Source of the DNA: an uncultured Candidatus Rokubacteria bacterium
GTDB lineage: Bacteria; Methylomirabilota; Methylomirabilia; Rokubacteriales; DASRDR01
NCBI GenBank assembly: GCA_963708025.1
Contig: CAVPSB010000013.1
Span: forward strand, 128,001 to 192,000
Direction: 5' to 3'
Length of the DNA: 64,000 nucleotides
The notes below the pieces were generated by a model. It searched no databases, was not told the origin of the DNA, and saw only the letters and a program-made list of their open reading frames with translations. Shown here in pieces: positions 1 through 64,000 of the stretch. The translations under genes and the position numbers were made by a program. Within the stretch, counting starts at the first letter, position 1; every line of letters begins with the position of its first letter.

Positions 1-243
1 TCACGGACGACCGGCGCCAGCGGGCGATCCCCGTACGGGTCGCTCATCACGATGCCTCTCCGGTGTCCACCGTTCTCCTCGAGTCTGCCGGCTGGTTTGC
101 TCGACTGCCGTCACATCGTAGCAGAGAATGCCGGCAGCCGCTGCGCGGGGCCCGTGCTCCGGCACTATGCCGGACAGAGCAGATCAGTCGGGAGCGCCCC
201 GGACCGCCCCGGCGGTCCACCGGGGCGCTATAATCCGAGCACG

Positions 244-530
244 ATGTCTCCCCGAGCCCCGGACCGCCCGCCGCGGCCCCGCCGGAAGGGGCCGAGAGCG
301 CGCGTGCCCATCCAGCCCCGGCTCAAGGTCTGGGTCGTCCGGAACGTGCTCAAGGGGAAGGTGACCGACGTGGGGGCGCCACGACCGCGCGCGTCAAGAT
401 CGACATCGGCGGCGGGAACGTGATCACCGCCAGCATCACCAACGAGGCGGTCGACGAGCTGCGCCTGGCCACCGGCGACACCGCCTACGCCGTGATCAAG
501 GCGTCCGCCGTCATGATCGGCAAGGACTGA
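244..530 (+). pseudogene. TOBE/Mop molybdate-binding domain protein with a ModE-like N-terminal stub; one frameshift near 375-390
   Basis: One frame reads PRLKVWVV-RNVLKGKVTDV. A second frame continues VKIDIGGGNVITASITNEAVDELRLATGDTAYAVIKASAVMIGKD* (Mop motif). TATAAT lies at 229-234. Confidence 0.75.
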
Positions 531-534
531 GCCC

Positions 535-1626
535 GTGCGCTGCGAGAACGGCGCGGGCTCATCGAGGCCGCGCGCCCGGCGCGGGCTCGTCCGGTCGGCG
601 CTCGCCCTGGGGCTGGCCCTCCTGCCGGCCCTGGGCCAGGCGGCGGACTCCCGCACGCTGCTGGACGGCGCCGGCCGGCGCGTCGAGGTGCCGCCGCGGG
701 TCGAGCGCGTGTACGCCGCCGGCGGCCCGGCGACGATCTTCCTGTACGCGCTCGCGCCCGACGCGCTGCTGGGCTGGACCCGGCCGCTCACCCCGGAAGA
801 GCAGGCCTTCATTCCCGCGCCCTACGCGGGCCTGCCGGTCCTCGGCCGCCTCACCGGCCGGGGCAACACGGCCAGCGTCGAGGTCGTGCTCGCTGCCCGT
901 CCCCACGTGATCCTCGACTACGGCGTCGTGAACCCGACCTACGTGGCGCTCGCCGATCGCATCCAGCAGCAGACCGGGGTCCCCTACCTGCTCTACGACG
1001 GCAGCCTGTCGGCGATGCCCCGGGCCCTCGAGCAGGCGGGGGACCTGCTGGGCGTCCGCGACCGCGCCGCCCGGCTGGCCCGCTACGCGGAGGGGTTGCT
1101 GCGCGACGTGGATGCCCGCCTGGCCCGAGTCCCGCCCGAGCGGCGCCCGCGCTTCTATTACGCCCGCGGCCCCCGCGGGCTGGAGACCGCGACGAAGGGC
1201 GCGATCAACGTCGAGGGCATCGAGCGGCTCGGCGCGCGGAACGTGGCCGGGGAGCGGCCCGGCTCGCCCGGCACCACCGTGGTCTCCCCGGAGCAGGTCC
1301 TCGGCTGGGACCCGGAGGTCATCATCACGATCGACCCCGCGTTCTTCGCCCGGGTGCGGACGGATCCGGTGTGGCGGGACGTCCGGGCGGTGCGCGACGG
1401 CCGCGTCCACCTGGTGCCCCAGGACCCGTTCCCCTGGGTGGACTTCCCGCCGTCCGTCAACCGGCTCATCGGCCTTCGATGGCTCGGCCGCGTCCTCTAC
1501 CCGGACCTGTTCCCGGAGGACCTCCGGCAGGAGACGCGGACCTTCTACGCCCTCTTCTATCACCGGGCGCCCGACGACCGGCAGCTCGACGCCCTCCTGG
1601 CCGGGATCGAGCGGGGCCGCCCCTGA
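535..1626 (+). CDS. Type II ABC transporter periplasmic binding protein (BtuF/FepB/MolA-like)
   Basis: Signal peptide; DGAGRRVEVPPRVERV; VSPEQVLGWDPEVI; PFPWVDFPPSVNRLIG. Confidence 0.9.
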   Translation: MRCENGAGSSRPRARRGLVRSALALGLALLPALGQAADSRTLLDGAGRRVEVPPRVERVYAAGGPATIFLYALAPDALLGWTRPLTPEEQAFIPAPYAGLPVLGRLTGRGNTASVEVVLAARPHVILDYGVVNPTYVALADRIQQQTGVPYLLYDGSLSAMPRALEQAGDLLGVRDRAARLARYAEGLLRDVDARLARVPPERRPRFYYARGPRGLETATKGAINVEGIERLGARNVAGERPGSPGTTVVSPEQVLGWDPEVIITIDPAFFARVRTDPVWRDVRAVRDGRVHLVPQDPFPWVDFPPSVNRLIGLRWLGRVLYPDLFPEDLRQETRTFYALFYHRAPDDRQLDALLAGIERGRP

Positions 1627-2672
1627 CGGCCCCGGAAGGGCAGCCCGCACCCTCCGCGGCGGGTCGCAGACCGACCGTCGGCTTCGCCGTGGCGGCCGGC
1701 GCACTCGTCGCCCTGGTCGTGGTCGCCTTCGCGGTGGGTCGCTTCCCGGTGGCGCCGGCGGATCTCCTCCGGCTCCTGTGGGCCAAGCTCGTCGGCGCGC
1801 CGCACGGGCTCCCCCCGACCCTGGAGACCGTGGTCTTCCGGGTCCGGGGCCCGCGGGTGCTCGCCGGCATCGCCGTCGGGAGCGCCCTGGCCGCGGCCGG
1901 CGCTGCCTACCAGGGCCTCTTCCGCAATCCCCTCGTCTCCCCCGACATCCTGGGCGTCTCCTCGGGGGCGGCGCTGGGGGCGGCCCTCGGGATCTACTTC
2001 TCGCTCGGCGTCGCCGGCATCCAGGGGCTGGCCTTCGCCCTGGGCCTCGTCGCCGTGGTCGTCGTCTACGCGATCGGCACCGCGCTCGGGCGGCACGACC
2101 CCGTGCTCGTCCTCGTCCTGGCCGGCGTGGTGATCGGGACGCTGCTGGGCTCGTGCGTGTCGCTGCTCAAGTACCTCGCCGATCCCTACAACCAGCTGCC
2201 GGCGATCACCTTCTGGCTCCTGGGCAGCCTCTCGGCCGTGACCGCGACCGACGTGCTCGCCGTCCTCCCGGCGGTCGTGGCGGGACTGGCGCCCCTCTAC
2301 CTCCTCCGGTGGCGCATGAACGTGATGACGCTCAGCGAGGACGAGGCGCGGGCGCTGGGCGTGGACACCCGGCGGGTGCGCCAGGTCGTCATCGGGGCGG
2401 CGACGCTGATGACCGCCGCCGCCGTGTCCATCAGCGGCGTCGTCGGCTGGATCGGCCTCCTCGTCCCGCACGTGGCGCGCCTGCTCGTCGGTCCCGACTT
2501 CCGGCGCCTCCTGCCGGCGTCGATGCTCCTGGGCGCCGGCTACCTGCTCGGGGTCGACACCCTCGCCCGGACGCTGGCCCCCATCGAGATCCCCCTCGGC
2601 GTCCTCACCGCCTTCCTCGGCGCCCCGGTGTTCGTGTGGCTCCTAGCAGCCTCGCGAAGGACCTGGTCGTAG
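1623..2672 (+). CDS. FecCD/BtuC-family ABC permease
   Basis: RGPRVLAG...AYQGLFRNPLVSPDILGVSSGA; GWIGLLVPHVAR; EIPLGVLTAFLGAP. Start is approximate. Confidence 0.9.
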   Translation: MTAPEGQPAPSAAGRRPTVGFAVAAGALVALVVVAFAVGRFPVAPADLLRLLWAKLVGAPHGLPPTLETVVFRVRGPRVLAGIAVGSALAAAGAAYQGLFRNPLVSPDILGVSSGAALGAALGIYFSLGVAGIQGLAFALGLVAVVVVYAIGTALGRHDPVLVLVLAGVVIGTLLGSCVSLLKYLADPYNQLPAITFWLLGSLSAVTATDVLAVLPAVVAGLAPLYLLRWRMNVMTLSEDEARALGVDTRRVRQVVIGAATLMTAAAVSISGVVGWIGLLVPHVARLLVGPDFRRLLPASMLLGAGYLLGVDTLARTLAPIEIPLGVLTAFLGAPVFVWLLAASRRTWS

Positions 2673-2674
2673 CG

Positions 2675-3466
2675 ATGCGGCTCGAGGTGGAGCGGCTCGC
2701 CTTCGGGTATCCCGGTCGGCCCGTGGGCGCCGACGTGAGCTTCAGCCTCGAGCCCGGCGAGGTCCTGTGCTGGCTGGGGCCGAACGGCGGGGGCAAGACG
2801 ACGCTGCTCCGAACGATCCTGCGCCTGCTGGAGCCGCGCGGCGGCACCGTCCGCGTCGGCGGGGAGTCCGTCGCGCGCTGGTCGCGGACCCGCCTGGCCC
2901 GGGTCTTCGGCTACGTCCCTCAGGCGCAGGTGGGGGGCTTCCCCTTCACCGTCCGCGAGGTCGTGCTGATGGGGCGGACCGCCCACTTCGGGGTCTTCGC
3001 GAGCCCCTCGGGGCACGACCGTGCGGTGGCCGACGAGACCCTGTCCGCGCTCGGGATCCTGCCGCTGGCCGACCGCCCCTACACCGAGCTCAGCGGCGGC
3101 GAGCGGCAGCTCGCGCTCGTCGCCCGGGCCCTCGCCCAGGAGCCGCGCATCTTGATCATGGACGAGCCCACCGCGAGCCTGGACTTCGGCAACCAGGTCC
3201 GGGTCCTCGCCCACGTCCAGGCCCTGGCCGCGCGCGGCATCGCGGTGATGCTCTCCACGCACGACCCGGATCAGGCGTTCCTGTGCGCGCACCAGGTGGC
3301 GGTGCTCAACCAGGGCCGCCTGGCCGGGCTCGGACCGCCCACCGCCGTGATCACGCCGGAGACGCTGCGCGCCCTCTACGGCATCGAGGTCGAACGTCGT
3401 GACCCACGAGCGACCCGACGGCGGCGCGGTCCGGGTGTGCCTGCCTACCCTGGCGACCCGGTATGA
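2675..3466 (+). CDS. ABC ATP-binding protein (FecE/BtuD/MolC-like)
   Basis: Walker A GPNGGGKT, signature LSGGERQ, Walker B LIMDEPT. Probable frameshift near the C-terminus. Confidence 0.9.
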   Translation: MRLEVERLAFGYPGRPVGADVSFSLEPGEVLCWLGPNGGGKTTLLRTILRLLEPRGGTVRVGGESVARWSRTRLARVFGYVPQAQVGGFPFTVREVVLMGRTAHFGVFASPSGHDRAVADETLSALGILPLADRPYTELSGGERQLALVARALAQEPRILIMDEPTASLDFGNQVRVLAHVQALAARGIAVMLSTHDPDQAFLCAHQVAVLNQGRLAGLGPPTAVITPETLRALYGIEVERRDPRATRRRRGPGVPAYPGDPV

Positions 3467-3589
3467 CGACGGTCGTCCCCCTCGCTGAGGGCGGAAGCCG
3501 TCAGGTCAACGAGCCGGGCACCCCCCCACCCGTGGCGCCGCGGGTAAGCCCGTCGTGTTAGGCTTCATCGAGGCTGCTCGATCGCGCGC

Positions 3590-3848
3590 TCAGCCACGCC
3601 CCCCGTGGGTGTGGGGGCCGGCGCCCGACCCGTGACTGTGCCCATGGTGGGACCAGCCGCGCGGTCGAGCCGGCGGCGCGGAGCGCTCGCCGGCGCCCGG
3701 CTTGGAGAAGGTCATGGGCATCGTGAAGCAGCGCTGGCTCTCGGCCCCGTTCAACGGGGCAGAAGGCGGGATCGGTGGCCTGGGCGATGGGACGCGACAC
3801 CTCGAACTCGAGCCCGCAGCGGCTGCAGCGGAAGTCGTAGAGCGCCAT
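3590..3848 (-). CDS. FmdB-family zinc-ribbon protein with His-rich tail (frameshift near 3750)
   Basis: MALYDFRCSRCGLEFEV...FCPV; the adjacent frame ends WSHHGHSHGSGAGPHTHGGRG*. Confidence 0.8.
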
Positions 3849-3936
3849 GGCGTCGGTCGAGACCTCCTCTCCTGGTCAGACACCCACCCTTCCCCAGCAG
3901 GGTGACGCGACCATCGTACCCCACCCGGAGGAAGCC

Positions 3937-4602
3937 GTGTCCACTCGCGTGCTCCTCGTGTCCCCGGCCGAGCTGCCGTTCACGATCCTGGACGACTGGC
4001 GCGCCCAGTGCGGCTCGCTGGCGGAGTTCCTCGGAAGCCCCGTGGAGCTGTGGCGTCTCGACGGCGGGCCGGAGCCCGAGGGGTGGCTCGCCGACGCCCT
4101 GCGCGGACTGTCCGCCGAGCGGGTGGAGGTCATCCCGCCCCGTGGGTCCGCCTCGGCCGCGCCGATGTCCGCGGCGCCGTTCCTGTGGCGCCCGGACGGC
4201 CGTCCCGACTGGGGGGCGATGTGGAGCAGCTTCTGCGAGCTGGCGCTCTTCGGGGGGCCTCCGCACCGGGGACCCGAGAGCGCCCTGGTCGCGGTCACGG
4301 ACGGCGGCCAGGCGAGGGACGGCGGCGCGGTCGAGGAGATCCGGCGGGGCATCTGGGAGACGACCGGGCTCTACTCCGAGCCGGCGGGGCCCGGCTGGCT
4401 CGCCGTCACCTGCGACTCGCCCCGGATGGCGGCCTGGCTGTGCGCCACGATCATTCTCGAGAACGTGGCCGCCCGCTGCGACGAGGAGCGGCTCCTGGTC
4501 CCGGCCGATCTCGGCTTCACGCTGGAGGACCAGGTGAAGAGCGTCATCACTGTCGTCGCCAAGACGCACCACTACTGGAGCGCGCACGTCGCCGGGAGCT
4601 GA
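3937..4602 (+). CDS. Hypothetical protein resembling the domain associated with CbiX-like chelatases
   Basis: APMSAAPFLWRPDGRPDWGAMWSSFCELALFGGPPHRG and KSVITVVAKTHHYW motifs; RBS ggagga before GTG. Family recalled, not searched. Confidence 0.55.
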   Translation: MSTRVLLVSPAELPFTILDDWRAQCGSLAEFLGSPVELWRLDGGPEPEGWLADALRGLSAERVEVIPPRGSASAAPMSAAPFLWRPDGRPDWGAMWSSFCELALFGGPPHRGPESALVAVTDGGQARDGGAVEEIRRGIWETTGLYSEPAGPGWLAVTCDSPRMAAWLCATIILENVAARCDEERLLVPADLGFTLEDQVKSVITVVAKTHHYWSAHVAGS

Positions 4603-4638
4603 CCCGGCGGTTCACCTCGAGCCAGAGGAGAACAGGCG

Positions 4639-5979
4639 ATGGAACGTGATGCCCGGGGCGTGCCGGTCTCGTGCTCCGACCGGTCGGCGCTGGATCTCTA
4701 CGAGAAGGCCCTGGTCCAGTACCAGAGCTACGTCGGCGATCCGATCGCCACCATCGACGAGGCCCTGACCCGCGCGCCGGACTTCGTCCTGGGCCACGCG
4801 TTCCGGGCGACGGTGCTGATGACGCTGACCGAGCGGCGCTTCGCCGAGCAGGCCCGGGCCAGCGTCGGCCTCGGCGGAGGCCCACCTGTCCCAGGCCGGC
4901 TCCCGCGAGCAGGGACTGGTGGCGGCGGCCCGCCAGCTGGTGGACGGCGACTGGGACGCGGCCTGCGCCGCGTTCGACCGGGTGCTCGTCGACCATCCGC
5001 GCGACGCGTTCGCGATCCAGTCGGCCCACGTGATGGACTTCTTCCGGGGCGACGCCCTCAACCTGCGCAACCGCGTCTCGCGCGTGCTGCCTCACTGGAG
5101 CCCCGGGGTGCCGGGCTACTCCTACATCCTGGGGATGCACGCCTTCGGCCTCGAGGAGTGCAACCAGTACCCGGAGGCGGAGGAGGCCGGCCGCCGGGCC
5201 CTGGCCCTCCAGCCGAAGGACGGCTGGGCGGTGCACGCGGTGACCCACGTCATGGAGATGCAGGGGCGCATCGACGAGGGCATCGCGTGGCTGGAGTCGC
5301 GCGAGGGGGACTGGGCGCCCGACAACGGGTTCGCCTTCCACAACTACTGGCACCTCGCGCTCTACTACCTCGACCGGCAGCGGTACGACCAGGTGCTGGC
5401 GCTCTACGACACCCGGCTGCACGCCGCGCCGCCGGAGTACGCGCTCCAGCTGCTGGACGCCACCGCCCTGCTCTGGCGGCTGTACCTGGACGGGGTGGAC
5501 GTCGGCGGCCGGGCCGGGGCCCTGGCCGACAACTGGGCCGGCCGGCTGGAGGCGGAGCGGGGCTTCTACGCCTTCAACGACATGCACGCCATGATGGCCT
5601 TCACGATGGCGGGGCGCGAGCCCGAGGCGGCCCGGCTCCTGGACGACCTGGAGTGGACGGCGAAGAGCGGTACCGGCACCAACGTGATGATGACGCGCGA
5701 GGTCGGGCTTGCCGGTCTGCCGGGCGATCCAGGCGTTCGGGCGCGACCGCTACGCCGAGGCCGCCCGCCACATCGAGCCCGTGCGCGACACCGCCGCCCG
5801 CTTCGGCGGCAGCCACGCCCAGCGCGACGTGCTGACGCTCACCGCTGATCGAGGCCGCCCTCCGCGGCGGGCAGCCCGCGCTGGCCCGGCACTACATCGC
5901 CGAGCGCACCGTGCACAAGCCGGCCAGCGCCTGGGGCTGGCGACTCCTGGCCCGGGCGACCCCGCGGCCCGGGAGGTGA
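4639..5979 (+). CDS. TTC38-like tetratricopeptide repeat protein (three apparent frameshifts)
   Basis: GMHAFGLEE...DGWAVHAVTHVMEMQGR...HNYWHLAL...FGGSHAQRDVL, joined across frames. Confidence 0.85.
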
Positions 5980-5987
5980 CCACCGAG

Positions 5988-6660
5988 TCAGCGGGACGCG
6001 CGTGATCTGAGAGCCCCGGGGGACTTCCACAGCTCCTCCCCGCCCCTCAGGCTCGGCACGAAGAACAGCGTCCCGTTGACGTCGGTCAACCGGGTGGGGC
6101 CCGAGCTGCAGTTCGGGGTGCAGATGTCCTTCACCCGCACCGTGCCGGTCTCCGTCCCGTCGCTCCGCCACAGCTCCCGGTCCTGGGCACTGTCCACGGC
6201 GGTGAAGAAGAGCATGCCGTTCACGTTCGTCAGGCTTCCCGGGAACGAGCTACAGCTTCCGGAGCAGATGTCCTTGACCCGAACGGTCCCCGCCTCCGTC
6301 CCGTCGCTCTTCCAGAGCTCCCGGCCTCCGGTGTCGTCGGTGGCCGCGAAGAAGAGCGCCCCGTTGACCGCCGTCAGACCGCCGGGCTCGGAGCTGAAGC
6401 GGGCGCGGATGTCCTTGACGAGGACTGTGCCCGCCGCCGTCCCGTCGCTCCGCCACAGCTCCGCGTCGTGCGCGCCGTCGCTGGCCGTGAAGAACAACGT
6501 CCCGTTGACGTCGGTCAGCAAGGCGGGGCGTGAGGTACAGGGCCCCGGACAGATGTCCTTGACCCGGACGGTCCCCGCCTCCGTCCCGTCGCTCCGCCAC
6601 AGCTCCCGGTCCCCGTCAGCGCCGGCCGCAGTGAAGAACAGCGTGACGCCGACGATGGCC
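5988..6660 (-). pseudogene. ELWxxDGT repeat protein fragment
   Basis: Four ELW(R/K)SDGTxAGTVxVKDI-type repeats; no recognisable N-terminus or signal peptide. Confidence 0.7.
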
Positions 6661-6904
6661 CGACGCCTGGCGCTCGGGTCGGGGTTGGTCTGGACGTGGT
6701 CGGAGTCGCTCCGGGCCGGCGGCGCCGAGCGAGGGATCGCGCAGGCTGGGAGCTGAGGCGCGAACAACCCGGCGATGGCGAGGTGCCGGCCCCGAGGGCG
6801 AAGGGATCGGCGCGCGTGTCCCGGGCGATCAGCCGGCAGAGGACCCCTTCCGGTGCGCCGGGTCCTGGCCGCCCGGGCCGACTGCGCGGACGACGACTGG
6901 ACGC

Positions 6905-8338
6905 TCAGCGCGCGACCGGCGGCTTGCGGTCGAACCACGGGCGCGCCTTCTCGAGCTGGGCCGCCAGACGGAAGAGCGTCGCCTCGTCGCCGTAGCGGGC
7001 GACGAGCTGGACCGACAGCGGGAAGCCGTCCGAGGTCTGCGAGAGCGGGAGCACGATCGCCGGCTGGCCGGTGATGTTGAACCACACCGTGAACGGCGAG
7101 AAGTGGAAGACCCGGCGCCAGTACTCGTGCACGTCCTCCATCATCATGTCGATCCAGCCGAGCCGGGGCGGCACCGTCGCCAGCGCGGGCGTCAGCAGCA
7201 CATCGCAGCTCTGGTGGAACGCCGCCATCTGGCGGCCGAGGCGATGCGCGGTCTGGGTCGCCCGCACGTAGTCGGCCGACGTGATCTTCTCGCCGAGCTC
7301 CGCGGTCGCGAACGTGACGTTCTCGACCTCCCCGCGCCGGGCCGGGCGGCCCTTGGTCGGGTGACTCGCGAGGTTCACGACCGTGTTGGCGGAGGCGAGC
7401 GTGAGGAACGTCGGCACCACCGCCGCCCCGTCGATCTTCGGGGCCGCTTCGTCCACGCGATGGCCGAGGTCCCCGCAGAGCGCCGCGACCTCCCTGAGCG
7501 CGCGCAAACACTCCGCCTCGACCGGGGCCCCGTTGGGCGTGACGCTCGTGAAGGCGATCCGCAGCGCTCCGGGATCCGCCCCGACTTCCGAGAGGAACGG
7601 TCGCGCCGGCGGCGGCGCGACGTACGGATCGCCGGGGCCGGCGCCGGCGGTGGCGTCGAGCAGCGCCGCGCAGTCACGGACCGAGAGGGTGACGGCATGC
7701 TCGGTCGAGAGGCCGCCGAGACCCTCGCCCGCGTAGGGCGACATCGTGTTCCGCGAGCGCGTCGGCTTCAGGCCGACGATGCCGCAGCACGACGCGGGGG
7801 CCCGGATCGAGCCGAAGCCGTCCGAGGCGTGCGCCATCGGCAGCATGCGCGCGCCGACCGCCGCCGCGGCGCCACCGCTCGATCCGCCCGAGATTCGGGT
7901 CGTGTCCCAGGGACTCCTCGTCGCGCCGTAGAGCTGCGGCTCGCACGTGAGCGACAGCCCGACCTCGCACGAGTTGGTGCGGCCGAAGATCACCAGGCCG
8001 GCGCGCTTGAGCCGGCGCACGTGCTCGCTGTCTTCCGCCACCGGCGGCGCATCCGCGAAGAACCGCGACCCGCGCGTCACGCGAACCCCGGCCAGCCATC
8101 CGCCGAGGTCCTTCAGGAGAAACGGGACGCCGCGGAACGGCCCCTCCGGCAGCCCGTCGGCGATCGCCTTCCGGGCATGGTCGTACAGCGGCATCACGAC
8201 CGCGTTGACAGCGCCGTTGCGCCCCTCGACGCGCTCGATGGCGGCGGCCAGCAGCTCGTCGGGGGTGACGAGCTTCTGGCGCACGAGCTCGGCGAGCCCG
8301 AGGGCATCGTAGGCTTCGAAGTCGGCGAATCCGGTCAC
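6905..8338 (-). CDS. Amidase-signature family enzyme
   Basis: [38 protein letters not shown] start at 8338, alternative ATG at 8365. Confidence 0.92.
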
Positions 8339-8885
8339 GCCGCGCCTCGTGGGGCGATCCGCCATGTGCGCGCGCGGCGCCTCGTGGCGAGGTCATGGGT
8401 CAGCGCGATCTCGCCGAAGAACCGGTCGTAGTCGAATGCCATGCTTCCTCCCCGTGCGAGGATAGTCTAGCATCGCGGCGAAGTCCGGTGGCCATCCGCC
8501 CGGGGCGGCGGCGGGCCACCCCGGCCGCGTCCGGGAAGGGCAGTCGCCCCTCGTTCCGCCAGCTCCGCACCTCGGGTTTCAGCGGCGCTCGTCCGGTTCG
8601 CGTCCAGTCCGCTGTCGCGGCCGAAGTTTTGCGGACAAGCCCATCCGAGTCGGCGACTTCCTCCGGTATGGAGCCGGAATCGGGACCGTCCCCCTGTGCC
8701 AGGAGACGGTGGATCGCGCCGTTCAGCGACGATGCTCCGAATTCGACAAGCGCGCGCGTGCCGACTCCGGGTGAATCCGCCTCGGCCGAGGCCCGGGGAC
8801 CTCCGGCCGGGCCGCGCGGCGCCCTCCCCCACCCGAGTCGAGTTGCGACTTGTGAACGCGAGCCTCGGATCATACAATATCCAAT

Positions 8886-9122
8886 ATGAAAACTATTGCT
8901 GTCACTATCGACGAAGGCACCCTGCGGCTCCTGGATGACCTGACCGCCGGGGAGGCACGGCGCCGGACGCGCTCGGCGCTCGTTCGGACCGCCCTCCGGG
9001 AGTTCGCCGAGCGGGAGCTCCGGAGGCAGATCGAGGAGCGCGAGCGAGAGATCTTCCGGCGGAGCAGGAGGCAGCTCGCGCGGGAGGCGCGACTCCTCGT
9101 CGCCGCACAGGCGCGCCCGTGA
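8886..9122 (+). CDS. Ribbon-helix-helix (CopG/MazE-like) antitoxin
   Basis: MKTIAVTIDEGTLRLLD...RSALVRTALREF; overlaps the toxin start (GTGA). Confidence 0.85.
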   Translation: MKTIAVTIDEGTLRLLDDLTAGEARRRTRSALVRTALREFAERELRRQIEEREREIFRRSRRQLAREARLLVAAQARP

Positions 9123-9444
9123 CCCGAGGCGAGATCTACCGGACGCGTGAGCGCGTCGCCGAGCGGGGTAGAAAGCCGGGGTTCTACGTCGTGGTCTCAC
9201 GCGCGTTCGTAGCCGAGAACGACGACGTGTCAACCGTCATCTGTGCGCCCGTCTACTCGCAGGTCCTCGGCCTCACGACGGAGGTCGTGCTCGGGCCGGA
9301 TGACGGCCTTCCGAGGACGTCGGCGGTACGCTGTGACTTCCTGATGCTCATGTTCAAGGCCAGGCTGACGCAGTTCGTGTGACGCTCTCCCCCGAGAAGA
9401 TCAGGAGGCTCGACCGGGCCCTGAGCGCCGCCCTCGACCTGTAG
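9119..9444 (+). CDS. PemK/MazF-family toxin (frameshift near 9380)
   Basis: RGEIY...KPGFYVVVSR...VICAPV; the shifted frame ends TLSPEKIRRLDRALSAALDL*. Confidence 0.85.
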
Positions 9445-9518
9445 CGGTTGGTGCTCGACGGCTGTCCCGGGCGGCCCGAGAGGCCCTCGGGGCCGGCCGT
9501 GCTTCGCGAGCCCCGCGG

Positions 9519-10307
9519 CTAGCCGCCCGGGCGGCGGCGGGCCACCCCGGCGAGGGCGCCGCCGTCCACGCGCAGGTCGGCGCCGGTCGTGAACGACGAC
9601 TCGTCGGAGGCCAGGAAGAGGACGGCGTAGGAGACTTCCTCCGGCCGGGCGCCCCGGCCCATCGGGTAGGCGGCGAAGCGCTCCTTGAGCCACGCCTGGT
9701 CGAGCCCGGCCAGCATCGCCGTGCCGAGCACGCCCCCGGGGGTGACGGAGTTCACCCGGATGTCGGGCGCCAGCGTGACCGCCGCCCCGCGGGTGAGCAG
9801 GTGGACCGCCGCCTTGCTCGCCTGGTAGGCGATCATGAACTCCGTCCCCAGCGCGCCGATGACCGAGGAGACGTTGATGATCGACCCCCCGCCGGCCCGC
9901 CGCATGGCGGGGATCACCCGCTGGATGCCGAGGAACGTGCCGGTCTGGTTCACGCCGATGACCCGGTGCCACTCCTCGAGCGAGCAATCCACCACGCCGG
10001 CGGAGCCGGTGATCCCCGCGTTGTTGACGAGCACGTCCAGCTTCCCGTAGGCCTGCTCGGCCAGGCTCACGGCGGCGTCCCAGTCGTCGAGCCGGGTCAC
10101 GTCGAGGTGCACGTAGCGCGCCTCGAGGCCCGCCTTCCGGAGCTGCGCGGCCGTCTGCTCGCCGGCCTCGTCGAGGATGTCGCCCAGGACCACCCGGGCA
10201 CCGTGCTCGGCCAGCAGCCGGCCATGGCTGGCGCCCTGCCCTCGCGCGCCCCCGGAGATCAGCGCGACCTTGCCCTCGACCCGCCCGCCGCTGCCCGTCG
10301 CCACCAT
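9519..10307 (-). CDS. SDR oxidoreductase (3-alpha-hydroxysteroid/cyclopentanol dehydrogenase-like)
   Basis: ISGGARGQG, NNAG, YQASK motifs. Confidence 0.92.
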   Translation of the reverse strand: MVATGSGGRVEGKVALISGGARGQGASHGRLLAEHGARVVLGDILDEAGEQTAAQLRKAGLEARYVHLDVTRLDDWDAAVSLAEQAYGKLDVLVNNAGITGSAGVVDCSLEEWHRVIGVNQTGTFLGIQRVIPAMRRAGGGSIINVSSVIGALGTEFMIAYQASKAAVHLLTRGAAVTLAPDIRVNSVTPGGVLGTAMLAGLDQAWLKERFAAYPMGRGARPEEVSYAVLFLASDESSFTTGADLRVDGGALAGVARRRPGG

Positions 10308-10353
10308 GCTCTCGACTCCTTTGTTATTCGGGACCTCCCGCCTACCCCCCCAG

Positions 10354-10384
10354 CCCCCCTCCCCCACCCACCGGGGGAGGGGGG
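10354..10384. repeat. REP-like GC hairpin
   Basis: CCCCCCTCCCCC-ACCCACC-GGGGGAGGGGGG, a perfect 12-bp stem in an intergenic spacer. Confidence 0.6.
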
Positions 10385-10403
10385 AGCCGGAGAACCCGAT
10401 TTC

Positions 10404-11444
10404 TCAGCGGGAACCTGAAGGCGCGCTCCCGTAGGTCAGCGCGATGGCCAGCACGTCGGCCGGGCGCTCGTCCAGGAGACGGAAGGCCTCGGCCGCCTGA
10501 TCGAACGGGACGCGATGGGTGATCATCTGCCCGGTGTGGAGCGACGGCAAGAGCTCGATCGCGGTGGACGTCCGCCGCCGGAAGTCCCACCGCGACGGCC
10601 GCAGGGCCGGGCTCAGGCCGCCGACCATCGTGCTGACGATCTTCTGGCGACCGACGTGGAACTCCGGGGTGAGGACCAGCTCCACCGGGCGGTCGCCGTA
10701 GAACGAGGCGACCACGACAGCCCCCTCGCGACCGGTCGTCCGGATCGCCTGCTGGAGCGCCCCCGGAGCGCCGCTCGCCTCGAAGACGACGTCGGCCCCC
10801 CGGCCGTCGGTCGCCGCGCGGACCGCCCCCTCGACGTCTTCGGGGGCGACCGCGGCGTCGGCGCCGAGCTCCAGCGCGAGCCGCCGCCGCATCGGGAGCG
10901 GATCGACCGCGATCACCCGGCGGGCCGTGCGCCGGGCCAGCTGGGCCAGGAACAGCCCCACCACGCCCTGGCCGAAGACGACGACGACCTCGCCCAGCGA
11001 CACCGGCGCGTCGAGGAGGGCGTTCACGGCGACCTCGGCCAGGTTGAGGAACATGGCCACCTCGGGGTCCATGTCCCCGGGAAGCGCCACCACCACGGCC
11101 CGGTTGTTGTGCTCGACGGGCGCGGTCCACAGGTCCTGGTGCGGGTGGCGCGCGTAGACGAGGTCGCCGGGGCGGTGCGGCGCGCCGGGACCGGCCTCCA
11201 CCACTCGGCCCACGCACAGGTAGGCGAACTTCACCGGGAACCCGGGGCCCCCCGCCATGGTGGGGTGGCCCACGTCCACCTCCGGGGCCGCGTGGCCGCG
11301 ATAGTACTTCAGCTCGGTGCCGGCGCTGATCGCGGAGACGAGCGTCCGCACCGTGACCTCGCGCTCCCCGGGCGGCCGGACCGTCTCGGCCCGAAGCTCG
11401 GCCCGGCGCGGCGCGGTGAACCAGACGGCCCGACCCGTCGTCAT
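10404..11444 (-). CDS. Zinc-binding (MDR) dehydrogenase
   Basis: SAISAGTE; VVFGQGVVG; GADVVFEASG. Confidence 0.88.
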   Translation of the reverse strand: MTTGRAVWFTAPRRAELRAETVRPPGEREVTVRTLVSAISAGTELKYYRGHAAPEVDVGHPTMAGGPGFPVKFAYLCVGRVVEAGPGAPHRPGDLVYARHPHQDLWTAPVEHNNRAVVVALPGDMDPEVAMFLNLAEVAVNALLDAPVSLGEVVVVFGQGVVGLFLAQLARRTARRVIAVDPLPMRRRLALELGADAAVAPEDVEGAVRAATDGRGADVVFEASGAPGALQQAIRTTGREGAVVVASFYGDRPVELVLTPEFHVGRQKIVSTMVGGLSPALRPSRWDFRRRTSTAIELLPSLHTGQMITHRVPFDQAAEAFRLLDERPADVLAIALTYGSAPSGSR

Positions 11445-12340
11445 GGCGAACCCCCCTGCTGCCCCGCGAGGCGCGGGTCCAGCGCCCGCCGGAGCCCGTC
11501 CCCCACGAGGTTGAAGGCCAGGACGGCCAGGAAGATGGCGGCCCCGGGAAAGATGGAGTACCAGGGATCGATCTCGACGTACTGGTAGGCGGTCCTCAGC
11601 ATCGACCCCCAGGCCGGCGCCGGTGGCGGCACGCCCAGGCCCAGGAAGCTCAGCGCCGCCTCGAAGAGGATCGCCTGGCCCAGCATGACCGACGATTGCA
11701 CGAGCACCGGCGGCGAGACGTTCGGCCAGACGTAGCGGGCCATGATCCGGGGATCGCTGGCGCCGAGCGACCGGGCCGCCTCGACGTACTCGAGCTCGCG
11801 CACGGCCAGCGTCTGCGACCGGACCAGGCGGGCGAAGACCGGGGCGTAGACGATCCCGATGGCGACCATGGCGTTGGCCAGCCCGGGGCCGAGGATCGCC
11901 GCCACCGCGATGGCGAGGACCAGCCCCGGGAACGACCAGAGCGCGTCCGCCGCGCGCATCAGCAGCTCGTCCAGCCAGCCGCCGAAGTGGCCGGCCAGGA
12001 GGCCCATCGGCACTCCGAGGACGAGGGCCAGCCCGACCGAGATCACGCCGGCGGCCAGGGACGGCCGCACGCCGTGGACCAGCCGGGTGAGGAGGTCGCG
12101 CCCCAGCTCGTCGGTGCCCAGGAGGTGCCCGGGGCCCGGTCCGGCGAGGATCGCGTCGTGATCCTGCTGGGTGGGACGGTACGGCGTCACCGCGGGGCCG
12201 ACCAGCGCGGTCAGGAGCAGGAGCCCGATCACCGCCAGCCCGAAGCCCGGCCCGGGGGCCCGCACCATCCGGCGCGGACCCCGGGCGGCGCGGGTGGCGC
12301 GTGAGGGCTCGTGCGCGATGGCCGGACCGAGGGCAGCCAC
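11441..12340 (-). CDS. Peptide/nickel ABC permease (OppC/DppC-like)
   Basis: HLLGTDELGRD; EYVEAARSLGAS; EAALSFLGLG. Confidence 0.92.
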   Translation of the reverse strand: MAALGPAIAHEPSRATRAARGPRRMVRAPGPGFGLAVIGLLLLTALVGPAVTPYRPTQQDHDAILAGPGPGHLLGTDELGRDLLTRLVHGVRPSLAAGVISVGLALVLGVPMGLLAGHFGGWLDELLMRAADALWSFPGLVLAIAVAAILGPGLANAMVAIGIVYAPVFARLVRSQTLAVRELEYVEAARSLGASDPRIMARYVWPNVSPPVLVQSSVMLGQAILFEAALSFLGLGVPPPAPAWGSMLRTAYQYVEIDPWYSIFPGAAIFLAVLAFNLVGDGLRRALDPRLAGQQGGSP

Positions 12341-12346
12341 GGGCGG

Positions 12347-13297
12347 TCAGCGGTGGCGGATGCGCGGGTCCACCGCGCCGCACAGAAGGTCGGTGAAGAG
12401 GTTCACCACCAGCACCGCCAGGGCGAACACGAGGATCGCGCCCTGTAGCGCCGAGTAGTCGCGAAAGGCCGCGCTGTCGACGGCCAGACGGGCCAGGCCG
12501 GGCAGCGCGAAGACGGTCTCGACCACCACCGCCGCCCCGAAGACCCGGCCGGTCTGGAGGCCGAAGATGGTGATCACCGGGATGAGGGCGTTCCTCAGCG
12601 CGTGCCGGCCCACGACCTGCCGCTCCGACAGGCCCTTGGCCCGGGCGGTGGTGACGTACTCGCGGTGCAGCACGTCGGCCATGGCCGAGCTCACCTGGCG
12701 CATCAGGATCGCCGCCTGGCCGAGCCCGAGCGTGAGCGCCGGCAGCGCCATGCTCCGGAGATTCGCGGCGGGGTCGGACGCCAGCGACGTGAAGCCGCTC
12801 GCCGGCAGCAGGCGCAGCGCCACCGCGAACAGGTAGATCAGGAGGATCCCCAGCCAGAAATCCGGCATCGCGAGCCCGCCCGTGGCCCCCACCGTCGCCA
12901 CCGCCCGGAGCGCCCGGCCCCGCCGGGCCGCGGACACCACCCCGAGCGGGATGGCCAGCCCGGCGGCGATCAGCATGCCGAGAAGGGTCAGCTCGAGCGT
13001 GATCGGGAGGCGCTGGACCAGCTCGAAGGCGACGGGGGTCTGGCTCCGGACGGACGTCCCCAGGTTGCCCCGGGCCACCTGCTCCATCCAGCGCACGTAC
13101 TGGACGGCGACCGGCCGGTCCAGCCCGAGCTGCCGGTGCATGGCGTCGTACGCCACCTGGTCCCGGGGCGCCGTCTCGCCGAGGAAGGCCAGGACCGGAT
13201 CGCCGGGCATCAGGTGGGCCAGCCCGAACGTCACCACCGACACCAGGAAGAGCGTCGGCAGCATCGTCAGCAGGCGGCGGGCGACGTAGCCGACCAC
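12347..13297 (-). CDS. Peptide/nickel ABC permease (OppB/DppB-like)
   Basis: PGDPV; EYVTTARAKGL; HALRNALIPVIT; VDPRIR. Confidence 0.92.
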   Translation of the reverse strand: MVGYVARRLLTMLPTLFLVSVVTFGLAHLMPGDPVLAFLGETAPRDQVAYDAMHRQLGLDRPVAVQYVRWMEQVARGNLGTSVRSQTPVAFELVQRLPITLELTLLGMLIAAGLAIPLGVVSAARRGRALRAVATVGATGGLAMPDFWLGILLIYLFAVALRLLPASGFTSLASDPAANLRSMALPALTLGLGQAAILMRQVSSAMADVLHREYVTTARAKGLSERQVVGRHALRNALIPVITIFGLQTGRVFGAAVVVETVFALPGLARLAVDSAAFRDYSALQGAILVFALAVLVVNLFTDLLCGAVDPRIRHR

Positions 13298-13353
13298 GCG
13301 CGATGGGCTTCAGGCGGATCCGGGGCCGGCGCGCCGGGGCGACGGCCCGGAGG

Positions 13354-14956
13354 CTACTTGCTCAGCCACACCTCGGAGAAGTCCGGGATGCCGAACTCGA
13401 CGGCCAGCCCCTCCATCTTCGCGCTGACCACGTAGTTGAAGGGCAGCGAGTACCCGGTGCCGAGGTAGGCCTGCTCCTGGAGGCGGGCCAGCACCTTGCG
13501 GTAGGCGCCGGCCCGGGCCCTGGCGTCCAGCACCTCGTCGGCGTCCTTCATCAGCTTGTCGACGGTGGGGTCCTTGAAGCCCGCCCAGTTGTAGGGGCCG
13601 TCCGACATGACGTTGGAGGCGATCTGCACCGGGTCGGCGTGGTTGGGGGTGTTCCGGGAGAACATGGCCTGGTAGTTCATCCCCTTGACCGCGTTGATCC
13701 AGGTCAGGCGCTCCATCGCCCGGAGCGTCGTCTTGATCCCGACCTTGGTCCACATCTCCGCCGCGAACTGGCCGATCGTGACCTCGGGCTCCCGCTGGAT
13801 GACCAGCAGCTCGATCTCGACCCCGTTGGAATGGCCGGCTTCCTTCAGGAGCTGGCCGACCCTGGCCGGGTTGTAGTCGTACTTGACGATGCCCTCGTCG
13901 TAGCCGGGCATGTTCGGCGTCCAGTATGGATAGTAGCGGGGCTTGGCGTAGCCGAAGCCAACCACCTTGGCCATCCCCTCGCGGTCGATGCCGTGGAGGG
14001 CGGCCTGCCGGACGCGGAGGTCGTTGAACGGCGGCTTGTAGATGTTCATGCCCATCTGGAAGTACGTCGGCCCCGCCCAGGGCCACTCGATCAGCTTGAG
14101 CCGGGGGTTGGCCCGGAGGACGCGCAGCTGGTTGGCCGGCATGTTCTCGGCGGCGGTGAGCTGACCGGACTGGAGGTCCGGCACCGCGACGGTGAGGTCG
14201 GGGATGTACCGGGAGACGAAGCTGTCGATGTACGGGAGGGGCTTCCCGTCGGCGCCGCCGCGCCAGTAGTCCGGGTTCCGCTCGAGGACCAGCCGGTCGT
14301 CCGTGACCCACTGCTTGAACCGCATCGGGCCGGTCCCGCTCGGCGTGCGCGCGACCCCCTCCTCGCCGAGCTTGTCGAAGGCGGCCTTGGACATCATGCC
14401 CATGAGGCCGAAGTTCCCCCCCGAGACCCGGAACGGGAGCGCCCCCGACGGACCCTTGAGCCGGACCCGCAGGGTGGTGGCGTCGGGCGTCTCGATGGCG
14501 GCGACGTCGGTGAGGTAGGACTTCGAGAAGGACTTGGGGTGATCGCGGAGCCGCTCCAGGTTCCACTTGGCGACGGACGCGTTGAACTCGCTGCCGTCGT
14601 GGAACTTCACGCCTCGGCGCAGGCGGAAGACGACGGTGCGGGGATCGGTCTGCTCCCACGACTCGGCCAGCCCCGGCCGGAGCTCGAAGGTCTCGGCCTT
14701 GGAATCGGTCATGTCGTAGCGGAGGAGGTAGTCGAAGAGCATGTGGTACCCGGCCGGCAGCGAGTAGGACGACAGGTGCACGTCGAACGTCGGGTAGGTG
14801 AAGGCCTGCGCCTGCACCACCTCGCCCCCGCGCTGGATCGCGCGGGCGCCCGGCCGGCTGCGCCGGGACGCCCCGGGGCACGGCGGTCAGGCCGAGCAGG
14901 GTGAGACCGCCACCGAGGAAGGACCGCCGGCTCGTGGTCGCGGGCACGTGGCGCAT
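13354..14956 (-). CDS. Family 5 ABC substrate-binding protein with Tat signal (frameshift near 14850)
   Basis: SRRSFLGG Tat motif; PGLAESWE...LRRGVKFHDG; GTGPM; PPFNDLRVRQA. Confidence 0.88.
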
Positions 14957-15090
14957 GCTGTGACTCCTCCGTCTCGAGGCTTGCCGGAGCCAAGGAAGCG
15001 TACGAGCACTAGAGCATCCGGCGCGGCGGAGTGTCAAGCCCGCGTCGCTCGGGTTGCGGTCCGCTGGCGCCCGTAGTACCGTCGGCGACG

Positions 15091-16005
15091 ATGCCCGGCG
15101 CCGCCGATCTCCTCTACTCCGTCTCGCAGCTCTCGACGCCGCGTAACACCTTCGCCGAGGACGTCGCCCAGCTGGCCCGGACCGGCGCCCGGGGCATCGG
15201 CGTCTGGGAGACGAAGCTCCCGCCGGAGGGCGACGCGGCGGCGCTGGAGCTGCTCGCCGGCGCCGGCCTGGCCGCGACCCTCTGCGTGCCGGCGCTCTGG
15301 ACCATCCTGCCGTCGCGGCTCGGACCCGAGCCCGCGGATCCGGCTCGGCGGCTGGAGCTGATCTGCGCGAGCATCCGCCGGCTGGCCCGCTTCCGGCCCG
15401 TCGCCTACCTGATCTGCGGCGGCGCCATCGGCGAGCGCACGCCGGCCGCCGCGCTCGACGTGGTCGCCCGCCACCTCGCCGTCATCGCCGGCGTCGCCGC
15501 CGAGGTGGGCGGGGTGGTCGGGCTCGAGCCGATCCGGATCGGCGCCGGGAGCATCGGGCCGATCGTCAACACGATGGCCGAGGCCGCGTCGCTGCTCGAG
15601 GCCGTCGGGCGGGCGAACGTCGGGGTCGTCTGGGACGTCTGGCACCTCTGGGACGAGCCGGGCCGGGACCGCCTGATCCGGGAGCACGTCGACCGCATCG
15701 TCGCGGTCCAGGTCAACGACCGGCGCGAGCCCACCCGGGGCTGGTGCGACCGGGCCCTGCCGGGCGAAGGGGGCGCCGACTTGCCCGGCATCCTGGCGGC
15801 CCTGCTCGAGAGCGGCTATCGCGGCTGGTACGATCTCGAGATCTTCTCCGACGACGGCCGGTACGGAACCGCGTACCCCGATTCCCTGTGGGCGCTGCCC
15901 CACGAGGAGATGCTCGGCCGGGCGCGGCGGTCGTTCGAGCGAGCGTGGACCCAGGGCCGCGAGCGCGCCGCCGGGCGCGGCGCCAAACGCGGCGAAGGTG
16001 GGTGA
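15091..16005 (+). CDS. Sugar phosphate isomerase/epimerase (xylose isomerase-like TIM barrel)
   Basis: GLEP...DVWH...QVND...PGEG...LEIFS metal-binding motifs. Confidence 0.85.
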   Translation: MPGAADLLYSVSQLSTPRNTFAEDVAQLARTGARGIGVWETKLPPEGDAAALELLAGAGLAATLCVPALWTILPSRLGPEPADPARRLELICASIRRLARFRPVAYLICGGAIGERTPAAALDVVARHLAVIAGVAAEVGGVVGLEPIRIGAGSIGPIVNTMAEAASLLEAVGRANVGVVWDVWHLWDEPGRDRLIREHVDRIVAVQVNDRREPTRGWCDRALPGEGGADLPGILAALLESGYRGWYDLEIFSDDGRYGTAYPDSLWALPHEEMLGRARRSFERAWTQGRERAAGRGAKRGEGG

Positions 16006-16010
16006 GCGGG

Positions 16011-17222
16011 ATGGAGTACGTCGCGTGCGACGTGGAGCTGGTCGGCTACCACGACCTCGGCGGCAAGCCCGGCTTCAAGATGGCCCTGCAAGTCGTGGGC
16101 GGCCGCTGGTACCTCTACCTCGGGCACCTGTGGCACCGGCAGTGGTCGATCCTCGACGTCACCGATCCCGCCGCTCCGAGGACGGTCGGGGAGATGGCCG
16201 GCCCCGACAACACGTTCACGATCCAGATCCAGGCCGCCGACGGCACGCTGATCACGGCGCTCGAGCACTGCCCACCCGGCTGGGGCGGCGACCCGCAGCG
16301 GCCGGCCGAGGAGGGCGTCCTGATCTGGGACCTGGTCGATCCCGTCCGGCCGCGGCGCCTCGCCCACTGGCGCACCGGGGGGACGGGCACCCACCGGAAC
16401 TACTACGCGGGCGGACGCTACGCCCACCTGGCCGCTGGCCTGCGCGGGTTCAATCGCCACGTCTACGTGATCCTCGACCTGGCGGATCCGGCGCAGCCGC
16501 GCGAGGCGGGACGCTGGTTCCTGCCCGAGCAGTACCTGGCCGGCGGCGGCAAGCCGGCCGGCGTTCCCGCGCTCCACGGGCCGGCGGCCATCGAGGGCGA
16601 CCGGGCCTACCTGCCCTACGGGGCGGCCGGGATGGTCATCCTGGACGTCTCGGACGTCGGGGCGCCCCGGCTCGTGAGCCGCCTCGACTTCGGCGCCGCG
16701 TTCGGGAGCTGGCTCGGCATCCACACCGTGGTGCCGCTGCCGCGGCGGGGGCTCGCCGTGGTGAACACCGAGGCCATCGCCGAGGACTCCGACGAGCCGC
16801 TCAACTTGGCGGCGATCGTCGACATCTCCGAAGGAGACGGCGCCGCGCGTCCTGTCGCTGTTCCCGGTCCCCGAGCCCCCGCCGGGGGCGCCCTACCCGA
16901 ACTTCCAGCGGCGCGGCGGCCGCTTCGGGCCCCACAACCAGCACCACTGGCAGCACCAGCCCCACCTGCTGGACCGGGACGACCTCGTGTACCTGACCTA
17001 CTTCAACGCCGGGCTGCGCGTCTACGACATCCGGCGACCCCTACCTGCCGCGCGAGGTCGGCTACTTCCTGTCCGCCGACCCGGTCGAGCGCCGGGGGCT
17101 CCTCCCGAAGACGCTCGTCACCCAGTCCGAGGACGTGCTGGTCGACGCCCGCGGGCTACGCGTACCTCACCGACAAGAACCACGGGCTGCACATCGTCCG
17201 CTACGTCGGCGACCGGGCCTGA
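16011..17222 (+). CDS. LVIVD-repeat beta-propeller protein (several frameshifts)
   Basis: ILDVTDPAAP; VILDVSDVGAP; RFGPHN; YFNAGLRVYDI. Confidence 0.8.
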   Translation: MEYVACDVELVGYHDLGGKPGFKMALQVVGGRWYLYLGHLWHRQWSILDVTDPAAPRTVGEMAGPDNTFTIQIQAADGTLITALEHCPPGWGGDPQRPAEEGVLIWDLVDPVRPRRLAHWRTGGTGTHRNYYAGGRYAHLAAGLRGFNRHVYVILDLADPAQPREAGRWFLPEQYLAGGGKPAGVPALHGPAAIEGDRAYLPYGAAGMVILDVSDVGAPRLVSRLDFGAAFGSWLGIHTVVPLPRRGLAVVNTEAIAEDSDEPLNLAAIVDISEGDGAARPVAVPGPRAPAGGALPELPAARRPLRAPQPAPLAAPAPPAGPGRPRVPDLLQRRAARLRHPATPTCRARSATSCPPTRSSAGGSSRRRSSPSPRTCWSTPAGYAYLTDKNHGLHIVRYVGDRA

Positions 17223-17255
17223 CACCCGCTCCCTCGCCGTTGCGGGCGGGCCCGA

Positions 17256-18230
17256 TCACTTGATGGCGAGCGGGTTGACGGGGGTGCCGACCGCCCCGGT
17301 GATCGGCAGCGGCGCCGCCACCAGCAGGAAGTCGTACTGGCGGTCCTCGGCGCAGGACGCCCCCAGCGCCTCGAGATCGAAGATCTCGCCGAGCAGCATC
17401 CCCATGTACGGGATGCAGATGACGTGGAGCGGCTGGTACACGTCGGCGGTCTCGTTGGGGCGGACCTCGGTGCCCCAGGTGTCGGTGGCGTAACCGGCGA
17501 TCTCGGTGTCGTGCAGCCAGCGCGCGCAGTCGATGGCGAGGCCGGGCGCGGGACCGCCGCAGTAATCACCCCAGGAGCCCCGCGCCCGGACTTGCCCCAT
17601 CTGCCCGGTCCGGATCAGGACGATGTCGCCCCGCTCGATGGCGACGCCCTGCGCCGCGGCGCAGCCGTCCAGGTCGGCGGGGTGGATGGCCTCGCTCGGC
17701 TCCAGCCACGACCGCCCCTTCCAGCGGGCGATGTCGAGCAGGACGCCGCGGGTGACCAGGCGGTCCTTCCAGTTCTCGATCCCGAGGCGCTCGGCCCCCC
17801 AGCTGGCGATCGCGCGGGCCGGCACGCCGTTGTAGAGGTGGCCGTCGTGAATGACGTGGCCGAGCCCGTCCCACTGCGTCCCGCCCTGGAGCGCCAGGAG
17901 GACGACGTCGTCGGTGCCCCGGAACTGCAGGTCGCGTCCGCCGTAAAACTTGTTGATGATGGCGCCGCTCACGGTGTCCCCGCCGTCCCTCAGCATGAAG
18001 TGCATCGGGTTGAAGCGGCCCCACGCCCCGGTCTGGGGCCCGGTGCTGTCGAGCGGGATGGCCAGGGAGAAGGTGCGCCCCTGTCGGACGCAGCGGCTGG
18101 CCCGCTGGATGGTGTCCGGCGTGATGAAGTTCACGGTTCCGACCTGGTCGTCCGGGCCCCAGCGGCCCCAGTTCGACAGCTCTCGCGCCAGCCGCAAGAC
18201 GTCCTCGACTCCGGGGCGGTCGTCAGCCAT
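17256..18230 (-). CDS. Cyclase family (kynurenine formamidase-like) metallohydrolase
   Basis: SNWGRWGPDDQVGTVN; TQWDGLGH; RGVLLDI; GTPVNPLAIK. Confidence 0.9.
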   Translation of the reverse strand: MADDRPGVEDVLRLARELSNWGRWGPDDQVGTVNFITPDTIQRASRCVRQGRTFSLAIPLDSTGPQTGAWGRFNPMHFMLRDGGDTVSGAIINKFYGGRDLQFRGTDDVVLLALQGGTQWDGLGHVIHDGHLYNGVPARAIASWGAERLGIENWKDRLVTRGVLLDIARWKGRSWLEPSEAIHPADLDGCAAAQGVAIERGDIVLIRTGQMGQVRARGSWGDYCGGPAPGLAIDCARWLHDTEIAGYATDTWGTEVRPNETADVYQPLHVICIPYMGMLLGEIFDLEALGASCAEDRQYDFLLVAAPLPITGAVGTPVNPLAIK

Positions 18231-18310
18231 TCTCCGATTCTCCGTGCGGGGTCCGGGAGCGCCGGCCCGCGTCCAGTTGGTCCTCGCAACCGTTGGGGTC
18301 GTCCTCCCTC

Positions 18311-18339
18311 TTGACGCCGGAAGGACGGAATGCCAGAAT
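18311..18339 (+). promoter_or_regulatory. Putative sigma70 promoter of the NitT/TauT ABC operon
   Basis: TTGACG-N17-CAGAAT with TG extension. Confidence 0.45.
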
Positions 18340-18539
18340 CCCGCATCCAAAGCGCATTGTAATCCCGCTCACCGGCCGGCCGCCGACCGCGCGGAAGACG
18401 GCATCCCCGAGCTCCTCTTCGGCGCGGCCCCTGCTGGTGCGGCAGCCTCGGGGTCAATCGACCCGGACGGCGGTGGGCACCATCGGGTCAGGCGCCGGCG
18501 CCCGGCGGGGCCCGGCGCCGAAAGACGACGGGAGGCGGC

Positions 18540-19607
18540 ATGTCGCTACGGATGAAGGGCCTCCGGCTGGCCCTGGCGTTGCTCTCCGGCTCGACCATCC
18601 TCGCGCTCGATGCCACGCCGGCGGCGGCCCAGACGAAGCTGATCGTCCACGGCGGGAGCCCCAGCCCCAACATCGCCTACATCAACCTCTACGTCGGCCA
18701 GCAAGCCGGGCTGTTCAAGGAAGAGGGGCTCGAGGTCGAGGTGCGCTACGCGTCGGGCGCGGCCATGGCGACGCAGATCACCGCCGCCGACGGCGCCGAC
18801 ATCGGCGACGTCACCTACGAGCCGTTCCTGCTCGGCTACGAGAAGGGGCTGCGGGGCAAGTTCTTCTACGACCGCTACGATCACAACATCTTCTTCATCG
18901 GCGTGCCGGAGGACAGCCCGATCAAGACCATCCAGGATCTGGCCGGCAAGAAGATCGGCGTCTCGAACATGGGCAGCTCGTCCCTGAACGTGGCGAACTC
19001 CATGCTGCGCGGGGCCGGCCTGACGCCCGGCCAGGACATCTTCGTGCCGGTGGGCATCGGTGACTCGGCGATCGCCGCGCTGAGGGCCAACCAGATCCAG
19101 GCCTATTCGCTGTTCGACGCCGCCTACGCCGGTCTCGAGCGATCCGGTCTCAAGCTGCGCTACATCCAGCACCCGACGATCGGCAAGACCGGGAACGGGG
19201 GCTACTTCGCCTCGGATCGGACCCTGTCGCGGAAGCGGGGGGAGATGGTGAAGTTCGTCCGGGCGATGATCAAGGCCCACGTCTTCATCCGGGAGAACAC
19301 GCCGGTGTCGTTGAAGATGTACTGGACGGTGAATCCGGCCGCGCGCGTCGGCGCCACCGAGGCGGATGCCCTCAAGAACGGCATGCAGGAGCTGAGGTTC
19401 GCCCCGTTCTTCAGCGGGCGTCCCGACAACCGGATCGGGAAGTTCGACCTGAAGGGGCTGGAGGCGTACCTGGAGACGCTCGGCAAGGAAGGGATCGTCC
19501 CCCCGAAGTTCACCGTGGCCGATTTCGTCCGCACGGACCTGGTCGAAGAGGCCCACGGCGGACTCGACCTGGCGGCCGTCGCGACGATGGCGCGCAACTG
19601 GAAATAG
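18540..19607 (+). CDS. NitT/TauT (SsuA/THI5-like) substrate-binding protein
   Basis: Signal peptide; GLFKEEGLEVE; SPIKTIQDLAGKKIGVS. Confidence 0.88.
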   Translation: MSLRMKGLRLALALLSGSTILALDATPAAAQTKLIVHGGSPSPNIAYINLYVGQQAGLFKEEGLEVEVRYASGAAMATQITAADGADIGDVTYEPFLLGYEKGLRGKFFYDRYDHNIFFIGVPEDSPIKTIQDLAGKKIGVSNMGSSSLNVANSMLRGAGLTPGQDIFVPVGIGDSAIAALRANQIQAYSLFDAAYAGLERSGLKLRYIQHPTIGKTGNGGYFASDRTLSRKRGEMVKFVRAMIKAHVFIRENTPVSLKMYWTVNPAARVGATEADALKNGMQELRFAPFFSGRPDNRIGKFDLKGLEAYLETLGKEGIVPPKFTVADFVRTDLVEEAHGGLDLAAVATMARNWK

Positions 19608-19727
19608 ACCGGCGGCCGCCCAGCCGCGGGCCAGCGACATCACGTTCGCTGGGCGTTGGGGGGATCGCGGGCGGCCTCGACCGGCGCCTCGGCACCACCG
19701 TCCGGTGAGGCGGTTGCTCGAGACGTG

Positions 19728-20504
19728 ATGGAGCCGTCGCTCATCGAGGTGGACCGGGTGGGCAAGATCTACCCGGCCGCCGACGGCCGGCCCGTCCGCG
19801 CCATCACCTCCGTGTCGTTCTCGGTCAGGGGTGGCGAGTTCATCTCCATCCTCGGGCCCTCCGGCTGCGGGAAGAGCACGCTGTTGATGATGGTGGCCGG
19901 CCTCCTGTCGCCGACCGAGGGCCGCGTCCTGTTCCGAGGCCGTCCCCTCACGGAGCCGCAGAACGACTTCGGGATCGTGTTCCAGGATCCGGTCCTGTTC
20001 CCGTGGCGCACGGTCCAGTCGAACGTGGAGCTCCCGGCCGAGGTGGCCGGGCTCCCGCGGGCCCAGCGCGCCGAGAACGCCGTCGGCATCATCCGCCTGG
20101 TCGGGCTGGAGGGATTCGAGAGCAAGTTCCCCGACGAGCTCTCCGGCGGCATGCAGCAGCGGGTGGCGATCGCCCGAGCGCTGTCGCTCAAGCCGTCGCT
20201 GCTGCTGATGGACGAGCCCTTCGGCGCTCTCGATGCCATCACCCGCGAGCAGATGAACCTGGAGCTCCAGCGGATCAGTCTCCAGTCCAACGCGACGGTG
20301 ATCTTCGTCACCCACTCGCTCTCGGAGGCGGTGTTCCTGGCCGATCGCGTCCTCGTCATGTCGGGACGGCCGGCGACCTTGCGCGACAGTCTCTCGGTCG
20401 GCGTCGCCCGCCCGCGCCCGCTGGAATTCACCGCGACGGAAGCATTCGGGAAGCACCTCTCGCATCTCCGGAGACTGCTGGAGATCACGGGGAGCGCACC
20501 ATGA
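19728..20504 (+). CDS. NitT/TauT ABC ATP-binding protein
   Basis: GPSGCGKS; LSGGMQQR; DEPFGALDAITR. Confidence 0.93.
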   Translation: MEPSLIEVDRVGKIYPAADGRPVRAITSVSFSVRGGEFISILGPSGCGKSTLLMMVAGLLSPTEGRVLFRGRPLTEPQNDFGIVFQDPVLFPWRTVQSNVELPAEVAGLPRAQRAENAVGIIRLVGLEGFESKFPDELSGGMQQRVAIARALSLKPSLLLMDEPFGALDAITREQMNLELQRISLQSNATVIFVTHSLSEAVFLADRVLVMSGRPATLRDSLSVGVARPRPLEFTATEAFGKHLSHLRRLLEITGSAP

Positions 20505-21322
20505 CGACCATGTCCGCGCCCCCGGCGGTGACCGGGCCCGGGCCGGGCCGGCGGCGCCTGCCGTCGGGCCTCCTGGTGCCGGCCACCCTGGCCGCGTTCC
20601 TGCTGCTGTGGGAGGGTGGGGTGCGGCTGCTCCAGGTCCCCGCCTTCATCCTGCCTCCGCCCTCGGCGGTCGTCGGGAAGGCGGCCACCGACCTGGCTTC
20701 CGGCGTCATCTTCCCGCACCTGTGGCAGACCCTGACCGAGATCCTGGCCGGGTTCGCGGCGGCGGCGCTCTGCGGCACCGGTCTGGGCACGGCGATCGCC
20801 CTGGTGCCGGCGCTCAGACGGACGCTGTATCCCTTCGTCCTGGCCAGTCAGACGATCCCGAAGGTGGCGATCGCTCCGCTCTTCATCATCTGGTTCGGGT
20901 ACGGGATCCAGTCGAAGATCGTCACCGTCGCGCTGATCGCCTTCTTTCCGATCATCGTGAACGTGATCGTCGGCCTGGAGACGGTCGATCAACGTCGACT
21001 GCTGTTGATGCGCGCGCTCAAGGGCAGCGCCTGGCAGACGTATCTCAAGGTTCGCCTGCCCAGCATGCTGCCCTTCCTGTTCGCCGGCCTGGAGATCGCC
21101 ATCATCTTCTCGGTCATCGGCGCCATCGTCGCCGAGTTCATCGGCGCCTCGGTCGGGCTGGGCAGCATCATCATCCAGCGACAGGCGGCGGTCGACGTCG
21201 CCGGGGTCTTCTCCGTCCTGGTCTACCTGTCGGTGATGGGAATCGTCCTGAACCTGATCCTGAAGCTGATCGCGCGCCCGTTCGCGTTCTGGTCGCGATC
21301 GAAGGACGTCGTAGGAGCCTAG
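20501..21322 (+). CDS. NitT/TauT ABC permease
   Basis: LPPPS; QTIPKVAIAPLFIIWFG; AIVAEF. Confidence 0.92.
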   Translation: MTTMSAPPAVTGPGPGRRRLPSGLLVPATLAAFLLLWEGGVRLLQVPAFILPPPSAVVGKAATDLASGVIFPHLWQTLTEILAGFAAAALCGTGLGTAIALVPALRRTLYPFVLASQTIPKVAIAPLFIIWFGYGIQSKIVTVALIAFFPIIVNVIVGLETVDQRRLLLMRALKGSAWQTYLKVRLPSMLPFLFAGLEIAIIFSVIGAIVAEFIGASVGLGSIIIQRQAAVDVAGVFSVLVYLSVMGIVLNLILKLIARPFAFWSRSKDVVGA

Positions 21323-21430
21323 CGCATCGGCGGAGGGGGCCACCGATCACCCCCGTGGTACACTGCCCGAGCAGACCGCGGCCCCGTCTTTCCGCGTCGT
21401 TTCGAACCGAACGCCCAGAGGAGGACATCG

Positions 21431-22609
21431 ATGCGACGGACACTGATCGGACTCGGCATCCTCGCCGTGGCCCTGCTCACGGCGCCTCCGGCGGACGCGC
21501 AGCCGACGATCAAGATCGGGCTGATCATGCCGTATTCCGGTCAGTTCGCCGACACCGCGGCGCAGATGGACAACGCCATCAAGCTCTACGTGAAGCAGAA
21601 GGGCGACACCGTGGCCGGCCGGAAGATCGAGTTCATCCGCCGGGATACCGGCGGCGTGGCGCCGGACGTCGCCAAGCGCCTGGCTCAGGAGCTGATCGTG
21701 CGCGACAACGTCGACCTCCTGGCCGGCTTCGTGCTCACGCCCAACGCGCTGGCCGCCGGCGACGTCTCGGCGGAGGCGAAGAAGTTCATGGTGGTCATGA
21801 ACGCGGCGACGTCGATCATCACGACCAAGTCGCCCTACATGGCGCGGACCTCGGTCACCACCCCGCAACTGAACGAGTCGTTCGGCTCGTGGGCCTACAA
21901 GAGCGGCGTCCGGAAGATCTACTCGATGGTGTCCGACTTCGGTCCCGCCCACGACGCCGAAGGTGCCTTCCAGCGGGCGTTCAAGGAAGCCGGCGGCGAG
22001 ATCGTCGGCTCGGTGCGTTTCCCGGTGGCCAATCCCGACTTCTCGGCCTTCATCCAGCGCGCCAAGGACCTGAACCCGGAGGCGATCTACATCTGGGTCC
22101 CCGGCGGGGTGCAGCCGGCCGCGATCGGCAAGGCGCTGGCCGAGCGGGGCATCGACCCCCGGAAGACCAAGATCCTCGGCCAGGGCGAGCTGACCGAGGA
22201 AGAAGCGCTGAAGAGCATGGGCGACGCCGGGCTCGGCATCATCACCGTCTACCACTACGACTACAACCACGACTCCCCGCTGAACCGGGAGTTCGTCAAG
22301 GCCTACCAGGAGGCCAACGGGCGCAACCCGAACATCTACAGCATCGGCGGCTACGACGGCATGCACCTCATCTACGAGGCGCTGAAGAAGACCGGCGGCA
22401 AGACCGACGGCGACTCCCTGATCGCGGCGGCCAAGGGGATGAAGTGGGAGAGCCCGCGGGGCCCGATCTCCATCGATCCCGACACCCGCGACATCGTCCA
22501 GACCGTCTACATCCGGCGGGTGGAGAAGGTGGGCGGCCAGCTGCGCAACGTCGAGTTCGACAAGGTCGAGAACGTCAAGGATCCGGTCAAGGCCCGCGCC
22601 ACGAAGTGA
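21431..22609 (+). CDS. Liv-family ABC substrate-binding protein
   Basis: IKIGLIMPYSGQFA; WESPRGPISIDP. Confidence 0.92.
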   Translation: MRRTLIGLGILAVALLTAPPADAQPTIKIGLIMPYSGQFADTAAQMDNAIKLYVKQKGDTVAGRKIEFIRRDTGGVAPDVAKRLAQELIVRDNVDLLAGFVLTPNALAAGDVSAEAKKFMVVMNAATSIITTKSPYMARTSVTTPQLNESFGSWAYKSGVRKIYSMVSDFGPAHDAEGAFQRAFKEAGGEIVGSVRFPVANPDFSAFIQRAKDLNPEAIYIWVPGGVQPAAIGKALAERGIDPRKTKILGQGELTEEEALKSMGDAGLGIITVYHYDYNHDSPLNREFVKAYQEANGRNPNIYSIGGYDGMHLIYEALKKTGGKTDGDSLIAAAKGMKWESPRGPISIDPDTRDIVQTVYIRRVEKVGGQLRNVEFDKVENVKDPVKARATK

Positions 22610-22653
22610 CCGATCGCCCCCGCTGACGATCGGCTAGCGACGGGCGCTCGGCC

Positions 22654-23517
22654 ATGCTCGCTCCCGTCCTCGGCGTCCTGTTCGACGGGTTCGCCTACGG
22701 GATGCTGCTGTTCCTCCTGTCGGTGGGGCTGTCGGTGACACTGGGCATGATGAATTTCGTCAACCTGGCGCACTGCAGCTTCGCCATGCTCGGCGGCTAC
22801 GTCACCGTGACGCTGATGCAGCGGCTGGAGTGGCCGTTCCTCGCCACGCTGCCGGTCGCCTTCCTCTCGGCGGCGCTAGCCAGCGTCGTGCTCGAGCGCC
22901 TGCTGTACCGCCGACTGTACCGCGCGAGCGATCTCGACCAGTGCCTGCTGACGATCGGCATCGTCTTCATCTCGGTCGCGGTGGCGGCGTACACTTACGG
23001 GACAACCCAGCAGCCGATCCAGACCCCGTCCTACCTGCGGGGGTCGGTCGCGCTCGGAGGCCTCAGCCTCGGCGTGTACCGGCTCTTCCTGATCGGCACC
23101 GCGCTGGCGATCACCCTCGCGCTGGTCGCCGCGCTCGAATACACGCGCTTCGGCGCTCAGGTGCGCGCCGCCGTCGACAATCAGCGCATGGCGCGCGGAC
23201 TCGGCATCGACGTCGACCGCGCGTTCGCGATCACCTTCGCGCTGGGGAGCGGGCTGGCCGGCCTGGGCGGGGCGCTGGCCATCGAGATCGTCGGCCTCGA
23301 TCCAGCCTTTGCGTTCACGTACCTGGTGTACGTCCTCATCGTGGTGTCGGTGGGAGGGCTGGGCTCCATCGGCGGCTCGTTCGCCGCCGCCACTCTTCTC
23401 GGCGTGAGCGACGTCGCCGGCAAGTACTACGTCCCCGAGCTGGGCGCGTTCCTGATCTACCTGGTCATGGTCGGGCTGCTGATGTGGCGGCCGGCCGGCT
23501 TGTTCGGCCGACGGTAG
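22654..23517 (+). CDS. livH: Branched-chain amino acid ABC permease (LivH-like)
   Basis: GLSVTLGMMNFVNLAH; TRFG..RA; GGLGSI. Confidence 0.88.
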   Translation: MLAPVLGVLFDGFAYGMLLFLLSVGLSVTLGMMNFVNLAHCSFAMLGGYVTVTLMQRLEWPFLATLPVAFLSAALASVVLERLLYRRLYRASDLDQCLLTIGIVFISVAVAAYTYGTTQQPIQTPSYLRGSVALGGLSLGVYRLFLIGTALAITLALVAALEYTRFGAQVRAAVDNQRMARGLGIDVDRAFAITFALGSGLAGLGGALAIEIVGLDPAFAFTYLVYVLIVVSVGGLGSIGGSFAAATLLGVSDVAGKYYVPELGAFLIYLVMVGLLMWRPAGLFGRR

Positions 23518-23667
23518 GGGCGGGCCCCGAGACTTGACAGGTATGCCATGACTTTGGCGAGTCAGAGCCGCATTCCTTCGTGAGTCCTCTCCCTGCGTCC
23601 TCGATAGGCTCGCTATTGGAGCCCGTACTCATCTCGAGTGGCCAGAACGGTCGGATGAGTACGCCCG

Positions 23668-24666
23668 ATGACGGGCGCGGCCGGGGTGGTCGAGGATCCG
23701 CACCGGTATCTGGAGGGGCGGGCGCGGTGGGGGCGACTCGAGGTCGCCTTCTGGCTCGCCCTGCTGCTCCCGCTCCTCCTCTTCCCGTCGCATCTCCAGC
23801 TGGCCAGCCAGATCGCCATCACGGCCCTCTTCGCGCTGTCCCTCGATCTCATCCTGGGCTACGCGGGCATCGTGTCGCTGGGCCACGCCGCGTTCTTCGG
23901 ACTGGGCGCCTATACCGCCGGCATCGCCTCCCGGGCCGGCTGGGGCGAGCCCCTCTCCGGGCTCCTGATGGCGGCGCTGGTGGCGGGGTCGGTTGGATAC
24001 GCCACGAGCTTCATCATCGCTCGATTTCGCCACCTGGCCCTGATCATGATCACGCTCGGGCTGGGTCTGCTGCTCCACGAGGCCGCCAACAAGGCGCACT
24101 GGCTGACCGGCGGCGCCGACGGGCTCCAGGGCGTGCGCACCTGGCCGCTGCTCGCCTACTTCCGCTTCGACCTGTACGGCTACACCGCCTACACGTACTC
24201 GCTCGCCGTCCTGTTCCTGGTATTCCTGGCGGCGCGACGGCTCATCAATTCGCCGTTCGGCCTGGCGCTGCGCGGGATCCGGGAGAACCCGATCCGGATG
24301 CCCGCCATCGGAGCACCGAGCCGCTCGCACGTCCGGACGATCTACACCATCTCCGCCGTCATCGCCGGCATCGCCGGCGCCCTGCTCGCCCAGACGACGC
24401 AGACCGTGTCGCTCGGGACCCTGGACTTCCAGCGATCGGCGGACCTGCTCGTCATCCTGACCCTCGGGGGTCCCGGCCGGCTCTACGGCGGCCTGATCGG
24501 GGCCATCGTCTTCATGGTCGCGCGCGACCGGTTCTCCGGGATCAACCCGCAGTACTGGTATTTCTGGATCGGCGCCCTCCTGGTCCTGGTGGTGATCCTG
24601 CTGCCCAACGGCATTCTCGGCGGGCTGGCCCAGCTCACCGCGTCGCGGCGTAACCGGTCGGCGTGA
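23668..24666 (+). CDS. livM: Branched-chain amino acid ABC permease (LivM-like)
   Basis: GYAGIVSLGHAAFFG; TGGADG; SPFGLALRGIREN. Confidence 0.88.
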   Translation: MTGAAGVVEDPHRYLEGRARWGRLEVAFWLALLLPLLLFPSHLQLASQIAITALFALSLDLILGYAGIVSLGHAAFFGLGAYTAGIASRAGWGEPLSGLLMAALVAGSVGYATSFIIARFRHLALIMITLGLGLLLHEAANKAHWLTGGADGLQGVRTWPLLAYFRFDLYGYTAYTYSLAVLFLVFLAARRLINSPFGLALRGIRENPIRMPAIGAPSRSHVRTIYTISAVIAGIAGALLAQTTQTVSLGTLDFQRSADLLVILTLGGPGRLYGGLIGAIVFMVARDRFSGINPQYWYFWIGALLVLVVILLPNGILGGLAQLTASRRNRSA

Positions 24667-25410
24667 ACCCCCCGGCCCTGTCGACGCGGGGGCTCGACAA
24701 GAGCTTCGGGTCCTTGGTGGTGGCCGCGGGCATCGAGCTCTCCCTTCCGCGAGGGGTGCGCTACGCCCTGATCGGTCCGAACGGGGCCGGGAAGACGACG
24801 CTGATCAACCTGATGACCGGCTTGCTGCAGCCCGACGCCGGTCGGATCTTCCTGGGCGACGAGGACATCACCCGGCTGGCGCCGGAGCGGCGCGTCGAGC
24901 GCGGGCTCGTGCGCACGTTCCAGATCAATGCCCTGTTCCCGCATCTCAACCCGCTCGAGTCCGTGACGCTCGCGGTCTGCGAGCGGCGCGGCGTCGCCGC
25001 AACCTGGTGGCGAGGCCTGACCGGCTACCGCGAAGAGGTGGACGAGGCCTACGAGATCCTGAGGTCGCTGACGCTGGGCCCGGTGTGCTATCGAGCGACC
25101 CGCGAGCTCGCCTACGGGCAACAGCGGCTCCTCGAGATCGCGCTCGCGCTGGCGACGAGGCCGAAGGTCCTGCTGCTGGACGAGCCGGCGGCCGGGGTGC
25201 CCCGGGACGAGAGCGCCGAGCTGTTCGGCGCGATCGCCGGTCTGTCGCCGGACCTCACCGTGCTGTTCATCGAGCACGACATGAACGTGGTGTTCCGGTT
25301 CGCCAGCCGCATCATCGTCATGGTCGGCGGCCGGATCCTCGTGGAGGGCGAGCCGGCCGAGATCGCCGGCGATCCGCGCGTGCGGGAGGTCTATCTCGGC
25401 GGAGCGCGTC

Positions 25411-25418
<8 letters not shown>
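24663..25418 (+). CDS. livG: ABC ATPase (LivG-like)
   Basis: GPNGAGKT; LAYGQQR; LLDEPAAG; IEHDM. Confidence 0.9.
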
Positions 25419-26151
<733 letters not shown>

Positions 26152-26154
26152 GGG

Positions 26155-27030
26155 CTAGGGCGTCAGCTTGACGATGGAGTCCTCGTACCGACCCGAGCCC
26201 ATGCCGCCCTCGGCGAAGATGCCGTGCTCGGCGATCCACCGGAAGGTCTCGTCGAAGACCTCCTTGGTGTACGGCTCGAACACGATGCGCTCGCCCGGAC
26301 CCCACCGGCGAGTGTCCATCATCGCGTGGTAGCGGACCGGGAATTCCTTCTTGTAGTAGTGCGTGTGGAGGTCGGGTCGCAGATCGATGGCGCGCTGCGC
26401 CCGCTGCAGGGCGCGGAAGAACTTCCGCAGATCCTCGGGATCCGGGTCGCCGTGGATCATGGTGGTGATCATGAAGGTGGTGTCGATGATCTTGCGGAAT
26501 CCGAGTTGCTCGGCGAAGTAGTAGGGTCCGCTGAACAACGTCGACGCCGGCGCCTTGCCGTCGATCAGGAGCTCCATGCGCTTGAACAGCATGCCGTCGT
26601 TGAACGACAGGCTGATCCGGTCGGCCGGCATGTACTGCTCGAGCGCCTGGATGGTCGCGTAGTGGCTGCCGGACTGGTAGCCGACCGAGATCGGCACCCC
26701 GGCCAGGTCGTCCGGCGTCTTCACCGGGGAGTCGGCCGGCACGAAGATGCCCGAGGGCGCCACCGAGTAGGCGTCGCTGTAGAGCTTGCCGTGACCGCTC
26801 GACGCCGCGACGCCGACCGTCCAGTGGCAGGCGCAGCTCACGTCGGAGGCCCGGCCTTTCTCGAACGACTGGTAGGCGCCGACCCGGCTGCCCTGGTCGT
26901 GGATCTTGCCGTCGGTGGACTGGACCAGCTCCCGGAAGACGTAGTCGAGGCCCTCGTCCCTGAAGTAGCCCTTCTCCTCGGCGACCCACTCCTGCAGCCG
27001 GAAGTGCGGCTCGATGACGAACTGAGGCAT
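26155..27030 (-). CDS. SsuA/TauA-like periplasmic-binding-fold protein with no evident signal peptide
   Basis: EWVAEEKGYFRDEGLD; SPVKTPDDLAG; RBS ggaga upstream. Confidence 0.75.
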   Translation of the reverse strand: MPQFVIEPHFRLQEWVAEEKGYFRDEGLDYVFRELVQSTDGKIHDQGSRVGAYQSFEKGRASDVSCACHWTVGVAASSGHGKLYSDAYSVAPSGIFVPADSPVKTPDDLAGVPISVGYQSGSHYATIQALEQYMPADRISLSFNDGMLFKRMELLIDGKAPASTLFSGPYYFAEQLGFRKIIDTTFMITTMIHGDPDPEDLRKFFRALQRAQRAIDLRPDLHTHYYKKEFPVRYHAMMDTRRWGPGERIVFEPYTKEVFDETFRWIAEHGIFAEGGMGSGRYEDSIVKLTP

Positions 27031-27200
27031 CTCTCGGTCTCCTTGCGCGGGTGGTCTCGACCGTCCCGATAGTGCCCGATCCGGCGGCCGAGCGTCAAGC
27101 CAGCACCGGGCCCCGCGGGGCCGGGTTGTCGAGCGATCGACGGCTCGTCCAGGCTGAAACCGGGGCACCCGGTCGAGCGAGGACCGCCGGGCGCCAGGGG

Positions 27201-29779
27201 TTACGCGCGCCGGGGGAGCGATGCAAGAACGGAGCGCAGCTGCTGCTCGTCGATCGGCTTGACCAGGTGCCGATCGAACCCGGCCTCTTCGGCGCGCCGC
27301 CGGTCCTCAGCCTGCCCATACCCCGTGAGCGCGATCAGACAGATCCCTCCACCGCCCGGCGCCTCGCGCACGGACCGGGCCAGATCGTACCCGTCGCGGC
27401 CTGGCAGGCCGATGTCCACGAACGCCACTTCGGGACGGGTGGTGAGGAGGCGCTCCAGCCCCCCGACACCATTGTCCGCTTCCTCCACCTCGTGGCCCCA
27501 CAGTCGGAGCCAGAGGCAGAGGCTGTCCCGGGCATCCGCGTGGTCCTCGATCACGAGGATGCGTCGCGGCGGGCCCTCGGACGGGGCCGTGCCCGACCGG
27601 ACGACCTCGGGCGCCACCCGGAGGAGCGGCAGGCGAACCGTGAACTCGCTGCCGCGGTCCTGACCCTCGCTGGCGACCGCGATGCGGCCGCCGTGGAGCT
27701 CGACGAGACGCTTCGCCAGCGTCAGCCCCATGCCGAGACCCCCCTGGGAGCGGTCGAGCGACTGCGCGCCCTGGACGAACAGCTCGAACACGCCCGGCAA
27801 CACCTTGGGCGGGATGCCGACGCCGCTGTCCCGGACCCGCAGGACTGCCTCGTCCTTCTCCCGGGTCACCGCGATGTCGATGCGGCCGCCCGGCGGCGTG
27901 TACTTGAGCGCGTTGTCGAGGAGGTTGCCAACCACCTGCTCCAAGCGAGTCGGGTCCCCGTGGACGAGCCCCGTGTCGCCGGCCAGGCCTATCTGGTGCT
28001 GTCCGGTGCGTCCGGCGTGTTGCAGTGCCGTCAGGCACCGGTCCACGACCTCCCTCAAGTCGAACCCGCTGTCGTTGCAGGAGGATCTTGCCGGAGGTGA
28101 CCCGCGCCACGTCGAGGAGATCGTTGACCAGTCGGGCGAGGTGGCTCGCTTGCCGCCGGATGATCGCGTGCACGCGCGCGGCCTCCGCGCCGGGCGACTC
28201 GACCCGCTCGAGGACGCCGATGGCGCTGGTGATCGCGCCCAGCGGATTGCGGAGCTCGTGCCCCAGCATCGCCAGGAACTCGTCCTTCGCGCGGCTGGCC
28301 GCCTCGGCCTCGGCGCGTGCCGCCCGCTCGCGCACGAGCAAGGCGGCGCGCTCGACCTCCGCTTGCCTGCGCTCGATGAACTGGCCGATCTGGCTGCCGA
28401 TGACCGTCATCATCTCGAGCAGGTCGAACGTCCGGCCGCTCGATCCTCCGGCTGAAGAACTCGATGACGCCCCACGTGCGACCCCCCAGGACGATCGGGA
28501 ACGCAAACGCCCCGTGGAGCCCCTCCCGGGCGGCGATCGGCGCCCGGGGGAAGTTGGCGTCCGGCACCACGTCGAGGATCCAGACGGCCCGGCCATCCGC
28601 CCACACCCGCCCCGGCAGGCCGACCCCCGGCCCAAAGGTCCGCTGGCGCGTGGCCGCCTCGAATTCCGGGAACGAGCGCCGCGCCGCGACCCAGACCACG
28701 GTGCAGCGCAGCGCGCCGATGCCCTGGTCAACGGTCCACAGGGCGCCCACCGGCCACTCGAGGCTCCCCCCGACCGCCCGCAGGATCCGCGGCGCCGCCT
28801 CGGTCAGGCTCGCCGAGTCGGCCAGCGCGTGGGTGACCGCGTAGTCCGCCGCCCGCCGTCGCTCCGCCACGTCTCGCTCGTGGATCGCCGCGGCGAGAAC
28901 GAGCCCGCTCATGGCCACGACCCCGAGGAAGACCTGCAGCAGGATCAGGCTATCGTTCAAGTCTCCCGTCGCGAACGGCCCGGAGCCACGCATTGTGCCC
29001 CAGACCGCGATGGCCGAAGCGACGGCCGTCACGGTCGCGGTGCCGATCTGGCCGAACCGGAGGGCGGCCCACATCAGGAACGGGAAGATCGTGTACTCCA
29101 GCGGGTGGCTGCTGGCGGCCCGCCCGAGCACGCCGGTGAACACCAGTAGGCCGATGAGCCCGAGGGCCGCGAGTCCACCCCCGGCCTCGGCGAGGCGGGC
29201 GGCGGGCCAGCGCCGTCGCCAGCCGGCGACCAAGGCGAGGAGCACCGGCGCGACGACCAGCGCCCCCATGGCATCGCCCAGCCACCACACCACCCAGATC
29301 GACCAGAAGGAGGTCCAGGGTTGAACGCCCCCCAGGGCGAGACTCGTGACCCCGATCGTGGCGCTGATCGTCGGGCTCGCCAGCGCGCCGAAGACGATGA
29401 GCCCGAGCGCGTCGCGTAGCCGGTCCACCGACTGACCCATCCCCACGACCCGCTGGAGCAGCCAGGCCCCGACGACGGCCTCCAGCGTGTTCCCGGTGGC
29501 GATCCCCGCCGCGGTGGCGAGCGGCTCGTGGGCGGTCGCGTTCGCCAGGAAGGCCCCGAGCCAGATGGCAGGCGCGATGCGGTCGCCGAGAAGCAGGACC
29601 GCCGTGAGCGCGATGCCGGTCGGCGGCCAGACGGCCGTGACCTGCTCGGCGACGACGGCCAGGCGCAGGCCGAGCTTCGCCGTCGCGAAGTAGCCGGCCG
29701 CGACGCCGAGCGCGATCGCGAGGAACCGGAGATCGTGCGCGCCTGCGCGTCGTGTCATCACGCCGGCCGGGTCGGACAT
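27201..29779 (-). CDS. Hybrid sensor histidine kinase MASE1-GAF-HisKA-HATPase-REC (two frameshifts)
   Basis: VWPPTG and WWLGD (MASE1); GVGLPGRVW (GAF); HELRNPL; NLLDNALKY; GGLGMGL; DIGLP receiver motif. Confidence 0.9.
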
Positions 29780-30267
29780 GGGCGGTGGACGGGGACGGAA
29801 GGCCGAGAATCCATGCTGGTCTCCCCGGACTCCCCGGCCCCCCTTCGACGAGAAGTCCGCGCGATGCAGTCGATGCCGACACTGTCGTGCAACCTGCCCT
29901 CCACGTCAAGCGCCACTGCCGGCCACGAGGTCGAGCACGGGGCCCGCCGCGCCGAGCAGCCGGGCCTCCGCATCGTGGAGCGGCCGATGGGTCCGCGCCG
30001 GCGGGTGCCCCGGCGGAAGCGCCCGCGTCGGGGTCGCGAGGCCGGGGAGCAGGCGCCCGAGGCGCCCGGCCGCGCCCACCTCGGCGGGAGGGGGCCGGCT
30101 CCCCACTTTCGTTCTCGACGTCGTCGATGCCACTATGAGTCCATGGCTGGCTCGCCCCCTTCCGCGGCCTCGACCGCGTCAGCTCTCCGGGGAGCCGCGT
30201 GTGCCAACGCGTCGAGTGGAGACCAGCCGCTTCATCCCATTCCCTCCGTCGAAGGAGCAACCGCGCC

Positions 30268-31515
30268 GTGAGCTCGAGCCGCCAGCCGCCTGCGTTGCCC
30301 GGCGGAATCATCGGAGTGGAGACGCCGTATGCCTGGCTGCGGCTGGCGACCTCGCTGCTGATCAGCACGATCGGCAGCGTCGGGATGTGGAGCGCCGTAG
30401 TCGTGTTGCCGGCCATCCAGGCCGAGTTCGCGGTGGATCGCGCCGATGCGTCCCTGCCCTACACCGTGTCGATGGTCTTCTTCGTCGTCGGCCAGATACT
30501 GATGGGCCGGGTGGCCGACCGTTCCGGCGTCCTCGTTCCGGTGATGGTCGGAACGGCCGCGCTGGCGCTCGGCTACGTCGCCGCGAGTGTCGCCACGAGC
30601 CTGTGGCAGTTCATCGCCGCCTACGGGTTGCTGATCGGCTTTGTCGGCAGCTCGGCCACGTTCGGCCCGGTGATCGCCGACATCTCGCACTGGTTCTCGC
30701 GCCGCCGCGGGATCGCGGTGGCGATTTGCTCGTGCGGCAGCTACCTGGCGGGAACGATCTGGCCGCCGATCGTGCAGCACTTCACGCAGACGGCGGGATG
30801 GCGCGCGACGCACCTGGGGATCGGCGTGTTCTGCGCGGTGACCATGCTGCCGCTCTCCCTCGTCCTGCGCCGCCGTACGCCCGCCATCCGCGGAACGGGC
30901 TCCTCCGGCCCACGCAGCCCGGCGCGGCTGCCCGGCACCATGTCGCCGGCCACGCTCCAGGCGATGCTGATGGTCGCGGGCGTCGCGTGCTGCGTGGCAA
31001 TGGCGATGCCCCAGGTTCACATCGTCGCCTACAGCGGTGACCTGGGCCACGGCGTCGCGCGGGGCGCCGAGATGCTGTCGATGATGCTCGGCTTCGGCAT
31101 CGTCAGCCGCCTGGCTTCAGGGTGGCTCTCCGACCGCATCGGGCCGTTGATCACCCTCTTGCTCGGTTCCGGGCTGCAGGCGCTATCCCTGTTGCTCTAT
31201 CTCCCGTTCCACGGGCTCGCCTCTCTCTACGTCGTGTCGGCGCTCTTCGGCCTGTCCCAGGGCGGCATCGTGCCCAGCTACACGCTGATCGTGCGCGAGT
31301 ACTTCCCGCCGGCGGAGGCGGGGATCCGGATCGCCCTGGTGCTGTCGGCGACCATCGCCGGTATGGCGCTGGGCGGGTGGATGTCCGGCGCGCTCTTCGA
31401 TCACACGCAGTCGTACCGGGCGGCCTTCCTCAACGGGTTCCTGTGGAATCTACTGAACGTGGGCGTCGCGCTGTGGCTGTTGCGCCGGCTGGCGTGGCGC
31501 ATGGCGCACGCGTGA
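30268..31515 (+). CDS. MFS transporter
   Basis: Many hydrophobic segments; GRVADRSG and GWLSDRIG motif A; WFSRRRGIA; RBS aaggag. Confidence 0.9.
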   Translation: MSSSRQPPALPGGIIGVETPYAWLRLATSLLISTIGSVGMWSAVVVLPAIQAEFAVDRADASLPYTVSMVFFVVGQILMGRVADRSGVLVPVMVGTAALALGYVAASVATSLWQFIAAYGLLIGFVGSSATFGPVIADISHWFSRRRGIAVAICSCGSYLAGTIWPPIVQHFTQTAGWRATHLGIGVFCAVTMLPLSLVLRRRTPAIRGTGSSGPRSPARLPGTMSPATLQAMLMVAGVACCVAMAMPQVHIVAYSGDLGHGVARGAEMLSMMLGFGIVSRLASGWLSDRIGPLITLLLGSGLQALSLLLYLPFHGLASLYVVSALFGLSQGGIVPSYTLIVREYFPPAEAGIRIALVLSATIAGMALGGWMSGALFDHTQSYRAAFLNGFLWNLLNVGVALWLLRRLAWRMAHA

Positions 31516-31518
31516 GCC

Positions 31519-31739
31519 ATGAATGGAACCAGCCACACCACCCGGGAGCGGCGCTGGTCTTCGGTCCCGATAGCGCCCTGCTGGCGTCGTCGCAGGTCGA
31601 GCAGATCCGCGACGAGATGATCGTGGCCCCTCTCGAGGCTTCGCTGGTGGCGGAACAGCGCGCCCACCCCAACTACCAGCTGAGAATCCGTCGGCCCGAG
31701 CTCTACGGCGAGCTGGTGCGCGAGCAGCTGTCTTCCTGA
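31519..31739 (+). pseudogene. C-terminal remnant of a carbon-nitrogen hydrolase-like gene
   Basis: PGAALVFGPD...RRPELYGEL; no start codon or N-terminal domain. Confidence 0.55.
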
Positions 31740-31767
31740 AGCAGCCCGACCGGCGTGCGCTCCACGA

Positions 31768-33198
31768 CTAAGCGGGGAGCGGCGGCCGGCGCGTCCACGG
31801 ACTCGCGCGCTCGAGCTGGGCAGCGAGCCGCAGGAGCGTCGCCTCGTCGCCGAAGCGTGCCATCCACTGGGTGCCGATTGGCAGACCCACCTCGTTCCAG
31901 TGGAGCGGGACCGACATGGCCGGCTGCCCCGTGGCGTTGGCAATCCACGTGAAGGGGCAGAAGTCGGTGATCCGCCGACGCATGTCGAAGGGATCGCCGC
32001 CGGCGTAGACCAACGTGCCGAGCGGCACCGGCGGGGCACCGAGGGTCGGCGTCAGCCACACGTCATGGTCGGCGAAGAACCGCGCCACGTCTCGACTGGC
32101 ACGGTGCATGTCCTGTTGCGCCAGCAAGTACGCGGCCGAGCTGAACTCGCGCCCGCGGGCCGCGAAGGCCCAGACGAACGGCTCGAAAAGCTCCTCGGCC
32201 ACCACGCGACCCGTGCGGCGGCTCCAGTCGTCGATCGCCCAGGTGAACCCGGCGGCAATGACGCTGGTGAACGCGCGCCAGAACGGCTCGCCGTCAACCG
32301 CGGGGGCGGCCTCGACCACATGGTGCCCGAGCGTCTCACACAGCCGGGCGGCGTTGTGGACAGCGACGACGCAGTCGGGGTGCACGGTCAACCCCAGAAG
32401 CGTGCGAGTCGAGAAGGCAATGCGGAGCCGGCCCGGCGGCGCTCCGACTTCGGTGCGGAACGGGCGAGTCGCCGGGGGCGCCCAGTAGGGATCGCCGAGA
32501 TCGGGGCCGGCGGCGACGTCGAGCAGGGCCGCGCTGTCCCGGACCGAGCGCGTCAGCGCGTGCTCGACCGCGAGGCCACCCAGGAGCTCGCCGTAGTGGG
32601 GACCGGTGGGGACCCGGGCGCGCGTGGGCTTGAGGCCGAACACGCCGCAGCAGGAGGCGGGAGTCCGAATGGAGCCGCCGGCGTCGTTGCCGTGGGCGGC
32701 TGGCACCATCCGGCAGGCGACGGCCGCGGCCGAGCCCCCGCTGGAGCCACCGGTGGTCCGTGTCGGATCCCAGGGGTTCCGGGCGGGCCCGTACAGCCGG
32801 GGCTCGGTGGTGGGCCCCAGGCCCAGCTCCGGCGTGTTGGTCCGGCCGAGGATGATCAGCCCCGCCCGCTTGAGTCGCCGCACCAGCTCGCTGTCGACCG
32901 CCGGGACGTAGTCCGACAGGAAGGCGCTGGCCTCGTGCAAAGGAACCCCGGCCTCCTCGACCACGAGGTCCTTGAGCAGGTAGGGCACCCCGGCCAGGAG
33001 CCCGTCGCCCGGTGCTCCGGCCGCGGCCTGACGCGCCCGCTCGTACGAGCGGAGCACGACCGCGTTGATCCAGGGGTTCAGTCGCTCGATCCGGTCGATG
33101 GCGGCTTCGACCAGCTCGCTCGCCGTCACCTCCTTCCGGCGGACCAGCTCGGCCTGGGCGGTCGCGTCGAGTTCCATCAGCTCGTCGAGATTGGCCAC
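31768..33198 (-). CDS. Amidase-signature family enzyme
   Basis: GVPYLLKDL; GGSSGGSAAAV; NDAGGSIRTPASCCG; RBS aggagg. Confidence 0.92.
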   Translation of the reverse strand: MANLDELMELDATAQAELVRRKEVTASELVEAAIDRIERLNPWINAVVLRSYERARQAAAGAPGDGLLAGVPYLLKDLVVEEAGVPLHEASAFLSDYVPAVDSELVRRLKRAGLIILGRTNTPELGLGPTTEPRLYGPARNPWDPTRTTGGSSGGSAAAVACRMVPAAHGNDAGGSIRTPASCCGVFGLKPTRARVPTGPHYGELLGGLAVEHALTRSVRDSAALLDVAAGPDLGDPYWAPPATRPFRTEVGAPPGRLRIAFSTRTLLGLTVHPDCVVAVHNAARLCETLGHHVVEAAPAVDGEPFWRAFTSVIAAGFTWAIDDWSRRTGRVVAEELFEPFVWAFAARGREFSSAAYLLAQQDMHRASRDVARFFADHDVWLTPTLGAPPVPLGTLVYAGGDPFDMRRRITDFCPFTWIANATGQPAMSVPLHWNEVGLPIGTQWMARFGDEATLLRLAAQLERASPWTRRPPLPA

Positions 33199-33219
33199 AG
33201 CTCCTCCTGGGTGAGAGGC

Positions 33220-33610
33220 GCGCCTGGATCGCGTTGAAGGTTCCCTTGAGGTTGACCGCGAGCACGCGGTCCCAGTCGGCCTCGGCCAGGTCGACCACGC
33301 GCGCGCTGTGCGAGATGCCGGCGCTGGTCACCACGATGTCGAGGCGGCCGTAGGCGTCGACGAGCCGGGCGACCGCCTCGCGCACCGCGCGCCCGTCGGT
33401 CACGTCGGCGGGAAGCACGAGCGCGCCCACCCCGCCGCGCTCGGCCTCATCGACGACGGCGCGCGCGAGCGTCTCCTGGGTGGCATCGGGCAGGCAGTTC
33501 ACCCCGACCCGAGCCCCTTCGCGGGCGAGCGTCAGCGCGATCTCCCGGCCGATGCCGCGGCTCGCGCCCGTCACCAGCGCGACCTTGCCATGCAACGCCT
33601 TGTCGGCCAT
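33220..33610 (-). pseudogene. Truncated FabG-like SDR (N-terminal half only)
   Basis: VTGASRGIG...DWDRVLAVNLKGTF, after which homology stops at the amidase RBS; no YxxxK motif. Confidence 0.75.
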
Positions 33611-33747
33611 GCGCCGATTATACCGCGGCGGCGGTGGTGGTCCGGGAAGGCGACCGTGACCAGAGACCCGGTCGGCCTCGTCTGCGTGAGCGTCACGCTG
33701 GCGAGATGCCTTCGCTGCGCTGCCTGGTCACCCCAGGTCGTCGCCGG

Positions 33748-35316
33748 TCACGCCTCCATGCGCAGCTCTTCGAGATCGAGCTCGCGCTCGATGCTGCGGA
33801 GCACGTCATCATCGATGATGCCCCGGTCGCGCATCACGAGTACCGCTTCGCGCTGCGCGTCGATCACGGAGCGCCGGATCTGCCGGTGCTCGACGAGCTC
33901 CTGCTCGGCCTCGTTTCCCGGCGCTTGATCGAGCTGGTCGATGTGCTCCGCCCGGTGGCGGTACGCCGCCCGCAGCTGGTCGAGCAGGGGTCGGTGCCCC
34001 GGCCACTGCTCGTACAGCGCGTCGATCCGTCGCAGCGCCTGGTCTACCAGCTCTCGGCGCGCCTGCTGTTCCTCGACGTGCGCGTCCCCGTCCCCGCCCA
34101 GGTGGACCGCCCTGATGACGAGGGGAAGGCTCATGCCCTGGCCGACCAGGGTCACGAGAATGACCGTGAACGTGATCACGATCACCGCCTCTCGCGCGGG
34201 CAGCGGGGACCCCCCCGGCAGCGTGAGCGGCATCGCGAGCGCGGCCGCCAGCGAGACGACGCCGCGCATGCCCGACCACGACAGCACCACGATCTCGGCA
34301 ACGCGGAGCGCCGGCCCCTTCCGCGAGACGAACCGCTGCCAGGCGGCGATGCCCACGATCCAGAGGCCGCGCACCGCGATCAGCGCAACGCTGACGGCGA
34401 GCCCCGCCCCGACGAGCGCTATCAGTGTCGACCTGTCCATCTCGCGTCCCAGCGCAGCGATCTGAAAGCCGATGAGGACGAACACGATCCCGTTCAACAG
34501 GAAGATGAGCATCTCCCACACGGCGCGGCCGGCGAGCCGGACGTCGGAGCCCATGATGCGCGAGGCCCGCCGCCCGAGGTACAGGCCGGCCGTGGCCGCC
34601 GCGAGAACCCCGGAGGCGCCGAGCAGCTCCGCTGGCAGATAGGCGGCGTATGGGGTCAGGAGCGACACCGTGATCTCGACCGGCAGGTCGGAGAGCCGCG
34701 ATCGCACCTGCGCGACGAGCCATCCGATCGCCAGACCGATCGCGACCCCGCCGGCGGCGACGGCGACGAATCTCGCGATCGGCGCGAACGTCAGGACAGG
34801 GATCGCCGCGACTGCCAGACCCAGCGCGACACGATAAACCGTCAGCGCAGTGGCGTCGTTGAGAAGGCTTTCACCCTGAAGGAGCGCGACCACGCGTCGC
34901 GGCACGGCCAGGCGTTCCATGACGGCCGTCGCGGCGACCGCGTCCGGGGGCGACACGATGGCCCCCAGTGCGATCGCGATCGGCACCGTCATGCCCGGCA
35001 CCAGGACAAGGGCGACGCCCGCGGCGGCGGCGGTGCTCGCGAGCACCAGCCCGATCGCCAGCGACACGATGTTCCCGAGATCCGCACGGAAGCTGCGGAT
35101 CGGCGTGAAGAACGCGGCGAAGTAAATGATCGGCGGCAACACGAGCAGGAGGACGGCGTCGGGCGCGAGCTCGAGGCGCGGGACACCGGGAACGGCACCC
35201 AGCGCGAGCCCCCCGATCAGGAGGAGCGCGGGGTACGGAGTGCGCAGACGCCGCGCGAGCGTAACGAGTGCCGCGACGACGATGAGGAGGAGGAGAAGGA
35301 GTTCGGCCGTGTGCAA
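33748..35316 (-). CDS. CPA1-family Na+/H+ antiporter (NhaP/YjcE-like)
   Basis: LGAIVSPPDAVA; GESLLNDA; WSGMRGVVSLAAAL; RELDLEE. Confidence 0.93.
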   Translation of the reverse strand: MHTAELLLLLLIVVAALVTLARRLRTPYPALLLIGGLALGAVPGVPRLELAPDAVLLLVLPPIIYFAAFFTPIRSFRADLGNIVSLAIGLVLASTAAAAGVALVLVPGMTVPIAIALGAIVSPPDAVAATAVMERLAVPRRVVALLQGESLLNDATALTVYRVALGLAVAAIPVLTFAPIARFVAVAAGGVAIGLAIGWLVAQVRSRLSDLPVEITVSLLTPYAAYLPAELLGASGVLAAATAGLYLGRRASRIMGSDVRLAGRAVWEMLIFLLNGIVFVLIGFQIAALGREMDRSTLIALVGAGLAVSVALIAVRGLWIVGIAAWQRFVSRKGPALRVAEIVVLSWSGMRGVVSLAAALAMPLTLPGGSPLPAREAVIVITFTVILVTLVGQGMSLPLVIRAVHLGGDGDAHVEEQQARRELVDQALRRIDALYEQWPGHRPLLDQLRAAYRHRAEHIDQLDQAPGNEAEQELVEHRQIRRSVIDAQREAVLVMRDRGIIDDDVLRSIERELDLEELRMEA

Positions 35317-35435
35317 CGGGAGTCCCTAGGAGCGCGTCACTTCTGCGCGCGTGTCACGACCAGCGCACCCCTCTCACCCGGCGAGGCCAGAGGACAGATG
35401 GAACAGGACCCGATTCGCGTTGCCTCGGCTCGAGG

Positions 35436-35750
35436 CTAACGCTCCACCCCCCAGACAGGGCGGCGCGGAACAGTACCATCCGCCACACGTCCCCCTCTCG
35501 CGGGCCAAAGCCCGCGCTGAAGGGCGATCACCATGGCCGCCCCCACGATCGTCACGGCCGCCACGGCGACCGGCCCTCGAGAGACCCCGAGGGCCCAGCA
35601 CAGCCCCCCGGCCCCGAGACTCCCGACCAGACCGAGGAGGACGTCGCCCCTCCGCCCATGGCCTCCCCGATTCGTGACGAAGCCGGCCAGCAGGCCCGCC
35701 AGCAACCCCATCAGCACCCAGATCGCGAACACCATTGTACTCATGACCAT
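35436..35750 (-). CDS. GlsB/YeaQ/YmgE-family stress membrane protein
   Basis: IWVLMGLLAGLLAG...GDVLLGLVGS...IVGA. Confidence 0.8.
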   Translation of the reverse strand: MVMSTMVFAIWVLMGLLAGLLAGFVTNRGGHGRRGDVLLGLVGSLGAGGLCWALGVSRGPVAVAAVTIVGAAMVIALQRGLWPARGGRVADGTVPRRPVWGVER

Positions 35751-35975
35751 GCCTCCTGCAGGGTTTGGCGGCTCACTCCCATCACCTTCTCCTTCACCGT
35801 CCCCGACGTGGCGGCGTCCACCGAGCCGACCATCCCATCGGTCAGCTCGTTCAACCCTCCAGGGTCCTCTTGAACGAGGCCGAGGCGTGGCCTCGAGCCT
35901 TGCGCATGCTACTTCGTCGGCAACATCAAGTGTTCATAGGGCGTGCCAGGATACATGACGTACGGCTGACCGGGA

Positions 35976-36287
35976 TCAGCGACATCCAGGTTTCTTGGAT
36001 AGCCCGGGCGACGGTGCTCGGATTGGAATCCCGGAGGGCCCGTCGGCCGACTCGCCCGGCTTCCCATCGCGCTGTGGTGTCCAGGTTCCAGCCCCATATT
36101 CGCGCAGGCCTTGCAGGAGCACCCAGCGGAGCGAGGTCCCATCGCGCACGGCGCGCCGACGAGCCGCCCGCTGAACCTCGCGCGGGACGCCGCGCACCAG
36201 GTAGATCCCCGTCGTCGCCAGACGAGCCAGCACGCGAGTCGGCATCAAGCGAGCTCCCCCGTCGTGATCGTCCATGGGGCGCATCAT
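35976..36287 (-). CDS. FitA-like ribbon-helix-helix protein
   Basis: IYLVRGVPREVQRAARRRAVRDGTSLRWVLLQGLREY fits a strand-helix-GxS-helix pattern. Confidence 0.6.
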   Translation of the reverse strand: MMRPMDDHDGGARLMPTRVLARLATTGIYLVRGVPREVQRAARRRAVRDGTSLRWVLLQGLREYGAGTWTPQRDGKPGESADGPSGIPIRAPSPGLSKKPGCR

Positions 36288-36301
36288 AGCGGCTGCCTCC
36301 T

Positions 36302-36865
36302 TTACTGGCCGCCAATGGAGACGATGAACTTGACCGTCTCCTCGTGGTACGGCGACGGGATGTACGCGAGCTCGAGGCGGATCTCCTTCAACCTTTGTGC
36401 TTTCAGCGCCTCGGCGGGAAAGTCCACGTCCAACGACTGGGTCAACTCCTGCCCGGGGTCGAGCCGGTCATTGCCGTACGTCTGGAACTTGAGCGTCGGC
36501 TCGCTCCGGGCCTCCTCGAGCTTGATCGGCTGCCCCTGACCATCGACGTACTGGATCTTGCCTGCGACGAGGCGGACCGTCTGATCCGCTGAGCTGTTCT
36601 TCAGCACGACCTTCGCCGTGAGCTTCGCCGGGGAGACGACCCGGCCGGAGCCCTTCTCGACTCGCTCCGTGACCTTCATCTCCGTTACGTCGCCAGTGAC
36701 GATCCCGGCCTTCACCTTCATCGCAGCCGGCACCACCGTGTAAGTCTTGTCCTCGACGACGGCCGCCGTCGCTGTCGGCTGCTCCGAGCGGCTCAAAACC
36801 ATCCACAGCACCACCGCCACGAGCGCTCCGCCGATCCACCATCTCCACTTCCACATGCTCGCCAT
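36302..36865 (-). CDS. Hypothetical protein with N-terminal membrane anchor and beta-rich soluble domain
   Basis: Strong RBS aggaggagg; coding-like codon use; TM segment WWIGGALVAVVLWMVL. Confidence 0.8.
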   Translation of the reverse strand: MASMWKWRWWIGGALVAVVLWMVLSRSEQPTATAAVVEDKTYTVVPAAMKVKAGIVTGDVTEMKVTERVEKGSGRVVSPAKLTAKVVLKNSSADQTVRLVAGKIQYVDGQGQPIKLEEARSEPTLKFQTYGNDRLDPGQELTQSLDVDFPAEALKAQRLKEIRLELAYIPSPYHEETVKFIVSIGGQ

Positions 36866-37015
36866 GACCGCCTCCTCCTAGCACGTCCCGACCATCACCC
36901 GCTGTCGTACCTTCCCTTCACCTCGACACGCGCCGCGTCGCCTCGTCGAAGGCATCCGCCCTCTGTGGCTCCCTTCCAGGCCCTGGTCTTCTGGGATCAG
37001 GCTCGCCCGTGACAC

Positions 37016-37276
37016 CTAGGCGCTCGTGCGCCACATCGTGCGTTGAACGACGAGCACACCGGCCGCACCGATGAACGCGACGACGACCATCGCGAAGAGC
37101 CCCGCTTCCGGTGACACCTCCAGGGCCCGGAGGACCAAGCTCGCGACGAGACTTCCGCCGAGACCGAGGCCGACGTCCGTGATCAACCCGTAGCCTCCGC
37201 GCTTGAGCACACACCCGGCCAATCCACTGGCAAGCAATCCTCCGAGCACCCAGATCAGCGACACGTGGAACGTCAT
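37016..37276 (-). CDS. GlsB/YeaQ/YmgE-family stress membrane protein
   Basis: IWVLGGLLASGLAG...GYGLITDVGLGLGGS...AFIGA; ATGA overlap with the upstream GntR. Confidence 0.8.
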   Translation of the reverse strand: MTFHVSLIWVLGGLLASGLAGCVLKRGGYGLITDVGLGLGGSLVASLVLRALEVSPEAGLFAMVVVAFIGAAGVLVVQRTMWRTSA

Positions 37277-38352
37277 GACCCGTTCTCCTTCGTCCGTTTC
37301 ACCGTCTGACGTCCATGCGGGAGCTGGAGCCCGTGAACCCGGGGGCGCGGGCGCCGCTCAACCGGACGCCGACGGCGGGGCGTCCCTTCCCCGTTCTGTC
37401 GCACCAGGAGGGTCGCCAGCATTTCGATCGCGCGCTTGTCGAGCGCCCGGTCGTCGACGATGACCTCCGCACTGGAGCCGACGAGCAGCCGCACCCGCTC
37501 GGCCGCCGGAGTCGAGCAGACGATGACGTCGACCCGCCGCACGAGACGACCCAGCGCCGCTCCCTCTACCGGGCACGATCCCACGAACACGATATTCGGC
37601 AGCCCAGCATTGGCGATCGAGTGTTCCACGTTGTGGGCAGTCTCGGGCTCGGCCGAGGCCACCCCCACCCGCGTCCCCGGCGGCAGCTGGGCCAAGCGGT
37701 GGAGGGTCTCGAGATGCACCTCGGCCAGGAGCGCGATCACCGGGACGCCCAGGCCTCCCAGGCGTCGCTCGACGTCCGGGAGATGCACGAAGCTCGTCAC
37801 CGCAGCCGCCCAGCGCCCCGGCTGCTTCTTGCGCCGCGCGCTCACCGCCAGATCGACGAGCCGCACCTTCTCCACCCGAACCGGAAGCTGGGCCTCCAGC
37901 TCTCGGGCAAAGAAGTCGAGCTCGGACGGATTGCATTCCACCAACAGGATCTCGAGATCACCGCGCACGGCCGCCGGCCGGTCCTCGGTCAAGCTCAAGA
38001 CGCTGACTGCCAGCTGGTCGGCGGTCATCCCCAGGGCTGCGGCCCGGATCACCATGTCCTTCAGGAAGGCCGCTCGGAGGTGGGGAGCCGGGCGGGCCGG
38101 GAGATCCGCGGCCACGAACACGCCCGTTCCTCGTCGCGCCTCCACATAGCCGCTCTGTTTCAGATCTTCGATGACGCGCGCCACGGTATTGGGATTGACG
38201 CCCAGAAAGCCGGCCAGCTCCCGGATGCTCGGCAGGGGTCGATCCGGCGGGACGCCGCCGGCCTCGATGACATGCTTCAGCTGTTCCGTCAGCTGCCGGC
38301 GGATCGGGATCGGGCTGTGCGCGTCCACGTGGAGAGGCATCTGATTAATCAT
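37273..38352 (-). CDS. GntR-family regulator (YtrA-type HTH with PlmA-like C-terminal region), paralog 1
   Basis: PIRRQL...LPSIRELAGFLGVNPNTVARVIEDLKQSGYVEARRGTGVFV. Confidence 0.92.
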   Translation of the reverse strand: MINQMPLHVDAHSPIPIRRQLTEQLKHVIEAGGVPPDRPLPSIRELAGFLGVNPNTVARVIEDLKQSGYVEARRGTGVFVAADLPARPAPHLRAAFLKDMVIRAAALGMTADQLAVSVLSLTEDRPAAVRGDLEILLVECNPSELDFFARELEAQLPVRVEKVRLVDLAVSARRKKQPGRWAAAVTSFVHLPDVERRLGGLGVPVIALLAEVHLETLHRLAQLPPGTRVGVASAEPETAHNVEHSIANAGLPNIVFVGSCPVEGAALGRLVRRVDVIVCSTPAAERVRLLVGSSAEVIVDDRALDKRAIEMLATLLVRQNGEGTPRRRRPVERRPRPRVHGLQLPHGRQTVKRTKENGS

Positions 38353-38354
38353 AC

Positions 38355-38392
38355 TGTAATACTACACTAGTACAGACAGCTCTCGCTGTCAA
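38355..38392 (-). promoter_or_regulatory. Sigma70 promoter with overlapping GntR operator (site 1)
   Basis: Minus strand: TTGACA-N17-TAGTGT; operator TGTACTAGTGTAGTATTACA (38355-38374) ends 2 nt before the ATG. Confidence 0.85.
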
Positions 38393-38584
38393 TGCTCCCC
38401 GGGCGGGTGCCAGGAGCAGTCGCCCGTTGACGTCGGGAGTGCCAGGCTTGATCCCCTCGTGCTCCTCGAAGAGTCGCGCCAGCATCTCGACCACCTCATC
38501 CGCGGAATCGAAGATCGCTACGAGCGGCCGGGCTGAAGGGGAATGTGGCACGCTTCACTATTCCTCTCCGGCGAGTGCGCATCT

Positions 38585-38604
38585 CGTATTACATTGGTGG
38601 TACA
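38585..38604. promoter_or_regulatory. GntR operator (site 2)
   Basis: CGTATTACATTGGTGGTACA, upstream of the divergent ORF at 38785. Confidence 0.7.
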
Positions 38605-38784
38605 GTGAGCCGGGGCAAAGCCAATCACGATGAGGAGTTCGGCCACGCCCTGGTACGAAGCAAAGCTGCGCGAGACGTGCAAGGGCTCGGAGTCTCCTCT
38701 GCGCGTGTCCGTCCGTCCACCTCGCTCACCGGTTCGAGAAAGAGCTCGCGCGGTTCGCCCCTCATTGTGCTCGTCGTCCGGCGA

Positions 38785-39045
38785 ATGGCCGGCAGGCTGG
38801 CGAAGGGAGAGCAGAGCTTGAGACCGAAGCGCACAAAGGCCGTACTTCCTGCAACTCCGCATCCGGTTGAATGCTCGACGAGTGATCGGGCTGTCCTGAT
38901 CGATGCCTACAAGGCCGGCCTGATCGTGGCATGGAAGCGCGATGCCGAGCGTGGATACCGCTTGACATTTGCCGATCGACCGGATGAGTACGTGGAGGTC
39001 ACGAAGCTCACTCGGTATCTCGAGAGGCTCAACGGCGCCTCCTGA
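38785..39045 (+). CDS. Hypothetical protein
   Basis: Globular-looking segment DRAVLIDAYKAGLIVAWKRDAERGYRLTFADRPDEYVEV; start uncertain. Confidence 0.6.
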   Translation: MAGRLAKGEQSLRPKRTKAVLPATPHPVECSTSDRAVLIDAYKAGLIVAWKRDAERGYRLTFADRPDEYVEVTKLTRYLERLNGAS

Positions 39046-39162
39046 CCGCTGAGAGCGAACAGCGGGGCCATGCCGCAGATGGTCGGCCGACCTTCGACGA
39101 TGGAAAGCCGCCGCCCTTCGGCGCCGGTAGCCCGTTCGTCTCCTCGTCCTTGCCCGGGGATC

Positions 39163-39357
39163 CTAGGGCCGCATCCTAGGCGGATACCGGGGCTGCTCTT
39201 CGACGGTCGCCGTTCGCGTGTCGGAAACCGGCCGCCACTCCTTCTCGTCTGGGGTCAGCCACCACACGCGCCCGGTGTCGTCCAAGGCGTAGAGGACCGG
39301 ACTGCCGTCCGCTTTCTGGGTTGCAGCGATCTGAATGAATTTCGAGACCTGCTCCAT
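39163..39357 (-). CDS. Small hypothetical protein
   Basis: RBS aggaagggag; FIQIAAT...LYALDDTGRVWW beta-hairpin-like segment. Confidence 0.65.
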   Translation of the reverse strand: MEQVSKFIQIAATQKADGSPVLYALDDTGRVWWLTPDEKEWRPVSDTRTATVEEQPRYPPRMRP

Positions 39358-39625
39358 TCGGTCTCCCTTCCTGGGTCCAGGTAACTTTCAGCCGTCGCCG
39401 CTCAACCCGCCACGGTCAACGACAGACTCAGCGTCGCCCCCTTTGCGGCTCACTCCAGAGCTCAGTGTCGCGCTAGGTCGTACCCACGTGGCCTTCGAAA
39501 CCGAGATGAAGACAGGATCAGCGGCCAGGGCGGGTGATCGGCGTCGAGCATCGTCTGGTCCCTGATTGCCATCGTGAGCCGGCACACATCAGGCGCCCGC
39601 ACTCATCCGGTTTCCCGTATCGTCT

Positions 39626-40081
39626 TCACCACTGATCTCTGTATGCACGCCCCTGCGCCGGGGAGGCCGGTTGCTCTTGTCTGCGCCTCCACCCATTCGG
39701 CTCTGCGCCCACGGAGCCGACCGGGGGGCCCTCCCGCCTCGAATGAGCGAAAGGCGTCCACCAGTTGCCGAACGAGACGAGCGACAGCGCGAGCATGTTG
39801 AGCGCGATGGGCAAGACTTTGGGGGTGATCGGTTCGTCCGAGAACCAGTACGCGAGCGTGCCACTCGACAGCACGAGGACGAGCACGGCGGTTTTCGGCG
39901 GCCATGCGCGCCGCCACACGCGACCGAGAGCTTCACCTAGGTCGCCCTCGAGCCGTCTGTGGAGAATCACCCATGACACGAATCCGGCCACAAGGAGTGC
40001 CGGAATCCATCGATGCCACCACAGAACCGCGGCGACAATCAGCAGCACTGCGGCACGCTGCCTGCGTTCTGCGCCGCTCAC
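39626..40081 (-). CDS. Hypothetical membrane protein
   Basis: Several hydrophobic segments; GTGA overlap with the upstream ORF. Confidence 0.5.
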   Translation of the reverse strand: MSGAERRQRAAVLLIVAAVLWWHRWIPALLVAGFVSWVILHRRLEGDLGEALGRVWRRAWPPKTAVLVLVLSSGTLAYWFSDEPITPKVLPIALNMLALSLVSFGNWWTPFAHSRREGPPVGSVGAEPNGWRRRQEQPASPAQGRAYRDQW

Positions 40082-40290
40082 CGGGCCCCGCCGTCTGTGA
40101 GGGCCGTGACCGGGGCGCCGACGATCAGGACCAGCTTGATCGCGGCGAGCACACGGATCGTCAGCCGCGATGGGTCCAACTCGAACTGTCGGACCCGGTA
40201 GATCCAGCTGGCGATACCGCCAGCTCGAGTCAGCGCTGGGCCGACCATCGCGACGATCCAGACCGGAGTCCACACGGCTCGCCCCTCCAT
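40078..40290 (-). CDS. Small hypothetical membrane protein
   Basis: Two hydrophobic segments; starts directly after the 40295-40648 ORF. Confidence 0.4.
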   Translation of the reverse strand: MEGRAVWTPVWIVAMVGPALTRAGGIASWIYRVRQFELDPSRLTIRVLAAIKLVLIVGAPVTALTDGGAR

Positions 40291-40294
40291 GACG

Positions 40295-40648
40295 TCAGCC
40301 TTCCCCACCCTCGTCCCGGTAGGGATCATGCTCCGGTGTGGGGAAGCGATGGTGACCGAGAGACTCCCCATCGATGTCGATGAACACGAGGGCTTGCTGC
40401 CATCCCGGCCTATTCACCCAGATCGCCGATGCCACGGTTCCCGTGCGCATATTGACTCCCTGCCACACGCCGCCCGCAGGCTGGCCATCACGCCGGCTCG
40501 TCGTCAGCTCACGCTTGCAGGCTTCAAAACCGTCGCTCACGAGTGCATTCAGGATCTCGATCGGCGCCGCAACCCATCCCCGCTCCCGCTCGCTCCACGT
40601 CATCTTCCCCTGCTCGCGCAACTCATTGAGGCTGTTAACCGTCTGCAT
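40295..40648 (-). CDS. Hypothetical protein
   Basis: RBS ggagaa; ordered sequence GGVWQGVN...ASAIWV...LVFIDIDG. Confidence 0.7.
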   Translation of the reverse strand: MQTVNSLNELREQGKMTWSERERGWVAAPIEILNALVSDGFEACKRELTTSRRDGQPAGGVWQGVNMRTGTVASAIWVNRPGWQQALVFIDIDGESLGHHRFPTPEHDPYRDEGGEG

Positions 40649-40849
40649 AGGTTCTCCCGGTCGCGGTCAGAAACCCGACACGATGCCGCGCCGGCCCATC
40701 CTGACGTCCCATCGGCCCGCTCAGCCGCGGGCCCGGACGGCCCCCGCGCTGCCTCCCCACCTCTACCCTCGAGGCCAATAGGCGCCCGGGCCGGGACGGC
40801 GCCTTTCGGCGAGAACGAATCGACCGCCGGGCGAATCGCTTCGACCGGA

Positions 40850-41611
40850 TCAGCAAGCTGGCGTCGCGACCTCCGACCCGCGAGGGAGCCCGATCGACGG
40901 GCCAACGACGACAATGAGCCGCGCGCTCACGAGGGCGCGAATCACGAGCCAGGACGGATCAAACTCGAGCCACTGCATACTGAATTTCGGGGCCCGCGGG
41001 TGAGCGTGATGATTGTTGTGCAGGGCCTCCCCTCCCGTCACCCACGCCAGAAGCCGCCAGTTGTACGCGCTGTTGGCGAACGTCTGCCCGCCGCGCCAGT
41101 GGCCGAGCCCGTTGATCAGGGGCGCGAACACCAGGACATACAGGATGGCGTGCCCGAGGCCGACGATCAATCCCGGCATCAAACCGAGGATCGAACAGAG
41201 CAGCCCGACACCGATCACCGGGCCCGCCCAGCCCCGAGAGAACAGCGCGCGATCCCACCGATCCGGCGGGAGGTCTGGGGCGAATCTCTGGAGCGTGTCC
41301 GGGTTCCGCGCTTCACGCGCGTAGTAGTATGCGTTCAGGAGCTGGACGCGCCACAAGCCGAGCAGGCGCGGGCTGTGCGGGTCGCCGGGCCGGTCCGTGA
41401 AGGTGTGGTGCTTGCGGTGCACGGCGACCCACTCCTGACGGCACTGGCCCGTGGTCAGCCAGAGCAGGGCCCGGAACAGCACGTCGGCCACCGGGTGCAC
41501 TACGAGCGCCCGATGCGCAAGCCCCCGATGCAGGTAGATCGAGGTGGCGATCACCGCAACCTGAGTGAGGACGATGGTGCCGAATGCAACCGTGAGGGCG
41601 TGAATGAACAC
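40850..41611 (-). CDS. Membrane fatty-acid (delta-9-type) desaturase
   Basis: His boxes HRGLAH, HRKHH, HNNHH; RBS aaggag. Confidence 0.93.
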   Translation of the reverse strand: MFIHALTVAFGTIVLTQVAVIATSIYLHRGLAHRALVVHPVADVLFRALLWLTTGQCRQEWVAVHRKHHTFTDRPGDPHSPRLLGLWRVQLLNAYYYAREARNPDTLQRFAPDLPPDRWDRALFSRGWAGPVIGVGLLCSILGLMPGLIVGLGHAILYVLVFAPLINGLGHWRGGQTFANSAYNWRLLAWVTGGEALHNNHHAHPRAPKFSMQWLEFDPSWLVIRALVSARLIVVVGPSIGLPRGSEVATPAC

Positions 41612-41679
41612 GGCGGCTCCTTTTCCGTCTTACGGCGTTACCGAGTATCGGTCCCCCGTCGCTCGCGGGATGGCAGGCC

Positions 41680-41910
41680 CTACGCCGTCCGGGCTTGACG
41701 CTCGCCGATCGGCGTTGACTGACATTCGGGACACCTCGTTGCCCAATGCAGGATGCAACCCGCGCTGTCGCCGGGGTGCGGCCACGCGCTGTCGCATTCG
41801 ACACAGTAATGGGAGTGCCGTGACCTGGGGCTGGCGCGGATCACGGCTGCGGAGTGCTTCCTCCGCCACCAATCGCGTCCGGGCGTCACCGTAAGGGGCC
41901 AGGTCGCCAT
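41680..41910 (-). CDS. Small Cys/His-rich putative zinc-binding protein
   Basis: HSHYCVECDSAWPH...C...CPEC; RBS gggaga. Confidence 0.65.
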   Translation of the reverse strand: MATWPLTVTPGRDWWRRKHSAAVIRASPRSRHSHYCVECDSAWPHPGDSAGCILHWATRCPECQSTPIGERQARTA

Positions 41911-42012
41911 AGCCTATCTCCCGCGGGGCATCACGCCCTCAAACCCTCCGGATGCCGAAGTTGATCTCCGGCGTCCGCACCCAGCCTCCGATCCGGCCGG
42001 TCTGGCTCCAGG

Positions 42013-42291
42013 TCACGCAGCCGCATCACGGTCGGCTCCGCCGTTCCACGCGTGCTTCATGGACGCGGGGTCAGGCGCCATCGGACGGAGCCGCAGCGGC
42101 CGGTACCCGCTCCGCCCGAGATCCTCGATGGCGCGCGCGACTGCATCCGGATTGGCGCTCTCGCCGGCCAACACCCGGACGCGCGGCAGCGCTTGGTGTC
42201 GCGGGACGCCGCCCTCGACCCGAGACTCGATCCCTTCCATCGGCTGGTGGCGGACCACGATCGACCGGTCATCGTCAATGTGCAGTCGCAT
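42013..42291 (-). pseudogene. Degenerate, HTH-only third paralog of the GntR regulator
   Basis: MRLHID...GGVPRHQALPRVRVLAGESANPDAVARAIEDLGRSGY aligns with MRLQVD...GGVPPDQALPSIRELAGFLGINPNTVARVVEDLKQSGY. Confidence 0.8.
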
Positions 42292-42301
42292 CAGGCTATA
42301 C

Positions 42302-42339
42302 CGTACTAGTACGGTAGTACACACTGCCGGGCCTGTCAA
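42302..42339 (-). promoter_or_regulatory. Sigma70 promoter with overlapping GntR operator (site 3)
   Basis: Minus strand: TTGACA-N17-TACCGT; operator TGTACTACCGTACTAGTACG (42302-42321). Confidence 0.85.
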
Positions 42340-42569
42340 GCTCCGATTCCGATGGTCGTGCCCGCGCCAGGTCGGGTCCAGTCAAGAGCGCTTTCTATGG
42401 ACGCGTGCGCGACCGCGGCTCGACCCGCGGACGAAGCAGGCCTCGACGCGCGGGGAACCCCAGTCCCATGGCCACGGCGAGCCGGCACGCCTTGCGTCCG
42501 CGTCCAGGCCTGCGCTACGCTGGCGCGGCCTCGCAGCCGCCGCCAGCTGGCGCGCAGGCAAGAACTCCC

Positions 42570-44533
42570 GTGAACGAGAACGCTCGCGTTCCGATCCCCT
42601 TCGGGCGATCGCTGCCACAGCCGGCGCTGGAGTCCCGCTCCACCATCGGGCGGTGGCTGCTCGGCGTGAGCGAGCTCCACGCCAGGAGAAGCCGTGAGAC
42701 GCACTCGTGGCGGCGCGTGATCTGGCTCACAGGCGTCAACTACTTCTCCACCCTGGGCTACCAGCCCGGCATCGCGCTCCTGGCCGCCGGTGCTCTCGCG
42801 CCGCTCGCAACGTCCGTCCTCGTCCTCGTCACGCTGCTCGGCGCCCTCCCGATCTATATCCAGGTCGCCCGCCGCTCCTACGCTGGCCAGGGGTCGATCG
42901 CGATGCTGGAGAACCTGCTCCCCGGTTGGACTGGCAAGCTCCTCGTGCTGATCCTGCTTGGGTTCGCGGCCACGGACTTCGTCATCACCATGACGCTGTC
43001 GGCCGCGGACGCCGCCAAGCACGCGATCGAGAATCCGTATCTCCATCGGTTCCTCAGCGACGCGCAGGTCGGGGGCACGCTGGTGCTCCTCGCCCTACTC
43101 GCCGTGATGTTCCTGCTCGGCTTCCGAGAAGCGATCGGGGTGGCCACGGTCGTCGCCATCCCGTACCTGCTGCTGAGCCTGGTCGTGCTCGTGCGCGGCC
43201 TCGTCGAGATCGCCGCCCGGCCGGAGCTGTGGAGCGGCTGGCAGCACGCCCTCGAGGCCCGGGGCGAGTGGGGCACGATCGCCGCCGGCGCGCTGCTAGT
43301 GTTCCCGAAGCTCGCCCTCGGGATGAGCGGCTTCGAGACCGGCGTCTCGGTGATGCCCCTCATCGACGGCGGCGCGTCCGATGCACAGCCGCGGCGCGGG
43401 GCCCAGCCTCCTGTCGGCCGGATTCACAACACGTGCAAGCTGCTCGTCGCGGCGGCAGCGATCATGAGCGTGATGCTTGTGCTCTCGAGTGTGGTCACGA
43501 CACTCCTGATCGCGCCGGCTGACTACCGGGAAGGGGGACCGGCGAGCGGGCGCGCGCTCGCCCACCTCGCCCACGGGTTCTTCAGCCCCGGGTTCGCCTC
43601 GCTCTATGACCTCTCGACCATCCTGGTCCTCTGGCTGGCCGGCGCCTCGGCGATGGCGGGGCTGCTGAACCTGGTCCCGCGCTACCTGCCGAGGTTCGGC
43701 ATGGCGCCGGCGTGGGCGGCGCGAGCGCGCCCGCTCGTCCTCGTGCTCTTCGTCATCAATGTGCTGGTCACGCTGATCTTCCGGGCCAGCGTGGAGGCGC
43801 AGAGCGGCGCCTACGCCACCGGCGTGCTCGTGCTGATCCTGTCAGCGGCGCTGGCGGTGACGCTGGCCCTTTGGCGCGAGCATCGACACCGGGCCAGCGT
43901 CTATTTCGGCGCCATGACCCTCGTCTTCGCCTACACACTCGTCGATAACTGCGTGGAGCGGCCGGACGGGGTGATCATCGGGAGCGCGTTCATCCTCCTC
44001 GTCCTCGTGGTGAGCACGGTGAGCCGATCCGTCCGCGCCACGGAGATCCGAGTGTCCGAGGCCTACTTCCTAGACCAGGCTTCGGCGGAGCTCGGCCCGG
44101 CGCTGGTGGGTAAGCGGGTGCACATGGTCCCCATGAAGGCGAGGTCGCCGAAGGCCCGGCCGCCAAAGGCGCCGAGATCCGCCGGTACTATCGGATCGAC
44201 GAGCCGCTGATCTTCGTGCACGTGAACCTCCTCGACAACCGCAGCGAGTTCCTGGCACCGCTGGAGGTCGAGGCGTCGCGGGACGGGCGGGATCACTCAT
44301 CGAGGTGACGGGGCGATCGCCATCGCCAACACGATCGCTTACCGCGCGAGATGGTGGACCCGATCAGCATCTTCCTCAGCCGGACCCGCCAGGACCTGAC
44401 GCGGCAGGCGTTTCGGTTCCTGCTCTTCGGGGAGGGGGAGACCGGGCTGCTCGTCTACGCCATCCTCCTCCGCTACTGGCAGTGGACGACCGAGGACGAC
44501 GTGCGACCGCGGATCCACCTCCTGTCGGACTGA
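42570..44533 (+). CDS. APC-superfamily transporter (frameshifts in the C-terminal domain)
   Basis: WLTGVNYFSTLGYQPGIA; FPKLALGMSGFETGVSVMP; AYATGVL; the C-terminus ends RPRIHLLSD*. Confidence 0.85.
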
Positions 44534-44678
44534 AGGGACGGCCGTCGTGCGACCCTCGGGCGACGGGCCGATGGACGCTCTCAGCGCGGCCGCCTCGCGC
44601 CAGTCGGCTCCGCATTCTCGATCCTCTGTTAGATTAGTCTCGTAGCATACCGGCACGAAAGGGACGGCCCGCACCGCT

Positions 44679-45386
44679 ATGCTCAGCCGACGGCAGTTTA
44701 CTCGCGTGGTCTCGGCCGGCCTCGCCGGTGCGGTGGCGCCCGCGCTGCCCGCGGCCGCCACGGCACCCACCACGGCGGCGAGACGGTCCGACGTGCGGTT
44801 CGCCGTCATGCGGGGCCGTTCGAAGATCGGCGTGCACACCGTCGAGTTCCGCGACCGGCCGGACGGGCTCGCGGTCCACACGGTCATCGACCTCGCCGTC
44901 AAGGTCGTCTTCATCACCGTCTTCCGGTATCAGCACGAGTGCGAGGACGTCTGGGTGTCCGGGCAGCTCCGTTCCCTACGGAGTCGCACGAGCGAGGACG
45001 GCAAACGGTACGCCGTCGAGGCGACGGCGGAGCCGGACGGAATTCGAGTCGTCGGTCCGGGCGGCCCGCTCGTCGTCGGCTCCCGGCTGCTGGCGTCGAA
45101 CAGCCTCTGGAATCCCCTGCTGGTCCACCAGCAGCGCCTCATCGACGCGCAGTATGGCGGGGAGATCGGCCTCGTCGTCCACCGGCGCGGCACGGAGTCG
45201 CTCGTGCTCGCCGGCACGGAGCGGGTCGTCACCGACCGCTTCCAGATCCTCACGCCGCACTTCGGCGGTCTGCTCTGGTACGATGCCACGGGCCGTTGGG
45301 TCAAGGGCTCCCTCGAGCTCCGTGGGGAGTGGATCGACATGTCTTCGATCTCTAGAGCGCTCGCGGCGCCCGCGCCACGCTCGTGA
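44679..45386 (+). CDS. Tat-exported beta-rich protein (DUF6134-like)
   Basis: SRRQF Tat motif; IGVHTVEF...[11 protein letters not shown]...LWYDATGRW. Confidence 0.65.
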
Positions 45387-45577
45387 CCACGGCGGCCGCG
45401 CCGGACGATATCGTGTACGAAATCGCGCGCGCGGTTCTCGAGCGCTTCGACGACTTCATGCGGCTGCACGCCGCCTTCGCACCGCTCGACCCGCGCGAGA
45501 TGGTCCGCGCCGGGAACCGGGCGCCGCTCCACCCCGGTGCGGAGCGCTACTATCGGGAGCGGGGCTCGCTGCCCTGA
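45383..45577 (+). pseudogene. C-terminal remnant of a TAXI-type TRAP solute receptor
   Basis: [11 protein letters not shown]...LHAAF...[15 protein letters not shown]. Confidence 0.75.
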
Positions 45578-45627
45578 ATGAGTCCCATCCGCGCCCGAGC
45601 CCTGACGGCTCGGAGGAGGTGACGGCC

Positions 45628-47381
45628 ATGGCCGGAAACCAGTCCGCCCAGCGCTGGGTCAACGAGGTCGCGCGGATGTGCCGCCCCGACGAGGTCGTCT
45701 GGTGCGACGGCTCCGAGGCCGAGCACGCGCGCCTGCTCGAGACCGCGGTGCGCGTGGGGGACCTGATTCCCCTCGACCAGCGGGCCCTGCCCGGCTGCTA
45801 CCTCCACCGGAGCGCGCCGAACGACGTCGCGCGGACCGAGCACCTGACGTTCATCTGCTCCCGCGAGCAGGCCGACGCCGGCCCGACCAACAACTGGATG
45901 GCGCCGGGCGAGGCCTATGACCGCCTCTCCAGGATCTTCGCGGACTCGATGCAGGGGCGGACGATGTACGTCATCCCGTTCCTGATGGGGCCACCCGGCT
46001 CGCCCTTCAGCAAGGTCGGGATCGAGCTCACCGACAGCGTCTACGTCGTGCTCAACATGCGGATCATGACCCGGATGGGGAAGGCCGCCCTCGAGCACCT
46101 CGGCGATTCGGACGACTTCACGCGCGGCCTGCACGGCAAGGCCGACCTCAACCTCGACCGCCGATTCATCTGCCACTTTCCCCAGGACAACACGATCTGG
46201 AGCGTGGGCTCGGGCTACGGCGGGAACGCCCTGCTCTCGAAGAAGTGCCTGGCGCTGCGCATCGCCAGCCGGCTCGGCTCCCAGGAGGGCTGGCTCGCCG
46301 AGCACATGCTGATCGTCGGCGTCGAGAGCCCCGACGGCGAGATCCACTACGTGTGCGGGGCGTTCCCGAGCGCCTGCGGCAAGACCAACCTCGCCATGCT
46401 GGTCCCGCCCGGGTCGATGCCAGGCTGGAAGGTCCACACCGTGGGCGACGACATCGCCTGGTTGCGGGTCGGGCCGGACGGCCGGCTGTGGGCGGTCAAC
46501 CCGGAGACGGGGTTCTTCGGCGTCGTGCCCGGCACCAACTCGAAGACCAATGCGAACGCGATGGAGATGATCCGGCGCAACACCATCTACACCAACGTCG
46601 CGCTCCGACCCGACGGCACGGTCTGGTGGGAGGGGCACGACGATGCGTCCCCGCCCGAGGCGATCGATTGGCACGGCCGGCCGTGGACGCCGGCGAGCAG
46701 CGAGCCCGCGGCCCATCCGAACAGCCGCTTCACGGTCCCCGCCAGCCAGTGCCCCTCGATCTCGCCCGAGTGGCAGAACCCGCAGGGCGTGCCGATCAGC
46801 GCCATCCTCTTCGGCGGGCGACGGCAGAAGCTGGTGCCGCTGGTCTTCGAGGCCTTCGACTGGCAGCACGGCACGTTTCTCGGCGCCACCCTCGCCTCGG
46901 AGACCACGGCGGCGGCCACCGGCGCGGTCGGCGTGGTCCGGCGCGATCCGATGGCGATGCTCCCGTTCTGCGGCTACAACATGGGCGACTACTGGGGGAA
47001 CTGGCTCTCGATCGGCACGCGGCTGACCCAGCCGCCGAAGATCTTCCGCGTGAACTGGTTCCGGCGGGATGGGCGCGGCCGATTCCTCTGGCCCGGCTTC
47101 GGCGAGAACTTGCGCGTCCTGGAGTGGGTCATCGAGCGCTGCAGGGCGTTGGCCGCGCGGAGGAGACGCCGATCGGCTATCTGCCGACCAAGGCCGCGCT
47201 CGACCGCCGGGGGCTCGACGTCTCCGAGGAGGCGCTCGCCGAGCTGCTGGCCGTGGACCGGGACGGCTGGCGCGCCAACCTCCGGAGCCAGGGCGAGTTC
47301 TTCGCGAAGTTCGGGGACCGCCTCCCCGCCGGGATTCGGCACGAGCACGACCGGCTCGCCCGCCGGCTCCGCGCCCGCTGA
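45628..47381 (+). CDS. pckG: Phosphoenolpyruvate carboxykinase (GTP); one frameshift near 47145
   Basis: [51 protein letters not shown]. Confidence 0.95.
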
Positions 47382-47439
47382 CCGTCGGGTCGCACGCGAC
47401 TAGGCTAGGCTGCGATCTCCTGACCGAGGAGCCTGATCC

Positions 47440-49300
<1,861 letters not shown>

Positions 49301-49409
49301 AGCGGACGCTCACGACGACAATCACCCGGGAGAGCGGGTCACCTGGCGGGCGAGCCTCCGGCTCACCGCGATCGCGAGGTCGGCCCGCTCGGGATCTGTC
49401 GCTCAGCGC

Positions 49410-49447
49410 TTGACCAGGTGGTCATGGTGTACTATCTTATTCATACA
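49410..49447 (+). promoter_or_regulatory. Sigma70 promoter with overlapping GntR operator (site 4)
   Basis: TTGACC-N17-TATCTT; operator TGTACTATCTTATTCATACA (49428-49447) ends 2 nt before the ATG. Confidence 0.85.
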
Positions 49448-49449
49448 GT

Positions 49450-50535
49450 ATGAAGATTCCGATGCGCCTGCAAGTCGATGCGCACAGCCCGATCCCGATC
49501 CGCCGGCAACTGACGGAACAACTCAAACACCTCATCGAGGGCGGCGGCGTCCCGCCGGACCAGGCGCTGCCCAGCATCCGGGAGCTCGCCGGCTTCCTCG
49601 GCATCAATCCGAATACGGTCGCGCGCGTCGTCGAGGATCTGAAGCAGAGCGGCTATGTGGAGGCGCGGCGAGGCAAGGGCGTGTTCGTCGCGCCGGCGCC
49701 TCCCGCCCGCCCGGCTCCGATCCTCCGCGAACGCTTTCTGCGGGACATGGTGATCCGGGCGGCGGCCCTCGGGATGACCGCTGACGACCTCGCGGTGGGC
49801 GTCCTGAGTCTGACCGGGGTTCGGCCCCCGGCCGTCCGGAGGGGGATCGAGATCCTGTTGGTGGAATGCAGTCCGCCGGAGCTCGACTTCTTTGCCCGGG
49901 AACTGGAGTCCCACATCCCGGTCCACGTGGATAAGGTACTCCTCGGTGACCTGGCGACCGCAGTGCGGCGCCAGAAGCAAGCCGGTCGCTGGGGGGCGGC
50001 GGTCACGAGCTTCTTCCATCTCCCGGAGGTGGAGCGCCGCCTGGGCGGCCTGGAGATCCCGGTGATCGCGCTCCTCGCCGAGGTCCATCTCGAGACCCTC
50101 CACCACCTGGCCCAGTTTCCATCCGGGACCCGGGTGGGCGTGGCCTCCGCTCACGTCGAGACCGCCCACAACCTGGAGCACTCGATCGCCAACGCCGGGC
50201 TGCCGAACATCGCACTGGTGGGGACGTCTCCCGCCGAGGGGGCCAGTTTGGAGCGCCTGGTGCGGCGAGTGGACGTCATGGTTTGCTCCACCGCCGCCGC
50301 GGATCGAGTCCGGCAGCTGGCTGGCTCGGCCGTGCAGGTGCTCATCGACGACCGGGCACTCGATCCGCGGGCCATCCAGATGCTCGCGGCCCTCATGGTG
50401 CAGCAAGACGGCGATAAGCCGGACAACCCTCCCGCGCCCCGTCCGAAGGCAGCTGGGCTGTCGGTCCGCTCCGGGCGCCCCGCCCGGGGCGCCACGCGGA
50501 AGACCGCGGGAGCACGTCATGCGGAGAAGCCGTAA
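49450..50535 (+). CDS. GntR-family regulator (YtrA-type HTH with PlmA-like C-terminal region), paralog 2
   Basis: Colinear and highly similar to 37273-38352 except for the tails. Confidence 0.92.
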   Translation: MKIPMRLQVDAHSPIPIRRQLTEQLKHLIEGGGVPPDQALPSIRELAGFLGINPNTVARVVEDLKQSGYVEARRGKGVFVAPAPPARPAPILRERFLRDMVIRAAALGMTADDLAVGVLSLTGVRPPAVRRGIEILLVECSPPELDFFARELESHIPVHVDKVLLGDLATAVRRQKQAGRWGAAVTSFFHLPEVERRLGGLEIPVIALLAEVHLETLHHLAQFPSGTRVGVASAHVETAHNLEHSIANAGLPNIALVGTSPAEGASLERLVRRVDVMVCSTAAADRVRQLAGSAVQVLIDDRALDPRAIQMLAALMVQQDGDKPDNPPAPRPKAAGLSVRSGRPARGATRKTAGARHAEKP

Positions 50536-50833
50536 GCCGGTGGGAAACGGTGGCAGCGGAAGGCGAACGAGCAGCGCATCCGAGAACGGACGGCCTGGGC
50601 GATAGCTCCTGACTCCGCGTCTCCCTGGATCGCGCCTCACGCGACGTCCGCGACCAAGTAGCCAGCGAGGGCTCCGGGATCGATGCTGGTCGGCCCTGAA
50701 GTCACGTGAGGCATTTCGAAGCTCCAGGGATGATTCGCCGAGGCCACCGATGAGTCCCCCACCGTTGGACAAACCCTCCGAAGGGTCCCCCCTCGCCGCT
50801 CGCCCATCCGCGCCCAGCGGACAGGCCGCCGAC

Positions 50834-53800
50834 ATGCCGGGACTGAGAGCCAGGGCACTGTTCCGAGACTTGGGGTCGCGCGCGTTCTCGTCGGGATCGC
50901 TGCCTGACTCGCCAGGACCCAATCAGGGCGGAGCTCTTCAGCGCCGAGACGTCTCGAACAGCATGCGGAAAGCGTCGCCGCGCAGCGTGTCCACGCCGAG
51001 GGTGGGAGCGGACGCCCCCTCTCGCCGCGCGTGCGAGACAGCGGGCGCGTGCTGCTCCGATGCTATCGCGAGCTCGCCGCCGTGATCCGAGAGGAAGGCG
51101 CGATCACCCCGGCCGCGGAGTGGTTCGTCGACAACTTCCACATCGTGGAGGACGTCCTTCGAGAGGTCCGGGAGGATCTTCCTCCGGGATTCTACCGCCG
51201 GCTGCCAAAGCTCGCGGAGGGACCCCTCGAGGGCTACCCGCGGGTGCTCGGCCTGGCCTGGCCCTTCGTCGCCCACAGCGACAGCCGCTTCGAGCCCGAG
51301 ACCCTCCAGCGCTTCGTCCAGCGATTCCAGCGCGTCCAGGCGCTGACCATCGGCGAGCTGTGGGCCGTCCCGATCGCCCTGCGTCTGGTGCTCCTGGAGA
51401 ACCTCCGGCGCCTGGCCGAGCAGATCGTCAACGGCCGCGCTGCGCGCCGGGACGGCGGACGCGCTCGCGAACGAATTGCTCGGGCTCGGAGGGGAGCCGG
51501 CGCGCCGTCTGGCCTTTCGGCGGCTCGAGGCCGCTGCCCTGCCGATGGCCTTCACCGTGCAGCTCGTCCAGCGCCTGCGGGAGCAGGATCCCGAGTCGAC
51601 ACCGGCGCTCGCATGGCTCAGCGAACAGCTGTCCGGCCTGGGCACGTCGCCCGACGAGCTCGTGCGTCAGGAGCATCAGCGCCAGGCGGCGATGAACGTG
51701 ACGGTCCGCAACGTGATTACCAGCATGCGGACGATGTCGACGTTCGACTGGGCGGAGTTCTTCGAAAGCGTCAGTCTGGTCGATGCCGCGCTGCGCGCCG
51801 GGAGCGACTTCGGCGCGATGGACTTCAAGACGCGCGACCGATACCGTCACGCGATCGAGGACCTCGCTCGAGGTTCCCGGCGGACGGACATCGACGTCGC
51901 CCAGGAGGCGATCGCTCGAGCGAACGCGCGCCGCGTCGGAGCGGGAGCCGGCGGGCACCTCCGGCGGATCCCGGGTCGAGGATCCTGGCTACTACCTGAT
52001 CTCGAAGGGGCGCCGCGGCTTCGAACGGGAGATCGGCTACCGGGTCCCCGTCACGCAGTGGCTGCTGCGAGCCTACGTGGGCGGAGCCACGCCGGGCTAC
52101 CTGGGCACCATCGGCGTCATCGCGGGGTTGCTCGTGGTGGTTCCCTCTCGTCGCCACGCATGCCGCGGGCGTGAGCCCGCGTTGTGCTCGTTCTTCTCGG
52201 ACTCGCCGCCTTGATTCCGGCATCCGATCTCGCCGTCGCGCTCATCAATCGCTTCGTCACGGAGCTGCTCGGCCCCCGAGCGCTGCCGCGCCTCGAGCTC
52301 GCCGAGGGCATCCCGCCGACCCTGCGAACCCTCGTGGTGATGCCGACCTTGCTGGTGAGCGACGCCGAGATCGAGGAGCAGGTCAATCGCCTGGAGCTCC
52401 ACTATCTGGCGAATCTGGAGGGCGCCATCCACTTCGCTCTCCTCTCTGACTGGATCGACGCGCCGACGGAAACCATGCCGGCTGATGATCGGCTCCTCGA
52501 GGCCGCGATCGAGAGGATCGCCCGGCTCAACCGGCGCCATGGTCCCGCTCCCGACGCGGGGGCCCGATTCCTCTTGCTCCACCGCCGCCGGGTCTGGAAT
52601 GCCAGCGAGGGCCAGTGGATGGGATGGGAGCGCAAGCGCGGCAAGCTGCAGGAGCTCAACCAGTTGCTCCTGGGGCACGACGGCACGACGTTCATGGGGT
52701 CCCGGCTGGACGTGCCGCCTACGGTCCGATACGTGATCACCCTCGACGCGGACACGCGCCTGCCTCGAGGCGCCGCCATCCGCCTCGTCGGGACGATGGC
52801 CCATCCGCTCAACCGGCCTGTCTTCGATGCGCGCGTGGGCCGGGTCGTCGAGGGCTACGCGGTCCTTCAGCCGCGTGTCACTCCCACGATGCCCACCGAT
52901 CGCGACACGTCACTCTTCCAGCGGCTCACCGCCGGGCCGGCGGGGATCGATCCCTATGCGGCGGCGACCTCCGATGTCTACCAGGATCTCTTTGGAGGCG
53001 GCTCATACACCGGCAAGGGCATCTATGACGTCGAGGCATTTGCCGGGGCGCTGGAGGGTCGCGTACCCGAGAATGCGCTCCTCAGCCACGATCTGTTCGA
53101 GGGGATCTTCGCGCGGACGGGACTGGTCACCGACATCGAGCTCTTCGAGGAGTTCCCGACGGACTACGAGGTCGCTGCCGCCCGGCAGCATCGATGGGCG
53201 CGCGGCGACTGGCAACTGCTGCCCTGGATCGTCCGGGGGGCCGCCGGGGCCGGGACGCATCGAAGCTCCATCCCGCCGATCGATCAGTGGAAGATGGTGG
53301 ACAATCTCCGGCGCACTCTGTCGGCTCCGGCCGCGTGGCTGACGCTCGCCGCCGGCTGGACGCTTCCCCACCGCCTGCCGCTCGTGTGGACGACGTTCGT
53401 CCTCGCCACGATCGCAGTACCCGCCCTCCTGCCCGCGTTCGCCGAGGCGATCCCGAGGCGAGCGGGAATCTCCAAGCGGACCCACGTCCGCGCGGTCGGG
53501 CGGAGCTTCGCGCTGGCGGCCTCCCAGATTGCGCTGTGGATCACGTTCATGGCGCATCAGGCGTGGCTGATGGGCGACGCGATCGGGCGGACCCTGATCC
53601 GCGTGTATGGGACCCATCGACGGTTGCTCGAATGGATGACGGCCGCGCAGGCCAAGGCGGGACTGTCCCTCACGCTGGCCGGCGCCTATCGACGGATGCG
53701 TGGGGCGCTGATCCTGGCCGTCGTGGCCGGGATGTCGGTCGTCGCTCGTTCGGCCAGGCAGCTGGCCGATCGCCGTGCCGTTCCTCTTGCTGTGGGCCCT

Positions 53801-56800
53801 CTCGCCGCTCATCGCGCGATGGGTCAGCCGGCCCCCGCGCGTCGATCCGACGCAGGGGCTGTCGGCGTCGGATGCGAGGCTCCTCCGCTCGACCGCACGC
53901 CGCACGTGGCGGTTCTTCGAGGCGTTCGTCGGTCCCGGCGATACGTTCCTGCCGCCTGACAACTTCCAGGAGGACCCGGCGCCGGTCCTCGCCCACCGCA
54001 CGTCGCCGACCAACATCGGGCTGTACCTCGGGGCGATCGTCGCCGCCCGCGATCTCGGCTGGCTCGGGATGCTGGAGACCGTCGACCGGCTCGAGGCGAC
54101 GCTCGCGACGATGGGCCGGCTCGAGCGCTTTCGGGGCCACTTCTACAACTGGTATGAGACGACCGACCTTCGCCCGCTGGAGCCCCGCTACGTGTCCACG
54201 GTGGATAGCGGGAATCTGGCGAGCCAGCTCCTCGTTCTCGGGAATGCCTGTCGCGGGGCGCTCGAGCGCCCGCTACTCGATCGCGAAGCCTTCGCCGGAA
54301 TCGAGGACGCGGTATTGCTCGTGCGCGAGGCGGCGAGTGCCCTCGTGGATGACCGGCGCACGCAAACGGTCACGGCTCGGCCATCTGGACCAAGCCTGCG
54401 AGGCTCTGGTCATGACGCTTCGCGACCCACCCCGAACGGCGGCCGACTGGGTCGTCCGCTTGGGTCAGCTCGCCGGCCAGGCCGATGCCCTGGTGGACAT
54501 CGCACGCACGTTGACGGCGGAGCGCGGCGATGGCGAGGACTCGGACGTCCTCGTCTGGGCGCAGGCGACGCGCGCCACCATCGCGAGCCACCGGCGCGAC
54601 CTCGACCGGCTGATGCCGTGGGCATCCCACCTCGAGGCCGTCGTCGCCGATCTCTCCCCGCGTCCCGCGAGGCCGCGATCGCGAGCCGGGCCCTCTGTTC
54701 CTCGTTTCCCACCCTGGCCGCCCTGGCCGACCTCTGCGAGAGTGCGGTCAGCGAGCTCACGGCCATGCTCGACGGCCGCCCGCGCGCCGGGTCCGTCGCG
54801 TGGGGGTCGAGTCGAGCACGTCCACGAGCTCATCGGACAGCTGGAGGGCGCCGCCGTGGCGTCACGAGCGCTCGTCGAGCGCCTCTCCGCCATCGCCCGC
54901 GTCACGAAGCAGCTCTTCGATGCGATGGACTTTGGCTTCCTCTTCCACTCTGCGCGCAAGATCTTCTCGATCGGCTATCGCGTCACGGAGGGGAGTCTCG
55001 ATCCGAGCGCGTACGATCTCCTCGCCTCCGAAGCGCGGCTCGCGAGCTTCATCGCGATTGCCAACGGCGCGGCGCCCACGTCGCACTGGTTCCACCTGGG
55101 TCGCCCGATGACGCCCGTCGGGCTCGGGGCGGCGCTGGTGTCCTGGTCCGGCTCGATGTTCGAGTACCTGATGCCCGCGCTCGTCATGCAGGCGCCGCCG
55201 GGAAGCTTGCTCCAGCGGACGTATCGCCTCGTCGTCCAGCGTCAGATTGGGTACGGGGCGGAGCACGGGATTCCCTGGGGCATCTCCGAATCGGCGTACA
55301 ACGTGCGCGATCTCGACCTGACCTACCAGTATTCGAACTTCGGGGTTCCGGGTCTGGGTCTCGAGCGGGGCCTCAGCGAGGACTTGGTCGTCGCGCCCTA
55401 CGCGACCGCCCTGGCCGCCATGATCGACCCGGGTGCCGCCGCTCGCAACTTCACGCGCCTCATCGCGGTGGGCGGGAGGGGATTCTACGGCTTCTACGAG
55501 GCGCTGGACTACACGCCGTCCCGGCTCCCGGCGGGGACGACCGTGGCGATCGTTCGCGCCTACATGGCGCACCATCAGGGCATGACCCTCATCGCGCTGG
55601 CGAACGTGCTCCGAGATGGGGTGATGCGCGCGCGATTCCACGGCGAGCCCATCATCCAGGCGACCGAGCTTCTCTTGCAGGAGCGCGTGCCCCGGGACGT
55701 GGCGGTGGCGAGACCGCGGGCGGAAGAGGTGCAGGCGCCGGCCCATGTGCGGGAGTTCGTGGAGCCGTCCTTCCGGCAGTTCACGTCTCCGCACGACCCG
55801 ACGCCGCGGACGCACCTGCTCTCCAACGGCCGGTACACGGTGATGCTGACGACCGCGGGGTCGGGCTACAGCCGGTGCGCGGAGCTCGCCGTCACCCGAT
55901 GGCGGGAGGACGTCACCCGGGATCACTGGGGGACCTATCTCTTCCTGCGGGATGTCCAGAGCGGGGCGGTCTGGTCGGCGGGGTATCAGCCCACCGGCGT
56001 CGAGCCGGACGACTATCGCGTGACCTTCGCGGAGGACCGGGCCGAGTTGTATCGGCGCGATGGCGCCATCACGACCACGCTCGAGGTGCTGGTCTCGCCG
56101 GAGGACGACGCCGAGCTGCGGCGGGTGTCCGTCACGAACCTGGGGGGGCAGACGCGAGAGATCGAGCTGACCTCCTACGCCGAGCTCGTGCTGGCTCCGC
56201 CGGCGGCGGATACCGCGCACCAGGCCTTTTCCAGCCTCTTCGTCCAGACGGAATGGGTAGCCGATCTCGGGGCCCTGCTGGCGACCCGCCGTGGCCGGTC
56301 GGCGACGGAGCCGGCGATCTGGGCGGCCCACATCGTCGTCGTCGAAGGCCAGTCCGGTGGAGGGACTCAGTACGAGACCGACCGCGGGCGGTTCCTCGGC
56401 CGGGGTCGCGGGGTCCGCACCCCGATGTCGGTCATCGACGGGAGGCCCCTCTCGAACACGACCGGCTCGGTGCTCGATCCAATCTTCAGCCTCAGACGGC
56501 GAGTCCGTCTCGCGCCGGGAGAGAGCGCACGCCTGATCTTCTCCACGCTCGTCGGCCCGTCGCGCGAAGCCGCCGTGGCGCTCGCCGACAAGTATCGCGA
56601 CCCCGCGACGTTCGAGCGGACGGTCACGCTGGCCTGGACGCGGGCGCAGGTCCAGCTCAACCATCTCGGGGTTCGCGCGGACGAGGCCCGCCTGTTCCAG
56701 GATCTTGCGGGCCGGATTCTCTACGCGGACGCGACGCTTCGGCCCGCAGCGGATGGTGCTGCGGCAGAATGCGTCCGGGCCTGCGGCCCTGTGGGCCCAC

Positions 56801-59656
56801 GGGATCTCCGGCGACCTCCCGATCGTCCTGGTCCGCATCGACGAGCCGGAGGATCGAGGCATCGTCCGACAGCTCCTCCGCGCGCACGAGTACTGGCGCC
56901 TGAAGGGGCTGGCGGTCGATCTCGTCATTCTGAACGAGCGGGCGCACTCCTACACGGAGGAGCTCCAGGCGTCGCTGGAGACGCTGGTCCGGACGAGCCA
57001 GTCGGCGTCGCGGCACGAGGGGCACGAGACACACGGGAAGGTCTTCATCCTGCGGAAGGACCTGCTCAAGGCGCACGGAGCGCGATGCCCTGCAGACGGC
57101 CGCTCGAGCCATCCTCCTGAGTCGGCACGGCACGCTCGCGGAGCAGCTCGCGCGCGCCACGATCCGCTCCGAGCACGGCGGCCCCGCCCCGCCGCCGCCC
57201 GGCCCGAGCCCCAGTCCCCCGCCGACGCGCCGCCGGCCCGCCCGGAGTTCGAGTTCTTCAACGGGCTGGGGGGGTTCGTCGACGATGGGCGGGAGTACGT
57301 CACCGTCCTCGGGGAAGGGCAATGGACGCCCGCGCCCTGGATCAACGTCGTCGCGAATCCCGCGCTTCGGCTTCCAGGTCTCCGAGTGCGGGGCCGGCTA
57401 CACGTGGTCGCGCAACAGCCGGGAGAATCAGCTGACGGCGTGGTCCAACGATCCCGTCAGCGACCCGCCCGGGGAGACCATCTATGTCCGGGACGAAGAG
57501 ACCGGTGACCTGTGGGGCCCGACGCCGCTGCCCATCCGGGAGGACGCGTCGCCCTACGTCGCCCGGCATGGTCAGGGCTACAGCCGCTTCGAGCACACGT
57601 CCCATGGCATCTTCCTGAGTCTGCTCCAGTTCGTGCCGGTGAACGACCCGGTGAAGATCTCTCGGCTGAGGATCGAGAACCGATCCGGCAAGTCCCGGCG
57701 TCTGTCCGTGACCGCGTACGTCGAATGGGTCCTGGGAGTCTCGCGAAGCGCGACCGCGCCCGTCATCGTCACCGAGATCGATCCGGACACGGGTGCGCTG
57801 TTCGCGCGCAACCCGTGGAACATCGACTTCGGCGATCACGTGGCGTTCGCCGATCTCGGGGGTCGTCAGACCGCGTGGACCGGCGATCGGACGGAGGTCC
57901 TGGGTCGGAACGGAACACTCGATCATCCGGCGCTGCTGGAGCGAGGGGGCCGCCCGTCCGGCCGGGTCGGCGCCGGACTCGACCCCTGCGCGGCCCTGCA
58001 GACCGTGATCGAGGTGGCGCCCGGCGGGCGCGAGGAGATCGTGTTCTTCCTCGGTGAGGCCGCGACGGCCGCCGAGGCGCGCGGGCTGCTCACTCGCTAC
58101 CGGACAGCGGACCTCGATCTGACGTTGCAGGCCGTGAAGACTCGGTGGGACGACATCGTCGGCGCCATCCAGGTCAAGACGCCGGACCGCTCCGTGGACA
58201 TCATGCTCAACCGCTGGCTTCTCTACCAGACGCTCGCCTGCCGTGTCTGGGCCCGATCCGCCTTCTATCAGGCCGGGGGCGCGTACGGGTTTCGCGACCA
58301 GCTCCAGGACGTGATGGCCCTGACCGTCGCGAACCGGGAGGTCGCGCGGGAGCATCTCCTCCGGGCCGCCAGCCGCCAGTTCGTGGAGGGCGACGTGCAG
58401 CACTGGTGGCATCCCCCCTCCGGCCGGGGGGTGCGCACCCGGATCTCCGACGACGCGATCTGGTTGCCCTACGCCGTCACGCAGTACCTCGAGGCGACGG
58501 GCGATGCCGGCGTGCTCGACGAGGTCATCCCCTTCCTCGAAGGGCCCGTCCTCGCGACGGGGCAGCACGAGTCGTACTTCGAGCCCACGGTGTCCGCCGA
58601 GCACGGCACCGTGTTCGAGCACTGCGCCCGCGCGCTCGACCGGAGTCTCGCCATCGGCGCGCACGGCCTGCCCCTGATCGGTACGGGGGACTGGAACGAC
58701 GGCCTGAACCGCGTCGGCCCCGAGGGGCATGGAGAGAGCGTGTGGCTCGGCTGGTTCCTGCACACGACCCTCTGGGAGTTCGCGCGGTGGGCCGATGCCC
58801 GCGGCGAGCGCGGGCGCGCCGACAGGTGGCGCGGCCACGTCGACATCCTGAAGACCTCGCTCGAGGAGCAGGCGTGGGACGGGGACTGGTATCGTCGCGC
58901 CTTCTTCGACGACGGGACCCCCCTCGGGTCCGTCGTCAACGCGGAGTGCCGCATCGATTCCATCGCGCAGTCGTGGGGGGTGCTCTCGGGCGCCGCCGAG
59001 CCCGAAGCGCGCGGCGCGCGCGATGGCGGCCGTCGAGGAGTATCTCGTGCGGCGAGGTCAGGAGCTGGTCCTCCTGTTCACGCCCCCGTTCGACCGCGCG
59101 CCTGTCGACCCCGGCTACATCAAGGGCTACCCGCCGGGCGTGCGCGAGAACGGCGGCCAGTATACCCATGCCGCGATCTGGTCGGTGATGGCGTTCGCGG
59201 CGCTCGGTGACGGCGACAAGGCCAACGAGCTCTTCTCGATCCTGAACCCGATCAACCGCGCGAGCACGCGGGCGGGAGTCCACCGGTACAAGGTGGAGCC
59301 CTACGTGGCGGCCGCCGACGTCTATGCCGAGTCCCCGCACGTCGGCCGCGGAGGATGGACGTGGTATACGGGCTCCGCGGGCTGGATGTACCGCGCGGGG
59401 ATCGAGTGGCTCCTCGGGTTCCGGCTGCGTGGCGCGGTGCTTCACCTCGACCCCTGCATCCCGCGCGCGTGGCGACGCTTCGAGATCGCGTTCCGCTACC
59501 ACGGGTCGCGCTACGAGATCACGGTCGAGAACCCCCGCGGGGTGACGCGGGGCATCGCCCGATCGAGGTCGATGGACCCTCCTCGCGTCCGGCAGCGCGA
59601 GCCTCCCGTTGACCGCGGATGGCGCGACGCATCGCGTGCGCGTCGTCCTCGGATGA
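50834..59656 (+). CDS. ndvB: Cyclic beta-1,2-glucan synthase (GT84 + GH94 domains); many frameshifts
   Basis: PIRAELFS; GWERKRGKL; YVITLDADT; LLSHDLFEG; SWSGSMFEYLMP; AYGFRDQLQD; GDWNDG; GVRENGGQYTH; WTWYTGSAGW. Confidence 0.93.
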
Positions 59657-59754
59657 GAGCTCCGACCAGGGCAGTCACCAGGCTGATCACCAGGCCGCCA
59701 CGAAGACTCCGATGATCAGCGGCGATTACGAGGGCGTCCCTTCGGACGCCTCCG

Positions 59755-60045
59755 TCACACTCGTCCGCTTGCTGGTGCTGGGCGAATCGTCTCCTGCCCC
59801 GCTCGCAGAGCCTCGCTGACGTGCTCCGTCGCGTCCTGCACGGCTTCCTCAGCGCGCCGTAAGGTGTCCCCACCGCGATCGACCAGCTTGCCGAGCCTCT
59901 CCCCTACTCCCTGAACGCCTTCCGCGGCTTTCGTGCGCACCGCGCGCGATCCCTCCCCCAGATAGTCCTCGATCTCCTTCCCCCAGAACCATACGGCGAC
60001 TGCACCGGTGATCGCTCCCAAGACGAACACTTCACTCGTTCGCAT
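59755..60045 (-). CDS. YtxH-like small membrane-anchored helical protein
   Basis: FVLGAITGAVAVWFWG followed by an amphipathic helix; RBS aaggagga. Confidence 0.7.
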   Translation of the reverse strand: MRTSEVFVLGAITGAVAVWFWGKEIEDYLGEGSRAVRTKAAEGVQGVGERLGKLVDRGGDTLRRAEEAVQDATEHVSEALRAGQETIRPAPASGRV

Positions 60046-60097
60046 CGCGGGTCCTCCTTAGTTGCAAGACTTGAACTTCCCTACGCGGATCCATGTC

Positions 60098-60259
60098 TCA
60101 GCGCCGCTCTCTGCGACGTCGCCGTCGTGCGGCCGTGCGACCCGGAAATCGCGCCGTCCCCGGATGCCTGCTTCCTTTCCCGAAGCCGGGATGGCATTCG
60201 GGTCGGCAAAACGGCCCCTCGCCCGTAAACTCCTTCTTGCAGGTGTCACACTGCGCCAT
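60098..60259 (-). CDS. Small Cys-rich putative zinc-binding protein with basic tail
   Basis: MAQCDTCKKEFTGEGPFCRPECH; RBS ggagga. Confidence 0.55.
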   Translation of the reverse strand: MAQCDTCKKEFTGEGPFCRPECHPGFGKGSRHPGTARFPGRTAARRRRRRERR

Positions 60260-60423
60260 TGTTGAATCCTCCACGAGACTGGTTCGCGACGACCATCGCT
60301 GGGCTGGGCCGGGCTCACCAGACGCCCGCGCCCTCGCTGACGTGCTCGAGTTGCTCCGCCAGGGTCCAGCGGACCGGGACCGGGTTGGGCGTCTCGCCTT
60401 GCGGGTGCATCGACCGCTCGTAC

Positions 60424-60443
60424 TGTACCATAGTTCTAGTACA
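60424..60443. promoter_or_regulatory. GntR operator (site 5)
   Basis: TGTACCATAGTTCTAGTACA, upstream of the minus-strand small genes. Confidence 0.8.
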
Positions 60444-60527
60444 CTCCGTACAACCCATCGAGCCCCCAAGCCGAGGGGCCGCGAGCGTCGCCCGCTCGCC
60501 GTGGGGCCCGGGGCTCACGTTGCTCGA

Positions 60528-60556
60528 TTGCCACTGTACTACTTTAGTGGTACACT
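60528..60556 (+). promoter_or_regulatory. groESL sigma70 promoter with overlapping GntR operator (site 6)
   Basis: TTGCCA-N17-TACACT; operator TGTACTACTTTAGTGGTACA (60535-60554) fills the spacer and part of the -10. Confidence 0.8.
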
Positions 60557-60618
60557 GACAAGTGCGGCAAGATTTCACCTGCATCGCACACCCCCTCGCC
60601 GAAGGAGGCACTCGCACC

Positions 60619-60927
60619 ATGACTCAGGCAACGAAGACGAAGCTCCGCCCGCTCCACGACCGTGTCCTCGTCAAGCGTGTTGACGAAGAGGAAGTCCGCC
60701 GCGGCGGCATCATCATCCCGGACAGCGCGAAGGAGAAGCCCCAGGAGGGCAAGGTGATGGCCGTCGGCACCGGCAAGGTGACCGAGGACGGCAAGAAGAT
60801 CCCGCTCGACGTCAAGGCGGGCGATCGGATCCTGTTCGGGAAGTACTCCGGCAGCGAGGTCAAGATCGACGACCAGGAGTACCTCATCATGAAGGAGGAG
60901 GACGTCCTCGGCATCCTCGGAGCATGA
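60619..60927 (+). CDS. groES: Co-chaperonin GroES
   Basis: [31 protein letters not shown] aaggagg. Confidence 0.98.
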
Positions 60928-60982
60928 ACGAACGGCCCCGCCGTCGCAACCATCTTCTGGACAACCTAGGAGGACCGATCTA

Positions 60983-62596
<1,614 letters not shown>

Positions 62597-62638
62597 ACCG
62601 AGGTCAGGCGCGACTGCTGACCGCATCTTCCTCGGCGA

Positions 62639-62671
62639 AACGGCCTCTGGGGGTCTTCCTCGGAGGCCGTT
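62639..62671 (+). terminator. Stem-loop downstream of groEL
   Basis: AACGGCCTCTGGGGG-TCTT-CCTCGGAGGCCGTT. Confidence 0.65.
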
Positions 62672-62839
62672 GTCAGCCCATCGCCGAGCCCGGCAAGCCG
62701 TGGTCGGCAGCAGGTCCGGATGATGGCGCACACGTCAGCCAGAGGGTGGCGTCCGATCGCCCAATCGGTGGAGGCTCGCTCCACCCGCCCTGGTCAGCAG
62801 CGCCGCGGCCGGAGCTCGACCGGCTGCTGATGCACTAGG

Positions 62840-62944
62840 ATGAGCGAAACTCTGGTTGACCCCGTCATCCTCACCACCGATGCTGATTTCCGCATCTATC
62901 GCCGCCTCAGTCGTCACGTTGTTCCCTGCGTGACACCGTACTGA
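62840..62944 (+). pseudogene. C-terminal remnant of a PIN-domain (VapC) toxin
   Basis: Manual translation: MSETLVDPVILTTDADFRIYRRLSRHVVPCVTPY*. Confidence 0.7.
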
Positions 62945-63114
62945 CGTTGCCGCCCCGTCTCGAGCGGGCGCGCGCAAGCCCGGCGAGCCGCCCCAACGGC
63001 GTGCCAGGCCGTGGTCTACAGCCTCTCGAGCAGCCTCTACCGCGTGAGAGTGGCCCGGTTCGGCGCGCACCTTCGTGGCGTCCTCTGTGCCGGGATTTCA
63101 GCTATGCTCGAAGC

Positions 63115-64000
63115 GTGGCGCCAACGAAGGCGGAGCGCGTCGGGCTCGAGGTCGCCGGCCGCGAGGTGGCGATCACCAACCCGAGCAAGGTCTACTTCCC
63201 CGAGGCCGGGATCACCAAGCTCGAGGTCGTCCGCTACTACCTCGCCGTGGCCGAGGGCGCGCTGCGAGGCGCGGGCGGCCGCCCCAACGTGCTGGTGCGC
63301 TATGCCGACGGCATCCATGGCGAGTCCTTCTACCAGAAGCGCGCGCCCCACGCGCGCCCGGAGTGGGTCGAGGTCGTCGCGCTCCGCTTCCCCTCGGGCC
63401 GGACCGCCGAAGAGGTCGTGCCGCGCGACGCCGCGGCCCTCGCGTGGATGGCGAACCTGGGATGCCTGGAGCTGCACCCCCATCCCGTGCGGGCGGAGGA
63501 CCTCGATCATCCCGACGAGCTGCGGATCGACCTCGACCCGGTGCCGGGTGTCGAGTGGTCGCAGCTCGTGGCCGTGGCCCAGGTCGTCCGCGCGGCCCTG
63601 GCCGACCTGGGCCTCCTGGGCTGGCCGAAGACCTCGGGCTCGCGAGGCATTCACGTCAACGTGCGGATCCACCGCCGGTGGTCGTTCTTGCAGGTGAGGC
63701 GCGCCGCCCTCGCCCTGGCTCGCGAGGTGGAGCGGCGGGCGCCGACGCTCGCCACCAGCAAGTGGTGGAAGGAGGAGCGTCACGGCGTCTTCCTCGACTA
63801 CAACCAGAACGCCAAGGACCGCACCGTCGCCAGCGCCTACTCGGTGCGTCCCAAGCCCGACGCGCGCGTCTCGGCGCCGGTGACGTGGGACGAGCTGAGC
63901 GAGTGCCGGCCGGAGGACTTCACGCTGCGCACGATGCCGGACCGCTTCGCCGCGATCGGGGACCGGCACGCGCAGATCGACGAGCACCCGTGCTCGCTGG
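63115..64000 (+). CDS. Stand-alone LigD-type primase-polymerase domain protein (runs off the window)
   Basis: Manual translation: ITNPSKVYFP...FYQKRAP...ELRIDLDP...KTSGSRGIH...WWKEERHGVFLDYNQNAKDRTVASAYSVRP. Confidence 0.92.
   Translation, partial: MAPTKAERVGLEVAGREVAITNPSKVYFPEAGITKLEVVRYYLAVAEGALRGAGGRPNVLVRYADGIHGESFYQKRAPHARPEWVEVVALRFPSGRTAEEVVPRDAAALAWMANLGCLELHPHPVRAEDLDHPDELRIDLDPVPGVEWSQLVAVAQVVRAALADLGLLGWPKTSGSRGIHVNVRIHRRWSFLQVRRAALALAREVERRAPTLATSKWWKEERHGVFLDYNQNAKDRTVASAYSVRPKPDARVSAPVTWDELSECRPEDFTLRTMPDRFAAIGDRHAQIDEHPCSL

Follow-up and report, generated by a model that had tools for sequence, protein, structure and literature searches.

A palindrome that recurs six times in a 64,000-nucleotide stretch of Rokubacteria DNA (the window) very probably serves as the operator of the neighbouring GntR paralogs, through which these proteins would repress their own operon, one class of groESL operon and a number of small stress and membrane operons. 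The candidate operators are rare, lie at promoters, are conserved and co-occur with the regulator; we infer that the GntR protein binds them, that it acts as a repressor and that it answers to a signal. The arrangement points to an as yet undescribed repressor circuit beside the HrcA heat-shock switch, and the papers searched contained no description of it.

A scan with the pattern YGTAYYA-N6-TRRTACR, allowing at most one mismatch, gave exactly six matches in the window where 0.02 are expected by chance, and none of 100 dinucleotide shuffles held six. These are the six palindromes of the initial annotation, all recovered (Table 1), with one mismatch each in sites 1 and 4 as it had described; the first 35 kb, where it had seen no full site, are free of matches. 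The whole genome (8,166,589 bp) contains ten matches, six of them inside one 22-kb stretch of the window. When the genome was scanned with a weight matrix derived from the sites, a check proposed at the outset, the ten scored 25-40 bits with a clear gap below them; one overlapping, shifted match reached 24 bits, the next best genomic match 14.2 bits, and the reversed-genome control had a maximum of 18.5 bits. The full palindrome is 26 bp long (TAsTGTAYTAnTA/TAnTARTACAsTA), with a conserved length of 24-26 bp, and flanking positions that the 20-bp search matrix did not cover are conserved too, T occurring in 96 of 140 half-sites and A in 116. TGTA/TACA is present in 140 of 140 half-sites, at the same positions that served to select the sites. 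The candidate operators have the palindromic GT...AC half-sites that are a trait of the GntR superfamily, and at 26 bp they share the length (about 24 bp) and the widely separated half-sites of YtrA-type palindromes.

Table 1. Candidate operators, genes and gene remnants in the window (positions count from its first letter).
Feature	Position	Strand	Remarks
187-aa protein	36302..36865	-	GntR1 operon gene 3; sequence cluster of GlsB-like proteins
GlsB/YeaQ/YmgE-like small membrane protein, 86 aa	37016..37276	-	GntR1 operon gene 2; Transgly_assoc E 2.2e-4, below cut-off
GntR1 (P0001), 359 aa	37273..38352	-	Full-length; GntR wHTH residues 19-80 plus two-lobed C-terminal domain
Candidate operator 1	38355..38374		35.7 bits; TTGACA 12 nt upstream on minus strand; GntR1 ATG 2 nt beyond
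Candidate operator 2	38585..38604		Lowest-scoring site, 25.1 bits
Small protein gene	38605..39045	+	Directly behind operator 2
Conserved 117-aa protein (cluster c8)	40295..40648	-	In G010 last gene of GntR-GlsB-u130 operon
Fatty-acid desaturase	40850..41611	-	Downstream of operator 3, same strand; FA_desaturase E 3.4e-13
Short-form gntR stub, 92 codons	42013..42291	-	Behind operator 3; leader of desaturase operon
42-nt block, nearly invariant	42095..42136	-	In stub leader; contains hairpin AGCGG-N7-CCGCU
Candidate operator 3	42302..42321		Minus-strand TTGACA 12 nt upstream
Candidate operator 4	49428..49447		TTGACC 12 nt upstream; GntR3 ATG 2 nt beyond
GntR3 (P0002), 361 aa	49450..50535	+	Full-length regulator
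YtxH/LEA-like protein, 96 aa	59755..60045	-	One membrane helix plus coiled-coil part
Cys-rich zinc-ribbon-like protein, 54 aa	60098..60262	-	Recurs in G005 and G010, in operons linked to operators
gntR stub, 31 codons	60315..60410	-	Behind operator 5
Candidate operator 5	60424..60443		Faces minus-strand small-protein operon
Candidate operator 6	60535..60554		Occupies spacer of groES promoter TTGCCA-17-TACACT
groES	60619..60927	+	Cpn10 E 1.4e-37; operator 6 in promoter spacer
groEL	60983..62596	+	Cpn60_TCP1 E 1.1e-83

The motif overlaps the core promoter of groESL, those of the GntR-GlsB-like and desaturase operons and, less clearly, that of the Zn-ribbon/YtxH-like operon. At gntR-type promoters a TTGACA box is followed after 12-13 nt by the operator, the centre of which falls at about -10, and at groES-type promoters (TTGCCA-17-TACACT) the operator sits within the spacer with its centre at about -20, every groES-side operator ending in TACAnT. 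The shared geometry proposed for sites 1, 3 and 4 holds as far as the TTGAC(A/C) box, the 12-nt gap, the operator and a GntR-like ATG 2-10 nt further on are concerned, with the correction that the frame at site 3 is a stub. Since the gntR start lies only about 2-3 nt past its own operator, the gntR mRNA is probably leaderless. Inspection for promoters revealed no clear promoter at operator 5 and no clear -35 box at operator 2, which is probably the descendant of an ancestral groES-side operator.

The order gntR, GlsB-like small membrane protein, u130/u187 is found in this genome and in relatives; the GntR1-GlsB-like order is repeated in relatives, and that with the 187-aa third gene is kept in relatives from the other family. 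No ABC transporter is present in the gntR operons, which are therefore the membrane-protein variant of the YtrA-type operon. The labels 'GlsB' and 'YtxH-like' have Pfam support below threshold only, and the 96-aa YtxH/LEA-like protein matches no Pfam family above threshold. A tblastx comparison of 38400-40700 with the relatives and the genome itself gave mostly noise, as is seen in GC-rich DNA, and three matches were used, namely 38788-39045 with relative G004, 39734-40081 with relative G005, and the c8 gene. The C-terminal 55 residues of the operator-2 gene product are conserved in G004, where the homolog likewise follows an operator, and in G006 an operator is located 9 nt upstream of a desaturase start. 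Cyclic glucan synthase, put forward as a target by the initial annotation, has no operator upstream and its gene is frame-broken; in three relatives only the 3' end of this gene adjoins operator loci, which makes it a syntenic neighbour and not a supported target.

The regulator appears to combine a YtrA-like DNA-binding core with a 195-residue, two-lobed domain that we read as a predicted sensor. Its membership of the GntR superfamily follows from Pfam PF00392, which matches residues 19-80 at 48.8 bits in P0001 and 49.0 bits in P0002 (cut-off 27). This winged helix-turn-helix is followed by helices at 90-106 and 111-122 and by an alpha/beta domain at 132-322. The core fold resembles YtrA-type structures (6sbs, Z 13.3; 3neu, Z 12.7), and the NCBIfam profiles Rv1152 and PmtR align over residues 5-113 with scores far under their family cut-offs (54 bits vs 170). 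The structure model of the C-terminal domain is folded into two lobes with a pLDDT of 85; its fold is similar to the PrpR N-domain (Z 9.7 over 174 aligned residues), and Foldseek ranks type I binding proteins, among them LuxP and ribose-binding proteins, as its best matches, with TM of at most 0.52. Overall, the fold matches of this domain are middling (Z 9-10) and of a generic two-lobed kind. A profile search of the domain against solved structures gave nothing significant (best E 0.18), and Pfam searches of the GntR proteins matched neither the Peripla_BP and LacI families at E<=0.01 nor HrcA PF01628. Two cysteines and one histidine are invariant in the domain. A racemase-like sensor was considered and dropped: glutamate/hydantoin racemases, which carry one Cys per lobe, occupy only Foldseek ranks 37-50 and have a sequence E of 0.71. 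Precomputed matches to PF27163 (YmtS_Ross) are listed for many close homologs, and atlas neighbours with PF27163 score 0.89, which we treat as leads only; the literature matches listed for 'YmtS' are all unrelated.

The groES genes divide into two classes. Two groES copies in this genome carry CIRCE and two carry the operator, and a separate HrcA gene is present. Among 12 groES loci in five relatives, six have CIRCE only, five have the operator only, and one contig-end fragment has neither; none of seven operator-bearing groES loci has both. The GroEL copies of both classes are 90-93% identical, so functional divergence of the chaperonins is not evident. A scan for the HAIR (HspR) motif yielded only matches with two mismatches, none of them close to the chaperone genes examined.

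All three full-length paralogs sit behind an operator-bearing promoter, and 14 of the 16 full-length gntR genes of this genome and its relatives start 1-4 nt past an operator. Of 41 genomes from two families, 21 contain the strict motif and none the reversed control pattern. In 15 relatives, 60 operator sites were collected from 37 loci; 29 of them precede groES by no more than 300 bp, 14 directly adjoin the start of a full-length gntR and 13 adjoin only a stub. Genes for Hsp20, GlsB-like proteins, u130, c6, a desaturase, FtsH (in one genome) and small membrane proteins are found behind operators in relatives, and the other family displays the layout groEL<groES<operator>gntR>GlsB-like. Because the loci were chosen for their motif content and the genomes are related to one another, these counts overstate the independent support. 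All genomes are metagenome bins and the organism is uncultured; the bin analysed here is 8.18% contaminated.

These data also bear on whether the neighbouring GntR is the protein that reads the palindrome. The genome encodes many other regulators, one of which might recognise the sites with GntR as merely one of its targets, and 13 of the 60 sites in relatives lack a gntR, stub or groES nearby. We regard such an unlinked factor as improbable. Of the 33 relatives covered by both the motif scan and the ortholog search, 21 have a close ortholog and 18 of these contain the strict motif, whereas none of the 12 that lack a close ortholog does. Half-sites of the GT..AC form and a length of 24-26 bp also agree with operators of the GntR/YtrA type as described for Sulfolobus (PMC6746942). 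In more distant members of the family (35-40% identity) the gene's own start carries a variant palindrome, TGTCCTA-N6-TAGGACA or TGTCTTA-N6-TAAGACA, with a TTGACA box 12 nt before it; the same architecture with a changed sequence is what joint change of regulator and operator would be expected to produce. None of the 8 loci examined for these distant members has a groES gene within 3 kb, so the chaperonin link belongs to the close orthologs and not to the whole family. If the adjacent GntR does bind, its role could still be that of an activator or dual regulator, for example by promoter remodelling, which appears no more probable than the unlinked factor. Several groES-type promoters have poor -35 boxes, a feature common at activated promoters, and HpaR1, a member of the GntR family, is described as both a positive regulator and an autorepressor (PMC4730234). 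Against this, an operator centred between or over the promoter hexamers takes the position of a repressor site, and the near-consensus TTGACA of the gntR promoters needs no activator.

The claim of three GntR paralogs in the window turned out to be mistaken, in that there are two full-length genes (359 and 361 aa) and two 5' stubs, and the stubs raise the question of whether the repeats are simply the footprint of a duplicated gntR promoter cassette, the other genes not being jointly regulated. One type of stub, that behind operator 3, shows the same breakpoint (...EDLGRSGY|RPL...) in 14 copies from 10 genomes and carries the nearly invariant 42-nt block, and 27 of the 60 sites in relatives and 6 of the 10 in this genome abut gntR or a stub. 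As about half of the sites adjoin gntR or stubs, part of the recurrence reflects one duplicated promoter and not independent recruitment. As a full account, though, the cassette is the least probable of the three alternatives, and a slim one. No gntR-derived flank accompanies the operators at groES, Hsp20, the desaturase of G006, the operator-2 gene or its G004 homolog. In the stub cassettes, column identity is 0.86 in the operator while it drops to 0.66 in the sequence that follows, which indicates that the operator is under selection, and the partition of groES genes by CIRCE or operator is kept in two families.

Repression by the adjacent GntR thus stays the preferred reading, and could work as follows. 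A regulator dimer would bind the 20-26-bp palindrome in or over the core promoter and shut out RNA polymerase. It would repress its own, probably leaderless, operon, comprising gntR and then small GlsB-like membrane proteins, as well as one of two groESL operon classes; further targets would be the desaturase and Zn-ribbon/YtxH-like operons in the window and, in relatives, Hsp20 and FtsH as well. The other groESL class would remain with HrcA/CIRCE, so that the cell would switch its two chaperonin sets separately. The C-terminal two-lobed domain, which is reminiscent of periplasmic-binding proteins and the PrpR N-domain, would be expected to mediate release of the repressor. The regulon may have grown as copies of the autoregulated promoter, with the 5' part of gntR attached, came to lie ahead of new genes. 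The gene content fits an envelope and proteostasis stress regulon, as was originally suggested; the links between motif and genes recur in relatives, which add Hsp20 and FtsH, and the parts of the suggestion that fell away are the three paralogs, the glucan synthase and a plain YtrA protein.

A more far-reaching reading is possible, if rather doubtful. It holds that this is a second, HrcA-independent proteostasis and envelope circuit with a Cys-His-Cys metabolite or thiol/redox sensor, that it expanded by stub copies and that the 42-nt block is a cis-element. The regulator would then represent a GntR subfamily for which no function has been described, in which a YtrA-like core is fused to a small two-lobed sensor; in an unusual mode of expansion, its autoregulated leaderless promoter would have been copied along with about 70 gntR codons, the stub in one lineage of copies having decayed to a leader, and the strongly constrained, hairpin-forming block may be a new RNA or DNA cis-element acting on top of the operator. 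RNAalifold applied to 13 copies of the block recovered only an invariant 5-bp hairpin with no compensatory changes, and Rfam contained no match to the block at E<=1. In a search of sequence runs, at most 0.15 of the words were found in RNA runs stored as contigs, a form that reveals neither starts nor levels of transcripts, and one run of unknown type reached 0.33.

The closest known counterparts of the regulator are the proteins of the YtrA subfamily (B. subtilis YtrA; C. glutamicum Cgl2947, 2EK5; S. acidocaldarius YtrA, 6SBS), with which it shares the winged HTH and two helices. According to PMC6746942, the C-terminal effector and oligomerisation part of YtrA amounts to about 50 residues in two helices, and Sulfolobus YtrA autorepresses through a palindrome over the transcription start and has a very small regulon. 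The predicted autorepression via a palindrome, the very small regulon and the long palindrome of 24-26 bp are all in keeping with this. The assignment to the YtrA subfamily is nevertheless appropriate only for the N-terminal core; beyond the two helices the Rokubacteria regulator adds the 195-residue alpha/beta domain (132-322), which far exceeds a part of about 50 residues, and its operons lack an ABC transporter and its targets include groESL and Hsp20. In the AraR subfamily a GntR HTH is fused to a LacI/GalR-type binding-protein domain. Like AraR, the regulator joins a GntR HTH to a two-lobed, periplasmic-binding-protein-like domain that would be expected to close on a ligand; its domain is however shorter (195 vs about 270 residues), its resemblance to LacI/GalR-type domains is one of generic fold (TM <=0.52) with no family match at E<=0.01, and its targets are stress genes instead of sugar genes. 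The likeness to HrcA/CIRCE is a functional analogy, as both comprise a repressor, a palindrome over a groES promoter and an autoregulated gene. The protein families are unrelated and the operators differ, the GntR-operator system having neither PF01628 nor CIRCE at the groES genes it would regulate, and the two systems exist side by side, each with its own share of the groESL copies. Duplicated chaperonin genes are also controlled by the orphan response regulator MXAN_4468 of Myxococcus xanthus and by WhiB1 of M. tuberculosis, which acts on groEL2 (PMC9040617, PMC3430963). As in those bacteria, one groEL copy would have a dedicated repressor beside the canonical system; the regulator families and the phylum are different, and the Rokubacteria regulator would also control itself and small membrane and stress proteins.

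Since sequence fully specifies both the protein and its candidate 26-bp site, a purified protein and a reporter would suffice to test the claim without growing the organism. The stub-leader cassettes would offer a clear natural example of regulon growth by copying of an autoregulated promoter. Chaperonin gene control, with sigma-32, HrcA/CIRCE, HspR and CtsR, is among the best-charted areas of bacterial regulation. If the proposed circuit is true, it would bring a new kind of switch to this field, a dedicated repressor that takes on some of the groESL copies beside HrcA, in a soil phylum that is widespread but uncultured, and would provide a handle on the purpose of the extra chaperonins, for instance under drying, rewetting or membrane stress in soil.

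The window, C13:128001-192000 of genome G000, holds six matches with at most one mismatch to the palindrome YGTAYYA-N6-TRRTACR, exactly where the initial annotation had placed them, against a chance expectation of 0.02 from 100 shuffles, none of which gave six. This clustering is far beyond chance. Only ten pattern matches occur in all of the Candidatus Rokubacteria genome (G000; 8,166,589 bp, 49 contigs, 71% G+C), and the weight-matrix genome scan that had been proposed as a check sets them clearly apart, with scores of 25-40 bits compared with 14.2 for the next best match and 18.5 for the best match in the reversed genome. G000 was binned from a metagenome, with 99.67% completeness and 8.18% contamination, and its paralog counts may therefore be somewhat inflated. 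Pooling 70 sites yields a 26-bp palindrome, TAsTGTAYTAnTA/TAnTARTACAsTA, in which the outer T is present in 96 and the outer A in 116 of 140 half-sites; since both lie outside the 20-bp search matrix, their conservation is independent evidence. The central 6 bp of many operators often repeat the half-site (TGTACTA GTAC GGTAGTACA), for example at window 42302-42321 and L028:3005, which is why the matrix picks up a further site at an 8-bp offset; such operators may contain an additional, third half-site or be bound in overlapping registers. A strict-pattern match with a C-rich spacer, TGTACTACCCCCCTGGTACA, is identical at G011:C12:772575, G013:C21:359115 and G018:C6:375407. In the single locus examined (L016) no gntR, groES or GlsB-like gene was found near it, and it may represent a distinct conserved element.

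Operators, the genes behind them and associated features in G000 (C, contig)
Feature	Location	Strand	Description
Operator 1	window 38355		gntR1, GlsB-like gene, 187-aa gene
Operator 2	window 38585		small gene at window 38605-39045
Operator 3	window 42302		stub leader, small Cys-rich reading frame, fatty-acid desaturase, conserved 117-aa gene (cluster c8)
Operator 4	window 49428		gntR3
Operator 5	window 60424		stub, 54-aa zinc-ribbon-like gene, 96-aa YtxH/LEA-like gene
Operator 6	window 60535		groES-groEL
Site elsewhere	C34		second groESL operon
Site elsewhere	C34		divergent gene pair including a response regulator
Site elsewhere	C10		operon of stub, GlsB-like gene, u130, third gntR, another GlsB-like gene
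Site elsewhere	C25		stub, then u130-like gene
GntR1 (P0001)	window 37273-38352	minus	full-length regulator, 359 aa
GntR3 (P0002)	window 49450-50535	plus	full-length regulator, 361 aa
gntR stub	C10:215233		
gntR stub	C25:260635		
gntR stub	C35:64724		
601-codon frame	window 42405-44210	plus	GC3 0.89; 83 bp from operator 3, on the side opposite the stub
FtsH	window 47609-49300	plus	AAA + Peptidase_M41; ends ~130 bp before operator 4; no operator of its own
Glucan synthase-like gene	window 51031-59715	plus	cyclic beta-1,2 type; GH94 supersandwich and catalytic domains
HrcA	C38:9631-10290		
CIRCE (HrcA operator)	C2:35590		perfect; groES-groEL operon
CIRCE	C4:20813		one mismatch; groES-groEL operon
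Orphan groEL	C2:321897		61% identity

The two window regulators are 77% identical across 318 aligned residues, and a third full-length gntR lies on contig C10. Both start 2 nt past an operator that is itself 12 nt downstream of TTGACA or TTGACC, the geometry described in the initial annotation; with this spacing the -10 element must fall within the operator and the transcript is probably leaderless. The accompanying claim that the sites link three GntR paralogs holds for the two full-length genes in the window, but operator 3 is followed only by a degenerate stub (a 5' fragment of gntR) of 92 codons; a stub of 31 codons lies behind operator 5. In general the gntR-type promoter reads TTGAC(A/C/T/G), 12-13 nt, operator, ATG, with the ATG 1-4 nt past the operator in 14 of 16 full-length genes. 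The groES-type promoter identified by a consensus scan is TTGCCA-17-TACACT, where the operator occupies the spacer and supplies the first four bases of the -10 element, and TACAnT ends every one of the 22 groES-side operators inspected. Centred near -10 or -20, an operator occupies the position of a repressor site, which suggests repression.

G000 encodes HrcA together with four groES-groEL operons, of which two carry CIRCE and the remaining two the GntR operator; given the 8.18% contamination of the bin, some of these copies could come from a second strain. The same division is found in five relatives, where six of 12 groES loci have CIRCE only, five the operator only, none both and one, a 1.7-kb contig-end fragment, neither. 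This split is the strongest argument for a functional system, and it marks the operator-linked chaperonins as a conserved second regulatory class beside HrcA.

A motif scan of relatives, also proposed initially, found the strict motif in 21 of 41 genomes (G000 and 40 relatives, including the unpublished G038) from two families of one order, compared with none of 41 for the reversed control pattern. Among the 33 relatives covered by both surveys the motif occurs in 18 of 21 with a close ortholog of the regulator, a count that takes in partial orthologs at contig ends and one genome (G001) whose only site is doubtful, having a GC-rich spacer, versus none of 12 without. The 37 loci fetched around motif matches from 15 relatives contain 60 sites of at least 25 bits: 29 are found upstream of groES at no more than 300 bp, 14 adjoin a full-length gntR start, 13 adjoin a stub only and 13 belong to no such class; in four a GlsB-like gene also occurs within 400 bp. 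These classes overlap wherever gntR and groES are divergent, and because the loci were picked for carrying the motif and come from related genomes, the counts measure recurrence rather than providing independent tests. The layout groEL<groES<operator(s)>gntR>GlsB-like>u187 in the other family (G021, G026, G028, G037, and G038 with groES not in view) looks like the ancestral core. In relatives operators also precede Hsp20 (PF00011, E 3e-22), the membrane protein u130 and members of clusters c6 and c13; the G006 desaturase starts 9 nt past one, and the conserved C-terminal part of the operator 2 gene also follows one in G004. FtsH lies behind operators in G035, in the order operators, c13, FtsH, operator, gntR, and the FtsH-operator-gntR neighbourhood is thus conserved; control of FtsH in G000 is putative. 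At C34:213528 an ATG 2 nt past the operator opens a 71-codon frame without GntR likeness (L003 5529-6532), behind which come genes for a 164-aa protein and a response-regulator receiver (Response_reg, E 1.6e-13); this operator may control a two-component element. The 601-codon frame beside operator 3 matched no Pfam or NCBIfam family.

One breakpoint, ...EDLKRSGY of GntR followed by RPL..., is common to 14 stub copies in ten genomes, which therefore descend from one old truncation. The genes behind them differ (GlsB-like and c6; u130-like; the desaturase operon in the window), and in several the reading frame is broken upstream of the breakpoint. At the junction lies a 42-nt block whose columns average 0.95 identity, 25 of them being invariant, compared with 0.66 between operator and block and 0.57 past it; the homologous stretch in 16 full-length genes is unremarkable (0.88 versus 0.86 and 0.81). 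The junction gives rise to a putative hairpin, AGCGG-N7-CCGCU, with a variable loop and a constant stem; there are no compensatory changes in this stem among the stub copies, and the block has no Rfam match.

Residues 19-80 of the regulator match GntR (PF00392) above threshold, and residues 5-113 align with the short YtrA-type regulators Rv1152 and PmtR at scores far below their cut-offs, the subfamily being taken as defined in PMC6746942. The full-length model (pLDDT 70) consists of a wHTH, two helices, an alpha/beta domain (132-322) and a disordered basic tail, and its N-terminal part superposes on YtrA-type structures (6sbs, Z 13.3; 3neu, Z 12.7). The C-domain, annotated as PF27163 (YmtS_Ross) in precomputed annotations, is two-lobed when modelled alone (pLDDT 85). 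Over its full extent it matches the N-terminal domain of PrpR (2pju; 174 residues aligned with Z 9.7 and rmsd 6.1), a related N-domain from the NtrC family (2q5c, Z 8.9) and binding proteins of type I; taken singly, its lobes are similar to CheY-like domains at equal Z. No significant sequence relative was found among solved structures, and because the fold scores are middling the domain is read no further than a two-lobed sensor-type fold. Residues invariant in a 14-sequence alignment, including eight members at 35-40% identity, include E139-C140, T186, F188, H190, C279-S280, R269, R288 and D305; one cysteine per lobe and a histidine would be compatible with a hypothetical ligand or thiol switch. 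The family (E<=1e-30) is present in 99 of 201 sampled genomes of the phylum, one of them (G119) unpublished, and the close homologs carry the source names Candidatus Rokubacteria/Rokuibacteriota. None of eight loci of distant members has groES beside the regulator. Several distant members have similarly built palindromes at the start of their own gene, some with TTGACA 12 nt upstream, and the sequences TGTCCTA-N6-TAGGACA, TGTCTTA-N6-TAAGACA and TGTACTA-N6-TAGTACA fit a regulator and operator changing together. The changed half-sites, the first two of these, accompany 35-40%-identity regulators in L067, L070 and L066 (G073, G075, G025) and are a natural specificity series for the family.

The regulon outlined in the initial annotation is retained for the autoregulated gntR, groESL, the desaturase operon and the small proteins behind operators; inclusion of the glucan synthase and the labels 'GlsB' and 'YtxH-like' are not supported. 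The glucan synthase gene (about 51-59.7 kb) has no operator upstream, and its 3' end merely adjoins operator loci in G006, G009 and G010. Within the window its C-terminal part falls into three frames, and the intact G006 and G010 homologs align there in frames 2, 3, 1 and 2 successively with switches near 57.1-57.4 kb, 59.0 kb and 59.57 kb, so that it is either a pseudogene or affected by assembly errors or indels. As to the labels, 'GlsB' has only Transgly_assoc matches below threshold (E 2e-4, 4e-4) and 'YtxH-like' is without Pfam support. No description of this GntR/groESL system in Rokubacteria was found in the papers searched, subscription journals being outside coverage. The regulon is a real, small and conserved one of a GntR-type regulator in the Rokubacteriales, for which binding and the sign of regulation are predicted from sequence, and its predicted core would join autoregulation to control of a groESL operon of its own and of genes for small stress or membrane proteins.
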